Below, piece after piece: positions 1 through 64,000 of a stretch of DNA of 64,000 bases (position 1 is the first letter of the stretch; the number at the start of each line of letters is the position of its first letter). Made by a program: the position numbers and the translations under genes. This stretch comes from Myxococcota bacterium (GTDB lineage: Bacteria > Myxococcota_A > UBA9160 > SZUA-336). The notes under the pieces are model-generated. The model did no database searches. It saw only the letters and a list, made by a program, of their open reading frames with translations, and was not told the origin of the DNA. The stretch spans positions 160,001-224,000 of the forward strand of contig CBDFGR010000002.1 in assembly GCA_965247115.1 (NCBI GenBank), given 5' to 3'.

Positions 1-6
1 CGTCGA

Positions 7-360
7 TCACTCTTGCTCCTTCACCGCGCGCTCCCCCTCGACCTCGCGCAAGATCGCCTCCACCCGTTCGGCCTGCTCGAGCGACTCGTCCAGTCGGAAC
101 TCGAGCTCCGGCACACGTCGTAGCTTGAGCTTCTCGCCGAGGCAACGCCGGATGAAGGGTCCGGCCTTCTCGAAAGCCTGCAACGCTTCCTGCGGGTCTC
201 CCCGCGTCCAGAAGAAGACCCGGGCCAGGGAAAAGTCGGGAGTCGGCTCGACGCCGGAGAGAGTCACCGCTGCCAGGCGCGGGTCCGAGACGCGCTTGCG
301 GAGGATCTCCGTCACCCGAGCACGCAGGTCGTGGGCGACTCGTCCGCGCCGGTGATTCAC
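7..360 (-). CDS. rbfA: Ribosome-binding factor A
   Basis: VSDPRL..VTLSGVE.TPDFSLARVF and LKLRRVPELEFRLDES motifs; downstream of infB; GTG start overlaps the upstream stop (GTGA). Confidence 0.93.
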   Translation of the reverse strand: MNHRRGRVAHDLRARVTEILRKRVSDPRLAAVTLSGVEPTPDFSLARVFFWTRGDPQEALQAFEKAGPFIRRCLGEKLKLRRVPELEFRLDESLEQAERVEAILREVEGERAVKEQE

Positions 361-704
361 TCCGCGCCCCATTCCGCCGGAGTCGGGTCCTCCGGCAGCT
401 CGATCTCCTCGAGCTCGTCCAGCCGCACGACGGCAACGTCATCCGCCACCACCTCCGCGAGGCCCAAGCTCTCCACGTACCGAATCGCCTTCTCCATCTG
501 ACTGCGCAGGTGCTGCGGATCTACACCCACCATGACGCACCCGACACAGACCGAGTGGAGGTCGTCGTGGTCCGCGACCTCGGCGGTCGAGATGTTGAAG
601 CGCTGGCGCAGCCGGCTCTTGATTGCGTTCGACACCCTGCGCTTGGCTTTGATCGTACCGGCTTCAGGGAGCGCCAGCTCGATTAAGGCAGCCGCGATCC
701 GCAT
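357..704 (-). CDS. DUF503/YlxP family protein
   Basis: LELxLP..TIKAKRR....IKSRLRQRFNISTAEV..HD pattern; usual position between infB and rbfA. Confidence 0.85.
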   Translation of the reverse strand: MRIAAALIELALPEAGTIKAKRRVSNAIKSRLRQRFNISTAEVADHDDLHSVCVGCVMVGVDPQHLRSQMEKAIRYVESLGLAEVVADDVAVVRLDELEEIELPEDPTPAEWGAE

Positions 705-737
705 GAGGACCTCCGGAGCACTGGCACGAAGCACGCC

Positions 738-3260
738 CTACAGCGTGTCGGCAATCTCCTCGATCTCGAAGCTTTCGATCACGTCGCCGACCTTGACGTC
801 GTTGAAGTTCTCGAGCCTGAGGCCGCACTCCAGCGGCGCCCTGACCTCGCGCACATCGTCCTTGAAGTGCTTGAGGGAGCCGAGTGGCCCGGAGTAGACC
901 GGCACTGCGTCGCGCAGCACGCGTGCGGAGATGCCACGGCGGATCATGCCATCAGTCACCGCGCAGCCAGCGATCGTACCGATGCGCGGGACCACGAAGA
1001 GCTGGCGGACTTCCGCGCGACCGGCCACGCGCTCCAGCTCCTTCGGCGGGAGCAAGCCCTGCATGAGCTTGGTCGCGTCGTCCAGCACCTCGTAGACGAT
1101 GTCGAAGATGCGAAGCTCCGTTCTTTCCGTCTCCGCGAGCTTGCGCGCCGCCGGCTCCGCCCGCACATGGAAGCCGATGATCACAGCACGCGACGCGGAA
1201 GCTAGCATCACGTCGCTCTCGGTGATCCCCCCGATGCCGCTGTGGAGAATCCGCAGCTTGACTCGATCCGTCGACAGGTTCTCCATTGCCTCGCAGATGG
1301 CTTCCATCGTGCCCCGCACGTCGGCCTTGACGACCACGAGGAGCTCCTTCAGGTCCGAGTCCTCGAGCTGGGCGAAGACGTCTTCTGGCACGAGCGAGAC
1401 GGCTTCGCCGGCAGACATGCCAGCGCGTCTCTCCTCGTCGCGACGATGCTCCGTGATCCGCTTGGCCTCGCGCTCGTTCTTCACGACTGCGAGCTCGTCT
1501 CCCGCCTCTGGTACGGCAGAGAGCCCAATGAGCCGGACTGGTGTCGCCGGAAGCGCCTCCTTCACGGTCTGGCGCTGATCGTCCTCCATGCTGCGAATAC
1601 GACCGGATACGTTGCCGACCGCAATGGCGTCGCCGTGGCGCAGCGTGCCTTCCTGCACCAGGATCGTCGCGATGGGGCCGCGTGCCCGATCGAGCTGCGC
1701 CTCGATCACGATCGCGCGGGCCCGGCCCTTGCGCGACGCCTTGAGCTCCAGAAGCTCCGCCTGCAAGGCGACCATCTCGAGCAGCTTGTCGATGCCCTCG
1801 CCCTTGAGAGCAGAAACCTCGATACAGATCGTGTCGCCACCGAACTCTTCCGCGACGAGCTCGTGCTCGAGGAGGGCCTGCTTGACACGCTGGCTGTCGG
1901 CACCCGGCAGGTCGATCTTGTTGACCGCGACGATGATCGGCACGCCGGCTGCCTTCGCGTGATTGATCGCCTCGACCGTCTGCGGCATCACGCCGTCGTC
2001 GGCGGCAACCACGAGGATGACCACGTCGGTCACCTCCGCGCCGCGGGCGCGCATCTGGGTGAAGGCGGCGTGGCCGGGAGTGTCGATGAAGGTGATCTGA
2101 TGTCCGCCAGCCTGCACCTGGTAGGCACCGATGTGCTGGGTGATCCCGCCGGCCTCCGCGTCCACAACGTTCGTCCGCCGGATCGTGTCGAGTAGCGAGG
2201 TCTTGCCGTGGTCGACGTGCCCCATGACCGTGACAACGGGTGGGCGCGGCTCCAACGAGCCCTCCTGGGGAGCAGGCGTGCTCGCCGCGGCCACGGCCTT
2301 CTCGATCTGGGTCTCTACGTGCTGGACCTCGTAGCCCAGCTCCTCTGCCAGCAGGGACGCGGTTTCCAGATCAATGAGGTCGTCACGCTCGATCTCCGGG
2401 AGGAGTGCAGCGGCCTTGCGCAGTACCTCGCGCACCTTGAGGCCCGTCTGACTCGAGAACTCCTGGAAGCTGATCGAGTTGGCGATTCGCAACACCCTGG
2501 TCTTCGGCGGAGCCGTCGGCAATGCCAGCTTGGGTCGCGTCTTGGTCCGGGAGCGTCGCCCCGACTGAAGGCGCGACTGCTGGTCAACGATCATGCGACG
2601 CCGCTCCAGATGCGCCTGCACGTTGCCGCGCGCCTGCCTCGCGATGCTGTCCTGCTCCTTGAGGGTCTGCCCCTCGAGGACCTGGCGCCGCTGCAGCCCA
2701 TGACCCGTTTCCGGTCGAGACGGCGCCCTTCTCCCGTCGGTCGGGACCGGTGCTTCCGTGGGAACGCTCGGGGTCGGAACCGGCCCCGGCAGCAGCTCGG
2801 ACTCGGAGCTCTGGGCCTCTGCCGCGATGGGCTCTGGCTCGGCTTGAGCTACTGCCGCAGCAAGCGGATCCTCCACCACCACGACCGGTCGGTCCACGTG
2901 CTGGGGGATGACGGTCCCGGGTGAACCCTCCGCGGGCGCTAGCGGATCTGCCACAGGGAGCGCGGGATCGGGAGCCGCTCCCCCGGCCTCTCCGGCGGCA
3001 GGCTCGAGAGCTGCCGCGACCTCCGGCGCTGCCGCCGGCTTCTTGCGGCGACGGCGAATGACTCCCGTCCCGACGCGCTTCGATTCGGTCGGCACCTCGG
3101 GTTTGCTGCCGAACTTCTCGCGCAGTATGTCGACCTGCTCCTCGTCGAGAGAGACCATCGCCGTTCGAAGCTCGATCCCGAGCTCCCCGGCCTTCTCCAG
3201 GAACTCCTCCCGCTCGAGGCCGAACTCCTCAGCAAGCTTGTAGGCTCTGATCTTCGCCAT
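738..3260 (-). CDS. infB: Translation initiation factor IF-2
   Basis: [44 protein letters not shown] motifs. Confidence 0.99.
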
Positions 3261-3290
3261 GCTCGCGCCTCGCGGTGGCAGCCAGATCGG

Positions 3291-4679
3291 CTAGCCGCCC
3301 GGAGGTCCGTCCTCCGTAGTCGCTGCGGTGGGCGCAGGCGTGGGTGCAGGCGTCGAGCGGGGGGTCGTCCCCGCGACGCCCTCCTCCTGGGCTCGCGCGG
3401 CCTCTTCCTCTGCTGCCGCAGCCGCCGCCGCGGCGGCCTCGAGCTTCTCGACGTTGAGCTTCTGCGCCTCCTCCTTTACCGCTCCGGCGCCCTCTTCCGA
3501 GATCCCCGGAATGGAGGTCAGGAGGTCGACCTCTGCCGCGGCCAGCTCCTCGAGGCTCGCGATGCCGTTGTCCATCAGCACCTTCGCCTCGTACTCTCCG
3601 GCCCCTTCCACGACTCCCAGTGCGCGCGCAAGGTCCTGCTCGACCTCACGCATGTAGGACTCGCTCTTGATGTCGATCTTCCAGCGCGTCAGCTGGACGG
3701 CCAGGCGAACATTGCCGCCCTTCTTGCCGATCGCGAGGGAGAGCTGGTCGTCCGGAACCACCACGTCCATCGCGCGGTTCTCGTCGTCGACCATCACCCG
3801 GACGACCTGTGCGGGCGAAAGCGCCGAGACGACATACTTCACAGAATCGGTGCTGTACGGGACGATGTCGATCTTCTCTCCACGCAGCTCCTGCACGACG
3901 GCCTGTACCCGGCTCCCGCGCATGCCCACGCAGGCCCCCACCGGGTCGACGTCCTTGTCCTTCGACACCACCGCAATCTTCGCGCGCGCTCCGGGCTCGC
4001 GCGCCGCCGTCTCGATGCTGACGATCTTCTCGTAGATCTCGGGCACTTCCTGCTCGAAGAGCTTGCTCAGAAACTCGGTGCAGGAGCGCGAGAGCACGAT
4101 CTGCGGACCCTTCGACTCGCGTAGCACGTCGAGGACATAGGCCCGGATCCTCTCGTTGATCCGGAACATTTCGCGCGGCACCTGCTCCTTGCGCGGTACG
4201 ATCGCCTCGGCGCGACCGAGATCGACGATCAGGTTTCCCTTCTCGATACGCCGCACGATGCCGTGTGCGATCTCGCCTTTTCGGTCCTTGTACTCGTCGT
4301 ACACCATCTCGCGTTCGGCGCCGCGCACCTCCTGGATGATCACCTGTTTGGCAGTCTGCGCTGCGATCCGTCCGAACTCCGCGGTGTCGAGCTTGACGCC
4401 GATCTGGTCGTCGAGCTCCACCTCGGGGTCGTGTACGCGCGCGTCCTCGACGGAGATCTCCCCATCCTGCTGGGGTGTACTTGCGACGACGGTCTTGAAC
4501 TCGAAGAGCTCGATCTCACCAGACTCGATGTTGAACTGCGCCTCAATCTCGCGCTCGGCGCCGTACTTGCGACGCGCCGCGGTGACCAGAGCCTTCTCGA
4601 GCGTGTCGATCACCACCTCACGGCTGATTCCCTTGTCCTTTACGACCTGATCGATGATGCGGCTAAGATCGAGCTCCAT
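3291..4679 (-). CDS. nusA: Transcription termination/antitermination factor NusA
   Basis: FGRIAAQTAKQVI, DPVGACVGMRGSRV, SLAIGKKGGNVRLA; one C-terminal acidic HhH repeat. Confidence 0.99.
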   Translation of the reverse strand: MELDLSRIIDQVVKDKGISREVVIDTLEKALVTAARRKYGAEREIEAQFNIESGEIELFEFKTVVASTPQQDGEISVEDARVHDPEVELDDQIGVKLDTAEFGRIAAQTAKQVIIQEVRGAEREMVYDEYKDRKGEIAHGIVRRIEKGNLIVDLGRAEAIVPRKEQVPREMFRINERIRAYVLDVLRESKGPQIVLSRSCTEFLSKLFEQEVPEIYEKIVSIETAAREPGARAKIAVVSKDKDVDPVGACVGMRGSRVQAVVQELRGEKIDIVPYSTDSVKYVVSALSPAQVVRVMVDDENRAMDVVVPDDQLSLAIGKKGGNVRLAVQLTRWKIDIKSESYMREVEQDLARALGVVEGAGEYEAKVLMDNGIASLEELAAAEVDLLTSIPGISEEGAGAVKEEAQKLNVEKLEAAAAAAAAAEEEAARAQEEGVAGTTPRSTPAPTPAPTAATTEDGPPGG

Positions 4680-4681
4680 GC

Positions 4682-5173
4682 TTATCCTTTCGCCCGCGCT
4701 TTCGAGTCCTGTGGATAGAACGCCGTCGCTCGCTTGACCTGGTCGAAGGGAATCGAGAAGTCGCCGGCCTCGGTGCGCAGGCTTGCCTCGCCACGCTCGA
4801 ACGCCCTGAGCTCGCCTCGAAACCGCCTGCGCCCCGCCACGGGGGCCCGTGTCTCGAGCCTGAGCTCGCGCCCCACGACGCGCTCGAAGTCCACCTCACG
4901 GCCCAACGTCCGGTCGACCCCGGGGGAGCTCACCTCGAGCGTGTAGGAGCTCGCCATCAGACCCTCCGCATCGAGTCCGTGGCCGACCTCGCGCGACACA
5001 GCGGCACACTCGTCCACGGTCACCCGCCCGTCCCCGGACGGCGTGTCGAGCACGATCAGCAGTCGCGCACTCCCGCGACCCTGCTTGAGGCTCGCGTCCA
5101 CGAGCTCGAGGCCGTTCGCGGTCACGACCGGCTCGACGACCCGCAGGAGATCTGGCGGGATATCTCGGTACAT
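4682..5173 (-). CDS. rimP: Ribosome maturation factor RimP
   Basis: VTVDECAAVSR and YTLEVSSPGVDR motifs; ATG start at 5173 (MYRDIP). Confidence 0.95.
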   Translation of the reverse strand: MYRDIPPDLLRVVEPVVTANGLELVDASLKQGRGSARLLIVLDTPSGDGRVTVDECAAVSREVGHGLDAEGLMASSYTLEVSSPGVDRTLGREVDFERVVGRELRLETRAPVAGRRRFRGELRAFERGEASLRTEAGDFSIPFDQVKRATAFYPQDSKARAKG

Positions 5174-5228
5174 CGATGGATGGCTTCGCTCCTCTCTTTT
5201 TCCCACTTCGGGAACAGCCGGAAAGCAC

Positions 5229-5257
5229 AAAAAAAAAGCGGACGGGCTGCCCACTTT
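5229..5257 (-). terminator. rimP-leader hairpin/attenuator
   Basis: Minus strand AAAGTGGGC-AGCCC-GTCCGCTTT followed by a T run, in the 5' leader of rimP-nusA. Confidence 0.75.
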
Positions 5258-5360
5258 CCACGAGTTCCCAGGTCGACTCGACGAGGCCAGAGGTATCAAA
5301 ATCCGCCCCGACTAGCAACTCTAGGTGCTTGATTCTAAGGGCGAATTGTCGCGCGGCCGG

Positions 5361-6284
5361 TCAGGCCGGGAAGCTCTCGAGAGCCCCCACCAGCTCACTG
5401 GCGCGCGAGATGCCGTGCTGGCGACAATAGGCGTCGAGGCCGTCGCGGACGTCGAGAGCGGCGCGCGGATTCGTGTAGGTGAGCGTTCCGACCTGAACCG
5501 CCGAGGCGCCGCAGAGCAGGAAGGCGACGGCATCCTCGCCGCTGGAGATTCCACCGATGCCGCAGATCGGGATCTGCACCGCCTGAGCCACCTGATACAC
5601 CATCCGGAGTGCGATGGGCAGGATCGCGGGCCCCGACAGCCCTCCCAGCGTATTCCGAAGGGTCGGCCGACGGGTGTGCACGTCGACCGCCATGGCCTGG
5701 ACGGCATTGATCAGCGAGACCCCATCCGCGCCCTCGTCCTGGCAGACTCGGGCCATCTCCGCGATCGAGGTGACGTTCGGCGAGAGCTTCACCAGCAGGG
5801 GCAGGCGGCTCGCGCCGCGGCAGGCCCGCACCAGCGCGCCAAGCGTTGCGGGGTCTTGCCCGAACTCGATCCCGCCGGACTTCACGTGCGGGCAGCTTGC
5901 ATTGATCTCCAACGCGCGCACTCCGGGCGCGTCGTCGAGTCGCTTGCACACTTCTGCGTAGCGCTCGATCTCCGTCTCGAAGCAACTCGCAATCACGACC
6001 AGCTCTGGGGGAAGTGCGGGAAGCCTGTCACGCAGGAAGGCGTCGACGCCAATGTTCTCGAGGCTGATCGCGTTCAGCATGCCGGCCGGGGTCTCGGTGA
6101 TCCTCGGCGGCTCGTTCCCCTCCCGGGGTTCGAGGGTCAGCGATTTCGCCACGATGCCGCCGAGCTCGGTCAGGTCGAGGAAGGGCTCGAGCTCGGCGCC
6201 GTAGCCGCAGGTTCCGCTCGCCAGGAGAACGGGATTGGCGAGCTCCACACCCGCCAGGGTCGTGCGCAGATCCGCTTCGCTCAC
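5361..6284 (-). CDS. pyrD: Dihydroorotate dehydrogenase family 1B catalytic subunit
   Basis: ASGTCGYG, GNEPPRITET..GMLNAISLEN, EINASCPHV, KLSPNVT, GGLSGPAI. Confidence 0.95.
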   Translation of the reverse strand: MSEADLRTTLAGVELANPVLLASGTCGYGAELEPFLDLTELGGIVAKSLTLEPREGNEPPRITETPAGMLNAISLENIGVDAFLRDRLPALPPELVVIASCFETEIERYAEVCKRLDDAPGVRALEINASCPHVKSGGIEFGQDPATLGALVRACRGASRLPLLVKLSPNVTSIAEMARVCQDEGADGVSLINAVQAMAVDVHTRRPTLRNTLGGLSGPAILPIALRMVYQVAQAVQIPICGIGGISSGEDAVAFLLCGASAVQVGTLTYTNPRAALDVRDGLDAYCRQHGISRASELVGALESFPA

Positions 6285-7018
6285 GCGGCGCTACTCCAGT
6301 CCAGCTGCGCGGCCTCGAAGACCGGGCCGTGGCTGCAGATGTAGCGAAAGCCTTGTCTGGTCCTGACGGCGCAGCCGAGACAGACGCCGAAGCCACAGGC
6401 CATGTGGCTCTCCAGCGAGACCTGGCAGCGGGCGCCCGTCGCGACGGCGAGATCGTGGACGCCGCGCAGCATCGGGAGGGGGCCGCAGGCCAGGACCTCG
6501 TGCTCGGCCCGGATCTCCAGCAGCTCGGTCACGAGCCCGGCGCTACCCATGGATCCGTCCTCGGTCGCCAGCCGCAGCTCCACGGGCAGGGCTCGGAAAT
6601 CGTCCAGGCCGAGGAGCTCGGCCTCCGTCGCGGCGCCGAGGGCGACGACGCTTCCCGCGGGGACCGAGCAGGCGAGCTCGTAGAGCGAGGCAATGCCCGT
6701 CCCCCCGCCCACCAGAACGGGAGCTCCGGTCGGCGTCTCGAAGCCGTTCCCGAGCGGCCCCAATACACCGATCGGTGCCCCTGCACGGAGCTCGGCAAAC
6801 AACGCCGTGCCACGTCCCACGATCTTGAAGCGAAACTCGAGGTTTTCGCCGGAACAGCGGTAAATTGCCATCGGACGCGGTAGCAACGGATCCCGCTGCA
6901 GGCCTTCGGGATCGAGCTGCAGCATGGCGAACTGGCCGGGTCGCTGGCCTGGCCAGCCCCGCACCCGCAGGGCGAGCTCGTGCGGGCCCGCGTGCAGCAC
7001 CCGTCCGATGGCCCGCAT
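6281..7018 (-). CDS. pyrK: Dihydroorotate dehydrogenase electron transfer subunit
   Basis: PGQF, GPLGNGF, GGGTGIA, ACGP, MACGFGVCLGC..C 2Fe-2S motif; adjacent to pyrD. Confidence 0.92.
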   Translation of the reverse strand: MRAIGRVLHAGPHELALRVRGWPGQRPGQFAMLQLDPEGLQRDPLLPRPMAIYRCSGENLEFRFKIVGRGTALFAELRAGAPIGVLGPLGNGFETPTGAPVLVGGGTGIASLYELACSVPAGSVVALGAATEAELLGLDDFRALPVELRLATEDGSMGSAGLVTELLEIRAEHEVLACGPLPMLRGVHDLAVATGARCQVSLESHMACGFGVCLGCAVRTRQGFRYICSHGPVFEAAQLDWSSAA

Positions 7019-7447
7019 CACAGCGCAGCGCCCATGAGCAAAGCATCCTCCCCATCCGCGTAAAAGCCCGGACGCTGGCCCTGGATCGCGAAACCGAGGC
7101 GTTCGTACAGAGCCAGGGCACTCGCGTTGGACGAACGGACCTCGAGTGTTGCCGTCCTCACGCCCTCCTCGCGTGCCCGAGCGAGGTAGTCGCCGAGCAA
7201 GTGAGTGCCGAGCCCACGCCCCTGCCACTCAGGCTCTACGGCAACCAGCAGAACCTGGCTCTCCCCCAGTACGCGTCGCCCCAGGACGAAGCCCCGCACG
7301 CGCCCTCCGACCTCGCGGGCCGTCACCGCATGGCAGCCATCCTGCTCGAGCGCCTCGCGGAGCCCGACTTCGGACCACGGCTCCGCGAGAGTTCGGGCCG
7401 CGACACGCGCCAGGTCCTGCGCGTCCGCTGAACCCGCCAGCGAGAGC

Positions 7448-7458
<11 letters not shown>
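7018..7458 (-). CDS. rimI: RimI-like GNAT acetyltransferase
   Basis: PWS, AVEPEWQGRGLG, LEVRSSN..ALALYERLGF, RPGFY..GEDALLM. Confidence 0.85.
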
Positions 7459-8815
<1,357 letters not shown>

Positions 8816-8820
8816 CGCGC

Positions 8821-11052
8821 TCAGCTCCGAACGAGCGGCAGCTCGACGATCACCCGCAGACCACGGGGCTGGTTCGAGCGCACGCGGATCGTTCCGGAAT
8901 GGTCGGAGACGATGCGGCTGACGATGGCGAGCCCGAGGCCTGAGCCCCGACTCTTCGTGGAGTAGTAGGGCTCGAAGAGCTGGGCGCGATCCTCGGCCGG
9001 GACGCCGCAGCCCGTGTCCGCAACCTCGAGCTGGACCGTCCCGAGCGCGCCGTCCATGCGTGTTGACACCGCAATGGCGCGCTCTGCGCCTTCGGCCTCG
9101 TCGATGGCCGCCATCGCGTTGTCGACCAGGTTCAGGATCACGCGCTTGATCTGCTCGCGGTCGAGATCGAACGGCGGGAGCGCCTCGGCCAGATCGGTCT
9201 TGAAGAGGATCGAGCGTCGGCCCTGGTACATCGACACGGTCTCCACGACGAGCTGGTTGAGATCGGTCGGCGCGGGATCGGTCGCGGGCAAGCGCGCGAA
9301 ATTCGAGAACTCGGCGAGCAGATTCTTCATCGCGCCCACCTCGCTGGTGATCGCGTCGGTGCACTGGGCGAGCAGCTTCTCGGACTCGGAGTCTGCGAGG
9401 CTACCGGCCAGCTTGCGGCGCAAGCGCTGCGCGGAGAGCTGGATGGGCGTCAGCGGGTTCTTGATCTCGTGCGCGATGCGTCGCGCGATCTCGCGCCACG
9501 CGGCCATTCGCTGCACCTTGAGGATCTCGGACACGTCGTCGATCACGACGACGTAGCCGGCGGCCGCGCCCTCGAGGTCGAGCCGCGACACGGTCCAGTT
9601 CAAGGTCCGCAGCTCTTCGCCCACCACGATCGAGAGCTGCTTGCGCACGGTCTCGTAGGCGCCCGCGCCGAGCCGCCGCTGCAGGCTGCTCAGCGTGTCG
9701 AGGGCCTCTCCTTCGATCAGCTCCCCGATCTTGTGTCCCACCGAGTCGTTGCGGGTGATGCCGAGCAGCCGGCTCACCGAAGGGTTGATGGTCAGGATCA
9801 CACCATCCGAATCGAGCGAGAGTACTCCGGCAGCGACGCTGCGAAGGATGATCTCCATCTGGGCACGGCGGCGCTCGAGGTCTTCGCGGCTGAAGGAGAG
9901 ATCCGTGGCCATCCGGTTGAAAGAGCCCATGAGTTGCGCGAGCTCGTCCCCTCCGCTGGGGTCGAGGTGGACGTCGAGGTTCCCGGCCGCGACCTCGGCG
10001 GTCGCCCTGGCCAGGCGTTGAATCGGATCGGTCACCTGCTTGGCGAGTCGAAACCCGAGCCACGTCGAGAACAGGAGCGAGAGTAGAGTGATCATCGCGA
10101 GCAACACGAGCATGCTCGCCTGGAAGGTCCCCTCACTGGGTTGCAAGCGCCGGTACGCGTCGGTGGCCGCCTGGATCGCGGCCACGTGGGTGCCGATCGC
10201 GCGCGGAACAAAGCGATTGACCACGACCACGCCCACGATGTCCGCGCGATTGAAGGTGGAGTGTACCGGCACGACCGCGCGGATCAGCTCGCCCTGCCCC
10301 GCCTTCTGGATCAGCGTGCGCGAAACGCCTTCCAGGCCTGCCGCTATGAAGCTCGAGTCCGGCGCCTCGAACGCGACGACCGCCACCTCTGGGTGAATCG
10401 CCGTCGCGAGCTCCTCGTGCTGAGCGCTGAACACCTCGACGACGCCCAGGTCGTAGTCTGCCGGTTTGGCCTCGGCGAAGGCTCGCAGCTCCTCCAGCGA
10501 GTCCTCGCGTAGGAGCCGTCGCTGCTCGATCTCCGCTGCAATGCGGCGCGCGAAGTAGAGCGCGCGATCCTCGGCATCCGAGTAGTACGCGTCGGCCACC
10601 TCCAGGGATTGATCGAGTCCGTCGGATAGCTCGAGCTCGAACCAGACGTTTATGGCGCGCGAGACCACGAACGCGGAGAGAGCAAACATGGCGATCGACG
10701 ACAGCGCGGCCGCAAAGCCGACCGACACCACGAACTTGGTGTTGAGCTTGGAGCCGATGATGCCGCGGCGACGCTCGATGACCAGCTTGGCGACGTTCCG
10801 ACCCAGGAGGAAGACAAGAACGCCGATCCCGATCACGTTCAGGTGAACGAGGGCCAGGAAGACCAGGTCGCTGCCGATCGGCAACGAGCGAGACGATGTC
10901 AGCAGGCTCTGCTCTGCAGCGACGATGACCGCCAGGCCGACCCCGACCAGCCCCGCCAGACGCCAGTCTCGGCGCCTGCGGCGCCGTTCCGCCGGCGGCA
11001 GGGTAGCCCGACCGCGCGGGGCCGGCTCCGGAGGCGTCACAGTTGCTGCCAC
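8821..11052 (-). CDS. ntrY: Sensor histidine kinase, NtrY-like (TM-HAMP-PAS-HisKA-HATPase)
   Basis: AWREIARRIAHEIKNPLTPIQLSAQRL H-box; GSKLNTK..; N-terminal TM helices. Confidence 0.9.
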   Translation of the reverse strand: MAATVTPPEPAPRGRATLPPAERRRRRRDWRLAGLVGVGLAVIVAAEQSLLTSSRSLPIGSDLVFLALVHLNVIGIGVLVFLLGRNVAKLVIERRRGIIGSKLNTKFVVSVGFAAALSSIAMFALSAFVVSRAINVWFELELSDGLDQSLEVADAYYSDAEDRALYFARRIAAEIEQRRLLREDSLEELRAFAEAKPADYDLGVVEVFSAQHEELATAIHPEVAVVAFEAPDSSFIAAGLEGVSRTLIQKAGQGELIRAVVPVHSTFNRADIVGVVVVNRFVPRAIGTHVAAIQAATDAYRRLQPSEGTFQASMLVLLAMITLLSLLFSTWLGFRLAKQVTDPIQRLARATAEVAAGNLDVHLDPSGGDELAQLMGSFNRMATDLSFSREDLERRRAQMEIILRSVAAGVLSLDSDGVILTINPSVSRLLGITRNDSVGHKIGELIEGEALDTLSSLQRRLGAGAYETVRKQLSIVVGEELRTLNWTVSRLDLEGAAAGYVVVIDDVSEILKVQRMAAWREIARRIAHEIKNPLTPIQLSAQRLRRKLAGSLADSESEKLLAQCTDAITSEVGAMKNLLAEFSNFARLPATDPAPTDLNQLVVETVSMYQGRRSILFKTDLAEALPPFDLDREQIKRVILNLVDNAMAAIDEAEGAERAIAVSTRMDGALGTVQLEVADTGCGVPAEDRAQLFEPYYSTKSRGSGLGLAIVSRIVSDHSGTIRVRSNQPRGLRVIVELPLVRS

Positions 11053-11156
11053 TCGAGCAGAACGCTACCCCAGCCGGAGGCTTTGTTCCAACCCCATTTG
11101 TGCGCGCCTTCAGTACATAAGCCGCCGGAAAGTCTTCGCTTTGGCCTTCTTTTGGT

Positions 11157-11184
11157 TCAAGCGACGTGGCTTTTTTACCGATGA
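11157..11184 (+). promoter_or_regulatory. Sigma28/FliA-like promoter of giant TPR gene
   Basis: TCAA-N16-ACCGATGA, 9 nt before GTG 11194. Confidence 0.55.
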
Positions 11185-11193
11185 GCCCTAGTC

Positions 11194-14100
11194 GTGGAGC
11201 CCAACACGTCGCCGGCCATGGACGACTCGCGCGTTCAGCGTCTGCTCGAGCAATTTGCCGTCGACCCGAGCGACACCCCCGCCTTTCGCACCCTCGAGGA
11301 GCACCTGTTCTTCGTCGAGGCGTGGCAGCAGCTCGCGGGCGTGTACGAGTGTCGTATCTCGGCCACTCCTGACGCGGATCCCGAGCGCGAGCGCTTGCTC
11401 CTGCGGCTCGCGACCGTGCTCGAGGAGCGCCTTGCAGATGTCGACGGTGCGAGGCAGCGACTCGAGGAGCTGCTGCGTCAGAACTCCGAGCACGCCGAGG
11501 GCCTGGCGTCTCTGCGGCGTCTGCACACCCGGGCCGGTGAGCTGACCGCGGCTCTTCAGCTCGCCGAGATCGAGGAGGGTCTACCGCTTCGCGCGCTGGA
11601 TCGCGCGAAGGTGCTGGCCGAAATCGGCTCGCTGTGGAACCGCGCGGGAGACCCGACCGAAGCAGAGCGTCGTCTGGAAGAGGCGCTACAGCTCGATCCG
11701 AGCTGCGATCTGGCACTGGAGGAGCGCGCGAACGGAGCGGCGGAGCTCGGGAGGAACGAGGAGGCACTCCGGCTCCACGCCGTACGTGTGAAGTCCCTGG
11801 TGGGGGCCGCGCGCTGCGACGTGCTCGGTCAGATGGTCGAGCTCTTGCCCCCAGCACAGAAGGATCGAATTGGCACCCTGCTGCGCGAGATCGTGCGTCA
11901 GTTTCCCGACCGCCCGGACCCGATCCGTCGCTTGATCGAGATCGAGTCCGAAGCTCGGGAGTACGAACGGGTCGACGAGCTGCAGCGGGCTCTCTGGAAA
12001 GCCCTGCGAGATCCCGTCGAGCGTGTGCGCCTGGCACTGGAGGCGTCCGCGCTGCAGCTGCGGGAGGCTGCCGACCTGGGGGCCGCGTTCTACTGGGCGG
12101 ACCTGACAGACGAGGTAGCACCGGGAGACATCGACGTGCAGGAGCTGCGCGCCAGGTTGTTCCGGCGCACGGGCCAGAGCGAGAACCTGATCGCCACACT
12201 CGAGAAGCTCGTCCGCATAGACGGACCGACGCAAATGCGCCTGCTCGAGCTCGCCGTGCTGCAGGAGCGTGAAGGGCGACCCGAGCTGGCCACCGAGTGG
12301 CTCCAGCTACTGCTGGAGCAGAATCCCGGCGATGGCGAAGCACTGCAGGCGCTCGACCGCTGTCTCGTGACCCTCGGCCGGCACGGGGAGCGCGCTCGGC
12401 TGCTCGAGCGGCGCGCCCAAGACGCGAAGAGCCCCGGCGAGGCCGCCGACCTCTTGTGCGAGCTGGCCGACCTCTGCATCGGGCCGCTCCAGGACCTGCC
12501 CGCCGGAGAGGACGCCTATCGCAGGGCGCTCGAGCGCGTCGATCACTCGGCAGCCTCCGAAGGCCTGCGGCAGCTCCTCGCCAAAGGCGAGCGCTTTGCG
12601 GATCTCGCCCGACTCCTCGAGCAGCTGGTGGGTCGGGAGACCAGGTCGAAAGTCCGCTCCGAGCTCCTGACGGAGCTCGGAGAGGTCCGGCTCCAGTCGC
12701 TTGCCGACGCTTCCGGCGCTCGCGAAGCCTTCAGCCGGGCACTCGATGCCGATCCGGAGGCACGCTCGGCGCTCCAGGGCCTGCGCAATGTTGCGGATTC
12801 CAACGGGGACTCCGGCGCGCTGCTGGAGGCCTGTCAGCGGGAGGTCGAGCTCGAGCCCGATCCGGCTCAGCAGATCGCTCTCTTGCGGGAGCTCGTGGGC
12901 GTTGCGCGCTCGGCCGAGCAGCTGCCCCGCGCGCGACGCGCCGCCCAAGCCTGGACCGAGCTCGAGGCGTCGCGCGAGTCGCTCGAGGCGCTTGCCGACA
13001 TCGGCCGCAGCATGAACGACGAGAGCTGCGAGCGCGGTGCGCTCGAAGCGCTCGAGGCGGTCCTGGCCGACGAGCCGGGGGCGCGTGCCCGGGTGCTCGC
13101 CCGCCTCGGCGAGCTCGCTCTCGAGCTGGCAGATCCAAACGCCCTGAGCGTTGCCTGTCACTGGTATCGCGAAGCCCTGGTGCAGGCTCCAGACGAGGCC
13201 GTGCGTTCCAAGCTGATCGAGCTGTACAGGGCGGGCGGCCAGCTTGCAGAGCTGGTCCACGAGCTCCGCGCCCGACTCGAGACCCTCGCTGGCCAGGAGA
13301 CGATCCCGTGCCGAGTCGAGCTTGCCGAGGCCCTGCGCCAGCTGGGGGATCTCTCTGCTGCCATTGAGATCCTCTGGCCTGCGTTCGAGGACGATCCCGG
13401 CCATCCGGACATTGCGGAGTCGCTCGAGGTCTTGCTCCGGGAGCAGGGCCGGGACGAACAGCTCCGTGAGGTGCTCGGTCGTCGGCTCTCCGCGGAACGC
13501 GAGCCCACGCGACGCCGCGGCGTTGCACAGAAGCTCGCCGAGCTCCTGCTCGACGGGCAGGGGCGAGCCCCCGACGCTGTGGCCGTCCTGCGCGAGGTCG
13601 CGGACCCCAGTCGCAACGAGAGCCTGGAGGCGCTGTTCGAGCGCGCCCTCGAAGCATCGAGCGTACGGGGGGAACGCGAGTCCTGGCTGCGCTCGCGCAC
13701 GGCGCACGTCGACGCGCCGCAGCAGGTCGAGCTGCTTCTGCAGCTGTCCGCTATCCAGGCGGAAGACGGGCGGCGCGACGAAGCGATCGAGACCGTACGC
13801 CGCGCGCACCGGTTGCCGGCCGGCGCGGCTCTCGAGAGCGTCCAGAGCCGGCTGCTGAGCTTGCTACGCGGGCACCGCTCGTCCCGCGAGCAGCTCGACC
13901 TGCTGGGAGAGCTACTCGAAGAGACGGAAGAGCCCGCACCCCGCGCGGCTTTCCTGATTGAGCGCGCCCGCATTCAGGCGGACGACCTGGATGCGCCGGA
14001 CCGCGCGATCGAGGAGCTCGAGCAGGCGCAGCAAGAGGCGGAGCTCAGTGCGGACGAGCTCGGAGTCGTCTCGAACCTGTATGCGCGCACCGGTGCTGTG

Positions 14101-17100
14101 GTTCAGCAGGCCAGCGCCCTGGGCGCGCTCGCCAAGCTGACGAAAGATCGAGACGAGCGGCGCCGCACGCTGCTTCGGTTGGCTGCACTTCGTCTGGACG
14201 GTCCAAGCGCTGCGAGAGATCGTGACGAGGCCGAGGTTGGGTTGCGGCAGGTCCTGGAGCTGGATCCAGCGGATCGAGAGGCCTTCGATCGACTGCTCGC
14301 GCTCTACGACGAGGACTTGCGCAGCACCGACGTGTGCAAGCTCCTGCAGGCCCGCCTGGCGCTCCCCGAGCTGCGGACGAGCGAGCGTAGCTCGCTAGCG
14401 CTCCGCCTGGCCACGCTACAGATGGAGCTTGGCCAGCCGGAGACCGCTGCGGAGACGGTCCGAACCGCGCGCGCCGCGGGCATCGATCGGGCGGCACTGA
14501 ACGAGCTCCTGTTCGCGGCGCTCGAGGCCGGAGGCGAGGCCGAGGACAGCGCGGAGCTGTCCGAGGAGCGGGCCCGCGTGGAGAGTGGGACCGAGCGTGC
14601 GCGCTGGCTGAAGCGCTGGCTGGACACCCACGCGATCGATGGAGACTCCGCCCGCGAGCGGCTCGAGCGGGTCAACGAGCTGCTCGCAGAGCGGCCCAGC
14701 GACGCGGAGCTCATCGCGCTCCGCCTACCGCTGCTCCGCGAGCTCGGGCTGCTGACGGAGCTGGCCGAAGCCCTGGAGGACATCGTGAGCGGCAGGTCGC
14801 CACTTCCCGACGGACGTCGCAGCGTATGTCTGCGCGAGCTACTCCAGCTGTATGAAGGGGCGCTTTCGCTGCCGGAACGCGCGCTCGAGTGGATCGAATC
14901 CGAGGTGGAGACCGAGCCCAGTCTGCGTCTGCGCGGCGCGGACCTGGCGCGCGATCTCGGACAACCCGCGCGCGAGGCGGCGTTGCTGGGGCCGCTCGTT
15001 CAAAGCGATGGGCCAGCTACACCAGACTGCGTACGCCGTCTCGGACTCGCGCTCTGGCAGAGTGAGGATCCTGGCGCTGCGGAGCAGCTGCTCTGGCGTG
15101 CTCTCGATAACGATCCGAAAGATCGCGAAGCCCTCGAGGCCCTGCAGGCCTTGACCGAGGAGCGGGCCGACCCGGTGGGCCTGCTCCGGGTCCTCGACGC
15201 GCGCTTCTCGCTCGAGTCCGGGGCGACACGCAAGACTGTCGCCCGCGAGGGTCTCGAGCTGGCTGCTCGCGAGGGTCAGAGCCCGCTCGAGCTGCGCTGG
15301 CTTCGGCGCGTGCAGTTCCTCGAGCCGCTAGCCATCAAGGAGCGGGCGCGCTGGCTGGAGCTCGAACGCGAGCTCGGCGATCGACCCGGCATCCTCCTCG
15401 CACTCAAGGCCCTGCGTCAGACTGCTCTCTCGCCACTCGAGGTGTCGGAGCTCCTGGCGGCGGAGGCGGACATCCACGTCGAGTGCGGCCAGCTCGGGCT
15501 CGCGCGCGAGGGGTACACAGAGACGATCCGGATTTCCGCCAATCCTCCAGTAGCCTGGCTCCAGGCACTCGAGGTCATCCTCAAAAGTCGGGGCCAACTG
15601 TCTGAACGTGCTGAGCTCTTGCACCAGCTCTCGACCCATCCCGACCTCTCTCTCGAGGAGCGGCGGGTCTGGCAGGAGGGTCGCTTCGCCCTGCTCACGT
15701 CGCATCCGGAGCTCTGCGAGGCTGCTGCCGTCGAGCTGCGCAGCCTGGCGTCGAGTGCGGAGACGGATCCCGCGCTTCGAATCGAGCGGATGCGCCAGCT
15801 GCTCGGCGTCTACGAGGAGCTGGAGCGCAGCGCCGACTGGTGCGAGCTCGCTGCGGAGCTCGTGCCAATGCTGCCCGAGGACGAGCGCAGGGACCTGCAG
15901 CGTCAGGTCGCCTCCCGACTTGCGCAGCCGCTCTACGATGTCGAGCGGGCGACGGCAGCCTGGGAGTCGCTCCTATCCGAGCTGCCAGAGGACACCGAGG
16001 CGCTCGAGGCCCTCGCCTCGCTGTTGCGACGTCCCTCCACCGAAGCTCGCCTGGCCGAGGTGCTCGAACGCTGGGCGGACTGCGGCGCGCCCGAGCCTGC
16101 GGCGTGCTGGCTCGAGGCCGCGGAGCTGCGCTGGCGCGAGCTGCGTGACGCCTCCGGTGCGCTCGCCGACGCCGATCGTGCCCTCGAGATCGACACGACA
16201 CTCGAGCCGGCACATGCCCTGCGCAGCGAGCTGTGTGCGCATCTCGACCGGGTGGAGGACGAGGCCACGTCACTGGAGGCGCTGATCGAGGCGGACCCGA
16301 AGAATCCTCAGGCGACGGAGTGGTGGCTTCGTCTGGCCCAGATCGCAGCCCGAGAGCCCACGGGTCGGGAGCGGGCCGAGGAGGCGGTCGACCGTGTCCT
16401 GGAGCTCGGCGCTACCACCATGGCCCAGGCGACCGGGCTCCGAGCGGTTCTGGAGCGCCTGGGAGATTGGTCCAGGGCAGCCGACCTGCTCCACACGGAG
16501 ATCGATGCGGCGGAACCCGCGGACAAACCCGACCTCCTGCGCCGCCTGGCGCGCGTCAGCTGGGATGAGCTCCACCACGCCGAGGACACCTCGAGCGCGT
16601 TGGCCGCACTGTCCGAACACACAGCGCTCGACGCGGAGGAGCACGAGCGCTGGGCCGAGGCGCTGGCGAGCCTGGGGAGCTGGCCCGAGACGATTGCGCA
16701 ACGGCGCGCTGCTCTCGAGGCCGCGGGCGAGCAGACCACCGCGCGCGCCTGGCTCGAGCTGGCCCAGCAGATCCTCGAGAAGCTCGACGACCTCTCCCAG
16801 GCGTGCGAGGCCTGTGATCGGGCGCTGGCCCTCGAGTCGGACGACGTCGAGGCCTTGAGACTGCGGGCCACTCTTGCAACCCGGCTCGACGATCCGCTGA
16901 GAGAGCTCGAGATCCGCGAGCGACTCGTCGACCTGCTCGTCGACGAGAGGGCGGCGGCGCGCTCTAGCGCGCGGGCCGGGGACCTCGTTCGGGAACACAC
17001 GGACGATATCGGTCGCGCGATGAACCTGTATCGCCTCGCCCTGCGCCGGGATCCTTCGCTCCTGACCGCACTGCTCGGGGCTGGCGAGCTTGCGTTGCAG

Positions 17101-18924
17101 CTGGGGGAGTGGGCCGAGGCGGAGCGGCGTCTCGGAACCGCATGCTCCATCTTGCCGGAGAGCGAGCTCTGCGAACGCCTGGCGGACACCGCCCTCGGCG
17201 CGGCGACGGCCGCCGCACAACTGCAGCGGCATGCAGAGGCATTTCGCTACCTCGAGCTCTCCCTGCAGCAACAGCCCGAGCACCCGGGCGCGCTCGATGC
17301 GATGACGGAGCTCAGCCTGCGGCTCGGATCCTATGAGCGCGCGCTCGATTGCCTGCGCGCGCGCCTGGACACGGGTGCGCTGGAGCCCTATACGCGTGCC
17401 GATCGCCTGGTCCAGCTCGCCCAGGCCTACGAGGGCGTCGGGCGTCGAGAGGAGGCCGCGAACGCGCTCGAGGAAGTCCTCTCGATCCGGCCTCAAGACG
17501 AGATCACCCGGGCACGAACCGTCGACCTACTCGAGCAGCTTGGCGAGACCGAGCGCGCCATCGCCCAGGTCGAGGACTGGATCGAGCGCTCCGCCTCCGA
17601 GTTCGTGCCCCGCCTGGAGCTGCGCGCGGCCCGGTTGGAGCGCACGCTCGAACGCCGCACGGAGGCCCGCCGACGGCTCGAGCGGGTCGTGGAGGCAGAC
17701 GATCCCCCGGCCGCTGCCTGGGTGGATCTGGCGGAGCTCACGCTGGCGGACCTCGAGCCCGAGAGAGTCCTCGCCATCGCGCGCCGGGGACTCGACCGGG
17801 TCGAGACCCTGAGCGATCGGGCGGCTCTGCTCTGGACGGAGACCCGCGCCCTCGACGCGCTCGAACGCGAAGATGAGACCGCCGAGGCGGCCATGGAGAC
17901 GCTGACCCTCTACCCGGGAAACGTCGCGTGTGCCGAGCTTCTGGCCGGGAAGCTGTCCGCCCCCATCGACCGAGAGCGAGCGGTACGAGAGATCGAGCGC
18001 TCCCTCGATACGGGGAACGCAAGCCCCGCCGCAGAGGCGGCTCTGTGGGAGGCGATCGGACGAGCCTACTCCGGTCCGCTGCAAGCCATCGAGCGCGCCC
18101 AGCTCTGCTACCGGCGAGCACTCGAGTGCAATCCGCACCGCTCCAGCACCACCGAGGTGCTGGCAGACACCGCGGCCCTAGACCCCTCCTCCCACCACGA
18201 GTCGATCCACATGCATCGCAAGCTGCTGGACGAGTTCCCCGCCCGGCTGGGTAGCTGGAACGCCATCAGGCTGATTGGCGCGCATTGGAAACGGGAGCGC
18301 AGCCAGTCGACCAGCGAGCTCGTGCTGCGTGCGCTCGGTGTTCGCTCGGACGAGTTCGGGAGCAGACGCGCTCGGCCGCTGGTCGACGCCGGGCCTCCGG
18401 CTCAGGCCGAGCTACGCGCAGCGAGTCTGCTGCTGCGCACGCTCGCGGGTCGTGGCTCCGAGGATCCCGCGCCCCGCAGCGACGACGCAGGACTCCCCGA
18501 GGAGCTTCGCCGCGAGCTCACCAAGATCGCCGGTCCCCTCTGGAACCTGCCCGACGAGACCCTTTCCCAGGTCTGGCGAGAGCCCCTCGGCGAGGATCGG
18601 GATCCTGCACACTGGCTGACGCGGCGCACGCGCCGCCGCCTGCGCCGCGTTCTCGATGCGGTCGAGCTCGACTCTCTCCACTCCGTTGAAACAGCGAGCT
18701 GGCGCGCTGAGGTCCTGGCAGAGGCGGCCGCACGCACCCTGGAGCGGGGCCACCTCGACCTCGACGATCTCCTCCACGCCCTCCTGGGCGTCTGGCCAGC
18801 CACCCGTCACCTCGAGACAAAACCTGCCGACAACTCCGGCGCCGTCATCCAGATCTGCCCCCCCGCCCGCCGCCTACTCCTCCGCATCGCCACCGCCACC
18901 CTAAGCGGACTGGGCCTCTCCTAG
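11194..18924 (+). CDS. Giant (2576 aa) TPR/alpha-solenoid protein resembling myxobacterial AgmK-like repeat proteins
   Basis: Long ORF with many A...Y/F.RAL..DP...AL repeats; no signal peptide or catalytic motif recognised. Confidence 0.8.
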   Translation: MEPNTSPAMDDSRVQRLLEQFAVDPSDTPAFRTLEEHLFFVEAWQQLAGVYECRISATPDADPERERLLLRLATVLEERLADVDGARQRLEELLRQNSEHAEGLASLRRLHTRAGELTAALQLAEIEEGLPLRALDRAKVLAEIGSLWNRAGDPTEAERRLEEALQLDPSCDLALEERANGAAELGRNEEALRLHAVRVKSLVGAARCDVLGQMVELLPPAQKDRIGTLLREIVRQFPDRPDPIRRLIEIESEAREYERVDELQRALWKALRDPVERVRLALEASALQLREAADLGAAFYWADLTDEVAPGDIDVQELRARLFRRTGQSENLIATLEKLVRIDGPTQMRLLELAVLQEREGRPELATEWLQLLLEQNPGDGEALQALDRCLVTLGRHGERARLLERRAQDAKSPGEAADLLCELADLCIGPLQDLPAGEDAYRRALERVDHSAASEGLRQLLAKGERFADLARLLEQLVGRETRSKVRSELLTELGEVRLQSLADASGAREAFSRALDADPEARSALQGLRNVADSNGDSGALLEACQREVELEPDPAQQIALLRELVGVARSAEQLPRARRAAQAWTELEASRESLEALADIGRSMNDESCERGALEALEAVLADEPGARARVLARLGELALELADPNALSVACHWYREALVQAPDEAVRSKLIELYRAGGQLAELVHELRARLETLAGQETIPCRVELAEALRQLGDLSAAIEILWPAFEDDPGHPDIAESLEVLLREQGRDEQLREVLGRRLSAEREPTRRRGVAQKLAELLLDGQGRAPDAVAVLREVADPSRNESLEALFERALEASSVRGERESWLRSRTAHVDAPQQVELLLQLSAIQAEDGRRDEAIETVRRAHRLPAGAALESVQSRLLSLLRGHRSSREQLDLLGELLEETEEPAPRAAFLIERARIQADDLDAPDRAIEELEQAQQEAELSADELGVVSNLYARTGAVVQQASALGALAKLTKDRDERRRTLLRLAALRLDGPSAARDRDEAEVGLRQVLELDPADREAFDRLLALYDEDLRSTDVCKLLQARLALPELRTSERSSLALRLATLQMELGQPETAAETVRTARAAGIDRAALNELLFAALEAGGEAEDSAELSEERARVESGTERARWLKRWLDTHAIDGDSARERLERVNELLAERPSDAELIALRLPLLRELGLLTELAEALEDIVSGRSPLPDGRRSVCLRELLQLYEGALSLPERALEWIESEVETEPSLRLRGADLARDLGQPAREAALLGPLVQSDGPATPDCVRRLGLALWQSEDPGAAEQLLWRALDNDPKDREALEALQALTEERADPVGLLRVLDARFSLESGATRKTVAREGLELAAREGQSPLELRWLRRVQFLEPLAIKERARWLELERELGDRPGILLALKALRQTALSPLEVSELLAAEADIHVECGQLGLAREGYTETIRISANPPVAWLQALEVILKSRGQLSERAELLHQLSTHPDLSLEERRVWQEGRFALLTSHPELCEAAAVELRSLASSAETDPALRIERMRQLLGVYEELERSADWCELAAELVPMLPEDERRDLQRQVASRLAQPLYDVERATAAWESLLSELPEDTEALEALASLLRRPSTEARLAEVLERWADCGAPEPAACWLEAAELRWRELRDASGALADADRALEIDTTLEPAHALRSELCAHLDRVEDEATSLEALIEADPKNPQATEWWLRLAQIAAREPTGRERAEEAVDRVLELGATTMAQATGLRAVLERLGDWSRAADLLHTEIDAAEPADKPDLLRRLARVSWDELHHAEDTSSALAALSEHTALDAEEHERWAEALASLGSWPETIAQRRAALEAAGEQTTARAWLELAQQILEKLDDLSQACEACDRALALESDDVEALRLRATLATRLDDPLRELEIRERLVDLLVDERAAARSSARAGDLVREHTDDIGRAMNLYRLALRRDPSLLTALLGAGELALQLGEWAEAERRLGTACSILPESELCERLADTALGAATAAAQLQRHAEAFRYLELSLQQQPEHPGALDAMTELSLRLGSYERALDCLRARLDTGALEPYTRADRLVQLAQAYEGVGRREEAANALEEVLSIRPQDEITRARTVDLLEQLGETERAIAQVEDWIERSASEFVPRLELRAARLERTLERRTEARRRLERVVEADDPPAAAWVDLAELTLADLEPERVLAIARRGLDRVETLSDRAALLWTETRALDALEREDETAEAAMETLTLYPGNVACAELLAGKLSAPIDRERAVREIERSLDTGNASPAAEAALWEAIGRAYSGPLQAIERAQLCYRRALECNPHRSSTTEVLADTAALDPSSHHESIHMHRKLLDEFPARLGSWNAIRLIGAHWKRERSQSTSELVLRALGVRSDEFGSRRARPLVDAGPPAQAELRAASLLLRTLAGRGSEDPAPRSDDAGLPEELRRELTKIAGPLWNLPDETLSQVWREPLGEDRDPAHWLTRRTRRRLRRVLDAVELDSLHSVETASWRAEVLAEAAARTLERGHLDLDDLLHALLGVWPATRHLETKPADNSGAVIQICPPARRLLLRIATATLSGLGLS

Positions 18925-18964
18925 CCGTCCCGTCGCGCATCGGCAGAAGTCCGACGGCGCTACG

Positions 18965-19888
18965 TCAGCGAGCGAGAGCGAGCGGTCGGACCCGTGCGGG
19001 AACGCCCACCGGAACCGGACCGTGGGCACCGGGCACTTCCACCGTCCAGCAGCCCGGGTTCGCGCGGATCTCCGCGACGAGCGCCTGATGCAGCGCGTGC
19101 CCGCTCCGCATCGCCTTCACATGGCCGCGCAACCTGAGTCCGAGCAGCGCGAGGTCGCCCACCAGATCGAGCGCCTTGTGGCGCACGAACTCCTCGGGAA
19201 AGCGCAGCCCCTCGCGGTTGAGGACCCTGCGGTCGTCGAGCACGATTGCGTTCTGAAGAGAGCCACCCAGTGCGAGGCCGACCGCCTGCATCTTCTGCAC
19301 GTCGGCGAGGAAGCCGAAGGTCCGCGCCGGCGCGATCTCTCGCGAGTAGACCTCTGGTGTCACCTTCACCGTCGGGAACGACTGACGGCCGATCGAGGGG
19401 TGCGCGTAATCGATCCCCAGCGAGACCTTGAAGTCGCGGGAGGGCAGGACGCGGACCCAGCGATCGCCGTCTCGCACTTCGATCGGCTTGGTGATCACGA
19501 GCCTGCGGCGCATGCGCCGCTGCGGCTTGAGCCCCGCGTGCTGGATCATGTAGACGAACGGCGCCGCGCTGCCGTCCATGATCGGGAGCTCCGCGCCTCT
19601 ACACTCCACGGTGCAGTTGTCGACGCCCATACCGTAGAGGGCGGAGATCAAATGCTCGACCGTGGACAGGCGTGCATCCTGGTTACCGAGGGTGGTTGCC
19701 AGAGTCGTGTCGACGACCCACTCTGCCCGCGCCGGGAAGCGCACCGGCCGCGGCAGATCAGTCCGCAGCAGCAGGATCCCGGTGCCAGCAGCAGCGGGGC
19801 GCAGGACGAGGTCCACGGGCTTTCCGGAGTGCAGCCCGATCCCCGTACACTGCACTCGAGACGCGAGCGTGTGCTCCACCGGTCTCAA
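18965..19888 (-). CDS. lpxC: UDP-3-O-acyl-GlcNAc deacetylase
   Basis: GIGLHSG, STVEHL, ELPIMDGSA, ARTFGF, EFVRHKALDLVGDL, SGHALH; start TTG 19888 or GTG 19879. Confidence 0.97.
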   Translation of the reverse strand: MRPVEHTLASRVQCTGIGLHSGKPVDLVLRPAAAGTGILLLRTDLPRPVRFPARAEWVVDTTLATTLGNQDARLSTVEHLISALYGMGVDNCTVECRGAELPIMDGSAAPFVYMIQHAGLKPQRRMRRRLVITKPIEVRDGDRWVRVLPSRDFKVSLGIDYAHPSIGRQSFPTVKVTPEVYSREIAPARTFGFLADVQKMQAVGLALGGSLQNAIVLDDRRVLNREGLRFPEEFVRHKALDLVGDLALLGLRLRGHVKAMRSGHALHQALVAEIRANPGCWTVEVPGAHGPVPVGVPARVRPLALAR

Positions 19889-19948
19889 ACGACAACCCCT
19901 CCCCTCATCCCAGCGACGCGTTCCCTGACACGCCGCCCGCAGGACACT

Positions 19949-19965
19949 AGCAACGGACATGCCAA
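19949..19965 (-). promoter_or_regulatory. Sigma54 (-24/-12) promoter of lpxC
   Basis: Minus strand TTGGCAT-GTCCG-TTGCT matches TGGCAC-N5-TTGCW. Confidence 0.75.
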
Positions 19966-20095
19966 GCCTGCGCCACCGCGTAATTTTTCTGCCGAAGACT
20001 GGTACAGGCCCGGATTCTATGACGATTTTGGTTCCCGATCGCCTACCTCCTGGCTCGACGCAACCATCCAGGACGGGCTGGAGGATGGCCTCCCG

Positions 20096-20131
20096 GTGAC
20101 GTTTCGATTACGGCGTGACGTTTTCGTCACG
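20096..20131. promoter_or_regulatory. Putative enhancer (UAS) for a sigma54 activator
   Basis: Perfect palindrome CGTGACG-TTTT-CGTCACG (20114-20131) plus degenerate copy GTGACG-TTTC-GATTAC (20096-20111), ~130-165 bp upstream of the -24 box. Confidence 0.6.
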
Positions 20132-20167
20132 ATCCGTCGAACGTTCCGGCGGCTGGAGGCCCGCTGT

Positions 20168-22771
20168 TCACGCGGCCGGCGGCGCGCCGCTCAGGCGCTC
20201 GACCTCCTCGATGATCTCTCGCGCGGAGGCGAAGCGCTGATCGGGATCCTTCTCGAGACAGCGCAGGATGATGGCGGCGAGCGCCGGAGGGAGATCGGCC
20301 TTGACCGTCAGCGGATCCGGTGGTGCCGTGTGTACGTGGTGGTAGGGCACGTTGCCCTTCTGGAACGGGAGCTCTCCCGTCGCCAGCTCGAACAGCGTGA
20401 CACCGAGCGAGTAGATGTCGGTGCGATGGTCGATGTTCCGCCCCAGCGTCTGCTCGGGCGACATGTAGAACGGGGTGCCAGAGACGAGCGTCGTCGCCTG
20501 GCGGACCTCTTCCATGAGCTTGGCCAGACCGAAGTCCATGATCTTCACCTGCTTCTCCGTAGTCCACATCGTGTTGGCCGTCTTCACGTCGCGGTGGACT
20601 ACGCGCCTGCTGTGCGCGTAAGAGAGAGCCTCAGCCATCTGCTTGAGGATGTAGATCACTCCGCCCGGAGCGATCGGCCCGCGTCGATGCAGGATCTCCT
20701 TGAGCGTCGTTCCGTTCACCAGCTCCATCGCCAGGTAGAAGCCGTCGTCCGACTCGCCGGCGTCGTAGACCGTGACGATATTCGGGTGGTTCAGCTGCGC
20801 CGCAGCCTTTGCCTCCCGCAGGAAATTGCGTAACGCGTTCGGGTTCTCGCGCAGCCCCTCGGGCAGCACTTTGTATGCCACCTCGCGCTCGAGCACTGAG
20901 TCCCGGGCCAGGTACACCACACCCATTCCCCCGCGTCCGAGCTCGCGCATCCTCTCGTAGCGACCTGGCTGGGCCTGCGCGTTGGGCGACGAGGTCGGGA
21001 CGGGATCCGCGTTGCGTTGCTCCTCGAGGCCTTCCCTGGCCGCAGCAAGACGGTCCGCGACGTCGCGATAGTGGTAGTCGAAGCTCATGACCTTCTCGTA
21101 GATCTCGATGCTGCGCTCGAAGTCCTTGCGCTGGTCGAGCGCCTTTCCGAGCTCGTAGTGCGCCTCGACGGTCGCCCGGCTCATACCCTCCGCACCCGCA
21201 GCCTGCTCGAACTTCGTGATCGAGAGAGCCGCCATGCCCTTGTTCGCGAAGATGCGGCCGAGCAAGGAACAGGCTTCGGTGTAGTGCGGGTTGCCGGACT
21301 CGACCTGCTGGAACAGGCGAATCGCCTCGTCGTACTGCTCGAGATCCGCGAACGCGGTGCCCGCCTCGAATACCTTTCCGGCCTTCTCCAGCATCTCTGC
21401 GCGGCGAGGCGTGTTTCCCGCCAGCGCGTAGCAGTCCGCGGCCTGCTCGAATTGGTGGTTGGACTCGAAGGCCTCGGCAGCGCGCTCGGGCTGCTCAGCG
21501 GCGCGGAACATCTCGGCCGCGGAGGCGTGGTCTCCCCCCTTCATGTAGCACTCTGCCGCCTCCCCAAAGCGCTCGAGCTTTCGGTAGAGGTCACCCGCGG
21601 CCGCGAATTCGCCGGCGTTCTCCAGGTGCGTGACGGCCTGGGCGTCATCCCCCTTGTCGCGCAGGTACTCGCCAAGCGCGCGCTCCGCGGCCTCAGTGTT
21701 TCCCCCCTTCTCGAGCGCCTTCGCGGCCAGATCGCCGCGACCGACGCGGAGGAACAGGTCGGAGGCGCGGTCGTAGGCCTCGAGCTGGTACGCCACCTTG
21801 GCCGCCCGACCGAACGCACCCGCGCGTACGAGGACCGCCTCAGCCTCCTCGTAGAGCTCGAGCTTGGTGAACAGCTCGCCGGCCTTGCGGGCGAGCCCGC
21901 GCAGCTCGCGCGCCTTCGCTTCGTTCTGCGCGGCAGCCCCCCCTCCCTCATCGTCGAACGCGGCCAAAAGGGCGCGCGCAGCCTCGAGGTCAGAGCCCGA
22001 TTTCAGGAAGGACTGGGCCGCGTGACGATGGAAGCCGACCTCCTGATAGCAGCGGCCCGCCTCCCTGAAGTTCTCCGCGCGCTCGAACATCTCGCCCGCA
22101 ACCGAGTACTTGTCCACCGATAGGTAGCATTGCGCGGCATCCTCGAAGCGCCCGATCTGCGCGTAGATCGTGCCAGCCGCCTCGGTCATGTCGCCACGAC
22201 GATAGAGCTCTGCGGCTTCCTCGAAGCGGTTCTGGTCGTGTCGGACCTCCGCTGCGCGGTCGAACAGCTCTCCCGCGATCAGGAGCTCGGCCGCCTCGTC
22301 CTTGAGCTCCTGATCGAGCAGGTAGCGCGCGGCCGCCTCGATCCCACCCGCCTCGCGGATCGACGCCGCGACCCGCGCGTGCTTCTTCCGGTCCCGGCTC
22401 GAATACGTCGGCGCGGCCTGGGTGTCGGCGGCGTACCCGGGCAGCGCCTCCGGCTGTGCGGAGGTCATCCCGTTCGCCTCAGGACCGGTGGGCCAGACCG
22501 CGAAGCCCAGCAGGCAGAGGCTCGCGGCGAGCAACGCCGCGGAAAGCGGCAGCACGGAGATCTCCTCCAGCTTGGAGAACACCGCCTCCATATTTTCCAA
22601 ATGCTCGCGAGCGCTGACCGGGTCCGGACTCTCCCTTGCCGTGCTCCTTGCTTGCTCGCGCAGCGAATCGATCAGCTCGGGACCCTTCTGGTACAGCACG
22701 ACCCCCCCGATCCCGGCCAGGAGCAGCGGGACCGCGACGCAAAACGCAAGGATCCTTAGGGCGATTCGCAC
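20168..22771 (-). CDS. Membrane-anchored TPR-repeat Ser/Thr (Hanks) protein kinase
   Basis: Two N-terminal hydrophobic segments, ~500 aa of helical repeats, C-terminal GRGGMGVVY/VAYK/HRDVKTAN/DFG/GTPFYMSPE; start GTG 22771 (alternative 22801). Confidence 0.9.
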   Translation of the reverse strand: MRIALRILAFCVAVPLLLAGIGGVVLYQKGPELIDSLREQARSTARESPDPVSAREHLENMEAVFSKLEEISVLPLSAALLAASLCLLGFAVWPTGPEANGMTSAQPEALPGYAADTQAAPTYSSRDRKKHARVAASIREAGGIEAAARYLLDQELKDEAAELLIAGELFDRAAEVRHDQNRFEEAAELYRRGDMTEAAGTIYAQIGRFEDAAQCYLSVDKYSVAGEMFERAENFREAGRCYQEVGFHRHAAQSFLKSGSDLEAARALLAAFDDEGGGAAAQNEAKARELRGLARKAGELFTKLELYEEAEAVLVRAGAFGRAAKVAYQLEAYDRASDLFLRVGRGDLAAKALEKGGNTEAAERALGEYLRDKGDDAQAVTHLENAGEFAAAGDLYRKLERFGEAAECYMKGGDHASAAEMFRAAEQPERAAEAFESNHQFEQAADCYALAGNTPRRAEMLEKAGKVFEAGTAFADLEQYDEAIRLFQQVESGNPHYTEACSLLGRIFANKGMAALSITKFEQAAGAEGMSRATVEAHYELGKALDQRKDFERSIEIYEKVMSFDYHYRDVADRLAAAREGLEEQRNADPVPTSSPNAQAQPGRYERMRELGRGGMGVVYLARDSVLEREVAYKVLPEGLRENPNALRNFLREAKAAAQLNHPNIVTVYDAGESDDGFYLAMELVNGTTLKEILHRRGPIAPGGVIYILKQMAEALSYAHSRRVVHRDVKTANTMWTTEKQVKIMDFGLAKLMEEVRQATTLVSGTPFYMSPEQTLGRNIDHRTDIYSLGVTLFELATGELPFQKGNVPYHHVHTAPPDPLTVKADLPPALAAIILRCLEKDPDQRFASAREIIEEVERLSGAPPAA

Positions 22772-22778
22772 CTCTGGC

Positions 22779-22806
22779 TCATCGTCCGGAGCACTCCCCA
22801 CGTTGA
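22779..22806 (-). promoter_or_regulatory. Sigma28/FliA-like promoter of TPR kinase
   Basis: Minus strand TCAA-N16-GACGATGA, 7 nt before GTG 22771. Confidence 0.55.
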
Positions 22807-22920
22807 GAACGCAGCGCGCTCGGGGAAGCGCCAGCGGGCGACAGCAACGAACAACTTCGCGGTCGGAGCGGAGCCGCGAGGCGCTCTACTCAAGCTGGCT
22901 ACACGCTCGTGAGAGAGCTC

Positions 22921-23955
22921 CTAGAACAGCTTCTCCTGGGCGACTCGGTCGGGCTGCAGGGGATCGATCCCGAAGTGCTCATACGCGCGCTTCGTGGCGA
23001 CGCGTCCGCGCGAGGTGCGATCGAGATAGCCCTCCTGGATCAAGAAAGGCTCGTAGATATCCTCGATGGTGCCCTTATCTTCTGCCGTCGTCGCCGCAAG
23101 CGTCTCGAGACCGATCGGTCCGCCGTCGTACTTCTCGATCAGCGTGAGAAGGATCTGTCTATCCATCCGGTCGAAGCCGGCCTCATCCACCTCCAGGCGA
23201 GCCAGAGCGTGGCGGGCCTGGGCAAGCGTGATCCTGCCGTCTCCCTTGACCTCGGCGTAGTCGCGCACGCGACGCAGAAGTCGGTTCGCGAGGCGCGGCG
23301 TACCCCGCGAGCGCCGGGCCAGCTCGAGCGCGCCCTCGGAATCCATCGGGATGTCGAGGATGCGGGCGCTGCGCCGCAGAATCTTCACGAGCTCGGCCGG
23401 CGCGTAGTACGAAAGCCGCGCGATGATGCCGAAGCGGTCGCGGAGCGGAGATGTCAGCAGACCGGCGCGCGTGGTGGCGCCGACGAGAGTGAAGCGGGGG
23501 ATGTCGATCTTGACGCTCTGCGCGGAGGGCCCGTGACCGATGATCAGGTCCAGCTTGAAGTCCTCCATGGCCGGGTAGAGGATTTCCTCGACCGTGGGGT
23601 TCAACCGGTGGATCTCGTCGATGAAGAGCACCGAGTCCGGCTCCAGGTTCGTCACCACCGCGGCCAGGTCGCCGGCACGCTCGATCACCGGACCTGACGT
23701 CACGCGCAGGGGCGCACCCATCTCGCGTGCGATCACGTGAGCGAGCGCCGTCTTGCCCAGCCCGGGAGGGCCGTGGAAGAGCGTGTGATCGAGAGGTTCC
23801 CGTCGCTCCCGTGCGGCCTCGATGAACACGGAGAGGTTCTCGCGGAGGCTATCCTGACCGACGAACTCTTCCAGCGTGAGCGGTCTCAGCCGCGCCTCGA
23901 GCGCGCGCTCGGATTCGAGCGCTGTCGGGATCAAGGTGTCATCCGGCCGCGACAC
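22921..23955 (-). CDS. ruvB: Holliday junction helicase RuvB
   Basis: [39 protein letters not shown]. Confidence 0.99.
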
Positions 23956-24532
23956 GCAAGGCCTCTCGTATCAGCTCTTCGAGTTGCAGCTCGCCCTCCG
24001 GGACCTGTTCGAGCGCCCGGCGGACAGCCTTGTCGGCGTGGCTGCGAGGGTAGCCCAGGTTGACGAGCGCGGAGACGGTCGCCTCCTGTGCATCCGTGGC
24101 ACCCTCGCTCTGCTCCTCGATCAGCTCGAACAGGGCGACCTTGTCGCGCAGCTCGATCAAGATCCGCTCGGCCGTCTTTGGGCCGACTCCGGGGACACCC
24201 GTCAGCGAGGCGACGTCCTTGCGGCGGACGGCCAGGAGCAGGCGTTCCACCGGCAGGCCGGACAGGATCGCCAGCGCCACCCTCGGCCCGACACCGGCGA
24301 TCCCGATCAGGAGCCGGAAGCCGAGGCGCTCCTCCGGGCTGAGAAAGCCGTACAGCTGGAGCGTGTCCTCTCGAACGTGCGTGTGTACCTCGAGACGTAC
24401 GGTCTTCCCTGGATCCGGGAGCTCCACGAAGGTCGAGAGCGGCACGCGCAACTCGTAGCCGACCCCACCGACGTCGAGCACGAGCGCGTCGGGCGCCTTC
24501 TCTGCCAGCACCCCCTCGAGTCGGCCGATCAC
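23939..24532 (-). CDS. ruvA: Holliday junction protein RuvA
   Basis: [42 protein letters not shown]. Confidence 0.98.
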
Positions 24533-25047
24533 GGGCGGGGCTCCCGCTGCTCGCGAGCATTCGCGCCCGCCAGCCTCGAGTCGAGCCGCTCGGAGAGCGC
24601 GTGGCAGATCGACACGGCGAGCGCATCCGCCTCATCGGGGCCAGGGAGAGCGTCGAGCTGCAGCAGATGCTGGACCATGTGCTGGACCTGTGCTTTGTCC
24701 GCGCGCCCGTAGCCGCTGACGGCGAGCTTGACCCGGGTCGGGGCGTACTCGGCAGCTCGCAGACCGGCGCCACCGCAGGCGGCCAGGGCTGCACCCCGCG
24801 CATGACCAAGTAGGATGGCCGAGCGCGGATTGCGATGACTGAACACCGCCTCCAGGGCGACCGTATCTGGCGCGCACTCGACGATGATCTGGGAGATCGC
24901 CCCGTGGATGTGGCCGAGCTTCGCGACCAGGCTCGGCTCGCTGGCTCGGATCACCCCGCTCCGCACCCAGCGGAGCCGGGAGCGCTGCAGGTCGACGATG
25001 CCCCAGCCCGTCCTCCGAGAACCCGGATCGATGCCGAGTACACGCAT
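24529..25047 (-). CDS. ruvC: Holliday junction resolvase RuvC
   Basis: VLGIDPG, LGHARG, GYGRADK.QV..MV, DEADALAVSICH. Confidence 0.97.
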   Translation of the reverse strand: MRVLGIDPGSRRTGWGIVDLQRSRLRWVRSGVIRASEPSLVAKLGHIHGAISQIIVECAPDTVALEAVFSHRNPRSAILLGHARGAALAACGGAGLRAAEYAPTRVKLAVSGYGRADKAQVQHMVQHLLQLDALPGPDEADALAVSICHALSERLDSRLAGANAREQREPRP

Positions 25048-25081
25048 GCTCACCCCCGCCTGACAGGGGGAGTCTAGCGCG

Positions 25082-25837
25082 TCAGCTGGTCTCGGCCGCC
25101 TCTCGCAGCTCTTCCTCGGAAATATCGAAGTTGCCGTAGACGCCGCGCACGTCCTCGTGGTCGTCGAGCGCCTCGAAGAGCCCCAGGACGACCTGCACGT
25201 CCTTACCCGTGACCGTGACCGTGGTCTGAGGCAGCATCTGGATCTCCGCGCCCGCGGGCCGGAAGCCTGCGCTCTCCAGCGCCTCCTTGACGGTTGCGAA
25301 GTCCTCCGGGGAGGTCTGCACCCTGACAGCGTCCTCATCCTCGACCACATCCTCCGCGTTGGCGTCGATGGCGGCCTCCATCAGCGTCTCGACGACGAGC
25401 CCCTCAGTATCGAACTCCAGCACCCCTGCGCGGTCGAACAGGTACGCCACGCAGCCCGACGAGCCAAGGTTTCCAGCGTGCTTGCTGAAGATGCGTCGCA
25501 CCTCGCCGACCGTGCGGTTCCGGTTGTCCGTCAAGGCATCGACGATCACCGCGACGCCGCCGGGGCCGTAGCCCTCGTAGCGGATCTCCTCGAAGGACTC
25601 GCCTTCCAGCTCGCCGGTCCCCTTCTTGATCGCGCGCTCGACGTTGTCCTTTGGCATGTTCGTCGCCCTGGCCTTCGCCATGGCCAGGCGCAGGCGTGGG
25701 TTCGCGTGGGGATCCCCGCCGCCGAGGCGCGCCGCAATGCTGATCTCCCGGATCAGCTGCGTGAACACCTTGCCCCGCTTGGTGTCCTTCGCGCCTTTCT
25801 TGCGCTTGATCGTCGACCACTTGGAGTGCCCGGACAT
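25082..25837 (-). CDS. yebC: YebC/PmpR family protein
   Basis: [34 protein letters not shown]. Confidence 0.97.
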
Positions 25838-25846
25838 GAGGTTTCG

Positions 25847-25875
25847 GGGATACCACCAGAGCCGCGAGCGGTCAA
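25847..25875 (-). promoter_or_regulatory. Sigma70-like promoter of yebC-ruvCAB
   Basis: Minus strand TTGACC-N17-TATCCC with TG extension. Confidence 0.5.
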
Positions 25876-25907
25876 TCCAGAATTGGCAACTTCCTTTGGC
25901 CTTCGCG

Positions 25908-25935
25908 TAAACCCGCCATCGCTGCGTGCCGATGG
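25908..25935 (+). promoter_or_regulatory. Sigma28/FliA-like promoter of Hsp70-J operon
   Basis: TAAA-N16-GCCGATGG, close to consensus TAAA-N15/16-GCCGATAA. Confidence 0.65.
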
Positions 25936-25976
25936 GAGGGGCACGAGCCGGAGGCGCCTCGGCTTCGGAGGCGGGA

Positions 25977-27854
25977 ATGAGCGACGCGATCACGATCGGA
26001 ATCGATCTGGGCACGAGCAACTCGTGCGTCGCGACGGTTGAAGACGGAACCCCGCGTGTCCTCCCGAACCGTAGCGCCGAGCGAACCACGGCCTCGGTCG
26101 TGGCGTTCCGCGAAGACGGCAGCATCGCGGTCGGGAACCAGGCCAAGGCCCAGATCATCCTCGATCCAAAGCACACTGTCAGCTCCGCCAAGCGCCTGAT
26201 CGGGCGCTTCTACTTCAGCGAGGAGCTGCGCAAGGCCCGCGCCATCTGCAACTACGAGATCGTCCCCGGCGAGAATCACAGCGTCCGCATTCAGATCCGT
26301 CAGGAGCAGTTCAGCCTGCCCGAGATCTCGGCCTTCGTTCTCAAGGAGATGAAAGAGATCGCGGAGAACGACCTCGGCCGCGAGGTCACGCAGGCCGTGA
26401 TCACCGTACCCGCGTACTTCAATGACAACCAGCGCCAGGCGACCAAGGACGCGGGGCGCATCGCTGGTCTGGACGTGCTGCGAATCCTGAACGAGCCAAC
26501 GGCCGCGGCCCTCGCCTACGGCTACGGACGCGATCTCGCCCAGAAGGTCGTTGTCTACGACTTCGGTGGCGGAACCTTCGACGTTTCCGTCCTGGAGATC
26601 GGTCGTGATGTCTACGAAGTGCTGTCGACCTGCGGCGACACTTTCCTCGGCGGCGACGACATCGACGACCGTCTGATCGACCTGCTGGCGGACAAGGTGC
26701 AGGCCGCCGAGGACATCAACCTGCGCAGTGATCCGGTAGCGTTCGAGAGGCTCAAGCAGGCTGCCGAGCGCGCGAAGATCGAGCTCTCCACGAACGACTC
26801 CGCGCACGTGTCCATCACGGATCTCGCCGAGGTCGACGGGCGCCAGGTCGGGGTGGAGTACACGATCACGCTTGATGAGTTCAACGCGCTGATCAGCGAC
26901 CTGATCCAGCGCACCTTCAAGGTGTGCGACGAGGCGATGCAGGACGCGGGCCTCACCAACAGGGACATCGAGGCGGTGGTGCTGGTCGGAGGACCGACAC
27001 GACTGCCGACGATCCGCGAGGCCGTCGAAGCGTACTTCCAGAAGGCCCCCGAGACCGAGATCAATCCCGACGAGGTCGTCGCGCTCGGGGCCGCGATCCA
27101 CGCCGACTCACTGGCCTCGACGCAGTCGAGCACGTACCTGCTCGACGTCACGCCGCTCACGCTGCGCCTCGGAATCGCGGGTGACATGACCGAGCCGATC
27201 ATCGAGCGCAACAGCCCCGTGCCGATCGACCACACGCGCACCTTCACCACCGCCCGCGACTACCAGGAGGCGATCGCGGTGAAGATCTACCAGGGGGAGT
27301 CGCGCGCGATCGACGCCAACGAGCTCCTAGGCGAATTCGAGTTCAAGGGCTTCGAGCCCGGACAGAGGGGCGTCGTCCAGATCGAGGTGACCTTCGAGAT
27401 CAACACGGAAGGGATCGTGAACGTGCGCGCACTCGATCCTGCCACGGGCACGGCACAGTCGACCACAGTCCGACTGTCGAGCGGGCTCTCCGACGAAGAG
27501 ATCGATCGCATCGTGACGCGGGGCCGCGCGGCGGATGTCGCGAAAGGCCACAAGCCCGATGCGACGGGATCCAAGGCCCCCAAGCCCGCTCCGACCGCCG
27601 CCGCTCCCGACCGCGAAGAGCTGATCCTGGACCTGGACGACGACGAAGTGGATGGTGAGATCGTCTCCATGAGCTCCTCTGGCACGTTCGCAGAGGGTGT
27701 GCAGGAGGAGGAGCTATTCGGCGCGATCGACAGCGACCTGGCGGAAGAGGACTTCGGCGCCGACGGAACACAGGGCGGACGGCTCATGGACCTGGAGGAG
27801 CCGGAAGCAAAGCCTGACACCTCCAAGTCTGGTGACAGCGACAAAGGCGGCTGA
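25977..27854 (+). CDS. Hsp70/DnaK paralog with truncated lid and acidic C-terminal tail
   Basis: [46 protein letters not shown] linker; similarity to DnaK ends at [12 protein letters not shown]. Confidence 0.92.
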
Positions 27855-27868
27855 GGCACACCCCCCCG

Positions 27869-28384
27869 ATGACCGAGGAAGAGATCAAGGCACTCACCCG
27901 GATCCTGGACCGGGTGGACTACTACCGCCTGCTCAAGACCGAACGCGGCGCCTCGAGCGCCGAGATCCGCTCCGCCTATCACGAGGCTCGGCGCCGGTTT
28001 CATCCGGATAGCTTTCTCCGCCACGACGACGAGATACGCTCGGCGGTCGACCGGATCGCCCGACGCATCACCGAGGGCTACGTGGTGCTGCGCGACAGCC
28101 GAAAACGCTCGGCCTACACGGCTGGGCTCGAGTCCGGCGCGCTGCGATACACCAGCGAGATGGACGAGCAGGCCAAGGCCAAGGCCAGCAACAAGCGCGG
28201 CGAGACTGCCAACGGCCAGAAGTTCTACACGATGGCCCAGGAGGAGGAGCGCGGCGGCGACACGGCGAAAGCCGTCGGGCACCTGCGTATGGCCCTCACC
28301 TTCGAGCCGGCGAACGATTTCTTCAAGCAAGAGCTCGAACGTCTCCAGCCACCCAGGAAAAAGAAGAAGAAAAAGCAGGCCTGA
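27869..28384 (+). CDS. J-domain co-chaperone with C-terminal TPR-like helix pair
   Basis: DYYRLL..AS..EIRSAY..RRFHPD..ITEGYVVLRD..KR.AY. Confidence 0.88.
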   Translation: MTEEEIKALTRILDRVDYYRLLKTERGASSAEIRSAYHEARRRFHPDSFLRHDDEIRSAVDRIARRITEGYVVLRDSRKRSAYTAGLESGALRYTSEMDEQAKAKASNKRGETANGQKFYTMAQEEERGGDTAKAVGHLRMALTFEPANDFFKQELERLQPPRKKKKKKQA

Positions 28385-28391
28385 GCCTCGT

Positions 28392-28420
28392 TTGACCTCG
28401 GCCTCCCCCGCGTGCAGAAT
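28392..28420 (+). promoter_or_regulatory. Sigma70-like promoter of DUF35-thiolase operon
   Basis: TTGACC-N17-CAGAAT. Confidence 0.5.
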
Positions 28421-28507
28421 CGCCGCTGGACGCGGCCGTCACGAGCAGACTCGTGCGCCTGCCGTGCGCCGACCCGGCGCGATCCTGGACGAAAAGGGGA
28501 CTCGACA

Positions 28508-28939
28508 ATGGCGGAGGAAGCAGCGGCCTCGAAGCCGCTCCCAGTGGTTCCATTTCTGAAGCTCCCCGACGACGGGGACCCCTACCTCGAGGGGCAAAAG
28601 TGCAAGAGCTGCGGATCGGTGTTCCTCGGCGAACGCTCCGTCTGCTCGAACTGCGCCGCCAGAGATCAGATCGAGGCGATCAAGCTCTCGAATCAGGGCG
28701 AGCTCTACGTGTATTCGATCACGCACCGCTCGTTCCCCGGCATCGAGACGCCCTACATCTCGGCGGTCGTCGACCTCGACGGTGGGGGGAGCGTCAAGGG
28801 AAACCTGATCAACATCGACCCGGACCCCGAGAAGATCAAGATGGGTATGCGCGTCGAGGTGGTCTACGGGATCGCTCCGCGCAAGGATCGCGATGGCAAC
28901 GAGTACATGGCCTACTACTTCCAGCCGGCAGCGGCGTAA
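28508..28939 (+). CDS. DUF35/ChsH2-like Zn-ribbon OB-fold protein
   Basis: CKSCG..CSNC zinc ribbon, GELYVYS, PY..AVVDL, GMRVEVV; precedes thiolase. Confidence 0.88.
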   Translation: MAEEAAASKPLPVVPFLKLPDDGDPYLEGQKCKSCGSVFLGERSVCSNCAARDQIEAIKLSNQGELYVYSITHRSFPGIETPYISAVVDLDGGGSVKGNLINIDPDPEKIKMGMRVEVVYGIAPRKDRDGNEYMAYYFQPAAA

Positions 28940-28952
28940 GGGGGGAATTCAG

Positions 28953-30098
28953 ATGAGCAACGACGTCTACATCATCGGAACCGACATGATCAAGTTCGGG
29001 AAGTTCCCGGACGTCAGCATTCAGCGCCTGGCCGCCCAGTCGTCACTCGGCGCTCTGGACGACGCGGGAGTGACCATCAAGGACTGCGAGGCGCTCTACT
29101 GCGGAAACCTGATGCAGGCGAGCGGAATGGTTGGCCAGCGCCTGTTGCAGGAGATCGGCCAGACCGGCATCCCCGTGATCAACGTGGCGAACGCCTGCGC
29201 AACGGGAGCCACCGCGTTCCGCGAGGGCTGGACCGCCATCAAGGCAGGCCTCTACGACGTGGTGCTCTGTGTCGGCGTCGAGAAGATGGCCGGAGCCGGC
29301 CTGCTCGGTGGTGGCGGTGGTGGCAAGGGCATCCCGACCGAGGGCCTGCTGGGCTCCGGCACGATGCCTGCGGTGTTCGCGGAAGCCGGGATGGAGCACG
29401 CCCGCAAGTACGGGACAACCTTCGAGCAGTTCGCGAAGATTTCCGTCAAGAACCATCACCACTCCACGAAAAATCCCAAGGCGCGCTACCAGATCGAGAC
29501 GCCGCTTCCGGAGGTGATGAACTCCGAGATGATCGCCTACCCGAACACGAAGCTCATGTGCTCCGTGAACGTGGACGGCTCCGCCGCGGCAGTCATCTGC
29601 TCGGAGAAGAAGGCCCGCGAGCTCGGCATGCAGCGCGCGGTCAAGGTCTCGGCTTCCGTGCTGACGAGTGACCGCTATACCGAGCGTGATCTCACCATGC
29701 CGGACGTGAACACCTGCACGCGCGAGGCGGCGGCCAAGGCCTTCGAGATGTCCGGGCTCGGGCCGGATGATCTCGACCTGGTCGAGCTCCACGACTGCTT
29801 CGCAACCGCAGAGATGCTCCACTATGAGAACCTCGGCCTCTGCAAGGACGGAGAGGCGGGGCGCATGATCGACGAGAAGGAGGTCTACAACGGGGGCCGT
29901 ATTCCGGTGAACGTCTCCGGTGGCCTGCTGTCGAAGGGGCACCCGCTCGGCGCGACGGGCATCGCGAACATCTACGAGGTAGCCACGCACCTGCGCGGCG
30001 AGGCCGGCGAGCGCCAGGTCACCGACGCCAAGGTGGGTCTGACCCACGTGATCGGCCTCGGCTCCGCCTGCGGCATCCACATTCTCGAAAAGGTCTGA
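28953..30098 (+). CDS. SCP2/SCPx-type thiolase family protein
   Basis: NVANACATG, ELHDCF, NVSGGLLSKGHPLGATG. Confidence 0.92.
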   Translation: MSNDVYIIGTDMIKFGKFPDVSIQRLAAQSSLGALDDAGVTIKDCEALYCGNLMQASGMVGQRLLQEIGQTGIPVINVANACATGATAFREGWTAIKAGLYDVVLCVGVEKMAGAGLLGGGGGGKGIPTEGLLGSGTMPAVFAEAGMEHARKYGTTFEQFAKISVKNHHHSTKNPKARYQIETPLPEVMNSEMIAYPNTKLMCSVNVDGSAAAVICSEKKARELGMQRAVKVSASVLTSDRYTERDLTMPDVNTCTREAAAKAFEMSGLGPDDLDLVELHDCFATAEMLHYENLGLCKDGEAGRMIDEKEVYNGGRIPVNVSGGLLSKGHPLGATGIANIYEVATHLRGEAGERQVTDAKVGLTHVIGLGSACGIHILEKV

Positions 30099-30103
30099 GC
30101 TCA

Positions 30104-30146
30104 AGCCCAAGGCCTTCGCTGCGCGCGCCGCTTTCGCGGCGCTTGC
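30104..30146 (+). repeat. Partial (3' half) copy of dispersed structured repeat
   Basis: GCCCAAGGC-CTTCGCTGCGC-GCGCCGC-TTTC-GCGGCGC-TTGC, near-identical to 59855-59898; lies between convergent genes. Confidence 0.7.
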
Positions 30147-30179
30147 AGGGGAGTCGTGTCGGTCCCGCTCGAATTGGGG

Positions 30180-30611
30180 CTAGCCCCCTGCTTCTTTGAG
30201 GGCGTCTTCCAGCGCCTCCCAGGGGAGGAGGGCGCAGCGTTGGCGGGAGGGGAGCTGGGCAACTCGATGGAAGGCGCGGAGGCGTTCGTCTAGTTGCTCG
30301 CCGGCGTCGTCGCCGCGGACGACCAGTTCCACATCTCTAGCCAGAGCGGCGATGGCGGCGCGGTCCATGCCCGCCACGATCTCGGTCATGACGCTGCCGG
30401 AGGCCACCGCGATGCTACAGCCCCGGGTACGCGACGAGGTGCTCGAGACACGGCCGTCTCTCAGCTTGACCTCGACCCGCACCTGATCGCCGCAGACCGG
30501 GTTCACGACGAGCGAGCTCCCGTCCGGGGCGTCGAGTGGGCTGCGGTTTCGGGGGTGCCGGAAGTGCTCGAGGACGACCTCTTTGTAGAGGGCCTCGATC
30601 GTGTCCTTCAC
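30180..30611 (-). CDS. SufU/IscU-type Fe-S scaffold or sulfur-transfer protein
   Basis: LYKEVVLEHFRHPRN, NPVCGD, GCSIAVASGS, RQRCALLPW. Confidence 0.9.
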   Translation of the reverse strand: MKDTIEALYKEVVLEHFRHPRNRSPLDAPDGSSLVVNPVCGDQVRVEVKLRDGRVSSTSSRTRGCSIAVASGSVMTEIVAGMDRAAIAALARDVELVVRGDDAGEQLDERLRAFHRVAQLPSRQRCALLPWEALEDALKEAGG

Positions 30612-31468
30612 CGAGACGAGGGCTTCGCGGTCCCCGCCTCGCGCTCCTGGCCGGCCAGGTCGACGCCCTTCACCTCGACGAGCGGTCGGCCGCTGAAGCC
30701 GGCCCCGCGGTAACGCGCGAGGATCTCCGAGAAGATCGAGAGCGCGATCTCCTGCGGCGTTCTCGCCCCCACGTCCAGACCCGCCGGCGCGGAGACCCGC
30801 TTCAGCAGCTCGAGCTCGAAGCCGTCCTCGTGTAGGCGCTCGAACAGGAGCGCGCTGCGCTTGGGGCTCGCGACCAGGCCAACGTAGGCCGGACCCTGTC
30901 GCAGCACCCTCTCGAGCGCCTCGTAGTCACTCTTGTGCTGGGTTGTAATGACGACGTAGGTCTCCTCGTCCGCTTCTAGCTTGGCGTATTCCAGGTCCTC
31001 GGTGATACGAACGTGGGCGTGAGGGAACGCCTCCTCGCTCGCCAGTGCGTCGTTCACCGTAACGTGGAACTCGAGCAGCTGGCCGATCCTCGCAACGGTC
31101 TCGGCAATGGTCCCATGACCCACGACGAGGAGCTTCGGCTCTGGTGTCATGGGCTCCACGTAGACGCTCATGTAGCCGCCACACGGCATGCCCACACCGA
31201 GCACCTCGTCGTCCAGATCAAGCCGAATGACCCTCGGGTGGCGCTCCGCCAGCGCCTCGAGTGCAGCGTCCCGAACCGCGCTCTCCGCACAGCCCCCTCC
31301 GATCCAGCCATAGACCAGCCGCCCCTGCTCGTCGAAGAGAGCCTTCGATCCCGGACGCGCCGACGCACTTCCATCGATCGAGACGACCGTGGCCACCACG
31401 ACCTTCTCGCCGGCCGCGACGCGTTCCGCCAGCTGCTTGGTGAACTCTCTTGCCGAAGGTCCGCCCAT
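30608..31468 (-). CDS. XdhC/CoxF family molybdenum cofactor insertion chaperone
   Basis: GSASARPGSK, IGGGCAE, GMPCGG, YVGLVAS.KR, APAGLDVGARTPQEIALSI. Confidence 0.92.
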   Translation of the reverse strand: MGGPSAREFTKQLAERVAAGEKVVVATVVSIDGSASARPGSKALFDEQGRLVYGWIGGGCAESAVRDAALEALAERHPRVIRLDLDDEVLGVGMPCGGYMSVYVEPMTPEPKLLVVGHGTIAETVARIGQLLEFHVTVNDALASEEAFPHAHVRITEDLEYAKLEADEETYVVITTQHKSDYEALERVLRQGPAYVGLVASPKRSALLFERLHEDGFELELLKRVSAPAGLDVGARTPQEIALSIFSEILARYRGAGFSGRPLVEVKGVDLAGQEREAGTAKPSSR

Positions 31469-31528
31469 GCGTTCTCCCTGGCCAGAGTCTACGTAGCGGG
31501 AGGCTCCGCGTAAACGCCGCAGCCGAGA

Positions 31529-31556
31529 TTGACAGGTGGAGAGCCCTCCCTACCAT
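31529..31556 (+). promoter_or_regulatory. Sigma70-like promoter
   Basis: TTGACA-N16-TACCAT, 27 nt before ATG 31584. Confidence 0.5.
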
Positions 31557-31583
31557 CGGCCCTGCCCCGCTTGCCGAGGATCC

Positions 31584-33632
31584 ATGCCGATACACTCCGC
31601 GCCCCTGTCTGTCCGACTGGCCGCACTCACGGTCGGTGTCCTGGTCCTCGTGCTGCTGAGCTGGGCGGGCCGCCGGGCGCTGGCCCAGGAGGAGTCCCCG
31701 AGAGTCGGCAGAACGTTGCCCCGCTTCGAGGGCACGCTCTTGCACGGCGGGCGCGCCGGGACCGAGCTTCTGCAGTCGAAGCGCGGCGTGATCTTCGTCT
31801 TTGCGACGACGGATCGGCAGGTGGAGCGGATGGCCGCGATCATGGCAAGCCTCATCCCCGAGGCGAACGCGGCGAATGTCCAGCTCCTGGGCATCAGTCG
31901 CGACCGGCAGCCCGCGAGCGCCGTCCGCTTTGCCAGCACGCACGGGCTCGACTTCCCCATTCTGATCGATGCGGACGGGGGAATCGGCCGCAAGTTGAAG
32001 CTCGCTCCCGGCGACGCTGGCGTGCTGGTCGTGGACGCCGAGGGCTTCCTCATCTACGGCTGGGGCGGCGTCGAGGGCGACGCCGATCGCATGGCGGAGT
32101 ATCGCGAGAGTGAGCTGCGCCGCATCCTGCACTTCGAGCAGGCGGCGGATGCGGTGCTGCCGGAATTGGGAATCGCCCCTGCGGCTCCTCCGTTCACGGT
32201 CCGCAGCCTCGGCGGAGACAGCCTCACCCTCGAGGAGCTGGGCGGGAAGGTCGTGGTTCTCGTCTTCTTCCTGCCCAGCTGCCCGCACTGCCACGAGGCA
32301 CTCGCGTACCTCGACCGCCTCGTGCGTGAGCTGGAAAATCCGGACCTCCGCATCGTGGCCGTGAGCCGGAGCAACCGGAGGTACGTGATCGAGGAGATGG
32401 CCGAGACCCTGGACCTGAAGCTCGCGCTCTACACGGATCCAGGGGGTACCGCGGCTCGAGACTACGCCCACCGCCTGTCGGTGCCCGATACCCTCGTGAT
32501 CGACCGCGAGGGCCGCGTCGTCATGCGGCAGCGCGGCTCCGGCGGACGCGTCTATGCCCTGCTCGGCATGCAGGTCAGGCAGGCCCTTGGTGTGCCGAAC
32601 CCGATCGTGCTGGACAAGAACGGCTACAGTGGGGGGGAATTCTGCGCGGTCTGCCATGCGGGGGAGCGCACGACCTGGCAGCTCACGAACCACGCTCACG
32701 CCTTCGAGACCCTGATCGAGCACGGCGAGGAGCGAAACGCGGAGTGCCTGCCGTGTCACACCGTCGGCTGGGGCGAGCCGGGCGGGTTCGGCGCTGCGAG
32801 CCGGTACGCCCACCTCGAGGGCGTGCAGTGCGAGAACTGCCACGGTCGGGGTGGGCCGCACCAGTCGCCACAGTTCGCCAAGGTCAGCCTCGAGAAGACC
32901 TGCGCGGGCTGTCACACGCCCGAGCACTCGCTGCGCTTCAACTTCGCCGAGAGGCTGCCGCTGATCTCGCACTCCGCGAACGTGCGCTTCGCCGCCCTAT
33001 CGCTTGAAGAGCGCAAGAAGCTGCTCAAGGAGAAGGACCTGCGCGAGCGAAGCTTGTTCGAGACTGCCGACTACGTGGGCTCCGAGACCTGCCAGACATG
33101 TCACGCCAAGGAGCACGCGCTCTGGTCCGAGTCGGCGCACGCGACGGCCTTGCAGACGCTCGAGTCCTCCAAGGAGGCGGAGAACTCCGAGTGTCAGAGC
33201 TGCCATACGACCGGCTTCGGCGAGCCCTCGGGCTGGCCCGCGAGCTCAGCGCTCGAAGGAGTCGGCTGCGAGAGCTGCCACGGCCCCGGCGGAAGGCACG
33301 CCGAGGACGGCGCGCGCGACGGGATCCTGCGACTCACCGAGAAGTGCGAGACGTGCGTACTGCTCCAGATCTGTGGCTCCTGCCACGACGAGGCGAACGA
33401 CCCGGGCTTCGAGTTCGAGCTGATGGACAAGCTGGAGCTGATCCGACACGGCTTCCGGGAGCCAAGGGTTACTGTGGGACCCGGTCCGCGGGCGGCCGCG
33501 GACCACCCACCTTCGCTCGCCTTTGGCTCGCTGCGCGCCGTCGCCTCTGGCGACGGCTTGCGGGCTGCCCCGCGGTACCCACCTTCGCGCGCCTTCGCTC
33601 ATGGCGACGGGTTGCGGGTGGGGGCGCGCTGA
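31584..33632 (+). CDS. Exported double redoxin + octaheme (two c554-like modules) cytochrome c fusion
   Basis: Signal peptide; two AhpC/TlpA-like domains (second with CPHC); eight C-terminal CxxCH motifs: CAVCH, CLPCH, CENCH, CAGCH, CQTCH, CQSCH, CESCH, CGSCH. Confidence 0.85.
   Translation: MPIHSAPLSVRLAALTVGVLVLVLLSWAGRRALAQEESPRVGRTLPRFEGTLLHGGRAGTELLQSKRGVIFVFATTDRQVERMAAIMASLIPEANAANVQLLGISRDRQPASAVRFASTHGLDFPILIDADGGIGRKLKLAPGDAGVLVVDAEGFLIYGWGGVEGDADRMAEYRESELRRILHFEQAADAVLPELGIAPAAPPFTVRSLGGDSLTLEELGGKVVVLVFFLPSCPHCHEALAYLDRLVRELENPDLRIVAVSRSNRRYVIEEMAETLDLKLALYTDPGGTAARDYAHRLSVPDTLVIDREGRVVMRQRGSGGRVYALLGMQVRQALGVPNPIVLDKNGYSGGEFCAVCHAGERTTWQLTNHAHAFETLIEHGEERNAECLPCHTVGWGEPGGFGAASRYAHLEGVQCENCHGRGGPHQSPQFAKVSLEKTCAGCHTPEHSLRFNFAERLPLISHSANVRFAALSLEERKKLLKEKDLRERSLFETADYVGSETCQTCHAKEHALWSESAHATALQTLESSKEAENSECQSCHTTGFGEPSGWPASSALEGVGCESCHGPGGRHAEDGARDGILRLTEKCETCVLLQICGSCHDEANDPGFEFELMDKLELIRHGFREPRVTVGPGPRAAADHPPSLAFGSLRAVASGDGLRAAPRYPPSRAFAHGDGLRVGAR
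33473..33617 (+). repeat. Dispersed three-hairpin repeat (full copy 33473-33562 plus partial tandem copy 33578-33617)
   Basis: 40 of the first 44 nt identical to 59808-59851, with compensatory stem changes. Confidence 0.8.
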
Positions 33633-33635
33633 CTC

Positions 33636-34427
33636 ATGCCAGGGGAACGTGGTGAGATTTTGGGGCGGATTCGGGAGTCGTTGCGGGAGCTGGGGGAGGA
33701 GGGGATCGAGTTTGTGGGACGCGGGGCGGCGCGGGCTCGGAGCGTGCGGCGGGAGCCGCGGCGCGCGGCGGAGCCGCGTTCTCCGGAGCGGGGGGCGTTT
33801 CGGCCGCGTGTGGCGGCGCTTGCGGAGCCGACCGAGCTTTCCGCAGCCGCCGCGGAGAAGGCCGCGGAGCTGGCGCGGATTCGGGAGGACCTGGGGGAGT
33901 GCACGCGCTGCTCGCTCTGCGAGCAGCGACGCAGCATCGTGTTCGGCGAGGGGAACCCTGCGGCACCGGTCGTCTTTGTGGGCGAGGGGCCGGGTGCGGA
34001 CGAGGATCGTTCGGGCAGGCCGTTCGTCGGGAGGGCGGGCGAGCTGCTCTCGAAAATCGTTCTGAGTGTCGGCTGGACACGCGAGGACGTCTACATCTGC
34101 AACGTGGTCAAGTGCAGGCCGCCGGGGAACCGCGATCCGCGGCCGCCGGAGGTAGCCACGTGTCGCCCCTTCCTGGAGCGCCAGCTCCTGGCGATTCGGC
34201 CGGAGGTGATCGTTACGCTGGGCAAGCCGGCCGCGAGCACGCTGCTCGGTCGCCAGGTCGCCATCACGAAAACGCGGGGGATCTGGCAGGAGTGGAATGG
34301 CATCCCGCTCATGCCGACCTACCACCCGGCGTACCTGCTGCGCAACTACACGCGCGAGGCTCGCCAGGCAGTTTGGGATGACCTGCGAGCCGTGCGCGCA
34401 CGTGTCTCCGAAAGCCAGGGCGAGTAG
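33636..34427 (+). CDS. Uracil-DNA glycosylase family 4 (4Fe-4S)
   Basis: CTRCSL, VGEGPG..ED..GRPFVGRAG, NVVKCRPPGNR, TYHPAYLLR. Confidence 0.95.
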   Translation: MPGERGEILGRIRESLRELGEEGIEFVGRGAARARSVRREPRRAAEPRSPERGAFRPRVAALAEPTELSAAAAEKAAELARIREDLGECTRCSLCEQRRSIVFGEGNPAAPVVFVGEGPGADEDRSGRPFVGRAGELLSKIVLSVGWTREDVYICNVVKCRPPGNRDPRPPEVATCRPFLERQLLAIRPEVIVTLGKPAASTLLGRQVAITKTRGIWQEWNGIPLMPTYHPAYLLRNYTREARQAVWDDLRAVRARVSESQGE

Positions 34428-35682
34428 CACCGCGACGTTGCTCAGCGCCTGCATGCTGCTGGCGCTCCCGCTGCGAGCCGACGAGCTTCGCGTCGGGCTC
34501 GGCAGCGCACCGCTTCCGACGCCCGACGGAGGCGTGCTGGCGGGCTACGCCTCCTTCTCCGACCGGCGTGCGACGGGGATCTGGGGACAGCCCGAGGCAC
34601 GTGCGATCGTCGTCGACACGCCTGCGCTACGCGTCGGGCTCGTCGCGCTGGACATTCTGATTCCGCGCCCGGCTCTGCGCGAGTCCCTGGGTGCCGACGG
34701 CCAGGAGCTGGGCCTGGACCTGCTGGTCGTCGTCGCCACGCACACTCATTCGGGCCCCGGCGGCTACATGCCAGGCTTTGTGCCGGAGCGCGTGTCGATG
34801 GGGAGCTTTCGTCCCGGAGCTGTCGCGGACCTGCGTCGGGCCGCGCTACGGGCGCTTGCCGGGGCCGTGTCGGATCTGGCACCGGCTCGTGTTTCCAGCG
34901 GGATTGCACGAGCTCAGCTGTCCGCGAACCGTCGGTCGGCGGACGGCGGACGGGAAACCGCCCTGCCCTTGCTGCGCTTTGACTTCGCCGCCCGCGCTCC
35001 CATCGTGCTCTTTGCGTACGGCACCCACCCGGTCGTGCTCCCGCCGAGCTCCCTTTGGTACTCGGCCGACTTCCCCGGTCGTTCGCGCGCCTGGCTCGAG
35101 GAGCGAGGCTGGCGCGCGCTGTTCGTGCCCGGTCCGCTGGGAGATCAGGCGCCCACGAGCAGCCTGGGCCCGCTCTGGCCAGATACGCTGGAAGCGCAGC
35201 GCGCGCAGGCGAACGAGATCGGCGCAGCGCTGGGTCGGGCGGTCCTCGCGGGGCTCGGTGAGCTGCCGCCGTCGGGACGGGCGGAGCTGCAGGCGGTCGA
35301 GTCCGTGGTCCAGGCCCCGCCGTCAGACCTGCGTCGTTTCTGTCCGCTCTGGTGGCTCGGCCCGTTGAGCCGACGAGCGCTCGACCGCGAACTCTCCCGC
35401 AGCGTGCCAATCGTGGCGGTTCGGGTCGGACGCGCCGTGCTGCTCGCACTCCCCGCCGAGCCGGTCTCTGGCCTGGGGGACGAGATCCGAGCTCAGGTGG
35501 ATCCAGGCCTCGACGCGTTCGTGATCGCCCACGCGAACGACTGGATCGGCTACGCGGTCACCGAGCAGGATTACGCGGCCGGTAGCTACGAGGCCTGCAT
35601 GTCCTTTCACGGCTCGGGCTTCGGCCCCTGGCTCGTGCGGGCCGCGGGCCAGACGCTGCGGTTGCTACACTCGACTCCGTGA
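34402..35682 (+). CDS. Neutral/alkaline ceramidase-like secreted amidohydrolase
   Basis: Signal-like N-terminus, LAGY, ATHTHSGPG, YGTHP, SADFPG, LPAEP, GSYEA; start uncertain. Confidence 0.7.
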   Translation: MSPKARASSTATLLSACMLLALPLRADELRVGLGSAPLPTPDGGVLAGYASFSDRRATGIWGQPEARAIVVDTPALRVGLVALDILIPRPALRESLGADGQELGLDLLVVVATHTHSGPGGYMPGFVPERVSMGSFRPGAVADLRRAALRALAGAVSDLAPARVSSGIARAQLSANRRSADGGRETALPLLRFDFAARAPIVLFAYGTHPVVLPPSSLWYSADFPGRSRAWLEERGWRALFVPGPLGDQAPTSSLGPLWPDTLEAQRAQANEIGAALGRAVLAGLGELPPSGRAELQAVESVVQAPPSDLRRFCPLWWLGPLSRRALDRELSRSVPIVAVRVGRAVLLALPAEPVSGLGDEIRAQVDPGLDAFVIAHANDWIGYAVTEQDYAAGSYEACMSFHGSGFGPWLVRAAGQTLRLLHSTP

Positions 35683-36497
35683 GCCGCGCGGACACCGAAC
35701 TGCCGGTCCTCTGCGGGATCGTCTTGCACCCCGCCGGCCACACGCTGTCTCCCCTATTACACCAAACTGCGTACGATGCGCTGGGTATCCGCGCGCGGTA
35801 CCTGGCCTTCGACGTGACGAGTGAGAATCTCGCTGCCGCTATTGCAGGCATGCGCGCGCTCGGAATCCGCCAGCTCTCGGTCTCGCTCCCGCACAAGGAA
35901 GCCGTGCTCGCACTCGCCGATCGCGCGAGCGAGCACGCGCGGCGGATCGGCGCCGCGAATACACTGACACGTGTTGGAGACGAGATCGTGGCCGACAACA
36001 CCGATTGGCTGGGTGTACGCAAGACGCTGGACGCCCTGGAGGATTGGCCAGGCAAGCGCGCGACCGTCGTAGGCGCCGGGGGAGCCGCACGAGCGGTGGT
36101 CTACGCGCTTCGCGCGCTGGAGCTCGAAGTCACCGTTGTGAACCGCAGCACAGAGCGGGCGGAACGGCTCGCCGCGGAGCTCGGGGCGAGCGTAGGCACG
36201 CTCGACGACCCCTGGGATCTGCTGGTCAACACAACCCCGCTCGGGATGGATCCCAACGCGGACACGACCCCGGTCAAAGCGGAGCGCCTGGCCCCCGGCA
36301 CCCTCGTCTTCGACACGGTCTACCGACCGCTCGAGACGCGCCTCCTGCGCGAAGCGCGGACCCGCGGCTGCCGGACCCAGGATGGCCTCGACATGCTCGT
36401 CCACCAGGCCCGAGAGCAGCTCCGCTTGTGGTGCGGCCGAGCCCCAGACCCCGCTCCCCTACGCCGCGCCGCCCTGGAGGCGCTGAACACCGGCTAG
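35679..36497 (+). CDS. aroE: Shikimate dehydrogenase
   Basis: HTLSPLLH, SLPHKE, IGAANT, NTDWLG, GAGGAARA, NTTPLGM, GLDMLVHQA. Confidence 0.93.
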   Translation: MSRADTELPVLCGIVLHPAGHTLSPLLHQTAYDALGIRARYLAFDVTSENLAAAIAGMRALGIRQLSVSLPHKEAVLALADRASEHARRIGAANTLTRVGDEIVADNTDWLGVRKTLDALEDWPGKRATVVGAGGAARAVVYALRALELEVTVVNRSTERAERLAAELGASVGTLDDPWDLLVNTTPLGMDPNADTTPVKAERLAPGTLVFDTVYRPLETRLLREARTRGCRTQDGLDMLVHQAREQLRLWCGRAPDPAPLRRAALEALNTG

Positions 36498-37615
36498 ATG
36501 TTCAGGAGCTGGGCGACCCGTTCGCGGTGTTGCGTGGGATCCCCGAAGGTCACCTCGATCGCCTTGGCGCGCTTGAAGTAGAGGTGACAGTCGTACTCCC
36601 AGGTAAAGCCGACCCCGCCATGGATCTGGATGTTCTCCGCTGAGCAGTGACGGTACGCATCGCTGGTATAGGCCTTGGCCATCGACGCCGCGAGCGGCGC
36701 CTCGCCAATGCCCTCGGAGTACGCCCAGGCGGCGTAGTACGTGATCGACTTGGAGGACTCGACCTCGATCAGCATGTCCGCGCACTTGTGCTTGATGGCC
36801 TGATTCACGCCGATCGGCTTGCCGAACTGGATCCGCTCCTTGGCGTACGCGACGGAGTCGTCCAACACCTTCTGGGCGCCGCCGACGGCTTCCGCCGAGA
36901 GCGCCACGAGCGCACCCGTCCGGACCTTCTCCCAGGTCGACCAGCCCTGGTTGAGCCTGCCGAGCAGCTTTGCTGGAGTCCCGTCGAAGGTCACCTCCGC
37001 GAGGCGGCGGGTCATATCCATGGACTGAAGGGGGGTGATCGCCAGGCCGGCAGCGCCCTTGTCGACCTGCAGAAGCGAGATACCCGCCTCGCCCTCACCG
37101 CCGCTGCGAGCGGCGACGATCAGCGTGTCGGCGTTCTGGGCGTCGGGCACGAACAGCTTGGTGCCGCTCAGCCGATAGCCGTCGCCGGTCCCTTCCGCGC
37201 GCGTCGCGACGTCGTTCGCCTGCTCCGTCCCTGCCGCCTCGGTGATCGCGAAGCTCAGAACGCGGTTGCCGGCGGCGACATCGGTCAGGAGCTCCTTCTT
37301 CGTGGGCTCGTTGCCCGCGTCGAGGACCGCGAGCGTACCGAGCAGGTTCGCGAAGAAGGGCGAGGGCAGCACGGCTCGGCCCATCTCCTCGAGGATGACC
37401 ACGAGGTCGACGAAGCCAAGCTCCGCACCCCCGTACTCCTCGGGGATGAGCAGTCCGGTCCAGCCGAGCTCTGCCATCTTCTTCCACATGTCCGGCGAAT
37501 AGCCGGGCTCGGCCTCCATCAGCTCGCGGACGATGGTCGACGGACACTCGTTCTCCAGGAACTCACGAGCCGTGGTGCGGAGGAATTCCTGCTCTTCTGT
37601 GAAGCCAAAGTTCAT
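36494..37615 (-). CDS. Acyl-CoA dehydrogenase family protein
   Basis: MNFGFTEEQ, IPEEYGG, RIQFGKPIG.NQAIKH, QIHGGVGFTWE. Confidence 0.93.
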   Translation of the reverse strand: MNFGFTEEQEFLRTTAREFLENECPSTIVRELMEAEPGYSPDMWKKMAELGWTGLLIPEEYGGAELGFVDLVVILEEMGRAVLPSPFFANLLGTLAVLDAGNEPTKKELLTDVAAGNRVLSFAITEAAGTEQANDVATRAEGTGDGYRLSGTKLFVPDAQNADTLIVAARSGGEGEAGISLLQVDKGAAGLAITPLQSMDMTRRLAEVTFDGTPAKLLGRLNQGWSTWEKVRTGALVALSAEAVGGAQKVLDDSVAYAKERIQFGKPIGVNQAIKHKCADMLIEVESSKSITYYAAWAYSEGIGEAPLAASMAKAYTSDAYRHCSAENIQIHGGVGFTWEYDCHLYFKRAKAIEVTFGDPTQHRERVAQLLNI

Positions 37616-37644
37616 TGGGGGGACATCTCCTAGGCCGACGGACG

Positions 37645-37674
37645 AGTCTATCGCGCGCTCGAAATCGCGGTCAA
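37645..37674 (-). promoter_or_regulatory. Sigma70-like promoter of acyl-CoA dehydrogenase gene
   Basis: Minus strand TTGACC-N18-TAGACT. Confidence 0.45.
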
Positions 37675-37810
37675 ACGACCCCAGCGCCCCAGCGCACTGG
37701 CTGGCGGGGCGGCGTCGGAGGAAATAAAGTTGCACCCTGATCTCTCGTTGAGAGACCTGGAGTTTTGCGTGTTCCCGCGCAGGGATTGCACCGAATCGGA
37801 GGTTTCCCGC

Positions 37811-38536
37811 ATGCACAACGTTCTCGCCAGAGTCGCAGTCCTGGCCCTGCTGCTCGGCACGGCGGCTTGCCAGCCAGCGGGGTCCGCCGCTGATCTGCAG
37901 GAGATCAAACGGGTGCAGGCGGATATCCTCGAGCGGCTCATCGCGATGGAAAAGAAACTCCCAACGGCGCAGGCGCGGGCCCAGCGACCCGAGGAGGAGT
38001 TCGATCGCGTTTACACGATCGAGGTCGGCAAGGCGCCCATCCGGGGCAATCCGAACGCCTCAGTCACCATCGTCGAGTACTCCGACTTCCAGTGTCCCTT
38101 CTGCGCGCGCGCCCAGCCGATCCTGGAAGCGGTCCTCGAGAAGTACCCGGATGACGTGCGACTCGTGTACAAGCACTTCCCGCTGAGCTTCCACAAGGCG
38201 GCCAGGCCGACGGCGATCGCCTCGCTCGCGGCCATGGAGCAGGGCAAGTTCTGGGAAATGCATGACGTCCTGTTTGAAGCCGTCAGCGACCTCGACGCCG
38301 CCAAGATCCAGGAGTACGCCGAGAAGGCAGGCCTGGACATGGAGCGCTTTAATCGCGACATGGAGGCGAACAAGGCGGCCTATGACAGTCTCGTCACCAC
38401 GGACTATCGCAACGGGACCGAGGTCGACGTCCGCGGCACGCCGACGCTCTACGTCAACGGCAAGAAGGTGCGGGTGAGGACGGTCGAGGGCATGAGCGCG
38501 ATGATTGACGCCGCGCTCGAGGCAAAGCCCAGCTAG
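37811..38536 (+). CDS. DsbA/BdbD-like thioredoxin-fold lipoprotein
   Basis: Lipobox-like LLGTAAC; EYSDFQCPFC, KHFPLSFH, GTPT. Confidence 0.88.
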   Translation: MHNVLARVAVLALLLGTAACQPAGSAADLQEIKRVQADILERLIAMEKKLPTAQARAQRPEEEFDRVYTIEVGKAPIRGNPNASVTIVEYSDFQCPFCARAQPILEAVLEKYPDDVRLVYKHFPLSFHKAARPTAIASLAAMEQGKFWEMHDVLFEAVSDLDAAKIQEYAEKAGLDMERFNRDMEANKAAYDSLVTTDYRNGTEVDVRGTPTLYVNGKKVRVRTVEGMSAMIDAALEAKPS

Positions 38537-39231
38537 TCCGCGAGGGCCGCCTGAAACGCGAGGATCCGCCGCGCGTTCGCGCCGAGATCGCCCTGCCCCA
38601 CGCGCGAACGGGAACGCATGTCGACTCGCGAGCCGAGACCTTCCGGCCGAATCCGGATCGCGACGTCGTCCACGAAGTGGAAGATGCGGCTCCTGGCGAT
38701 GGCCTCGATCCGACCGCTGGCGGGCTCCTGTCGTGTCACCTGCCAGCGGGGCATGGCCCGGGCCGTTGCCAGGACCCTGTCGAAAACCTGGGCCGGAGGT
38801 TCGGCCAGCAGAACGGGCTTCACCGCCGGATAGTGCTCGCGCTGCACTTCGGCAAAGTAGGCCAGGGGCTCCTCGGTCTGCAGGGTCGCCCCCGGGGCGG
38901 CCGCCACGTCGAGGGTGAAAAGAGGGCGCTCCTCGAGGTCCGTCGAGATGTCGTTGATCCCGACGTTGCCGGGCCGCGAGAGAAAGACCGCGACCAGAAC
39001 CAGGAGCGGCAGCGTGGCCCCTTTGACAGCGGAGCCGCGCCACGGCTTGGCGGTCACCGTGGCGAAGGCCGCCGCGGCGGCCAGCGTGATGGCCGTCAGC
39101 AGCGACAGGAAAATCGCGATGAAGAATGGGTAGAAGCCGCCGAGGGGCCCCCAGAGTCCAAGGAACGCGCCGAGGGGCGGGATCGTGAGCAGCGCGGCAA
39201 TGACCATGGTCGGGAACATCCAGAGCGACAT
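38533..39231 (-). CDS. DUF1499 membrane protein
   Basis: Three TM helices, INDISTD, IEA.ARS.IF.FVDDVAIRI, VDMRSRSRVGQGDLGANARRI. Confidence 0.85.
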   Translation of the reverse strand: MSLWMFPTMVIAALLTIPPLGAFLGLWGPLGGFYPFFIAIFLSLLTAITLAAAAAFATVTAKPWRGSAVKGATLPLLVLVAVFLSRPGNVGINDISTDLEERPLFTLDVAAAPGATLQTEEPLAYFAEVQREHYPAVKPVLLAEPPAQVFDRVLATARAMPRWQVTRQEPASGRIEAIARSRIFHFVDDVAIRIRPEGLGSRVDMRSRSRVGQGDLGANARRILAFQAALAD

Positions 39232-39339
39232 GTCTTTCTCCCGTTCCGTCCGAAGGTCCCATTCTAGTCGGACTCCGATGGACAGTCGTGGCCGCTTGTG
39301 CCGCGCGGGCTCAAGGGTCAGGCTTGCGGCGTACTCCGC

Positions 39340-40260
39340 ATGAACCACGCCCACTCGCACTCACCCACGCCGGGCTCCACCATCCGGGGCCGACTTCGCA
39401 TCGCGTTCGCCTTGACGAGTCTGGTGCTGATCCTGGAGGCGATCGGCGGCTGGCTTACGGGCTCGGTCGCATTGCTTGCGGATGCGGGGCACATGCTCAC
39501 CGACGCTGGAGCGCTCGGGATTGCGTTCTTCGCGGCCTGGATGAGCGAGCGGCCCCGCACCGCCCAGAAGAGCTACGGGTACGGGCGAGTGGAGATCCTG
39601 GCGGCACTTGCCAACGGCCTGTTGCTGGGAGGCGTGAGCGTGGCGGTGGCGTTCGAGTCGATCTCGCGCCTGGGGGAGCGGCAGGACATCGCCGCGGGGC
39701 CGATGCTGGCCGTGGCCGTGATCGGCCTGCTCGCGAATGTCACCTCCGCCATCTTCCTGGCTCCGTCAGCGCGCGAGAACCTGAACGTGCGCGGGGCGTT
39801 CTTCCACGTGATCGGAGATGCGCTGGGGTCGCTCGCGGCGATCGGAGCGGCGCTCTGTCTCTTGCTCTGGGACCTGCACGCGGCGGACGCACTCGCCGGG
39901 CTCTTTATCGCGGCGCTCCTCGTCGCCAGCGCCGCACGTCTGATCCTGGAGTCCGTCGACATTCTTCTCGAGGGGACACCTAGGCACCTCGACCTGGAGG
40001 AGATCGCCGGACGCGTCTTGGCCCTGCCGGGGGTGCTGGCAGTGCACGATCTCCACATCTGGACGGTCACGGCCGGATTCCCGGCGATGAGCGCGCACAT
40101 CGACCTCGAGGCCGGAGCCGATGGCGAGGGCGTACGCCGTGCCGCTCACCAGCTGCTCCATCAGCAATACGCCATCGAGCACACCACGATCCAGACCGAG
40201 GCCGCACCCGGGCTGCTCTCGATCGACCCGCCGTCTTCCGAGCAGTCCCTGGACGGCTGA
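39340..40260 (+). CDS. Cation diffusion facilitator (CzcD/ZitB-like)
   Basis: SVALLADAGHMLTD, SYGYGRVE, NVRGAFFHVIGD, VHDLHIW, HTTIQ. Confidence 0.93.
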   Translation: MNHAHSHSPTPGSTIRGRLRIAFALTSLVLILEAIGGWLTGSVALLADAGHMLTDAGALGIAFFAAWMSERPRTAQKSYGYGRVEILAALANGLLLGGVSVAVAFESISRLGERQDIAAGPMLAVAVIGLLANVTSAIFLAPSARENLNVRGAFFHVIGDALGSLAAIGAALCLLLWDLHAADALAGLFIAALLVASAARLILESVDILLEGTPRHLDLEEIAGRVLALPGVLAVHDLHIWTVTAGFPAMSAHIDLEAGADGEGVRRAAHQLLHQQYAIEHTTIQTEAAPGLLSIDPPSSEQSLDG

Positions 40261-40362
40261 AGGCCAGCTCCATGGCTTGGGGCTCTGGGTCCCGATCGAC
40301 CGGGCGGCTATAATGCGCCCGCGCCAGCAGGGCGCAGCCCGGAAATCGCCAGCGGAGAGTGG

Positions 40363-40614
40363 ATGTCAAAGAAGGACCTCGTTCAGGTCAGCGGTCAGGT
40401 AGAGAAGATCCTGGGGGGTGGCCGTTACCGAGTGAAGCTCGAGAACGGACACGTGATCACGGCGCAGCTCTCTGGTCGCATGCGCCGCTTCCACATCAGG
40501 GTCATCCTGGGAGACCGCGTGCAATGTGGCGTCTCGCCGTACGATCCAACGCACGGCTTCATCACCTACCGCGAGCCTGCGGGCGGACGTACCACGCCAG
40601 CCCGCCAGGGCTAA
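40363..40614 (+). CDS. infA: Translation initiation factor IF-1
   Basis: YRVKLENGH..AQLSGRMR..HIRVILGDRV..SPYD..G.ITYR; TATAAT at 40309-40314 upstream. Confidence 0.93.
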   Translation: MSKKDLVQVSGQVEKILGGGRYRVKLENGHVITAQLSGRMRRFHIRVILGDRVQCGVSPYDPTHGFITYREPAGGRTTPARQG

Positions 40615-40663
40615 AGCGGCGCACCACCCGCCTCTCCAGCCTTCACGCCCGGCGCTCCCGGCC

Positions 40664-40703
40664 GCGCTCGACTCTGAGCCCGCTGCGCTCGACTCTGAGC
40701 CCG
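40664..40703. repeat. 19-bp direct repeat with 21-bp period
   Basis: GCGCTCGACTCTGAGCCCG at 40664-40682 and 40685-40703. Confidence 0.85.
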
Positions 40704-40752
40704 GGGCCGGGTAGCGTGCTGCTGCCTCGGAGCCTCTCGACGGGAGACGTGC

Positions 40753-41280
40753 ATGAGTTCGAGCGAAGCTGCGCAAACGGTCCTGATCCTGTGCGGAAGT
40801 CCGAGCGACCTCGATCTCGCGCTGGACTGCGAGAACACACTGGACGAGCTCGGGATCCAGAGCGCGATCCGCGTGCTGTCGGCCCACCGCACGCCGGAGG
40901 CCACGGCCGAGTGCGCGAAGAACGCGGAGAAGGAGGGCGTCGGGGTACTGATCACTCTGGCTGGTCTCTCGGCTCAGCTGGCGGGAGTGGCCGCCGCACA
41001 CACCCTGCTCCCCGTCATCGGCGTGCCCCTCGCGGTTGGGCCGCTCAGCGGAGTGGATGCGCTGCTGGCCTCCGCTCAGATGCCCCCCGGCACTCCGGTC
41101 GCGACGGTCGGAATCAATCGCGCAGAGAACGCCGCCATTCTCGCAGGTCGGATCCTGGCCATCTCGCGACCTGAGCTACGCGAGGCTCTAGAGCGAAAGA
41201 GGGCGCGGGATCGGGAGCGCTACGAGCCCGAGCGGGTCCGTTCCGAGCTCGAGAAGAGGCGCGAGTCACGCAAGGGATGA
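40753..41280 (+). CDS. purE: N5-CAIR mutase
   Basis: GSPSDL, VLSAHRTP, AGLSAQLAGV.A..T.LPVIGVP, QMPPG.PVATV. Confidence 0.93.
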   Translation: MSSSEAAQTVLILCGSPSDLDLALDCENTLDELGIQSAIRVLSAHRTPEATAECAKNAEKEGVGVLITLAGLSAQLAGVAAAHTLLPVIGVPLAVGPLSGVDALLASAQMPPGTPVATVGINRAENAAILAGRILAISRPELREALERKRARDRERYEPERVRSELEKRRESRKG

Positions 41281-42248
41281 GCTCGCAGGCGCTGATAAGC
41301 CTCGGGCTCCTGCTCGTTGCAACCGCCCTGCTCTGGAAGGGGGCAGAGTGGACGGTGGTCTCGGCCTGCCGCATCGCGCGGCGCATCAACGTGTCCGATG
41401 CGTTGATCGGCACCACCATCGTCGCGCTCGGAACCTCCGCCCCGGAGATTGTCGTGACCCTGGTCGCGGCCCTGAACGGGCAACCCGATATATCCGTGGG
41501 AAACGTGGTTGGCTCGAACATCTTCAACCTCGGCTTCATCCTGGGAGGTTGCGCGCTGTTCACCGTCATTCCCACGACGCGCAGCCTCGTCATGCGAGAC
41601 ACCGCGGTCCTGCTCCTGGCCGCGACGCTGCTGCTCGTACTGCTGGGCGACAACCTACTCTCGCGCGGGGAGGGTGTCTTGATGGTCTCGCTCCTGGTCG
41701 GGTACATGCTGTTCCTCACCCTGCGCAGGGCCGACCCTGCGCACGAAGAGGAGGAGGTCTCGCTCGAGAGGGCAACCGCGATCGACTTCATCATGCTCGT
41801 GATCGGGCTGGGCGCCGTGATCGGCGGGGCCCACATGCTGGTGCAGTCGGCGTCGGCACTCGCAGCGCGCGTGGGCCTCTCCGAATGGAAGATCGGAGTC
41901 ACCATTGTGGCTGGCGGAACCTCGTTGCCCGAACTCGCCACGTCGATCGCAGCGGCGCGCCGGGGCCGCACGGGACTGATCGCGGGAACCCTGATCGGCA
42001 GCGACCTGTTCAACCTGCTCGGCGTGCTGGGGCTGGCTGCGTTTCTCCACCCGCTTCAGGTGAACCCGATCGCGACGCCGGGTGTCGTCATGATGACGAT
42101 GATGGTCGCCTTCGTGCTTCTGTTCATGCGCACGGGCTGGCGCCTGACCCGCCTGGAAGGACTCATGCTGGTCGCACTCGCGTTGGTACGCTGGAGCCGC
42201 GACCTGGCTCCACAGGTCTGGGGGCTCGCTCCTGGTGTGTGGTATTGA
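41277..42248 (+). CDS. Ca2+/Na+ antiporter (CaCA, YrbG-like)
   Basis: GTSAPE..GNVVGSNIFN and GTSLPE..GSDLFN alpha repeats. Confidence 0.93.
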   Translation: MSSQALISLGLLLVATALLWKGAEWTVVSACRIARRINVSDALIGTTIVALGTSAPEIVVTLVAALNGQPDISVGNVVGSNIFNLGFILGGCALFTVIPTTRSLVMRDTAVLLLAATLLLVLLGDNLLSRGEGVLMVSLLVGYMLFLTLRRADPAHEEEEVSLERATAIDFIMLVIGLGAVIGGAHMLVQSASALAARVGLSEWKIGVTIVAGGTSLPELATSIAAARRGRTGLIAGTLIGSDLFNLLGVLGLAAFLHPLQVNPIATPGVVMMTMMVAFVLLFMRTGWRLTRLEGLMLVALALVRWSRDLAPQVWGLAPGVWY

Positions 42249-42276
42249 GTAACGGAAGCCCCGGCGAGGTGAGCTT

Positions 42277-43521
42277 GTGAAGCTGCAGCTGCACTGGCAG
42301 GTGCTGATCGCGATGGCCCTAGGTGCGGCGTTTGCCGCGCTCTTCGGTGCGGTTCCGTTCGTCGTGTCCCTGGGTGAGATCTTCATGCGTCTGATGCGCA
42401 TGATCATCGTGCCGTTGATCTTCACTTCCATAGTGAGCGGAGTGGCCTCGATCGGGGACGCTCGGAGCCTCGGTCGCCTCGGCGCGAAGACGATCGTCTA
42501 CTACGCGACGACGAGCCTGGCGGCCGTCTTGTTGGGGCTCACCCTTTGCAATCTCATCCAGCCTGGCGCTGGCCTCGAGGCTCCGAGTATCGAGCAGATC
42601 CGACCGGAGGACCTGGAGACGCCCGGCTCCCTCGCCGAGATCATCATTCGAATGATCCCGCTCAATCCGATCGAGGCGGCTGCCTCCATGGACATCCTCG
42701 GTCTGATCTTCTTCTGCATCTTCTTCGGCGCCACGATTGGCACCATGCACGGCAAAGGCGGAACCACCCTCAGGGACTTCTTCGCCTCCGCTTTCGAGGC
42801 GATGATGAAGCTGACGGGCGTCGTGATCCGGTTCCTTCCGATCGGCGTCTTCGGGCTCATCGTCACCGCTGTGGGCAATGTGGGCTTTGGTGTAATCGCG
42901 CAGGTCGGCAAGTACATGATCACGATCGCATTGGGCCTCACACTTCACATCCTCGTGGTCCTGCCCGCGATCTTCTACCTGCTCACCCGCGTCAGTCCGG
43001 CCGCTCACTACAGAGCCATGGGCTCTGCCATGGCGACGGCTTTCTCCACCAGCTCCTCATCCGTCACGCTGCCAGTGACCATGGCCTGCATCGAGAAGAA
43101 CGCAGGTGTCTCGAACAGGGTGACCAGCTTCGTTCTCCCCATGGGGGCGACGATCAACATGGATGGCACCGCCCTGTACGAGTGCGCGGGCGCGCTGTTC
43201 ATCGCCCAGGCCCTCGGGGTGGACCTGGACCTGACCCAACAGGTGGTGGTCGTGATCACGGCGCTCCTCGCCTCGATCGGCGCCGCGGGCATCCCGTCCG
43301 CCGGGCTGGTAATGATCTTCATCGTCCTCGAGGCGGTGGGGCTCGGGAGCCCGGCGGCGTACGCACTCGTGGGTTTGATGCTAGCCGTCGATCGCCCGCT
43401 CGACATGTATCGCACGATGGTGAACATCACGAGCGACAGCATCGGTGCCGCAGTCATCGCCCGCTCCGAGGGCGAGACCCTGGCCTACGAGACCAGGGAC
43501 CCGACCGAGGCTGCGGCCTAG
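42277..43521 (+). CDS. Dicarboxylate/amino acid:cation symporter (GltP family)
   Basis: AFSTSSSSVTLP, LPMGATINMDGTALY, DRPLDMYRT.VN..D. Confidence 0.95.
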   Translation: MKLQLHWQVLIAMALGAAFAALFGAVPFVVSLGEIFMRLMRMIIVPLIFTSIVSGVASIGDARSLGRLGAKTIVYYATTSLAAVLLGLTLCNLIQPGAGLEAPSIEQIRPEDLETPGSLAEIIIRMIPLNPIEAAASMDILGLIFFCIFFGATIGTMHGKGGTTLRDFFASAFEAMMKLTGVVIRFLPIGVFGLIVTAVGNVGFGVIAQVGKYMITIALGLTLHILVVLPAIFYLLTRVSPAAHYRAMGSAMATAFSTSSSSVTLPVTMACIEKNAGVSNRVTSFVLPMGATINMDGTALYECAGALFIAQALGVDLDLTQQVVVVITALLASIGAAGIPSAGLVMIFIVLEAVGLGSPAAYALVGLMLAVDRPLDMYRTMVNITSDSIGAAVIARSEGETLAYETRDPTEAAA

Positions 43522-43528
43522 CTCCTGC

Positions 43529-44764
43529 CTAGAGCTCTTCCAGCTCCAAGAGATCTTCGATCGTCTGGCGGCGCCGGATCAGCCGAACCTCTCGTCCGTC
43601 GATCAGTAGCTCCGGAGCGAGTGGCCGCGAGTTGTAGTTGCTGGCCATCGATGCGGCGTAGGCGCCAGCGTCGTGAAACACGACGAGGTCTCCGACCGTC
43701 GCCGCAGGAAGATCGCGTGGAACGACGACGCCCCCTTCAACCTGCGTGAACACGTCTCCCGACTCGCACAACGGCCCGCCCACCACCGTCGGCTCCGTGG
43801 GCCCGGTTGCGAGTGAGCCCGCGCGGGTGACCACACTCATCTCGTGGTAGCTGCCGTACATGGCCGGCCGCATCAGGTTGTCGAAGCCCGCGTCCACCAG
43901 CACGAAGCGGTTCGGGCCCATGCGCTTGGTGGCGCGAACCTCCGCGACGAGAAGCCCGGCCTCGGCGACCAGGTAACGCCCCGGCTCTAGCTCGAGCGAG
44001 ATCGCGTGCCCGAGGCTCGCCTCAATCCGCTTGCGCGCCGCGTGCCAGAGCAAGAAGAGAGCCTGCGTGTCCAGTGGCGGATCGCTCTCGCGGTACGAAA
44101 TGGGCAGCCCGCCGCCCGCGGAGATCGCCCGCAGATCCAGGTTGAGCGCCCGCACCTGCTCGACCATCGCCTCACAGACCCGCTTCAGATGCTCGAAGTC
44201 CGTGCCCGAACCGATGTGCATGTGAAGACCCTGCAGGTCGAGCCTGTATTTCTCGATGTGGCGAGCCGCCTCATCGAGGTGCTCGTGCCAGATCCCGTGC
44301 TTGCTCCATTCGCCGCCCGTGTTCGTCTTGCGGCTGTGGCCGTGTCCGAAGCCCGGGTTCACGCGAAGCCAGACGCGGTGCCCGGGCTTGCGTCGACCGA
44401 GCTGCTCCAGACTGTCGGCAGAGCCGACGTTGAGCGGCACATCGAGCTCCACAATGCGATCGAGCGCCTGCTCCGTCACGATGTCCGCCGTGTAGACCAC
44501 GCCGGGCCGGTCACCCTCTCCGGTGTAGCCAGCTCGCACCGCGCGCTCGAGCTCGCCGAGCGAGACGGCGTCAACGAGCACTCCCTCGGCGCGCATCAAC
44601 CGCAGGATGTGAAGGTTGGAGCACGCCTTCTGCGCAAACCGGACCACGTCGAACCCGCGCAGACGCTCGATGCGATCGCGGATCAGGCCCGCGTCGTACA
44701 CGTACAGCGGCGTGCCGTACGTCCCGGACAGCTCCCTCACCTGCTCCGCGTCGACGTAGCTCAC
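43529..44764 (-). CDS. lysA: Diaminopimelate decarboxylase
   Basis: RFAQKACSN, HMHIGSG, EPGRYLVAE, GPLCESGDVF, SNYNSRP. Confidence 0.95.
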   Translation of the reverse strand: MSYVDAEQVRELSGTYGTPLYVYDAGLIRDRIERLRGFDVVRFAQKACSNLHILRLMRAEGVLVDAVSLGELERAVRAGYTGEGDRPGVVYTADIVTEQALDRIVELDVPLNVGSADSLEQLGRRKPGHRVWLRVNPGFGHGHSRKTNTGGEWSKHGIWHEHLDEAARHIEKYRLDLQGLHMHIGSGTDFEHLKRVCEAMVEQVRALNLDLRAISAGGGLPISYRESDPPLDTQALFLLWHAARKRIEASLGHAISLELEPGRYLVAEAGLLVAEVRATKRMGPNRFVLVDAGFDNLMRPAMYGSYHEMSVVTRAGSLATGPTEPTVVGGPLCESGDVFTQVEGGVVVPRDLPAATVGDLVVFHDAGAYAASMASNYNSRPLAPELLIDGREVRLIRRRQTIEDLLELEEL

Positions 44765-44798
44765 CCCGAAAAGGGTAGCACGAGCCGGCCTCGCCCGA

Positions 44799-45263
44799 TC
44801 ACATCTGCTCGGCCAGGTAACGTTCCTTGCCGATCTCCTCGATGATGCCGAGTTGGGCCTCGAGATAGTCGAGCCCTTCCTCCTCGTCGTGCAGGATCTC
44901 CTCCAGGAGCTCGCGCGTGCCGTTGTCCGCGTTGTCGCGGCAGATCGCGATCGCCTCGTTCAGACGCTTGACGGCATCCTTCTCCAGCTCCAGGTCCGAG
45001 CGGTGCTGCTCGGGCACGCTCTCGCCGACACGGATGGGGGAGAGGCGCTGCATGTTCGGGATCCCTTCCAGGAACAAGATGCGCTGGATCAAGTGGTCCG
45101 CGTGCTTCATCTCCCCGATCGACTCGCACTTCTTGTTCTCGGCGATCTTCGAGTAGCCCCAGTTCTCGTTCATCTTCGCGTGGATGAAGTACTGGTTGAT
45201 GGCCGTGAGCTCCGCGGTCAGCACCGCGTTCAGCGCCTCGATCACTTCGGGACTGCCCTGCAT
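44799..45263 (-). CDS. bfr: Bacterioferritin
   Basis: ELTAINQYF.H, EMKHAD.LI.RILFLEG.PN, G..YLAEQM. Confidence 0.95.
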   Translation of the reverse strand: MQGSPEVIEALNAVLTAELTAINQYFIHAKMNENWGYSKIAENKKCESIGEMKHADHLIQRILFLEGIPNMQRLSPIRVGESVPEQHRSDLELEKDAVKRLNEAIAICRDNADNGTRELLEEILHDEEEGLDYLEAQLGIIEEIGKERYLAEQM

Positions 45264-45300
45264 CACCCTCCCCCTTGCGAGTATCTGGCGTCGTGCTGCG

Positions 45301-45329
45301 AGGATGCGGCGCAGCATGCAGGATGTCAA
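45301..45329 (-). promoter_or_regulatory. Sigma70-like promoter of bfr
   Basis: Minus strand TTGACA-N17-CATCCT. Confidence 0.55.
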
Positions 45330-45425
45330 CGTAACTGTTTGATCTACCTGACAAATTGCGACAGGTACTGCTTCTCTATCTCAGCTCCGGTGCCCTTCCG
45401 GCGCTGCTATGATCCGTGAGGTCCG

Positions 45426-45986
45426 ATGCATCGCAAGCCTCTGCTCGACCAGCTCGAACGCTATCTCACGGTCCATCCAGACGACCGGGTCCGGGTCGAT
45501 CACGTGCGCCAGTTCGTCCGCGTCCACGCGGACTGCTTCGAACGCAGCTGTCAGGACGGCCATGTCACGGGCTCGGCCTGGATCGTCTCGCCCGACCACT
45601 CGAAGTTTCTGCTCACCCATCACAGGAAATTCGACCGCTGGCTGCAGCTCGGAGGACACTCGGACGGTGATCCGGATGCGCTGCGGGTGGCGCTGCGCGA
45701 GGCCCGAGAAGAGTCAGGACTGACCCGGCTCGGCGTCCACTCGAGCGACGGCGTGGATCTCCCGCTCGACGTCGACGTGCACCTGGTGCCTGCGAGCGGA
45801 GGGGAGCCCGCGCACTTGCACCACGACATCCGCTACCTGCTGGTCGCGGCAGTGGACCAAGGGCTGCGGGTGAGCGACGAGTCGATCGAGTTGCGCTGGT
45901 TCGCGCAGGAGCGCGCCGACGAGATCCTCCCGGAGGCGGGCCTGCTACGCATGGCCCGCAGGGCCCGGGAGCTCCTGCGGAGGTGA
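45426..45986 (+). CDS. NUDIX hydrolase
   Basis: GHVTGSAW, WLQLGGH.DG...ALREAREESG Nudix box; extended -10 TGCTATGAT at 45405-45413. Confidence 0.92.
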   Translation: MHRKPLLDQLERYLTVHPDDRVRVDHVRQFVRVHADCFERSCQDGHVTGSAWIVSPDHSKFLLTHHRKFDRWLQLGGHSDGDPDALRVALREAREESGLTRLGVHSSDGVDLPLDVDVHLVPASGGEPAHLHHDIRYLLVAAVDQGLRVSDESIELRWFAQERADEILPEAGLLRMARRARELLRR

Positions 45987-45993
45987 CACCGCG

Positions 45994-46770
45994 TCAGCTC
46001 GCCTGGAAGTCCTTGTAGGGAGTCACGCCCCGGACCACGCCCTTGTCCCTGAGCTCGCCGATCGTGAGCACGTGACCCGTGTAATCGATCGGCTGGCGTG
46101 CGATCCAGAGGGCGGCATCCGACATGATCACCGGGTGCTCGAACTCCATGGTCGACATGTCGGCCAGCGTGTCCGTGTAGCCCTCGCTCCAGACATTGAG
46201 CTCGAGCCGCAGCACGTTGACGGCCACCTTGTTCGCGAGTGATACGGCCAGCGACTGAGACATACCCTCGAGAGCGAGCTTGGTGGCGGTGTAGTTCGCC
46301 CTCTCGAACTCGGGACTCAAAGCCGCGCCGGACGAGACGTTGATGACCCGACCCTCGCCCGCTTCGATCATGCGGGGGCAGATCGCGTGCATCAGGTAGA
46401 AGGGGCCGTTCAGGTTCACGTCAACGCCGAGTCGCCAGCGCTTGGTCGTGTCCTCGAGCGCCGGTGTTGGTGGGGCGACGGCGGCATTGTTGATGAGCAG
46501 ATCGCAGCGTCCCCAGTCCGCGTACACGCGCTGGGTCAGCGCGTTCACGCCTTCCTCGTCCCGCACGTCGAGCGGAGCCACCATCGCCCGACGTCCGGTC
46601 TCCTCGACGAGCTTCGCGGTCTCGTCGATGGATCCAGGCAGCTTGGACGGATGGGCGCTCGTGGAGCGCGCCGCGCAGACGACATCGTAGCCCGCTCCCG
46701 CCAGATCTATGCAGAGCTGCTTGCCAATGCCGCGGCTGGCTCCGGTAACGAGAGCGACGGGCGCGGTCAT
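45994..46770 (-). CDS. Short-chain dehydrogenase/reductase
   Basis: VTGASRGIG, LINNA, YTATK. Confidence 0.92.
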   Translation of the reverse strand: MTAPVALVTGASRGIGKQLCIDLAGAGYDVVCAARSTSAHPSKLPGSIDETAKLVEETGRRAMVAPLDVRDEEGVNALTQRVYADWGRCDLLINNAAVAPPTPALEDTTKRWRLGVDVNLNGPFYLMHAICPRMIEAGEGRVINVSSGAALSPEFERANYTATKLALEGMSQSLAVSLANKVAVNVLRLELNVWSEGYTDTLADMSTMEFEHPVIMSDAALWIARQPIDYTGHVLTIGELRDKGVVRGVTPYKDFQAS

Positions 46771-46851
46771 GTTCTCCTCCTTGACTGGTGGTCCCGATCC
46801 TACCGCATCGGGTCCGGTCTGCGCAGGCTCCGCGGGCGCTGCTCACGCGGG

Positions 46852-46878
46852 TCAGATCGGGCCCCGTCGCGCCGATAG
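46852..46878 (+). promoter_or_regulatory. Sigma28/FliA-like promoter of stator genes
   Basis: TCAG-N15-GCCGATAG, 9 nt before ATG 46888. Confidence 0.6.
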
Positions 46879-46887
46879 AGAGCGGCG

Positions 46888-47667
46888 ATGGACCTCGCCA
46901 CCATCATCGGCATCGTGCTGGGCTTCGGCCTGATCGTCGGGGCCATCCTCCTCGACGGTTCGCTGACGGCGTTCATGAACCTTCCCGGCGCCCTGGTCGT
47001 GATCGGAGGCACGATCGCCGCGACGCTGATCAAGCAGAAGCTACGGAGCGTGCTCGCCGCATTCAGTGTCGCGAAGCAGGCGTTCCTGTTTCGGCTCCCC
47101 CCCATCGAGGAGCTCGTCTGCAAGCTCCACGAGCTCTGCGAGCTCGCCCGCAAGGACGGCGTACTCGCCCTGGAGGAGGTCGAGGTAAAGGATGCCTTTC
47201 TCGCCCGCGCCCTGGTCATGGCGATCGACGGGCTCGACGCGGACTTCGTCGTCTCAAACCTGCGCCGCGACGCGGCCTCGCTCCTGGGCCGACACCAGAG
47301 CGGGCAGCAGGTCTTTCGATTCATGGCTTCGACCGCGCCGTCGATGGGCATGATCGGCACTCTGATCGGCCTCGTGAACATGCTGCAGACGCTGGATGAT
47401 CCCGCCTCGATCGGGCCGGCCATGGCGGTGGCGCTGCTCACGACCTTCTACGGCGCAGTGCTGGCATTCCTGGTCTTCGGCCCGATCGCGGAGAAGCTCG
47501 AAGCGCGCACGAAAGAGGAGCTGCTGCGCAGGAATCTCGTCATCGCCGGCATCGAGTCGGTCATCTGTCGCCACAACAGGAACCTGACCCAGACGCATCT
47601 CGATGCGTACCTCGCTCCCAGACAGCGCCAGGCGTCGAGCCCAGACGGGGGGCAGGACCGACGGTGA
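46888..47667 (+). CDS. motA: Flagellar stator A subunit (MotA/PomA)
   Basis: MDLATIIG, VIGGT, ARKDGVLALE, APSMGMIGTLIGL, IGPAMAVALLTT.YG. Confidence 0.92.
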   Translation: MDLATIIGIVLGFGLIVGAILLDGSLTAFMNLPGALVVIGGTIAATLIKQKLRSVLAAFSVAKQAFLFRLPPIEELVCKLHELCELARKDGVLALEEVEVKDAFLARALVMAIDGLDADFVVSNLRRDAASLLGRHQSGQQVFRFMASTAPSMGMIGTLIGLVNMLQTLDDPASIGPAMAVALLTTFYGAVLAFLVFGPIAEKLEARTKEELLRRNLVIAGIESVICRHNRNLTQTHLDAYLAPRQRQASSPDGGQDRR

Positions 47668-48419
47668 GCGAGGAGAGCTTCGAGACGGAGGAGACGCTGC
47701 CGGCTGCGGGAGCACCGGCCTGGATGGCCACCTTCGCGGACATGATGACTCTCCTGCTCTGCTTCTTCGTGCTCATGCTCTCCTTTGCCTCGATCGACAT
47801 CGTCAAGTTCCGCGACATGCTGGGCTCGATGGAAGAGGCCTTCGGCGCGGTCCGGGTCGATCCGGGGCCGTGGGACGCGGCCACGTCGGTACCGGTGGAG
47901 CTTTCTGGCCAGGACACCCTCGTGCCGCCTCCCTCGGAGCCGGCCGCGGAACTGCCCACAGGAAATCCCGAGCTCGCGCGCGGCATGCGCGAGCTGACGG
48001 AGCGCGCCGAGCTCCAGGGGCTGGTGCGAAGCGTGTACACGGATCGCGGGCTCACCCTGCGCATGGAGGGCTCGTTCATGTTCGAGTCCGGGTCGGACGA
48101 GATCCGACTGGGCGCGATGACGCTGCTCGACGAGATCGCCGTCCTCGCGGAGAGCTCCGACCAGCTGATCTCTGTGGAAGGACACACCGACGACGTGCCG
48201 ATTCGCAGCGCCCAGTTTCCGACGAACTGGCACCTGTCGACGGCGCGCGCGGTCGCAGGCGTGCTCCACCTGACCGGTCCCGGCAAGCTCGATCCGGCGC
48301 GGCTCCGCGCTACGGGCTTCGCGCACACTCGCCCTGTCGCCTGGGGCCAGAGCGACGAGGCGCGCAGGGAGAACCGTCGGCTGGAGATCGTCTTTCACAC
48401 GCCCAACGCTCCGCGCTGA
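47664..48419 (+). CDS. motB: Flagellar stator B subunit (MotB/PomB) with OmpA-like peptidoglycan-binding domain
   Basis: WMATFADMMTLLLCFFVL, EGHTD, NWHLSTARA, NRRLEI. Confidence 0.92.
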   Translation: MSEESFETEETLPAAGAPAWMATFADMMTLLLCFFVLMLSFASIDIVKFRDMLGSMEEAFGAVRVDPGPWDAATSVPVELSGQDTLVPPPSEPAAELPTGNPELARGMRELTERAELQGLVRSVYTDRGLTLRMEGSFMFESGSDEIRLGAMTLLDEIAVLAESSDQLISVEGHTDDVPIRSAQFPTNWHLSTARAVAGVLHLTGPGKLDPARLRATGFAHTRPVAWGQSDEARRENRRLEIVFHTPNAPR

Positions 48420-48440
48420 GCGCGTTGGGAGCGGTGGCCG

Positions 48441-49601
48441 TCAGCCGTCGAGCAGGTGCTCGAGGTTGCCGGCGTAAAAGCGCTCCCGGGTCTGGTCTCC
48501 CAGGTCCCCGAGCGAGCGCTCGAAGCGCGCCAGCGGGTCCCTTCCGCCCTCGGCGTGCGGGTAGTCGCTCGAGAACAGATAGAGCTCGTCGTTGGACTCG
48601 CGGATCAGCTGACCCACGTCTTCGAACGCGTAGGGGGTGAAGCGAAGCTGCTCGCGGATCTGCTCGGATGGGCGGCGCCCCATCTCTCCCAGCTGCGGCT
48701 CGGAGCGCGACCAGATCTCCACTGCATGGTCCAGACGACGGAGCATGGCCGGTACCCAGCCGGCGCCAACCTCGATGCAGCCTCCGCGCAGTCCGGGAAA
48801 GCGTTCGAGCACTCCGTCCAGAACGAGCACCGAAAGAAAGCGCTCGTAGGGCTGATAGATCACGCTCAGATCCTTCGACCCGATCACCTCGGGCCCGCCG
48901 CGAGCGCTCCGCCACTCCGGGTGCCCGTCGTTCATCCACTCGGGAGCGATCGAGAGGGGCGCGCTGCCCACATGCAGGATGAACGGAAGGCGCGCCGCGG
49001 CGAGACGCTCCCAGAACGGGTCGTGCTCCGGGTGGCCCGGCGAGCGCCCGCCTGGCGCGCGCGCGGGAATCCAGAGCGCGCCGATCCCGGCCTCGAGCGC
49101 CGCATCGACTTCTGCCAGCGCAGCGGGAACGTCATCCAGCATGACAAGGCCAACGCCGAGCAGCCGAGCATCGGCGGAGCAGAACTCGCCCATCGCCCGG
49201 TTGTGCGCCCGCGCAGCGCTGTATCCGAGCTCCCTGTCCTCGGCACCGAAGATCTGCGTGGCCGTGAACGAAGAGAAGATCACCTGTCGCTCAAAGCCCA
49301 GCAGATCGAGTGCCCGGCCACGCTCCGCGCCGTTGAAGGCTCCGAGGGCGGCGTACCACTTGGGACCACGCAGCAGATCGTCACCGCGCGCCAGCAGCTC
49401 GTCCACCACCTGCGGTGTGTGTGCGGGAGGTCCGGCTCCCCGCAGGAGCTCGACGTCGTCGAGCCCGAACGATTCGCCCCCGCCGATGACCTGGTGGAGG
49501 CGCTCCCGAGTAGCCCGGTCTGCGTGTGCGGGCAGGAAGTCTGGAAGCTCCATGAGGTGGCTGTCCGCATCCAGGATGCGGCGCGTGCCGGCGTAGCTCA
49601 T
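48441..49601 (-). CDS. Amidohydrolase_2 family metal-dependent hydrolase
   Basis: DADSH, ILH, E.GAGWVP, FSSDYPH.EG. Confidence 0.9.
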   Translation of the reverse strand: MSYAGTRRILDADSHLMELPDFLPAHADRATRERLHQVIGGGESFGLDDVELLRGAGPPAHTPQVVDELLARGDDLLRGPKWYAALGAFNGAERGRALDLLGFERQVIFSSFTATQIFGAEDRELGYSAARAHNRAMGEFCSADARLLGVGLVMLDDVPAALAEVDAALEAGIGALWIPARAPGGRSPGHPEHDPFWERLAAARLPFILHVGSAPLSIAPEWMNDGHPEWRSARGGPEVIGSKDLSVIYQPYERFLSVLVLDGVLERFPGLRGGCIEVGAGWVPAMLRRLDHAVEIWSRSEPQLGEMGRRPSEQIREQLRFTPYAFEDVGQLIRESNDELYLFSSDYPHAEGGRDPLARFERSLGDLGDQTRERFYAGNLEHLLDG

Positions 49602-49610
49602 GCGGTTATT

Positions 49611-49788
49611 CGTGAGCGAGCGACGGGCGCGGCCGTTCGGAGATCCGGTCCCTACATGAAGTAGGTGGGCGCCGCATGTTCACTCCGAGCGTCCCGTCGG
49701 GCGGGCTTGCTCTTCTGCTCCCAGTGGTGGCTCCCGTGACGAACATTGTAGGCGGATCTCCGGAGCCGCACCCGACGGCTCGCTCACG
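49611..49788 (-). ncRNA. ssrS: 6S RNA (SsrS)-like
   Basis: 178-nt intergenic rod: terminal CGTGAGCGAGC/GCTCGCTCACG, CGGGTGCGGC/GCCGCGCCCG and CGGAGATCCG/CGGATCTCCG stems; central bubble closed by GGGAGCC/GGCGCCC then ACCT; extended -10 TGCTAGGAT directly upstream. Confidence 0.72.
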
Positions 49789-49791
49789 GAC

Positions 49792-49800
49792 ATCCTAGCA
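49792..49800 (-). promoter_or_regulatory. Extended -10 promoter of the 6S-like RNA
   Basis: TGcTAGGAT immediately 5' of the rod's first strand. Confidence 0.55.
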
Positions 49801-49840
49801 CCGTCGCTGCACCCGTACACAACGGTCCGCACAAGCGAGG

Positions 49841-50221
49841 CTAGCGTCGACGCCTGCGGCCCAGGTCGTCGCTCCATTCGTAGTGGTGGAGCGTCCTCCC
49901 CCGTCTCCTCGCCTCCACGCGGGCAGCACGCAGGAACAGCCGTCGTGCTCTGCGGAACTCACCAGCGCGCAACGCCCGCTGCGAGGCGCGACTCAGGCGT
50001 TCCCGCTGCGCGACCAGTCGCCGGTCGCGGCGGTGCTCCGCCCTGGCGACCCGTGGGTACGCGATGTCGGGATGTCCGAGCCTCAGGTGGAAGCTGCCAT
50101 CGCGCGTGGCGCCGATCTGGATGTACGGGGCGCCGTGTTCGGCGGCAGCCTCGCCCGGTGTGGCAGCCGCGCAAAGCAGCACCACGGAGAACAACAGTCC
50201 CGGTCGAATCAATCTACGCAT
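49841..50221 (-). CDS. Hypothetical secreted Arg-rich protein
   Basis: MRRLIRPGLLFSVVLLCAAATPGEAAA signal peptide; fills the gap between the ncRNA and the SDR. Confidence 0.55.
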   Translation of the reverse strand: MRRLIRPGLLFSVVLLCAAATPGEAAAEHGAPYIQIGATRDGSFHLRLGHPDIAYPRVARAEHRRDRRLVAQRERLSRASQRALRAGEFRRARRLFLRAARVEARRRGRTLHHYEWSDDLGRRRRR

Positions 50222-50332
50222 TTCTGTTTCTCCCATCGGAAGCTCGCGAACGTCTCGCGGTCTGTTCGTTCGGACTCCCAGTCCGGGCCGAGCCTTCGAG
50301 GAGCGACGGGCTTTCTGCCACGGCTGCCGCAG

Positions 50333-50356
50333 CTGTTTCATGGCGCGCTGAAACAG
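50333..50356. promoter_or_regulatory. Palindromic putative operator
   Basis: CTGTTTCA-N8-TGAAACAG in a divergent intergenic region. Confidence 0.45.
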
Positions 50357-50387
50357 GCGCTCGAGCCAGTTCAGGTACACTGTAGGA

Positions 50388-51182
50388 GTGAGGCTCGAGG
50401 GCAAGGCTGCGATCGTCGTGGGCGCCGGTCAGACCCCAGGGGAGACGATCGGGAACGGGCGCGCTACTGCCATCCTGTTCGCGCGGGAAGGGGCGCGGGT
50501 CATGCTCGTGGACCGCGACCTCGACTCCGCCAGCGAAACCGAGAAACTGATCCGGGACGAAGGGGGCGAGTGCTTCTGCTTCGAAGCCGACATCACCAGC
50601 GCGTCGAGCTGCGAGGCCATGGCCGCAGCGTGTGTGAAGGAGTACGGGCGAATCGACATCCTCCACAACAACGTGGGCATCGGAGAGGGAGACGCGGGCG
50701 TCACCCGCCTCCGCGAGGAGGCGTGGAACCGCATTCTCGACGTCAACCTGAAGGCAATGTTCCTGAGCTGCAAGCACGTGCTGCCGACGCTGCGGGAGCA
50801 GCGCTCCGGCGCGATCGTGAACATCTCGTCCATCGCCGCGGTGGCCGCTGCTGGAATGGTCGCCTACAAGGTCTCGAAGGCGGGTGTCAACGCTCTCACG
50901 CACGCGATCGCGACTTCCGGAGCCAGGTACGGTATCCGTGCCAACGCGATCATGCCTGGCTTGATGCACACGCCCATGGCGATCGAGGGTCTGCTTCAGG
51001 CGCGCGACATCTCCCGCGAAGAGCTCATCAAGAGCCGCGATGCGCAGGTCCCGCTCGGCGGAAAGATGGGTTCCGCCTGGGACGTTGCGTACGCCGCGCT
51101 CTTCCTGGCGTCCGACGAGGCGCGCTTCATCACGGGCGTGATTCTCCCAGTAGATGGTGGACAGAGTGCCCGGATCGGCTAG
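50388..51182 (+). CDS. Short-chain dehydrogenase/reductase (FabG-like)
   Basis: GNGRATA..FAREGA, ILHNNVG, YKVSKAG, PVDGG. Confidence 0.92.
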   Translation: MRLEGKAAIVVGAGQTPGETIGNGRATAILFAREGARVMLVDRDLDSASETEKLIRDEGGECFCFEADITSASSCEAMAAACVKEYGRIDILHNNVGIGEGDAGVTRLREEAWNRILDVNLKAMFLSCKHVLPTLREQRSGAIVNISSIAAVAAAGMVAYKVSKAGVNALTHAIATSGARYGIRANAIMPGLMHTPMAIEGLLQARDISREELIKSRDAQVPLGGKMGSAWDVAYAALFLASDEARFITGVILPVDGGQSARIG

Positions 51183-51242
51183 ATCGAACTCTTCCCGGCG
51201 AGAGTTCGCAGCATTTTCCGCTGAGTCCTCGGAGGGGGCGGC

Positions 51243-52016
51243 GTGATCTATCTCGAGGCTGAGAACGATCGAGGAGTGGCAGCGGTTCGACCCTGGATCG
51301 AAGCGGCGGAGCGCGTGGTCGTGTTGACGGGCGCCGGTATCTCGACCGACTCCGGCATCCCCGATTTCCGCGGGCCCCAGGGCGTGTGGACCAAGAACCC
51401 GGGCGCGGAGCGGATGGCCACCCTCCAGAACTACATGGCAGAGCCCGAGATGCGAAAGCAGAGCTGGCAGAACCAAGCCGCCGGCGCGAAGCGCGGGGCG
51501 AAAGCCAACGCTGGACACATCGCGCTGGTCGAGCTCGAGCGTCGGGGGAAGCTCCTGGCGTTGATCACCCAGAACGTGGACGGCCTCCATCAGGACGCCG
51601 GAATTTCGGAGTCGCGGATGATCGAGATCCACGGCACGATTCACGCCTTCACGTGCATGAGCTGCGGCGAGCAAGGGCCGATCGAGCGCGTGCTCGAGCG
51701 CGTCCGGGCCGGCGAAGCCGATCCTGCCTGCCGGACCTGCGGCGGCATCTTGAAGTCCGCCACGATCTCGTTCGGGCAGAGCCTGGTCCCCGAGGATCTG
51801 ACGCGCTCGGAGCGCGTGGCCCAGAGCTGTGACCTGCTGCTGGCGATCGGGTCGACCCTCTCCGTCTACCCGGCCGCCGGGGTCGTACCGATTGCGAAGC
51901 GATCGGGTGCCAGGGTCGTGATCCTAAACGCCGAGCCGACGGAGATGGATCACCTCGCCGACGCGGTGATTCGAGGCTCGATCGGCGACGTCCTGCCGCG
52001 CCTCACCGGGGCCTAG
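51243..52016 (+). CDS. Sirtuin NAD-dependent deacylase (CobB-like)
   Basis: TGAGISTDSGIPDFRG, TQNVDGLH, IHG, CxxC..CxxC zinc site, GSTL.VYPAA. Confidence 0.92.
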   Translation: MIYLEAENDRGVAAVRPWIEAAERVVVLTGAGISTDSGIPDFRGPQGVWTKNPGAERMATLQNYMAEPEMRKQSWQNQAAGAKRGAKANAGHIALVELERRGKLLALITQNVDGLHQDAGISESRMIEIHGTIHAFTCMSCGEQGPIERVLERVRAGEADPACRTCGGILKSATISFGQSLVPEDLTRSERVAQSCDLLLAIGSTLSVYPAAGVVPIAKRSGARVVILNAEPTEMDHLADAVIRGSIGDVLPRLTGA

Positions 52017-52029
52017 CTCGTGACCGCCT

Positions 52030-52072
52030 GGCGCCCGTCGCTGGGGCTACGGCCCGGAGCGAGACGGGTGCC
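52030..52072. terminator. GC-rich hairpin between convergent genes
   Basis: GGCGCCCGTC..GGGC-TACG-GCCC..GACGGGTGCC. Confidence 0.45.
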
Positions 52073-52837
52073 TCAGAGCCAGGCCGCGTACGCCTCCAGG
52101 AAAGCCTCGTGCCCACCGCTCTCGATCGGGGCTCCGTGAGCGACCAGGATGCGGTCGAAGTCCCAGGCGGCGATCCTGCGCAGCGACGCGCGGACCAGCT
52201 CGGGATCGCGACGCAGGATCGAGCGCATGATGCGCGAGGGACCGAAGCGCCCGCTCGCATCCGCGACCACGCCCCAGAACAGCCTGTCCCACCGACGCGG
52301 CAGGTCGAGCAGATGGAAGCCGAGGTCCGCGAGCAGCAGGGTTCCGCTCGCCCGGTGCAGGAAGGCGACCTCGCAGTAGCCGCCGATCGGCCCGATCACC
52401 TGCTGGTCGAGCTCCTTCGACCAACCGCCGACCCGGTCTCGCTCGAGCTCACCGGCCAGGCGGAGCTCTGCGCACTTCTTCCCGACGCCAGGCGCCCCCC
52501 AGAGCTCGGCCCGGGGGTAGGCAGCGACGAAGTCGGCCAGAAACAAGTAGTGGTAGGTGTTCGGCGCAACGACGAAGCGCACCGCTCCCAGCTGGTCGAG
52601 CCCGTCGCGCAACCCGGGCGTGAGCGGCAGCGGCGACCACACGAACAGGCTGCGATCGCAGAGCGGCACGATCACCATGCGCGCCGGGATCCGTGCGCCC
52701 GGAGGCACGCGTAGGGTCCGTTCCTGGTACCACAGCCCGTCTCCGAACAGGCGCACGCGTGCGTCCGCGGGACCGAGCAACGTCGGCCGGGTGAGCGCGA
52801 GCAGCCGCTCTACCAGACCGGGACGAGGGTCCGCCAT
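52073..52837 (-). CDS. DUF4336 family protein
   Basis: RMVIV.L....LFVWSP, VVAPN.YHYLF, EVAFLH..S.TL..AD, WDFDRI..AHG. Confidence 0.85.
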   Translation of the reverse strand: MADPRPGLVERLLALTRPTLLGPADARVRLFGDGLWYQERTLRVPPGARIPARMVIVPLCDRSLFVWSPLPLTPGLRDGLDQLGAVRFVVAPNTYHYLFLADFVAAYPRAELWGAPGVGKKCAELRLAGELERDRVGGWSKELDQQVIGPIGGYCEVAFLHRASGTLLLADLGFHLLDLPRRWDRLFWGVVADASGRFGPSRIMRSILRRDPELVRASLRRIAAWDFDRILVAHGAPIESGGHEAFLEAYAAWL

Positions 52838-52874
52838 GCACAGAGCATACTCCGTGGAGCTGCGAGGCTCGGGC

Positions 52875-53486
52875 TCAGGCGTCGCGGATGATCGCGATCA
52901 GCCGGCCGCGGACCTGGTCGACCTCAGCGATGCGCAACGCAACGCCGGGTGGATCCTGATTCAGCTTGACGACCGTGCCGCTGCACTCGATCTGACCGTG
53001 GGGCGGTGGGAGAATCAATGGGACTACGACCTCGCTGTCCAGCTCCGGCTCCTCCGGCGTCGACACCAGGAGGCCCCCGTACTTGATGTCCCGCTCGTAG
53101 ACCTCCGCGAGATGTGCGGGATCCGAGAGATCGACCCGGAGCCCGGCGCCCGGCGCTGCCACGTCAGGAGACAAGATGCTCTTCACGACCTCGCGGATGC
53201 CGACGAAGCGGAACCCGACCGTGGGCTTGAACATCGAGCGGGCCTGCGGCGGGTAGACCTTGCGGCGTACGACCACGACTTCTGCGAAGAAGCTCGTCTC
53301 GGGCAGGATGATCTCCAGGTGGAAGCGCTGGCCGAGCTGCAGGGTCTTGCTGGTCTCGATCAGCAGGCCCTTGTTGGACACGTTCGTGGTGAAGCCCCGG
53401 CCCTCGAACTCATCGTTCCAGAAGCGCACGTCCAGGCGACGTCTCTGTCGCTGACTGCGGCGGCGTTCGTTTTCTTTGCGCGACAT
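52875..53486 (-). CDS. Tandem PilZ-domain protein
   Basis: ERRRSQR (RxxxR) plus NVSNKG (D/NxSxxG) in domain 1; second domain with DIKYGGLLV. Confidence 0.8.
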   Translation of the reverse strand: MSRKENERRRSQRQRRRLDVRFWNDEFEGRGFTTNVSNKGLLIETSKTLQLGQRFHLEIILPETSFFAEVVVVRRKVYPPQARSMFKPTVGFRFVGIREVVKSILSPDVAAPGAGLRVDLSDPAHLAEVYERDIKYGGLLVSTPEEPELDSEVVVPLILPPPHGQIECSGTVVKLNQDPPGVALRIAEVDQVRGRLIAIIRDA

Positions 53487-53505
53487 GCAACCGGCCCTGC
53501 CGTCC

Positions 53506-53533
53506 TCATCGTCCGGGAGCGGCACCGACTTGA
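53506..53533 (-). promoter_or_regulatory. Sigma28/FliA-like promoter of PilZ gene
   Basis: Minus strand TCAA-N16-GACGATGA, same boxes as the kinase promoter. Confidence 0.55.
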
Positions 53534-53573
53534 CAGGAAAGCCCGGCCTCACGGCGCCAGCCGCGTCACCCAG

Positions 53574-54602
53574 TCAGGGACAGATGCTGACCTTGAGCGC
53601 CCCGGACCTCTTGTCCGACGCGATCGCGAAGGCGCGGTCCACCTCGGAAAGGGGGAGCTGATGCGTGGTCAGGTGCGCGAGGGACTCGCGCTCGGTGTCC
53701 ACGAGCCCGGCGGCAGTCTCAAAGTCCGCCTGTCCACCGATCGGGCGGTGGTAGCAGTTCGACCAGCACAGATCGAGCTCCTTTGACAGGGCCTGTAGCG
53801 GATCCAGGGGCGGCGCATCCACGAACACACCCAGCACGCTGACGACGCCGCCCGGTCGCGCTGCGGCGCAGGCGGCTGCGAGGGTGTCCGCATGGCCGCC
53901 GACAGTCTCGACCACGAGATCGAAGGCCGCGCTGCGCCCCAGTCCCTCGAGCTGGCCCAGACTGGCTTCCTCCTCGGTCAGGACGCGCTTGGCGCCAAGC
54001 GATTTGGCCGCCTCCGCCTGCTGCGCGTAGCGCGCGGTCATCCACACCTCGGATGCGCCGAGCGCTCGCGCGCACAGCAGTGTCACCTGCCCGATCGCCC
54101 CGGCCCCCAGCACGAGGATCCGTTGGCCGGACTCGAAGCCGCCGCGCGCAAGGCCGTGGACCGAGACCGCGATGGGCTCCGCAAGCGCCGCGACCTCAGG
54201 GCGGAGATCTGCAGCGACGGGGTAGACGCGATGCTCCGGGACCGCGATGTACTCGGCGAGCCCGCCGTCCAGATGCCAGCCGTACAGCTGCACGTCCCGG
54301 CAGATGGAGTCGCGGCCCGAACGACAGTACTCGCACGCTCCGCAGCTTCGCAGCGGCTCGACGACCACGTGTGTGCCCGGTGCGATCTCGCTGACCCCGC
54401 TCCCGACCGCATCGATGACACCGGCCATCTCGTGGCCGGGCGTGTGGTCGGGGGGCATCTGGTTCGCGTGGTAGCGGTGCAGATCGCTCCCGCAGATGCC
54501 ACAGGCCTCGATGCGGACCCGCACCTGCCCCGCTGAGCACGCCGGTAGGGGAAGGTCTCTCAGCTCGAAGCGCCGCGGCCCCGCCGCGTGTGCCGCGCGC
54601 AT
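53574..54602 (-). CDS. Zn-dependent medium-chain alcohol dehydrogenase
   Basis: CGICGSD, GHE, CGACEYC.......C, GAGAIG. Confidence 0.93.
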   Translation of the reverse strand: MRAAHAAGPRRFELRDLPLPACSAGQVRVRIEACGICGSDLHRYHANQMPPDHTPGHEMAGVIDAVGSGVSEIAPGTHVVVEPLRSCGACEYCRSGRDSICRDVQLYGWHLDGGLAEYIAVPEHRVYPVAADLRPEVAALAEPIAVSVHGLARGGFESGQRILVLGAGAIGQVTLLCARALGASEVWMTARYAQQAEAAKSLGAKRVLTEEEASLGQLEGLGRSAAFDLVVETVGGHADTLAAACAAARPGGVVSVLGVFVDAPPLDPLQALSKELDLCWSNCYHRPIGGQADFETAAGLVDTERESLAHLTTHQLPLSEVDRAFAIASDKRSGALKVSICP

Positions 54603-54616
54603 ACTCGTCCTCCCGC

Positions 54617-55933
54617 TCACGCGTCCCGTCGCAGGAGCGTCTGCGCGCTCTGCGCCTGGTCCCGTCGTTCGGGAAACAAGAGGCGGATCGCCGCTCCGGA
54701 GTCGGGAGTGCTCTCGACTTCGATCCCGCCGCGATGCGAGCGCAGCACGCCGAGAACTGTCGCCAGCCCGAGGCCCCGCCCCTCCGGCTTGGTCGTGAAG
54801 AACGGATCGAAGATCTTCTCCAGCCTCGCCGCATCCATGCCCCGACCGGTGTCCACCACGCAGAGCGTGACGTAGCTTCCTGGGGCGAGCGGGTCGGTGG
54901 TGTAGAGCGAAGGTCCGACCTCCCCTGCGCGAACCTCTCGGGTGCCGGTGGAGAGCGTCACGATTCCACCTTCGGGCCCGATCGCCTCGGCAGCGTTCAA
55001 CAGCAGGTTCATCACCACCTGCTGCATCTGGCCAGGGTCCGCCTCGACGGACGGCAGGTCTGGAGTCAGCTTTGATCGCAGCTCGATCGACGGAGCGATC
55101 GCTCCCTCGAACAGGCCGACGTTCTCCAGGATGAGATCATTCAGGATCAGGTCCCTGTACTCGAACGCCCCCAGGCCGGCGTAGAGGAAGAGCTGTTGCG
55201 CGACCTCGGCCGCCTTTCGTGTAGCCACCGCGGCGCGCTCCAGATTCGGTCGTACCGAAGCCTGCGATCCCAGCTCGTCGAGGCCGAGGGAGATCTGGCC
55301 GAGGATCACGCTGAGCAGGTTGCTGAAGTCGTGGGCTACGCCAGCCGCCATGATCCCGAGACTCTCGACCTTGTCCACCTGCCGGGCCCGCACCGAGCTC
55401 GCTTCGGGTTGGCGGAGCGCAACGATGGCTCCGGACACGCGCAGACCCACGCGGATGGGCACGACAACGTACTGCAGGGAGCTGGACACGCCGTCGGGCC
55501 GCGAGGGCTCGCAGGTACCGGAGCTCGAGCGCCCGTCGCTCAGGATCTGCTCGATCGGAACTCCCGGCAGGGCCTCGGCGCCAGGGCGCCCGGCGAGCTC
55601 CTCCACCCCGCGCCCGAGCAGGCGCCCGGCCGCCGGGCTCACAAAGCTGAGGGTGCCGTCCTCGGCAAGCCCGCAGATCCCCTCGTCGACGGAGTCGAGA
55701 ATCAGGTGCAGCTGGCGCCCGAGCTGCGCGAGCTTCGCCTGAGACGCCTCGCGCTCGGCGATCTCCTTCTCGAGCCGCTCGGTCGCGCGCGCGAGCTCGG
55801 TCTCGCGGTCAGCGATCCGGCGCGAGAGCGCCTCTTCCCCCGTAAGCAACAGCAGCCCCGCTCGACCAAGGCGCCGCCACACCCCGAGCAGTCCGGTGTG
55901 CATGCGTCGGGAGACCTGTCGGATCGCGTTCAC
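54617..55933 (-). CDS. PAS-domain sensor histidine kinase (CckA-like core, no receiver)
   Basis: AGVAHDFSNLL, QVVMNL..NA.EA, DTGRGM, FDPFFTTK..GRGLGLA. Confidence 0.9.
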   Translation of the reverse strand: MNAIRQVSRRMHTGLLGVWRRLGRAGLLLLTGEEALSRRIADRETELARATERLEKEIAEREASQAKLAQLGRQLHLILDSVDEGICGLAEDGTLSFVSPAAGRLLGRGVEELAGRPGAEALPGVPIEQILSDGRSSSGTCEPSRPDGVSSSLQYVVVPIRVGLRVSGAIVALRQPEASSVRARQVDKVESLGIMAAGVAHDFSNLLSVILGQISLGLDELGSQASVRPNLERAAVATRKAAEVAQQLFLYAGLGAFEYRDLILNDLILENVGLFEGAIAPSIELRSKLTPDLPSVEADPGQMQQVVMNLLLNAAEAIGPEGGIVTLSTGTREVRAGEVGPSLYTTDPLAPGSYVTLCVVDTGRGMDAARLEKIFDPFFTTKPEGRGLGLATVLGVLRSHRGGIEVESTPDSGAAIRLLFPERRDQAQSAQTLLRRDA

Positions 55934-55970
55934 GCAGAAGCCACTCCCATGGTGTGCGCTCCCTCAGCTC

Positions 55971-56429
55971 CTAGCCCGATCTCGCCCCCGACTCGAAGCG
56001 GTAGAACGCAAAGTCGGGGATCTGGTCGCTTCGGGGTGCCTGCGCCCCTGGACGGAACTTTGCCGCGAACGAGACGAGGATTGCATCTCGCTCCCAGGAG
56101 TTGACCCGCTCGACGTAGCCCGGATAGATGCTTCCTGCGATCTTGAGACGAACGTTCGGGTTCTGGCGCACGAACTCCGGCCACTTCTTTGTCGACACGT
56201 TGAACGACGGCAGGTACAGCCCCCCCTCATGCATGAAGCAGACGACCGTGATGGAGTGCGGAAAGCCAGGGCGCGTCTCCAGCGCTACGGTCGTGACACC
56301 TGCGGTGAAGCTCCAGTCCGCGACGGGCTCGGTCACGACCTCTCCGTAGAGTCGTCCGCCGGGGATGCGCCAGACAGGCTCGCACGCCGTTAGCACGAGC
56401 AACGAGCCGAGAACGAGCAGTCGGATCAA
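55971..56429 (-). CDS. Hypothetical lipoprotein (possible split-barrel/DUF2255-like)
   Basis: Lipobox LVLTAC; KKW...VRQNPNVRLKI pattern. Confidence 0.6.
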   Translation of the reverse strand: MIRLLVLGSLLVLTACEPVWRIPGGRLYGEVVTEPVADWSFTAGVTTVALETRPGFPHSITVVCFMHEGGLYLPSFNVSTKKWPEFVRQNPNVRLKIAGSIYPGYVERVNSWERDAILVSFAAKFRPGAQAPRSDQIPDFAFYRFESGARSG

Positions 56430-56450
56430 GGCGTGGTCCCCTCGGCCCGG

Positions 56451-57248
56451 CTACAGCGGGCGCGGAATACGACCCAGCTCGTCGAGCAGAGGCTGACTGT
56501 ACGCGATGCGGCCCGTCAGCTCTGCCGGATCCCCGCTGCAGAGCGCCAGTCCCGCTTCCGCCATTACTTCCGGAGCCTCGAGTCGCTCCTTCGGGAGGCC
56601 CTCGTCCAGGCGGTGGTACTTGGCGCCAGGGGTCACGACCAGCCCGTTCGGCGACAGCGCGTTCACGGCAATGCCTGCACCATAGAGCTCCGCCGCGAGA
56701 CCGCTGCTGAAGCGTTCGATCGCGGCCTTGACCATCCCGTACACGGTGCCGTGGAAGACTCCCCCCGTGTAGGGTCGCTCTGGGTGGCGGGCCGCGCCCG
56801 ACGAGATATTGAGGATCCAGCCCGCCCCGCGCTCGCGCATCGCCGGGATCACACGCTGTGCGAGATCCACCGGTGCCATCACCTGCACCTCGAACATCAG
56901 GTCCGCGCGGCGACGCGGGAAGGTGGCCATCTCGAGGAAGTAGGTAACTGCCGCGTTGTTGACGAGGATGTCGGGATCGCCTGCCTGCTGACGAACCTCC
57001 GCCAGCAGCCGCTCGCGATCCTCTGGCTTGTTCAGATCCGCCGCGATGGGGATGGCCTTGCCGCCCGCGTTCTCGATCAGGGATGCGGTCTCGTGAATCG
57101 TGCCCTCGAGCGGGCTCTGACCGCTCTGCGTCGTTCGTGCGGTCAGCGCCACCGTCGCGCCTTCTCCCGCAAAGCGTCGTGCGATGTCCGCACCGATTCC
57201 CCGACTCGCACCCGTGACGACCGCGATCTTTCCGTCCAGTACGCCCAT
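56451..57248 (-). CDS. Short-chain dehydrogenase/reductase
   Basis: VTGASRGIG, LVNNAA, YGMVK. Confidence 0.92.
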   Translation of the reverse strand: MGVLDGKIAVVTGASRGIGADIARRFAGEGATVALTARTTQSGQSPLEGTIHETASLIENAGGKAIPIAADLNKPEDRERLLAEVRQQAGDPDILVNNAAVTYFLEMATFPRRRADLMFEVQVMAPVDLAQRVIPAMRERGAGWILNISSGAARHPERPYTGGVFHGTVYGMVKAAIERFSSGLAAELYGAGIAVNALSPNGLVVTPGAKYHRLDEGLPKERLEAPEVMAEAGLALCSGDPAELTGRIAYSQPLLDELGRIPRPL

Positions 57249-57308
57249 GACTACCTCCGTCGAGGGGACAGTCTACGGGATCGGCGCGACGCGTGTCTCG
57301 AGCGCTCC

Positions 57309-58403
57309 CTACCCGTCGAAACGCTCCGTTCCGTCGGCCCAGGTCGGCGGCGGCGGGGAATCGAGCCGGTCGAGGACCGCGCGTTCGCTGAAGCTCATGC
57401 GACTGCGCACACGAAGCGCGCCTTCGCCTTCCCCGTACCGGACAGAGATCTCGTCCTCCATCACGACCCGGTAGGGCTGGCCCGTCGCCATGTCCAGCCA
57501 GACTTCCCCGTTCAGCTCGCCCTCGACGCGATCCAGCTCGACGCCAAGCGTCGTCGAATAGTCCGTCGCGTCGATCGAAGCACGCAGCTGGATCCTCGCA
57601 CACTGGACGCCGTTGAGCTCCTCGTACGCGATCAAGCGCTCTTCCACGTCGAGCACCAGGCCCAGCTTGCCGAGCGGGCTCGCCGGAATCCGCCGCACTT
57701 GCCAGGTCGTACCTGGCGAGACCTCGCCCGGCGGAAAGGACGGGAGCGCGTAGCGCAGCGCGGGTTGTAGCATGAGCATTTTGAGCAGAGGCCGGGCCTC
57801 GCGACGTCCCCGGACGTCGATGCTGAGCGGAGTTCCGAGCCTGTCACTCCGCATGGTCGCGAACGGGCGACCCAGCAGCACCTCGGGCCCGATCTGTCCG
57901 CGGCGCTGGTTCCGCACGTCCAGCTGCGGCTCATCGTTGAGCATCATGCGCACGCGCTCGTCCGCGATCTCGATCAGGCTCTTGCTCGGACCTCGGGAGT
58001 TCAAGACCTCCTGCTTGAGTGCGGCCATGACCAGGATCGAGGCAATCTCGTTCTCCGTGTTCGAGTCCGTGGTCCGCTGCAGGTAGTGGAGCTCGAGCGT
58101 CAGATCCTCGACCGAGCGCTGGGGCTCGCTCAGGGCGGCCCCGCCGCTTACCATCGTGTAGCCCGAGAACTCGAGCTGGAGGCGATACAGCGTGCCCTCC
58201 CGCCCAGGCGCCTTGTACCGGATCTCGACCGGCCCCTCGGGTGGGAAAGGCACCATGCGGGCTCGGGGAGGCGGCAGCGGAGGCGTTGTCATCGGAGGGG
58301 GCCCATCGCCGGAGCCCCCACACGCGACGGCGACGAAGAGCAGCACTGCGAGGAGCGGCAGCGTGCATTGGCCGGGATCGAAGTCTGCGGTCTGTCGTGT
58401 CAC
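57309..58403 (-). CDS. Hypothetical beta-rich lipoprotein
   Basis: LLAVLLFVAVAC lipobox, Pro-rich linker, globular beta-rich region; the real gene is the 3' part of the long computed ORF; start uncertain. Confidence 0.6.
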   Translation of the reverse strand: MTRQTADFDPGQCTLPLLAVLLFVAVACGGSGDGPPPMTTPPLPPPRARMVPFPPEGPVEIRYKAPGREGTLYRLQLEFSGYTMVSGGAALSEPQRSVEDLTLELHYLQRTTDSNTENEIASILVMAALKQEVLNSRGPSKSLIEIADERVRMMLNDEPQLDVRNQRRGQIGPEVLLGRPFATMRSDRLGTPLSIDVRGRREARPLLKMLMLQPALRYALPSFPPGEVSPGTTWQVRRIPASPLGKLGLVLDVEERLIAYEELNGVQCARIQLRASIDATDYSTTLGVELDRVEGELNGEVWLDMATGQPYRVVMEDEISVRYGEGEGALRVRSRMSFSERAVLDRLDSPPPPTWADGTERFDG

Positions 58404-58516
58404 GGGTCGGCGGCAAGATAGCGAAGCGTTGCGCGAGTGGGTGTCTCGAACAGCAGATTCTGGCCGGAAGCGCAGCGCGGGGGGCAGCCTCACGCGGGGC
58501 TGCGCGCGTTGGGGGA

Positions 58517-59704
58517 TCAGCCGATTCGAGCCTTGCCCGTCTCGTCGCGGTGTTTCGCGAGGTAGCGCATGAAGGGGGTTCCCCCGGTTCCGACGTCCGT
58601 GGGGTTCGCCCGGTCGGCGCCACTTTGCAGCTCGATGTAGCTTGCAGCGTAGTCCAGGTGCAGCGACCGGAACGCCTCCAGCCAGCCCACACACTGGTCG
58701 TACGCGGCTCGTAGCTCGCGAGCTCCGCTCGCGCAGGATTGCACGAACGGACGAACCGTCCCAGCCTCGTCGAGGGCGTCCAGGAACGCCCGATGCCCCG
58801 GAGGCATGTAGTGGCGCATCTCGACCAGGTAGCCGCGCAAGGGGTCGTCCGCGTGGGCTACGCCGAGGACGGCGTCGAGCGCGGGAATGATGCCACTCTG
58901 GGCCCCCGTCTCGCCTCTGAACTGCTGCGGGTGCCCGTCGAGCACCTCCACGCCCTCGTACACCACTCCTCCGGGCAGTGCCGGATGATCCTTCCAGCCG
59001 TGGATGTAGGGGCGAACGCGCCGAAAATAGACGTATGGATCGCAATGCTCCGGCAGGCGAGCCAGCGCGCCAAGCATCGACTCGATACCTGCCGAAATCG
59101 CGTCCAGGGAATCCATGAGCGCAGCGACGTCCTGCTTGGACACCGCGCGCAGAGCCGGCCCGAGCTCGCAGAGAGCGCGCGCGGCTTTGAACTCGATATC
59201 GACGTGAACACCGATGAACCAGTCCTCGTCCGCTCCGCCAAGGAAGTTCTGCAGCAGCATGATGTTGCCGAGCTCTACGGGACCTTCTGCATCGATCCGC
59301 GACCAGTTGTCGAGCGCATAGGACGCGTACGAGAGCACAGGAGGACGGCCCAGCCGCAGGGCGACCTCGCACCAGGGTACGGCGATGCTCGCGGGGATGC
59401 GTTCGGCCGGCGCGTCCCCCGACCAGACGTACGCGTGGCCGACATAGGAGAGGAGCAGCATGGCGCGCCGCAGCTCGGCCTCGTTCTCCAGCTCGTCGAC
59501 GGGCAGCTGCGGCAGGCTCTCGAGGATCTTCCGGATGTGCCCCGTGAGCAGGAGCCGCGGCAGGTCGTGCCCCACCTCTTCGAGCGCGTCGAATTGCTCG
59601 GGCAGCTCGCGCAGGGGGTCCGCCAGCGGCAGAAAGCCGCGCTCGCGTGAAAGCCCGAAGGACTTCAGGTCGTCCACGGGGAAGGACGGAGACCGACGCT
59701 CCAT
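58517..59704 (-). CDS. Indoleamine 2,3-dioxygenase family heme enzyme
   Basis: RGFLP, HAYVW, LGRPPVLSYA....NW, DEDWF..H..IE, GETGAQS, YMPPGHR.FL, FR..H, GTGGT. Confidence 0.9.
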   Translation of the reverse strand: MERRSPSFPVDDLKSFGLSRERGFLPLADPLRELPEQFDALEEVGHDLPRLLLTGHIRKILESLPQLPVDELENEAELRRAMLLLSYVGHAYVWSGDAPAERIPASIAVPWCEVALRLGRPPVLSYASYALDNWSRIDAEGPVELGNIMLLQNFLGGADEDWFIGVHVDIEFKAARALCELGPALRAVSKQDVAALMDSLDAISAGIESMLGALARLPEHCDPYVYFRRVRPYIHGWKDHPALPGGVVYEGVEVLDGHPQQFRGETGAQSGIIPALDAVLGVAHADDPLRGYLVEMRHYMPPGHRAFLDALDEAGTVRPFVQSCASGARELRAAYDQCVGWLEAFRSLHLDYAASYIELQSGADRANPTDVGTGGTPFMRYLAKHRDETGKARIG

Positions 59705-59807
59705 GCTCCGAGGATACGTCTCGCTCGGCGTAGCCTCCAAGCAGCAGAGCAGCAACGTGCGACAGGGATGTCCAGCGACACACTGCGACGGAGTGGAGAG
59801 CCGGTCT

Positions 59808-59899
59808 TGTGGGACCCGGCGCGCGGGCGGCCGCGCGCCACCCACCTTCGCGCAGGCCTACGGCCTTCGCTGCGCGCGCCGCGTTCCGCGGCGCTTGCG
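59808..59899 (+). repeat. Dispersed three-hairpin repeat, full copy
   Basis: Matches 33473-33562 and 30104-30146; abuts the PfkB-family gene stop. Confidence 0.8.
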
Positions 59900-60799
59900 T
59901 TAGTGCCCGCGGGCTAGGAGTTGTTCGGCGTCTTGGGAGGTGCCGTGAAATGGGCCGGAGGATTGCAGTGCCAGCGCTGCGACTGCGGTTGCGAAGCGGG
60001 CCGCGCTCTTGGGATGGTATTGTTCGAGACGGCGATGCAGGTACGCGGCCATGAACGTGTCGCCGCAGCCGGTGGGGTCGACTGGATCCGCTACGGGAAC
60101 CGCGGGAACGTGATGGAGCTGCCCTTCGCCGAACACGAGCGCGCCGTCGCCGCCGAGGGTGACGAGCACCTCGCGCGGGCCGAGTTCGGCCAGACGCCGC
60201 GCGGCCAGGCCGACGTCTCGCACTCCGCTCAGTAGCAGTGCCTCGCCGGCGTCCACTTTTAGCGTGGTGACGTACGAGAGTGTCTCCTCGGTCTGCGCAA
60301 AGCGACGCGGGACGATCACTCCGTCCTTCACCCCTCTCACCAGGCCCTGAGCATCGAGAGCTACCTCTCCCCTGGCAGCGGCGCTCTCGACCATGCCCAC
60401 GGCCATATCGCGATTCGTGAGCGGGCCGAGATGGAACACGCCGGCGCGCAGATTGCCCAGCTCCGCAGCTTCGAAGGGCGATCCGACCGTACTCACCCGC
60501 TGCGCGCGCGGACCCGAATCGACGCTGTCGTAGCGATTCTCGAAGACTGCAGTTCTCGGGCTCGGCAACGCGATGACCGCTTCGCACTCGCCCCTCAGCT
60601 CCGAGAGCAGCTCCGGCTCGTCTTCGGCAGCGAGCTTGGTGAGAACCGCGACCTGTCGCCCGAGGCGACACAGCGTAAGGGCCAGGTAGTATGCAGCTCC
60701 TCCGGGCTGCCTCTCGACCCGCTCGCCGATCCGGACGACGTCGCGGCTCACGTGTCCGACCGCGCAGACGTCGAAGTGCTGCAGCTCAGCCCCGCTCAT
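59900..60799 (-). CDS. PfkB/ribokinase family carbohydrate kinase
   Basis: VGHVSRD, PGGAAYY, VTLGGDG, DPTGCGDTF. Confidence 0.92.
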   Translation of the reverse strand: MSGAELQHFDVCAVGHVSRDVVRIGERVERQPGGAAYYLALTLCRLGRQVAVLTKLAAEDEPELLSELRGECEAVIALPSPRTAVFENRYDSVDSGPRAQRVSTVGSPFEAAELGNLRAGVFHLGPLTNRDMAVGMVESAAARGEVALDAQGLVRGVKDGVIVPRRFAQTEETLSYVTTLKVDAGEALLLSGVRDVGLAARRLAELGPREVLVTLGGDGALVFGEGQLHHVPAVPVADPVDPTGCGDTFMAAYLHRRLEQYHPKSAARFATAVAALALQSSGPFHGTSQDAEQLLARGH

Positions 60800-60818
60800 G
60801 CGGCTCCGGCGCTGGACA

Positions 60819-60846
60819 TTGTGCTCCCGCCACTGAAGAGTAAAAT
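60819..60846 (+). promoter_or_regulatory. Sigma70-like promoter of nitrile hydratase operon
   Basis: TTGTGC-N16-TAAAAT. Confidence 0.45.
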
Positions 60847-60885
60847 GCCGCCAGCTACGCTCACAGTCGCCATGGAGGCTACTGG

Positions 60886-60987
60886 GTGAACCGCTTCCTC
60901 TCGCAGTATGAGTTGGCGACAGCGCTGGAAGAAGTCTACGACGAGCTGAGCCCGGCGTTCCAGACCCTGAGCCGGTTGGACACGTGA
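60886..60987 (+). CDS. Small 33-aa ORF (MNRFLSQYELATALEEVYDELSPAFQTLSRLDT) coupled to nthB
   Basis: GGAGG at 60874-60878, 7 nt before GTG; its TGA overlaps the nthB GTG (GTGA). Confidence 0.55.
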   Translation: MNRFLSQYELATALEEVYDELSPAFQTLSRLDT

Positions 60988-61664
60988 ACGGGATCCACGA
61001 TCTCGGCGGCATGCACGGCTTTGGACGCGTGCCTATCGAGGAGAGCGCCCCGTACCACGCAGCGTGGGAGCTGCGCGTTGCAGCCATCATGCTGGGGCTG
61101 CTGCGTCGAGGCCTCTACAACCTCGATGCGTTCCGACATGGAATCGAGAGCATGGAACCGGGCCATTACCTGCGGGCGAGCTACTTCGAGCGCTGGCGCA
61201 CGTCGGTCGAGCAGAACCTGATCCGGAGTGGAGCGCTCCGCGCAGACGACCTGGACGAACGCCGTCGAACCATCGACCAGGGCACGAAGCCGCCGACACC
61301 TCAGCAAGGTCGGGACGAAGCGCACGCACCGCCTCTCGGCCAACGACCGGGCTTCGTCCGAGAGATCGACGCCCCGCCTCGCTTTCGCAACGGAGAGCGC
61401 GTCCGAACGCGCAACCTGAATCCCGCCGGGCACACGCGCCTTCCCGGCTACGCGCGCGAAAAGAGCGGCCGCATCGATCGTGTGTATCCTGGCTTTGTGT
61501 TCCCCGACACGAATGCCCACGGGAAGGGTGAGAATCCACAGTACCTCTACAACGTCCGCTTCGAGGCGTCTGAGCTCTGGGGCGACGCTGCCGAGCCGGC
61601 TTCCTCGGTGGCCATCGACCTGTTCGAGAGCTACCTCGAGCCCACACTGGAGGAGCGCGAATGA
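60984..61664 (+). CDS. nthB: Nitrile hydratase beta subunit
   Basis: MNGIHDLGGMHGFG, FRHGIE, SYFERW, GHTRLPGY, FPDTNAHG, DLFESYLE. Confidence 0.95.
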   Translation: MNGIHDLGGMHGFGRVPIEESAPYHAAWELRVAAIMLGLLRRGLYNLDAFRHGIESMEPGHYLRASYFERWRTSVEQNLIRSGALRADDLDERRRTIDQGTKPPTPQQGRDEAHAPPLGQRPGFVREIDAPPRFRNGERVRTRNLNPAGHTRLPGYAREKSGRIDRVYPGFVFPDTNAHGKGENPQYLYNVRFEASELWGDAAEPASSVAIDLFESYLEPTLEERE

Positions 61665-62242
61665 GCGACGACCAGCAATCCCTGCGCACCGAGGCCCTCG
61701 AGTCCCTGCTGAGAGAGAAAGGCCTGGTGGATTCGAGCGTGATCGACGGAGTGGTTGAGCGCTATGAGAACGACCTCGGCCCCATGATCGGGGCACGCGT
61801 CGTGGCGCGAGCATGGCGCGACGCGGACTACAAAGCGCGCCTCCTCCAGAACGCTCCGGCCGCCCTCGCCGAGCTCGGCATCGAAGCGGTCGAGGAGGCA
61901 CAGCTCGTCGTCGTGGAGAACACGACGCAGGTCCACAACGTCGTGGTCTGCACGCTGTGTTCCTGCTACCCCTGGTCTGTCCTCGGCCTGCCGCCGAGCT
62001 GGTACAAGGACCCTGCGTACCGTTCCCGGGTCGTCCGCGAGCCCCGCGTGGTGCTCGCAGAGTTCGGTCTCGCGCTGGGGGCGGACGCCGAGGTGCGGGT
62101 CTGGGACAGCAGCGCAGAGGTCCGCTACATGGTGCTCCCGCAGCCTCCCGCGGGCGCGGAAGGACTGAGCGAGCCCGAGCTCATGGAGCTCGCCAGCCGG
62201 GACTCCCTGATCGGCACCGCGCTCGCCGGGCCGCGGGCATGA
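61661..62242 (+). CDS. nthA: Nitrile hydratase alpha subunit, cobalt type
   Basis: VCTLCSCYPW (Thr/Tyr = Co type), GLPP.WYK, VWDSSAEVRYMVLP. Confidence 0.96.
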   Translation: MSDDQQSLRTEALESLLREKGLVDSSVIDGVVERYENDLGPMIGARVVARAWRDADYKARLLQNAPAALAELGIEAVEEAQLVVVENTTQVHNVVVCTLCSCYPWSVLGLPPSWYKDPAYRSRVVREPRVVLAEFGLALGADAEVRVWDSSAEVRYMVLPQPPAGAEGLSEPELMELASRDSLIGTALAGPRA

Positions 62243-62589
62243 GCGACGACGAAGTTCGCCCCCTACCCATCGATGGCCCGGGCGCGCCGCCGCGCAAGAA
62301 CGGAGAGCTCGTCTTCGCTGCACCCTGGGAGGGACGCGCCTTCGGCATTGCGATGGCCCTGTGCGATCGGGAGCTGTTCCGCTGGGACGAATTCCGCCGG
62401 GAGCTGATCGCCGAGATTGCCAGCTGGGAGCGCGCCCATCCCGACGGCGTCGGCTGGAGCTACTACGCCCGCTGGCTGGCCGCTCTGGAGATCCTGCTCG
62501 CGGACAAGCGCATCATGGCGCCAGTAGACCTCGACCTCCGGGAGCAGGAGCTCGCCGCCCGCCCCGAAGGGCACGATCACCGCCACTAG
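62239..62589 (+). CDS. Nitrile hydratase accessory/activator protein (P14K-like)
   Basis: PRKNGELVFAAPWE.RAFG, WDEFR..LI, YY..WL.ALE; His-rich end GHDHRH. Confidence 0.88.
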   Translation: MSDDEVRPLPIDGPGAPPRKNGELVFAAPWEGRAFGIAMALCDRELFRWDEFRRELIAEIASWERAHPDGVGWSYYARWLAALEILLADKRIMAPVDLDLREQELAARPEGHDHRH

Positions 62590-62609
62590 GCTGTCCCGAG
62601 TCCGGACCC

Positions 62610-63641
62610 CTACGCCTGCGCAACGCCAAGGCTGAGGCCGGGATCCATGCCCGCGGCCTCGCGGAGAGCCGCCTTGGTGTAGAGCTCTGCCATCTTGCCT
62701 CGCCAGGGGGCCTGGAAGTCGGTGTTGTCGAGAGGGGTCGCGACTCGGCGGGCCAGACGTGCGGCGGTCGCTATGCCGCCCTCAGTCAGGGCCTCGCCCT
62801 CCAGTGAGCGCTCCGCTTCGCTGGCCGCCACGGGACGGGACGCGACCGCTCCGAGGAAGATCCTGGCTCGTTCGACGTTTCCTCCGGCATCGGTCCAGAG
62901 GGCAACCGCGACGGAGAGGACAGCGAAGTCGATGGCGCCTCGGCGCCGCAGCTTCCAGAAGGCCGAGCGACACCGTCCGCTGTCAGCTTCGGCCGGCACG
63001 AGAATATCTCCAATGATCTCGTCAGGCTGTTTGCTCAGGTAGTCGATTCCATCGTTCCGGAACAGGTCGGAAATTGGGATGGTTCGCTCTCCGTCGGCCG
63101 AGATCAGCTGCACTCGGGCCCCGAGGGCGCAAAGAATCGGGGCGGCATCACTCGCCGAGTGGGCCCAGCAAAGCGGCGAGCGAGGTGCAACCCAGCATAC
63201 CGTGCCCTCCTTTTTCAGACAGTAGTCCACCGAACGGCGCCAGCTTTCGCTCTGGTTGTAGTACGTGCAGCGCGTATCTACACAGAGGTTCCCACCGAGT
63301 GTGCCGAGGTTGCGCAGCGGCGGCGAAGAGATACTCGCCACCGCGCGCGCGAGCGAAGGGTAGCGCTCGCTCGCGAGCGAGCTGTCGAGCACGTCGCTGA
63401 GCAGCGAGGTCGCGCCGATGCGCAGCTCCGCACCGCCCGTGCCGTTCCTCACGCCGCGAAGCTCGGGAATCGCCATCAGGCTGACGACGCTGTGCGGTTG
63501 ATGCAGGCCTCGCTTCAGGTTCGGCCACAGATCCGTCCCACCCGCGACCAGCAACGCCTCGGGGCCCTCGCCTTGGAGCATCTTCGCGGCCTCCACCGCA
63601 TTCCGCGGCCGGCGCAGCTCAAACTCTGGCAGACGAAGCAT
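62610..63641 (-). CDS. FAD/4Fe-4S subunit of molybdenum hydroxylase, 4-hydroxybenzoyl-CoA reductase beta (HcrB)-like
   Basis: AGGTDL.PNLK, GTLGGNLC.DTRC.YYNQS..WR....C.K..G..C insertion, KLRRRGAIDF. Confidence 0.85.
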   Translation of the reverse strand: MLRLPEFELRRPRNAVEAAKMLQGEGPEALLVAGGTDLWPNLKRGLHQPHSVVSLMAIPELRGVRNGTGGAELRIGATSLLSDVLDSSLASERYPSLARAVASISSPPLRNLGTLGGNLCVDTRCTYYNQSESWRRSVDYCLKKEGTVCWVAPRSPLCWAHSASDAAPILCALGARVQLISADGERTIPISDLFRNDGIDYLSKQPDEIIGDILVPAEADSGRCRSAFWKLRRRGAIDFAVLSVAVALWTDAGGNVERARIFLGAVASRPVAASEAERSLEGEALTEGGIATAARLARRVATPLDNTDFQAPWRGKMAELYTKAALREAAGMDPGLSLGVAQA

Positions 63642-64000
63642 GCTTCCTCCTCGCCAGGGCCTCTTCTCGCCTGCTCATGGTTCCGTCCGCCCGGAGGGAG
63701 CTCTTGCTGCGCGGGTCGTCCAGGCTGCGACCGTCTCCGCCCTCCTGCGGTGTCGGGATGCGCAGCGGTGGACCCACATCGAACTCGGGAAACGCTGTCG
63801 GGCCGAAGCGCGCGGGCTTGCCCTGCGCTTTCGCCTCGAGCGCTTTCGCGATCATGTGCGGGTGGATCGGCACCTGGTCGATCCGGGCGCCGACAGCGTC
63901 GAAGATCGCGTTGGCGACGGCCGGCATCACCGGGAGCAGCGGTCCCTGCCCCGCTTCCTTCGCACCGAATGGTCCCTTCGGGTCCGCATCCTCGATGATG
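63619..64000 (-). CDS. Molybdopterin-binding large subunit (HcrA/XdhB family), C-terminal part; truncated by window edge
   Basis: DPKGPFGAKEAGQGPLLPVMPAVANAIFDAVG.RI..VP. Confidence 0.85.
   Translation of the reverse strand, partial: IIEDADPKGPFGAKEAGQGPLLPVMPAVANAIFDAVGARIDQVPIHPHMIAKALEAKAQGKPARFGPTAFPEFDVGPPLRIPTPQEGGDGRSLDDPRSKSSLRADGTMSRREEALARRKHASSARV

Follow-up and report, generated by a model that had tools for sequence, protein, structure and literature searches.

Do flagellar stators act together with a giant TPR protein, a TPR-repeat kinase, an Hsp70/J pair, and a PilZ protein under one sigma28-type regulator? The question is posed by 64,000 nt of DNA (hereafter, the window) from a Myxococcota bacterium (GCA_965247115.1, contig CBDFGR010000002.1, positions 160,001 to 224,000 of the forward strand), in which five intergenic motifs lie upstream of these genes. 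It was originally predicted, from the sequence of the window, that the motifs mark a FliA regulon and that the genes downstream of them may be parts of one machine.

Motif sites and transcription starts in the window

All five motifs are present at the coordinates and on the strands originally assigned to them (Table 1). The pattern T(A/C/T)AA-N16-N(A/C)CGAT has four matches in the window, namely, the sites upstream of the TPR, kinase, Hsp70, and PilZ genes; across 100 shuffles, this fixed-gap pattern, which was composed after the sites were known and is less fair a measure than the genome-wide spacer test given below, matched 0.55 times on average (standard deviation, 0.67) and never four times. 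Scored with a matrix trained on the host genome, which renders own-genome scores partly circular, the same four sites are the top four of the window (scores of 16 to 19). The motAB site is equalled or outscored by five coding-sequence matches in the window, and its score level of 9.5 is reached genome-wide by 311 of 4,918 genes versus ∼298 scaled from control spacers. This score falls within the genome background, so that a sigma28 promoter upstream of motAB is plausible, not demonstrated. The TTGAC-type boxes ascribed to housekeeping neighbors were confirmed upstream of yebC and of the gene at position 28508, that is, in only two of the seven intergenic stretches inspected, and a sigma70 scan of positions 10500 to 29000 yielded 2 sites versus 0.9 expected.

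Table 1. Predicted promoter motifs and genes of interest in the window
Feature	Position	Strand	Remarks
Predicted sigma28-type promoter motif upstream of giant TPR gene	11157..11184	+	Spacer 16; matrix score 19.0
Giant TPR protein, 2,576 aa from GTG 11194	11194..18924	+	Pfam TPR only
Membrane-anchored TPR-repeat Ser/Thr kinase, 867 aa from GTG 22771	20168..22771	-	Pkinase and TPR/clathrin-like repeats
Predicted sigma28-type promoter motif upstream of kinase gene	22779..22806	-	Matrix score 16.1
Predicted sigma28-type promoter motif upstream of Hsp70-J operon	25908..25935	+	Matrix score 16.3; divergent from yebC-ruvCAB
Hsp70, ATPase and peptide-binding domains	25977..27854	+	Pfam HSP70 at positions 2 to 516 of 599
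J-domain protein, 171 aa, HPD motif	27869..28384	+	Pfam DnaJ
Weak sigma28-type motif upstream of motAB	46852..46878	+	TCAG, spacer 15; matrix score 9.5
motA/pomA-type flagellar stator subunit	46888..47667	+	Family match
motB stator subunit	47664..48419	+	Plug and OmpA domains
Tandem PilZ protein, 203 aa	52875..53486	-	Two PilZ stretches, TIGR02266-like
Predicted sigma28-type promoter motif upstream of PilZ gene	53506..53533	-	Matrix score 19.4

The -10 octamer ends 9 nt upstream of the start codon of the TPR gene (GTG 11194), 7 nt upstream of that of the kinase gene (GTG 22771), and 9 nt upstream of that of motA, so that three sites indeed end 7 to 9 nt upstream of a start, as had been claimed; for the PilZ and Hsp70 genes, the distances are 19 and 41 nt. 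Kinase orthologs align from GTG 22771, and the N-terminal extension of the TPR protein upstream of the first ATG is kept in the close homologs P0001 to P0003. Within the host's family, the start codon lies 7 to 9 nt past the -10 box in all 16 TPR orthologs with upstream DNA and 6 to 8 nt past it in all 16 such kinase orthologs. This spacing is not kept in other families of the class, where the TPR start lies 21 to 77 nt past the box. Among 112 strong sites of the host genome, 22 have the start at 6 to 9 nt versus 5 to 7 in neighboring bins. Mapped starts in Bdellovibrio are reported to lie mostly 6 to 7 nt past the same box, and by a count made by eye in the first half of Table S2 of that study, 15 of 58 FliA-type starts are the gene's first base (PMC3627812). 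Start codons 6 to 9 nt past the -10 box make leaderless TPR and kinase mRNAs likely in the host's family, and to that extent the conserved spacing supports the original prediction of near-leaderless transcripts.

Genome-wide targets and candidate sigma factors

The five window sites proved to be a sample of a larger set: in the host genome, the bipartite motif T(C/A)AAG-N15-NCCGAT precedes ∼85 transcription units. A matrix score of at least 16 is found for 95 of 4,918 genes versus 3 of 1,500 control-spacer tests (∼10 when scaled), a strong excess at the true spacer. Likewise, the box pattern derived from the window sites was counted in intergenic DNA, correctly oriented and no more than 150 nt from a start: spacer 16 gives 18 matches, spacer 15 gives 5, and each of the eleven other spacers from 10 to 22 gives 0 to 2. 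A reversed-pattern control was too lenient because both boxes are common in coding DNA, and a spacer shifted by three bases was used. That same property is the basis for the possibility that GC-rich DNA yields the motifs by chance: TCAAG and CCGAT occur often in coding sequence, with 14 matches across the genome at the control spacer versus 53 at the true one, and the motAB site, taken alone, is within background. Spacer specificity, intergenic position, and conservation upstream of orthologs (see below) rule out chance for the other four sites, and we give this possibility practically no weight. These four strong motifs are very probably sigma28-type promoters, judging from sequence.

Pilus, polarity, cytoskeleton, c-di-GMP, and chaperone genes dominate the targets, and flagellar genes are a small minority; targets were identified by Pfam, NCBIfam, and PDB matches, with 10 of 108 listed head genes outside the family scan. 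The motif is found upstream of pilB-pilT-pilC-pilS-pilR (pilBTC-pilSR), a helix-turn-helix gene with pilMNOPQ, mglBA, mreB, bactofilin, c-di-GMP enzymes, 17 of the 27 PilZ genes of the host genome, and all three of its lid-less Hsp70 operons. The comparison with flagellar promoters was also favorable: the same motif precedes flgM, both flagellins, and flgJ-flgN-flgK. In the host genome, it is absent upstream of flgB, flgF, and flhF; a sigma54 site lies upstream of the early flgB operon. With one pattern, no sigma54 site was found for pilA, either fliA, flgF, or fliR, and the major pilin gene has neither a sigma28-type motif nor, by pattern, a sigma54 site. Other motif-bearing genes include rho, divIVA, those for lipoamide dehydrogenase, a topoisomerase, sugar enzymes, and a 5,894-aa laminin-G protein, and ∼30 genes without any family. 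Thus, the predicted FliA regulon stands as a sigma28-type set, but the window genes are not its center: pilus and polarity genes outside the window, those of the type IVa pilus and MglAB, are very probably the core targets.

As the original prediction required, the host genome encodes FliA/WhiG-family sigma factors, two of them (278 bits versus a cut-off of 189.6), neither within a flagellar cluster. The conserved one, at G000:C3:235073, and the pilus cluster are ∼30 kb apart. Among PDB entries, 6PFV, which we take to be Streptomyces WhiG, is the closest to the sigma (230 bits, compared with 200 for FliA, 6PMI). The second sigma is 69% identical to the first, with nearly identical DNA-binding regions. 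One of the sigma genes is followed in the host genome by a short flgM; this FlgM-like gene (67 aa) scores above the Pfam cut-off and below that of TIGR03824, and such a gene adjoins the sigma in 12 of 80 loci. The sigma is present in 27 of 28 class genomes and flagellin in 12 of these 28. Separately, no sigma match was found in the two genomes that lack a pilB match. Of 16 flagellin-less genomes, 10 have two or more spacer-16 matches for each spacer-19 match, and the remaining 6 show a less than twofold excess.

The presence of two sigma28 genes, one followed by flgM, together with a main flagellin promoter that has TAAA with CCGAAT and window sites that mostly have TCAA with CGAT, could be read as two mixed regulons, one paralog reading the TAAA flagellar sites and the other the TCAA sites. 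Such a division is highly improbable given that most class genomes have one sigma28 (a single one in 23 of the 25 genomes with a match) and yet both motif forms, that pilB has TAAA and mglB either form, and that regions 2.4 and 4.2 are common to both paralogs almost letter for letter. The binding regions do not tell the two paralogs apart, nor does the tree, in which the second has weak support, and either paralog may read a given site in the host genome.

The window genes across the class

Conservation of the motif upstream of orthologs, a check that accompanied the original prediction, is extensive for the three TPR and chaperone loci: the core motif precedes 28 of 29 TPR, 26 of 28 kinase, and 24 of 29 Hsp70 orthologs, and control spacers upstream of the same orthologs give 0 to 2 matches each. 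These loci are the best 30 of 48 to 59 matches, leaving out own-genome loci and one kinase locus (L142, with 21 nt upstream), and the counts are not independent, as eight genomes belong to one genus. The motif is kept upstream of orthologs at 30 to 75% protein identity. It precedes pilB in 29 of 29 plus 6 of 6 orthologs and, by score, mglB in 28 of 29 plus 4 of 4. PilZ orthologs score at least 12 in 4 of 4 cases, and close motAB orthologs score at least 9 in 2 of 14. None of 30 pilB genes from other Myxococcota classes, which possibly do not include relatives of Myxococcus, scores at least 12.

The giant TPR protein, found in 48 of 61 class genomes, has no hydrophobic window and is likely cytoplasmic; its gene neighbors are a sensor kinase and lpxC. 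Its next-best homologs are TPR proteins of 3,450 to 4,200 aa, some named from Polyangia and Bradymonadales. Matches to the long homologs are scattered and mostly repeat against repeat; among the homologs listed, which do not include the M. xanthus protein, only P0084, P0097, and P0118 align roughly colinearly. In a protein atlas, the C terminus matched TPR clusters only, at 0.80 or less, which is a lead at most. The kinase has two N-terminal hydrophobic segments (windows near residues 1 to 20 and 60 to 95) and occurs in 53 of 61 class genomes at E < 1e-50; its repeat region has a match in one of five genomes of other classes. When the Hsp70 is aligned with two canonical DnaK proteins, its lid helices are seen to be replaced by an acidic tail, and its score of 643 bits is below the PRK00290 cut-off of 648. 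It is present at 60% identity or more in 53 of 61 class genomes, the 120 matches listed in a homolog search are class-level relatives only, and the best matches in five genomes of other classes (47 to 51% identity) are no closer than paralogs. The J gene adjoins the Hsp70 ortholog in 29 of 29 loci, Hsp70 and J being a textbook pair.

Close matches to the PilZ protein are limited to 5 of 61 class genomes. Its first PilZ domain shows RxxxR and NxSxxG, presumably the c-di-GMP motifs. The role of a flagellar brake originally suggested for it is not borne out: the YcgR/PilZN N-terminal domain is absent, and only the two PilZ stretches and TIGR02266-like matches were found. PilZ counts in five genomes with reduced gene sets (5 to 15 matches each) do not discriminate. 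M. xanthus has 24 PilZ proteins, some reported to act on motility and polarity, and PilZ-DnaK chaperones that act in cell death (PMC8316039, PMC10313047); PilZ genes, accordingly, need not be flagellar brakes.

The central claim of the original prediction, that stators, TPR scaffold, kinase, Hsp70/J, and PilZ protein form one motor-linked machine, could appeal to the presence of all five motifs in one 64-kb window, to the position of the motAB pair apart from the two flagellar gene clusters, and to the cooperation of TPR proteins with proton-channel motors described for Myxococcus gliding (PMC3169522). However, this claim is largely refuted by the phyletic pattern. Any motA match is limited to 19 of 61 class genomes and tracks flagellin, and of the 61 genomes, 30, 34, and 35 have the TPR, kinase, and Hsp70 genes, respectively, without any motA match. 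Furthermore, the MotB plug and OmpA domains are those of a flagellar stator, the PilZ gene is patchily distributed, none of the five sites is weaker than that of motAB, and a genome-wide search of the host found no GltG above the cut-off, only FHA-domain matches. A single machine with the stators is therefore very unlikely.

The presence of these genes agrees with that of a conserved MglB in 60 (kinase), 60 (Hsp70), and 55 (TPR) of the 61 class genomes, where conserved means above a 60% identity line chosen after the data had been seen. Losses of the kinase and Hsp70 coincide with loss or decay of MglB, and PilB identity in those genomes drops slightly (69 to 72% versus 72 to 75%); the number of lineages behind the joint losses is perhaps three or four (families f5, f6, and f8), and two of these lineages are small genomes with broad further gene loss. 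Across genomes, the TPR protein, kinase, and Hsp70/J appear to follow the pilus-polarity set, not the flagellar motor, and are likely accessories of it. Genomes that lack these three genes still carry pilB and its motif, so that the three are dispensable for pili as such.

The best explanation, which we consider reasonably probable, is that a class-wide sigma28 factor drives a pilus/MglAB surface-motility program, with the TPR protein, kinase, and Hsp70/J as accessories. As its family and the motif suggest, the conserved sigma at G000:C3:235073 would read the ∼85 motifs and turn on pilB through pilR, the helix-turn-helix/pilMNOPQ genes, mglBA, mreB, bactofilin, c-di-GMP enzymes, and most PilZ receptors. 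The ancestral targets, in genomes that still have flagella, would be fliC, flgM, flgJ-flgN-flgK, and probably motAB. Many mRNAs of the regulon would begin at the start codon, including those for the TPR protein and kinase in the host's family. In the weakest step, Hsp70/J would be a dedicated remodeling chaperone and the kinase, a membrane input for the cytoplasmic TPR scaffold. That chaperone, kinase input, and scaffold serve Mgl-dependent pilus polarity is an evenly balanced proposition suggested by co-occurrence. The most elaborate version is doubtful when taken whole: a flagellar sigma as the pilus/polarity master switch and a chaperone-built, phosphorylation-tuned MglAB scaffold of TPR protein, kinase, and Hsp70/J, translated from leaderless mRNAs and a forerunner of GltI/AgmK in cells without a gliding motor.

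Conversely, the regulon could be a broad life-phase switch, like the attack phase of Bdellovibrio, in which the TPR protein, kinase, and Hsp70/J perform phase jobs (adhesion, envelope, prey contact, or growth arrest) and are not directly linked to pili or Mgl. The rho, divIVA, metabolic, and family-less targets fit such a program, as does the mixture of ∼85 targets in general, which includes mreB and the laminin-G protein, and Bdellovibrio FliA sites are mostly at nonflagellar genes (PMC3627812). The persistence of pilB and its motif in genomes that lack the three genes points the same way, and the clustering around the window genes, which includes lpxC, ruvABC, and yebC, may be plain gene-order conservation. 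However, the most invariant sites of the set are those of pilB and mglB, and the genomes that have lost kinase and Hsp70 are those with a lost or decayed MglB, at a PilB identity that is barely lower. We regard the life-phase switch as rather unlikely and retain the pilus/MglAB program as the working explanation.

Comparison with known regulons and implications

Classical FliA/SigD class 3 genes are the flagellins, flgM, the flgK operon, and motAB, with early genes under another sigma factor. The motif described here likewise precedes flagellins, flgM, the flgK operon, and probably motAB; unlike the class 3 scheme, the targets extend beyond late flagellar genes, and the sigma does not track flagellin (27 of 28 versus 12 of 28 genomes). 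In Bdellovibrio bacteriovorus, FliA sites are reported at 92 of 140 attack-phase promoters, mostly of nonflagellar genes, with a nearly identical consensus (TTAAG-N16-CCGATA), ∼90 promoters, many starts at the gene's first base, and a Flp/Tad pilus operon among the targets (PMC3627812). In contrast to Bdellovibrio, which keeps its flagellum, the sigma is found here also in flagellin-less genomes, and the motif-bearing genes here include those of the type IVa machine, mglBA, mreB, and the Hsp70/J operons; the annotation in the Bdellovibrio promoter table, where many rows are unnamed, has one "pil" match (TadC) and none for mgl, mreB, or dnaK (PMC3627812). Actinobacterial WhiG is also a sigma28 freed from flagella, its consensus is T(C/A)A with GCCGA, and it is predicted to act on genes for type IV pili and c-di-GMP enzymes, among others (PMC13595943). 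It differs in its host phylum, Actinomycetota, and in its control by RsiG and c-di-GMP, whereas a short FlgM-like gene is found here; Mgl polarity or Hsp70/J targets are not named in the section on targets, and the supplements may list more (PMC13595943). In the myxobacterium M. xanthus, an alternative sigma factor, SigF, is said to regulate genes of pilus-driven social motility (PMC9548883).

The window proteins have partial counterparts in M. xanthus as well. GltI/AgmK, a 4,132-aa cytoplasmic TPR protein of the gliding cluster, resembles the window TPR protein in its giant size and in the absence of a signal or membrane segment (PMC3169522); unlike it, the window protein has 2,576 aa and lies outside any glt cluster. 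The specialized Hsp70s of M. xanthus, SglK, StkA, and MXAN_2747/3016/7025, are described as non-heat-shock proteins, two of which are tied to pilus motility or exopolysaccharide (PMC8265645, 10.64898/2026.08.28.747804). A J-domain partner is predicted for SglK, a full-length DnaK (PRK00290) whose gene shares a transcript with that of a GrpE homolog, whereas the window Hsp70 is lid-less and adjoins its own J gene (PMC8265645, 10.64898/2026.08.28.747804). Deletion of four other hsp70 genes reportedly left swarming unchanged (PMC8265645, 10.64898/2026.08.28.747804), which counts against a strong motility role of lid-less types.

The principle is not new, as Bdellovibrio and actinobacteria already provide examples of sigma28 factors acting beyond flagella; in open-access text, no sigma28 wiring of type IVa pili and MglAB was found. 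For an uncultured class, one motif sorts ∼85 transcription units per genome, a third of them without a family, into a predicted motility program and nominates, in order, the giant TPR protein, the TPR kinase, and the lid-less Hsp70/J as candidate polarity accessories. For Myxococcus, this raises the question of whether SigF reads such a motif. More generally, the findings outline a possible route by which a flagellar regulator may take over type IVa pili and MglAB and then outlive the flagellum, a takeover that would bear on the origin of myxobacterial surface motility.

The bipartite motif and its probable sigma factor

All five motifs predicted in the window, before the genes for a giant TPR protein, a TPR kinase, Hsp70, MotAB and a PilZ protein, were found as described. 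Four of them are the sole matches in the window to T(A/C/T)AA-N16-N(A/C)CGAT, a pattern composed once the sites were known, against 0.55 expected. Across the genome (5.17 Mb, 98% complete, with the window at G000:C2:160001-224000; 4918 genes called by a home-made codon model, some with wrong start positions), the boxes as originally proposed gave 18 intergenic, correctly oriented matches with a spacer of 16, 5 with a spacer of 15 and 0 to 2 with each other spacer. An iterated matrix settled on T(C/A)AAG-N15-NCCGAT and listed 108 sites. When every gene was scored, 95 of 4918 reached at least 16 and 118 at least 14; control spacers (same boxes, shifted gap) gave 3 and 10 in 1500 random genes, or ∼10 and ∼33 when scaled. 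The genome scan proposed with the prediction therefore yields ∼85 sites in excess of control spacers. In all likelihood the promoters are real. The motAB site, at 9.5, falls in a score range (from 9 upward) in which sites do not outnumber those given by control spacers.

The prediction also presupposed a FliA-like sigma factor, and two genes, 69% identical to each other, exceed the FliA/WhiG cut-off; neither lies within a flagellar cluster. Behind the first comes a FlgM-like gene of 67 aa that has a motif of its own. This first sigma gene shows 74 to 96% identity across its best 80 loci and shares its contig with pilB, 24 to 40 kb away, in at least 16 genomes of the host's class, UBA9160. The motif precedes both flagellins, flgM and flgJ-flgN-flgK; none was found before flgB, flgF or flhF, and flgB is preceded by a sigma54 site. 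Sigma28 promoters would be arranged in this way.

The second paralogue has no flgM beside it, and most class genomes carry a single sigma28. A 349-aa transposase gene occurs in 28 identical copies genome-wide; the main sigma28 gene has one of these 380 bp upstream, beside a sigma54 activator that the gene calls split in two. The flagellar operon is itself in two pieces, each ending at a copy of one same insertion sequence, through rearrangement or misassembly; the split could separate flhBA-flhF from their promoter.

Among 28 class genomes, the sigma factor is present in 27 (25 by search plus two cut copies) and flagellin in 12. The exact motif occurs at least twice as often as its counterpart with the spacer shifted by three bases in 12/12 genomes with flagellin and 10/16 without it. 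In two genomes (G110 and G171), no match was found for pilB, mglB, the TPR protein, the kinase, Hsp70 or the sigma factor.

Genes behind the motif

Of the 108 head genes, 98 were scanned for families, together with some of the operon partners. The motif heads pilB-pilT-pilC-pilS-pilR, pilMNOPQ with its leading helix-turn-helix gene, several pilin-like genes and mglB-mglA (E values of 1e-59 and 1e-100 to solved MglB and MglA); it also occurs at mreB, bactofilin, divIVA, four FHA proteins and genes for GGDEF, EAL and HDOD proteins. A score of at least 12 was reached by 17 of 27 PilZ genes, versus 164 among all 4918 genes. The motif is found at each of the three non-canonical Hsp70 operons and is absent from both canonical dnaK genes. 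Scores are 11.2 for an SgmX-like gene and 13.0 for a gene that we take to be romR. The major pilin gene lacks the motif, and no GltG was found in the genome. About 30 head genes fit no family, and housekeeping enzymes account for several others; some of these will be false positives. Strong sites at rho, divIVA and mreB suggest links to termination and cell shape.

Coordinates of motif-associated and other features in the genome under study (L, extracted loci with their own coordinates; C, contigs of genome G000)
Feature	Coordinates	Remark
Second sigma28 paralogue	L002:1432-2190	
Transposase copy near main sigma28 gene	G000:C3:233642-234691 (L001, L243)	
Flagellar operon, flgB to fliQ	G000:C2:1589773-1604803 (part in L262)	
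Flagellar operon, fliR to fliW	G000:C3:1914283-1930156 (L208)	
84-aa helix-turn-helix gene	L201:17671-17922	leads pilMNOPQ; strong site upstream
Similar 78-aa gene	L255:440-673	motif present
Two further non-canonical Hsp70 units	L198:3510-4523; L017:1489-3438	motif present; one behind a J-TPR gene; one with its two domains parted by a long insertion
rho	L277:3296-4540	strong site
divIVA	L274:627-1136	strong site
mreB	L203:808-1836	strong site
5894-aa laminin-G and DUF2341 protein	L195:610 onward (G000:C1:279609-297293)	strong site; probably an adhesin
Three PilZ genes, Hpt gene and GGDEF response regulator, in 5 kb	L192:13716-18583	own site at each PilZ gene and at the Hpt gene; GGDEF gene after the Hpt gene
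Three genes resembling nitrile hydratase/thiocyanate hydrolase subunits with an accessory protein (presumed)	window 60984-62589	

Conservation and predicted leaderless messages

Orthologues were examined in 61 class genomes (best 30 loci per gene; core pattern, spacer 15 to 17). The core pattern is kept before the TPR gene in 28/29, the kinase in 26/28, Hsp70 in 24/29, pilB in 29/29 and mglB in 28/29, with 0 to 2 matches at each control spacer; PilZ orthologues carry the motif (score of at least 12) in 4/4 cases. Conservation of the sites, one of the checks put forward with the prediction, holds for four window genes (TPR, kinase, Hsp70 and PilZ). In the most reduced or divergent genomes, 6/6 further pilB and 4/4 further mglB genes score at least 12. 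For motA, a score of at least 9 precedes 2 of 14 close orthologues and, for a second motA type, 5 of 8. None of the best 30 pilB loci from 80 genomes of other classes of the phylum scores at least 12, an absence that holds for that position only, as pilB may lie inside an operon there.

Among orthologues from the window's own family, the first start codon in frame falls 7 to 9 nt past the −10 octamer in 16/16 cases for the TPR gene and 6 to 8 nt past it in 16/16 for the kinase, a spacing kept though the N-terminal residues vary; other families of the class have leaders before these starts. Genome-wide, a start codon follows 6 to 9 nt after the box at 22 of 112 strong sites. At Bdellovibrio FliA promoters, transcription mostly begins 6 to 7 nt past the same box, often on the gene's first base (15 of 58 FliA-type starts in the first half of Table S2) (PMC3627812). 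Leaderless messages for the TPR and kinase genes are therefore a sound prediction, and one with precedent.

Candidate partners of the TPR protein, kinase and Hsp70

The idea of a single stator-linked machine did not hold: 30 genomes with the TPR protein, 34 with the kinase and 35 with Hsp70, of 61, have no motA match, and the three are therefore not stator partners. All three are present in 47 genomes, on one contig in 32 (manual count), in a block that also includes housekeeping genes. Conserved MglB (at least 60% identity, a threshold set afterwards) agrees with the kinase in 60/61 genomes, Hsp70 in 60/61 and the TPR protein in 55/61, a co-occurrence resting on few independent losses; PilB stays. 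The pattern points to the polarity switch.

The J gene directly follows Hsp70 in 29/29 loci, and the window Hsp70 has an acidic tail where the lid would be. The kinase combines a kinase domain, in which HRD and DFG motifs are present, with repeats and with two hydrophobic segments at its N terminus. The nearest outside relatives of the TPR protein are 3450- to 4200-aa TPR proteins, similar in size to GltI/AgmK (PMC3169522), and their alignment to the window protein is mostly repeat against repeat.

The closest tested precedent is the Bdellovibrio FliA regulon (PMC3627812); actinobacterial WhiG has type IV pilus and c-di-GMP genes among its predicted targets (PMC13595943). The window contributes a set of conserved members of no known role whose occurrence goes with MglB rather than the stator, a sigma28 motif at every lid-less Hsp70 operon, the leaderless pattern and, separately, the outgroup control.
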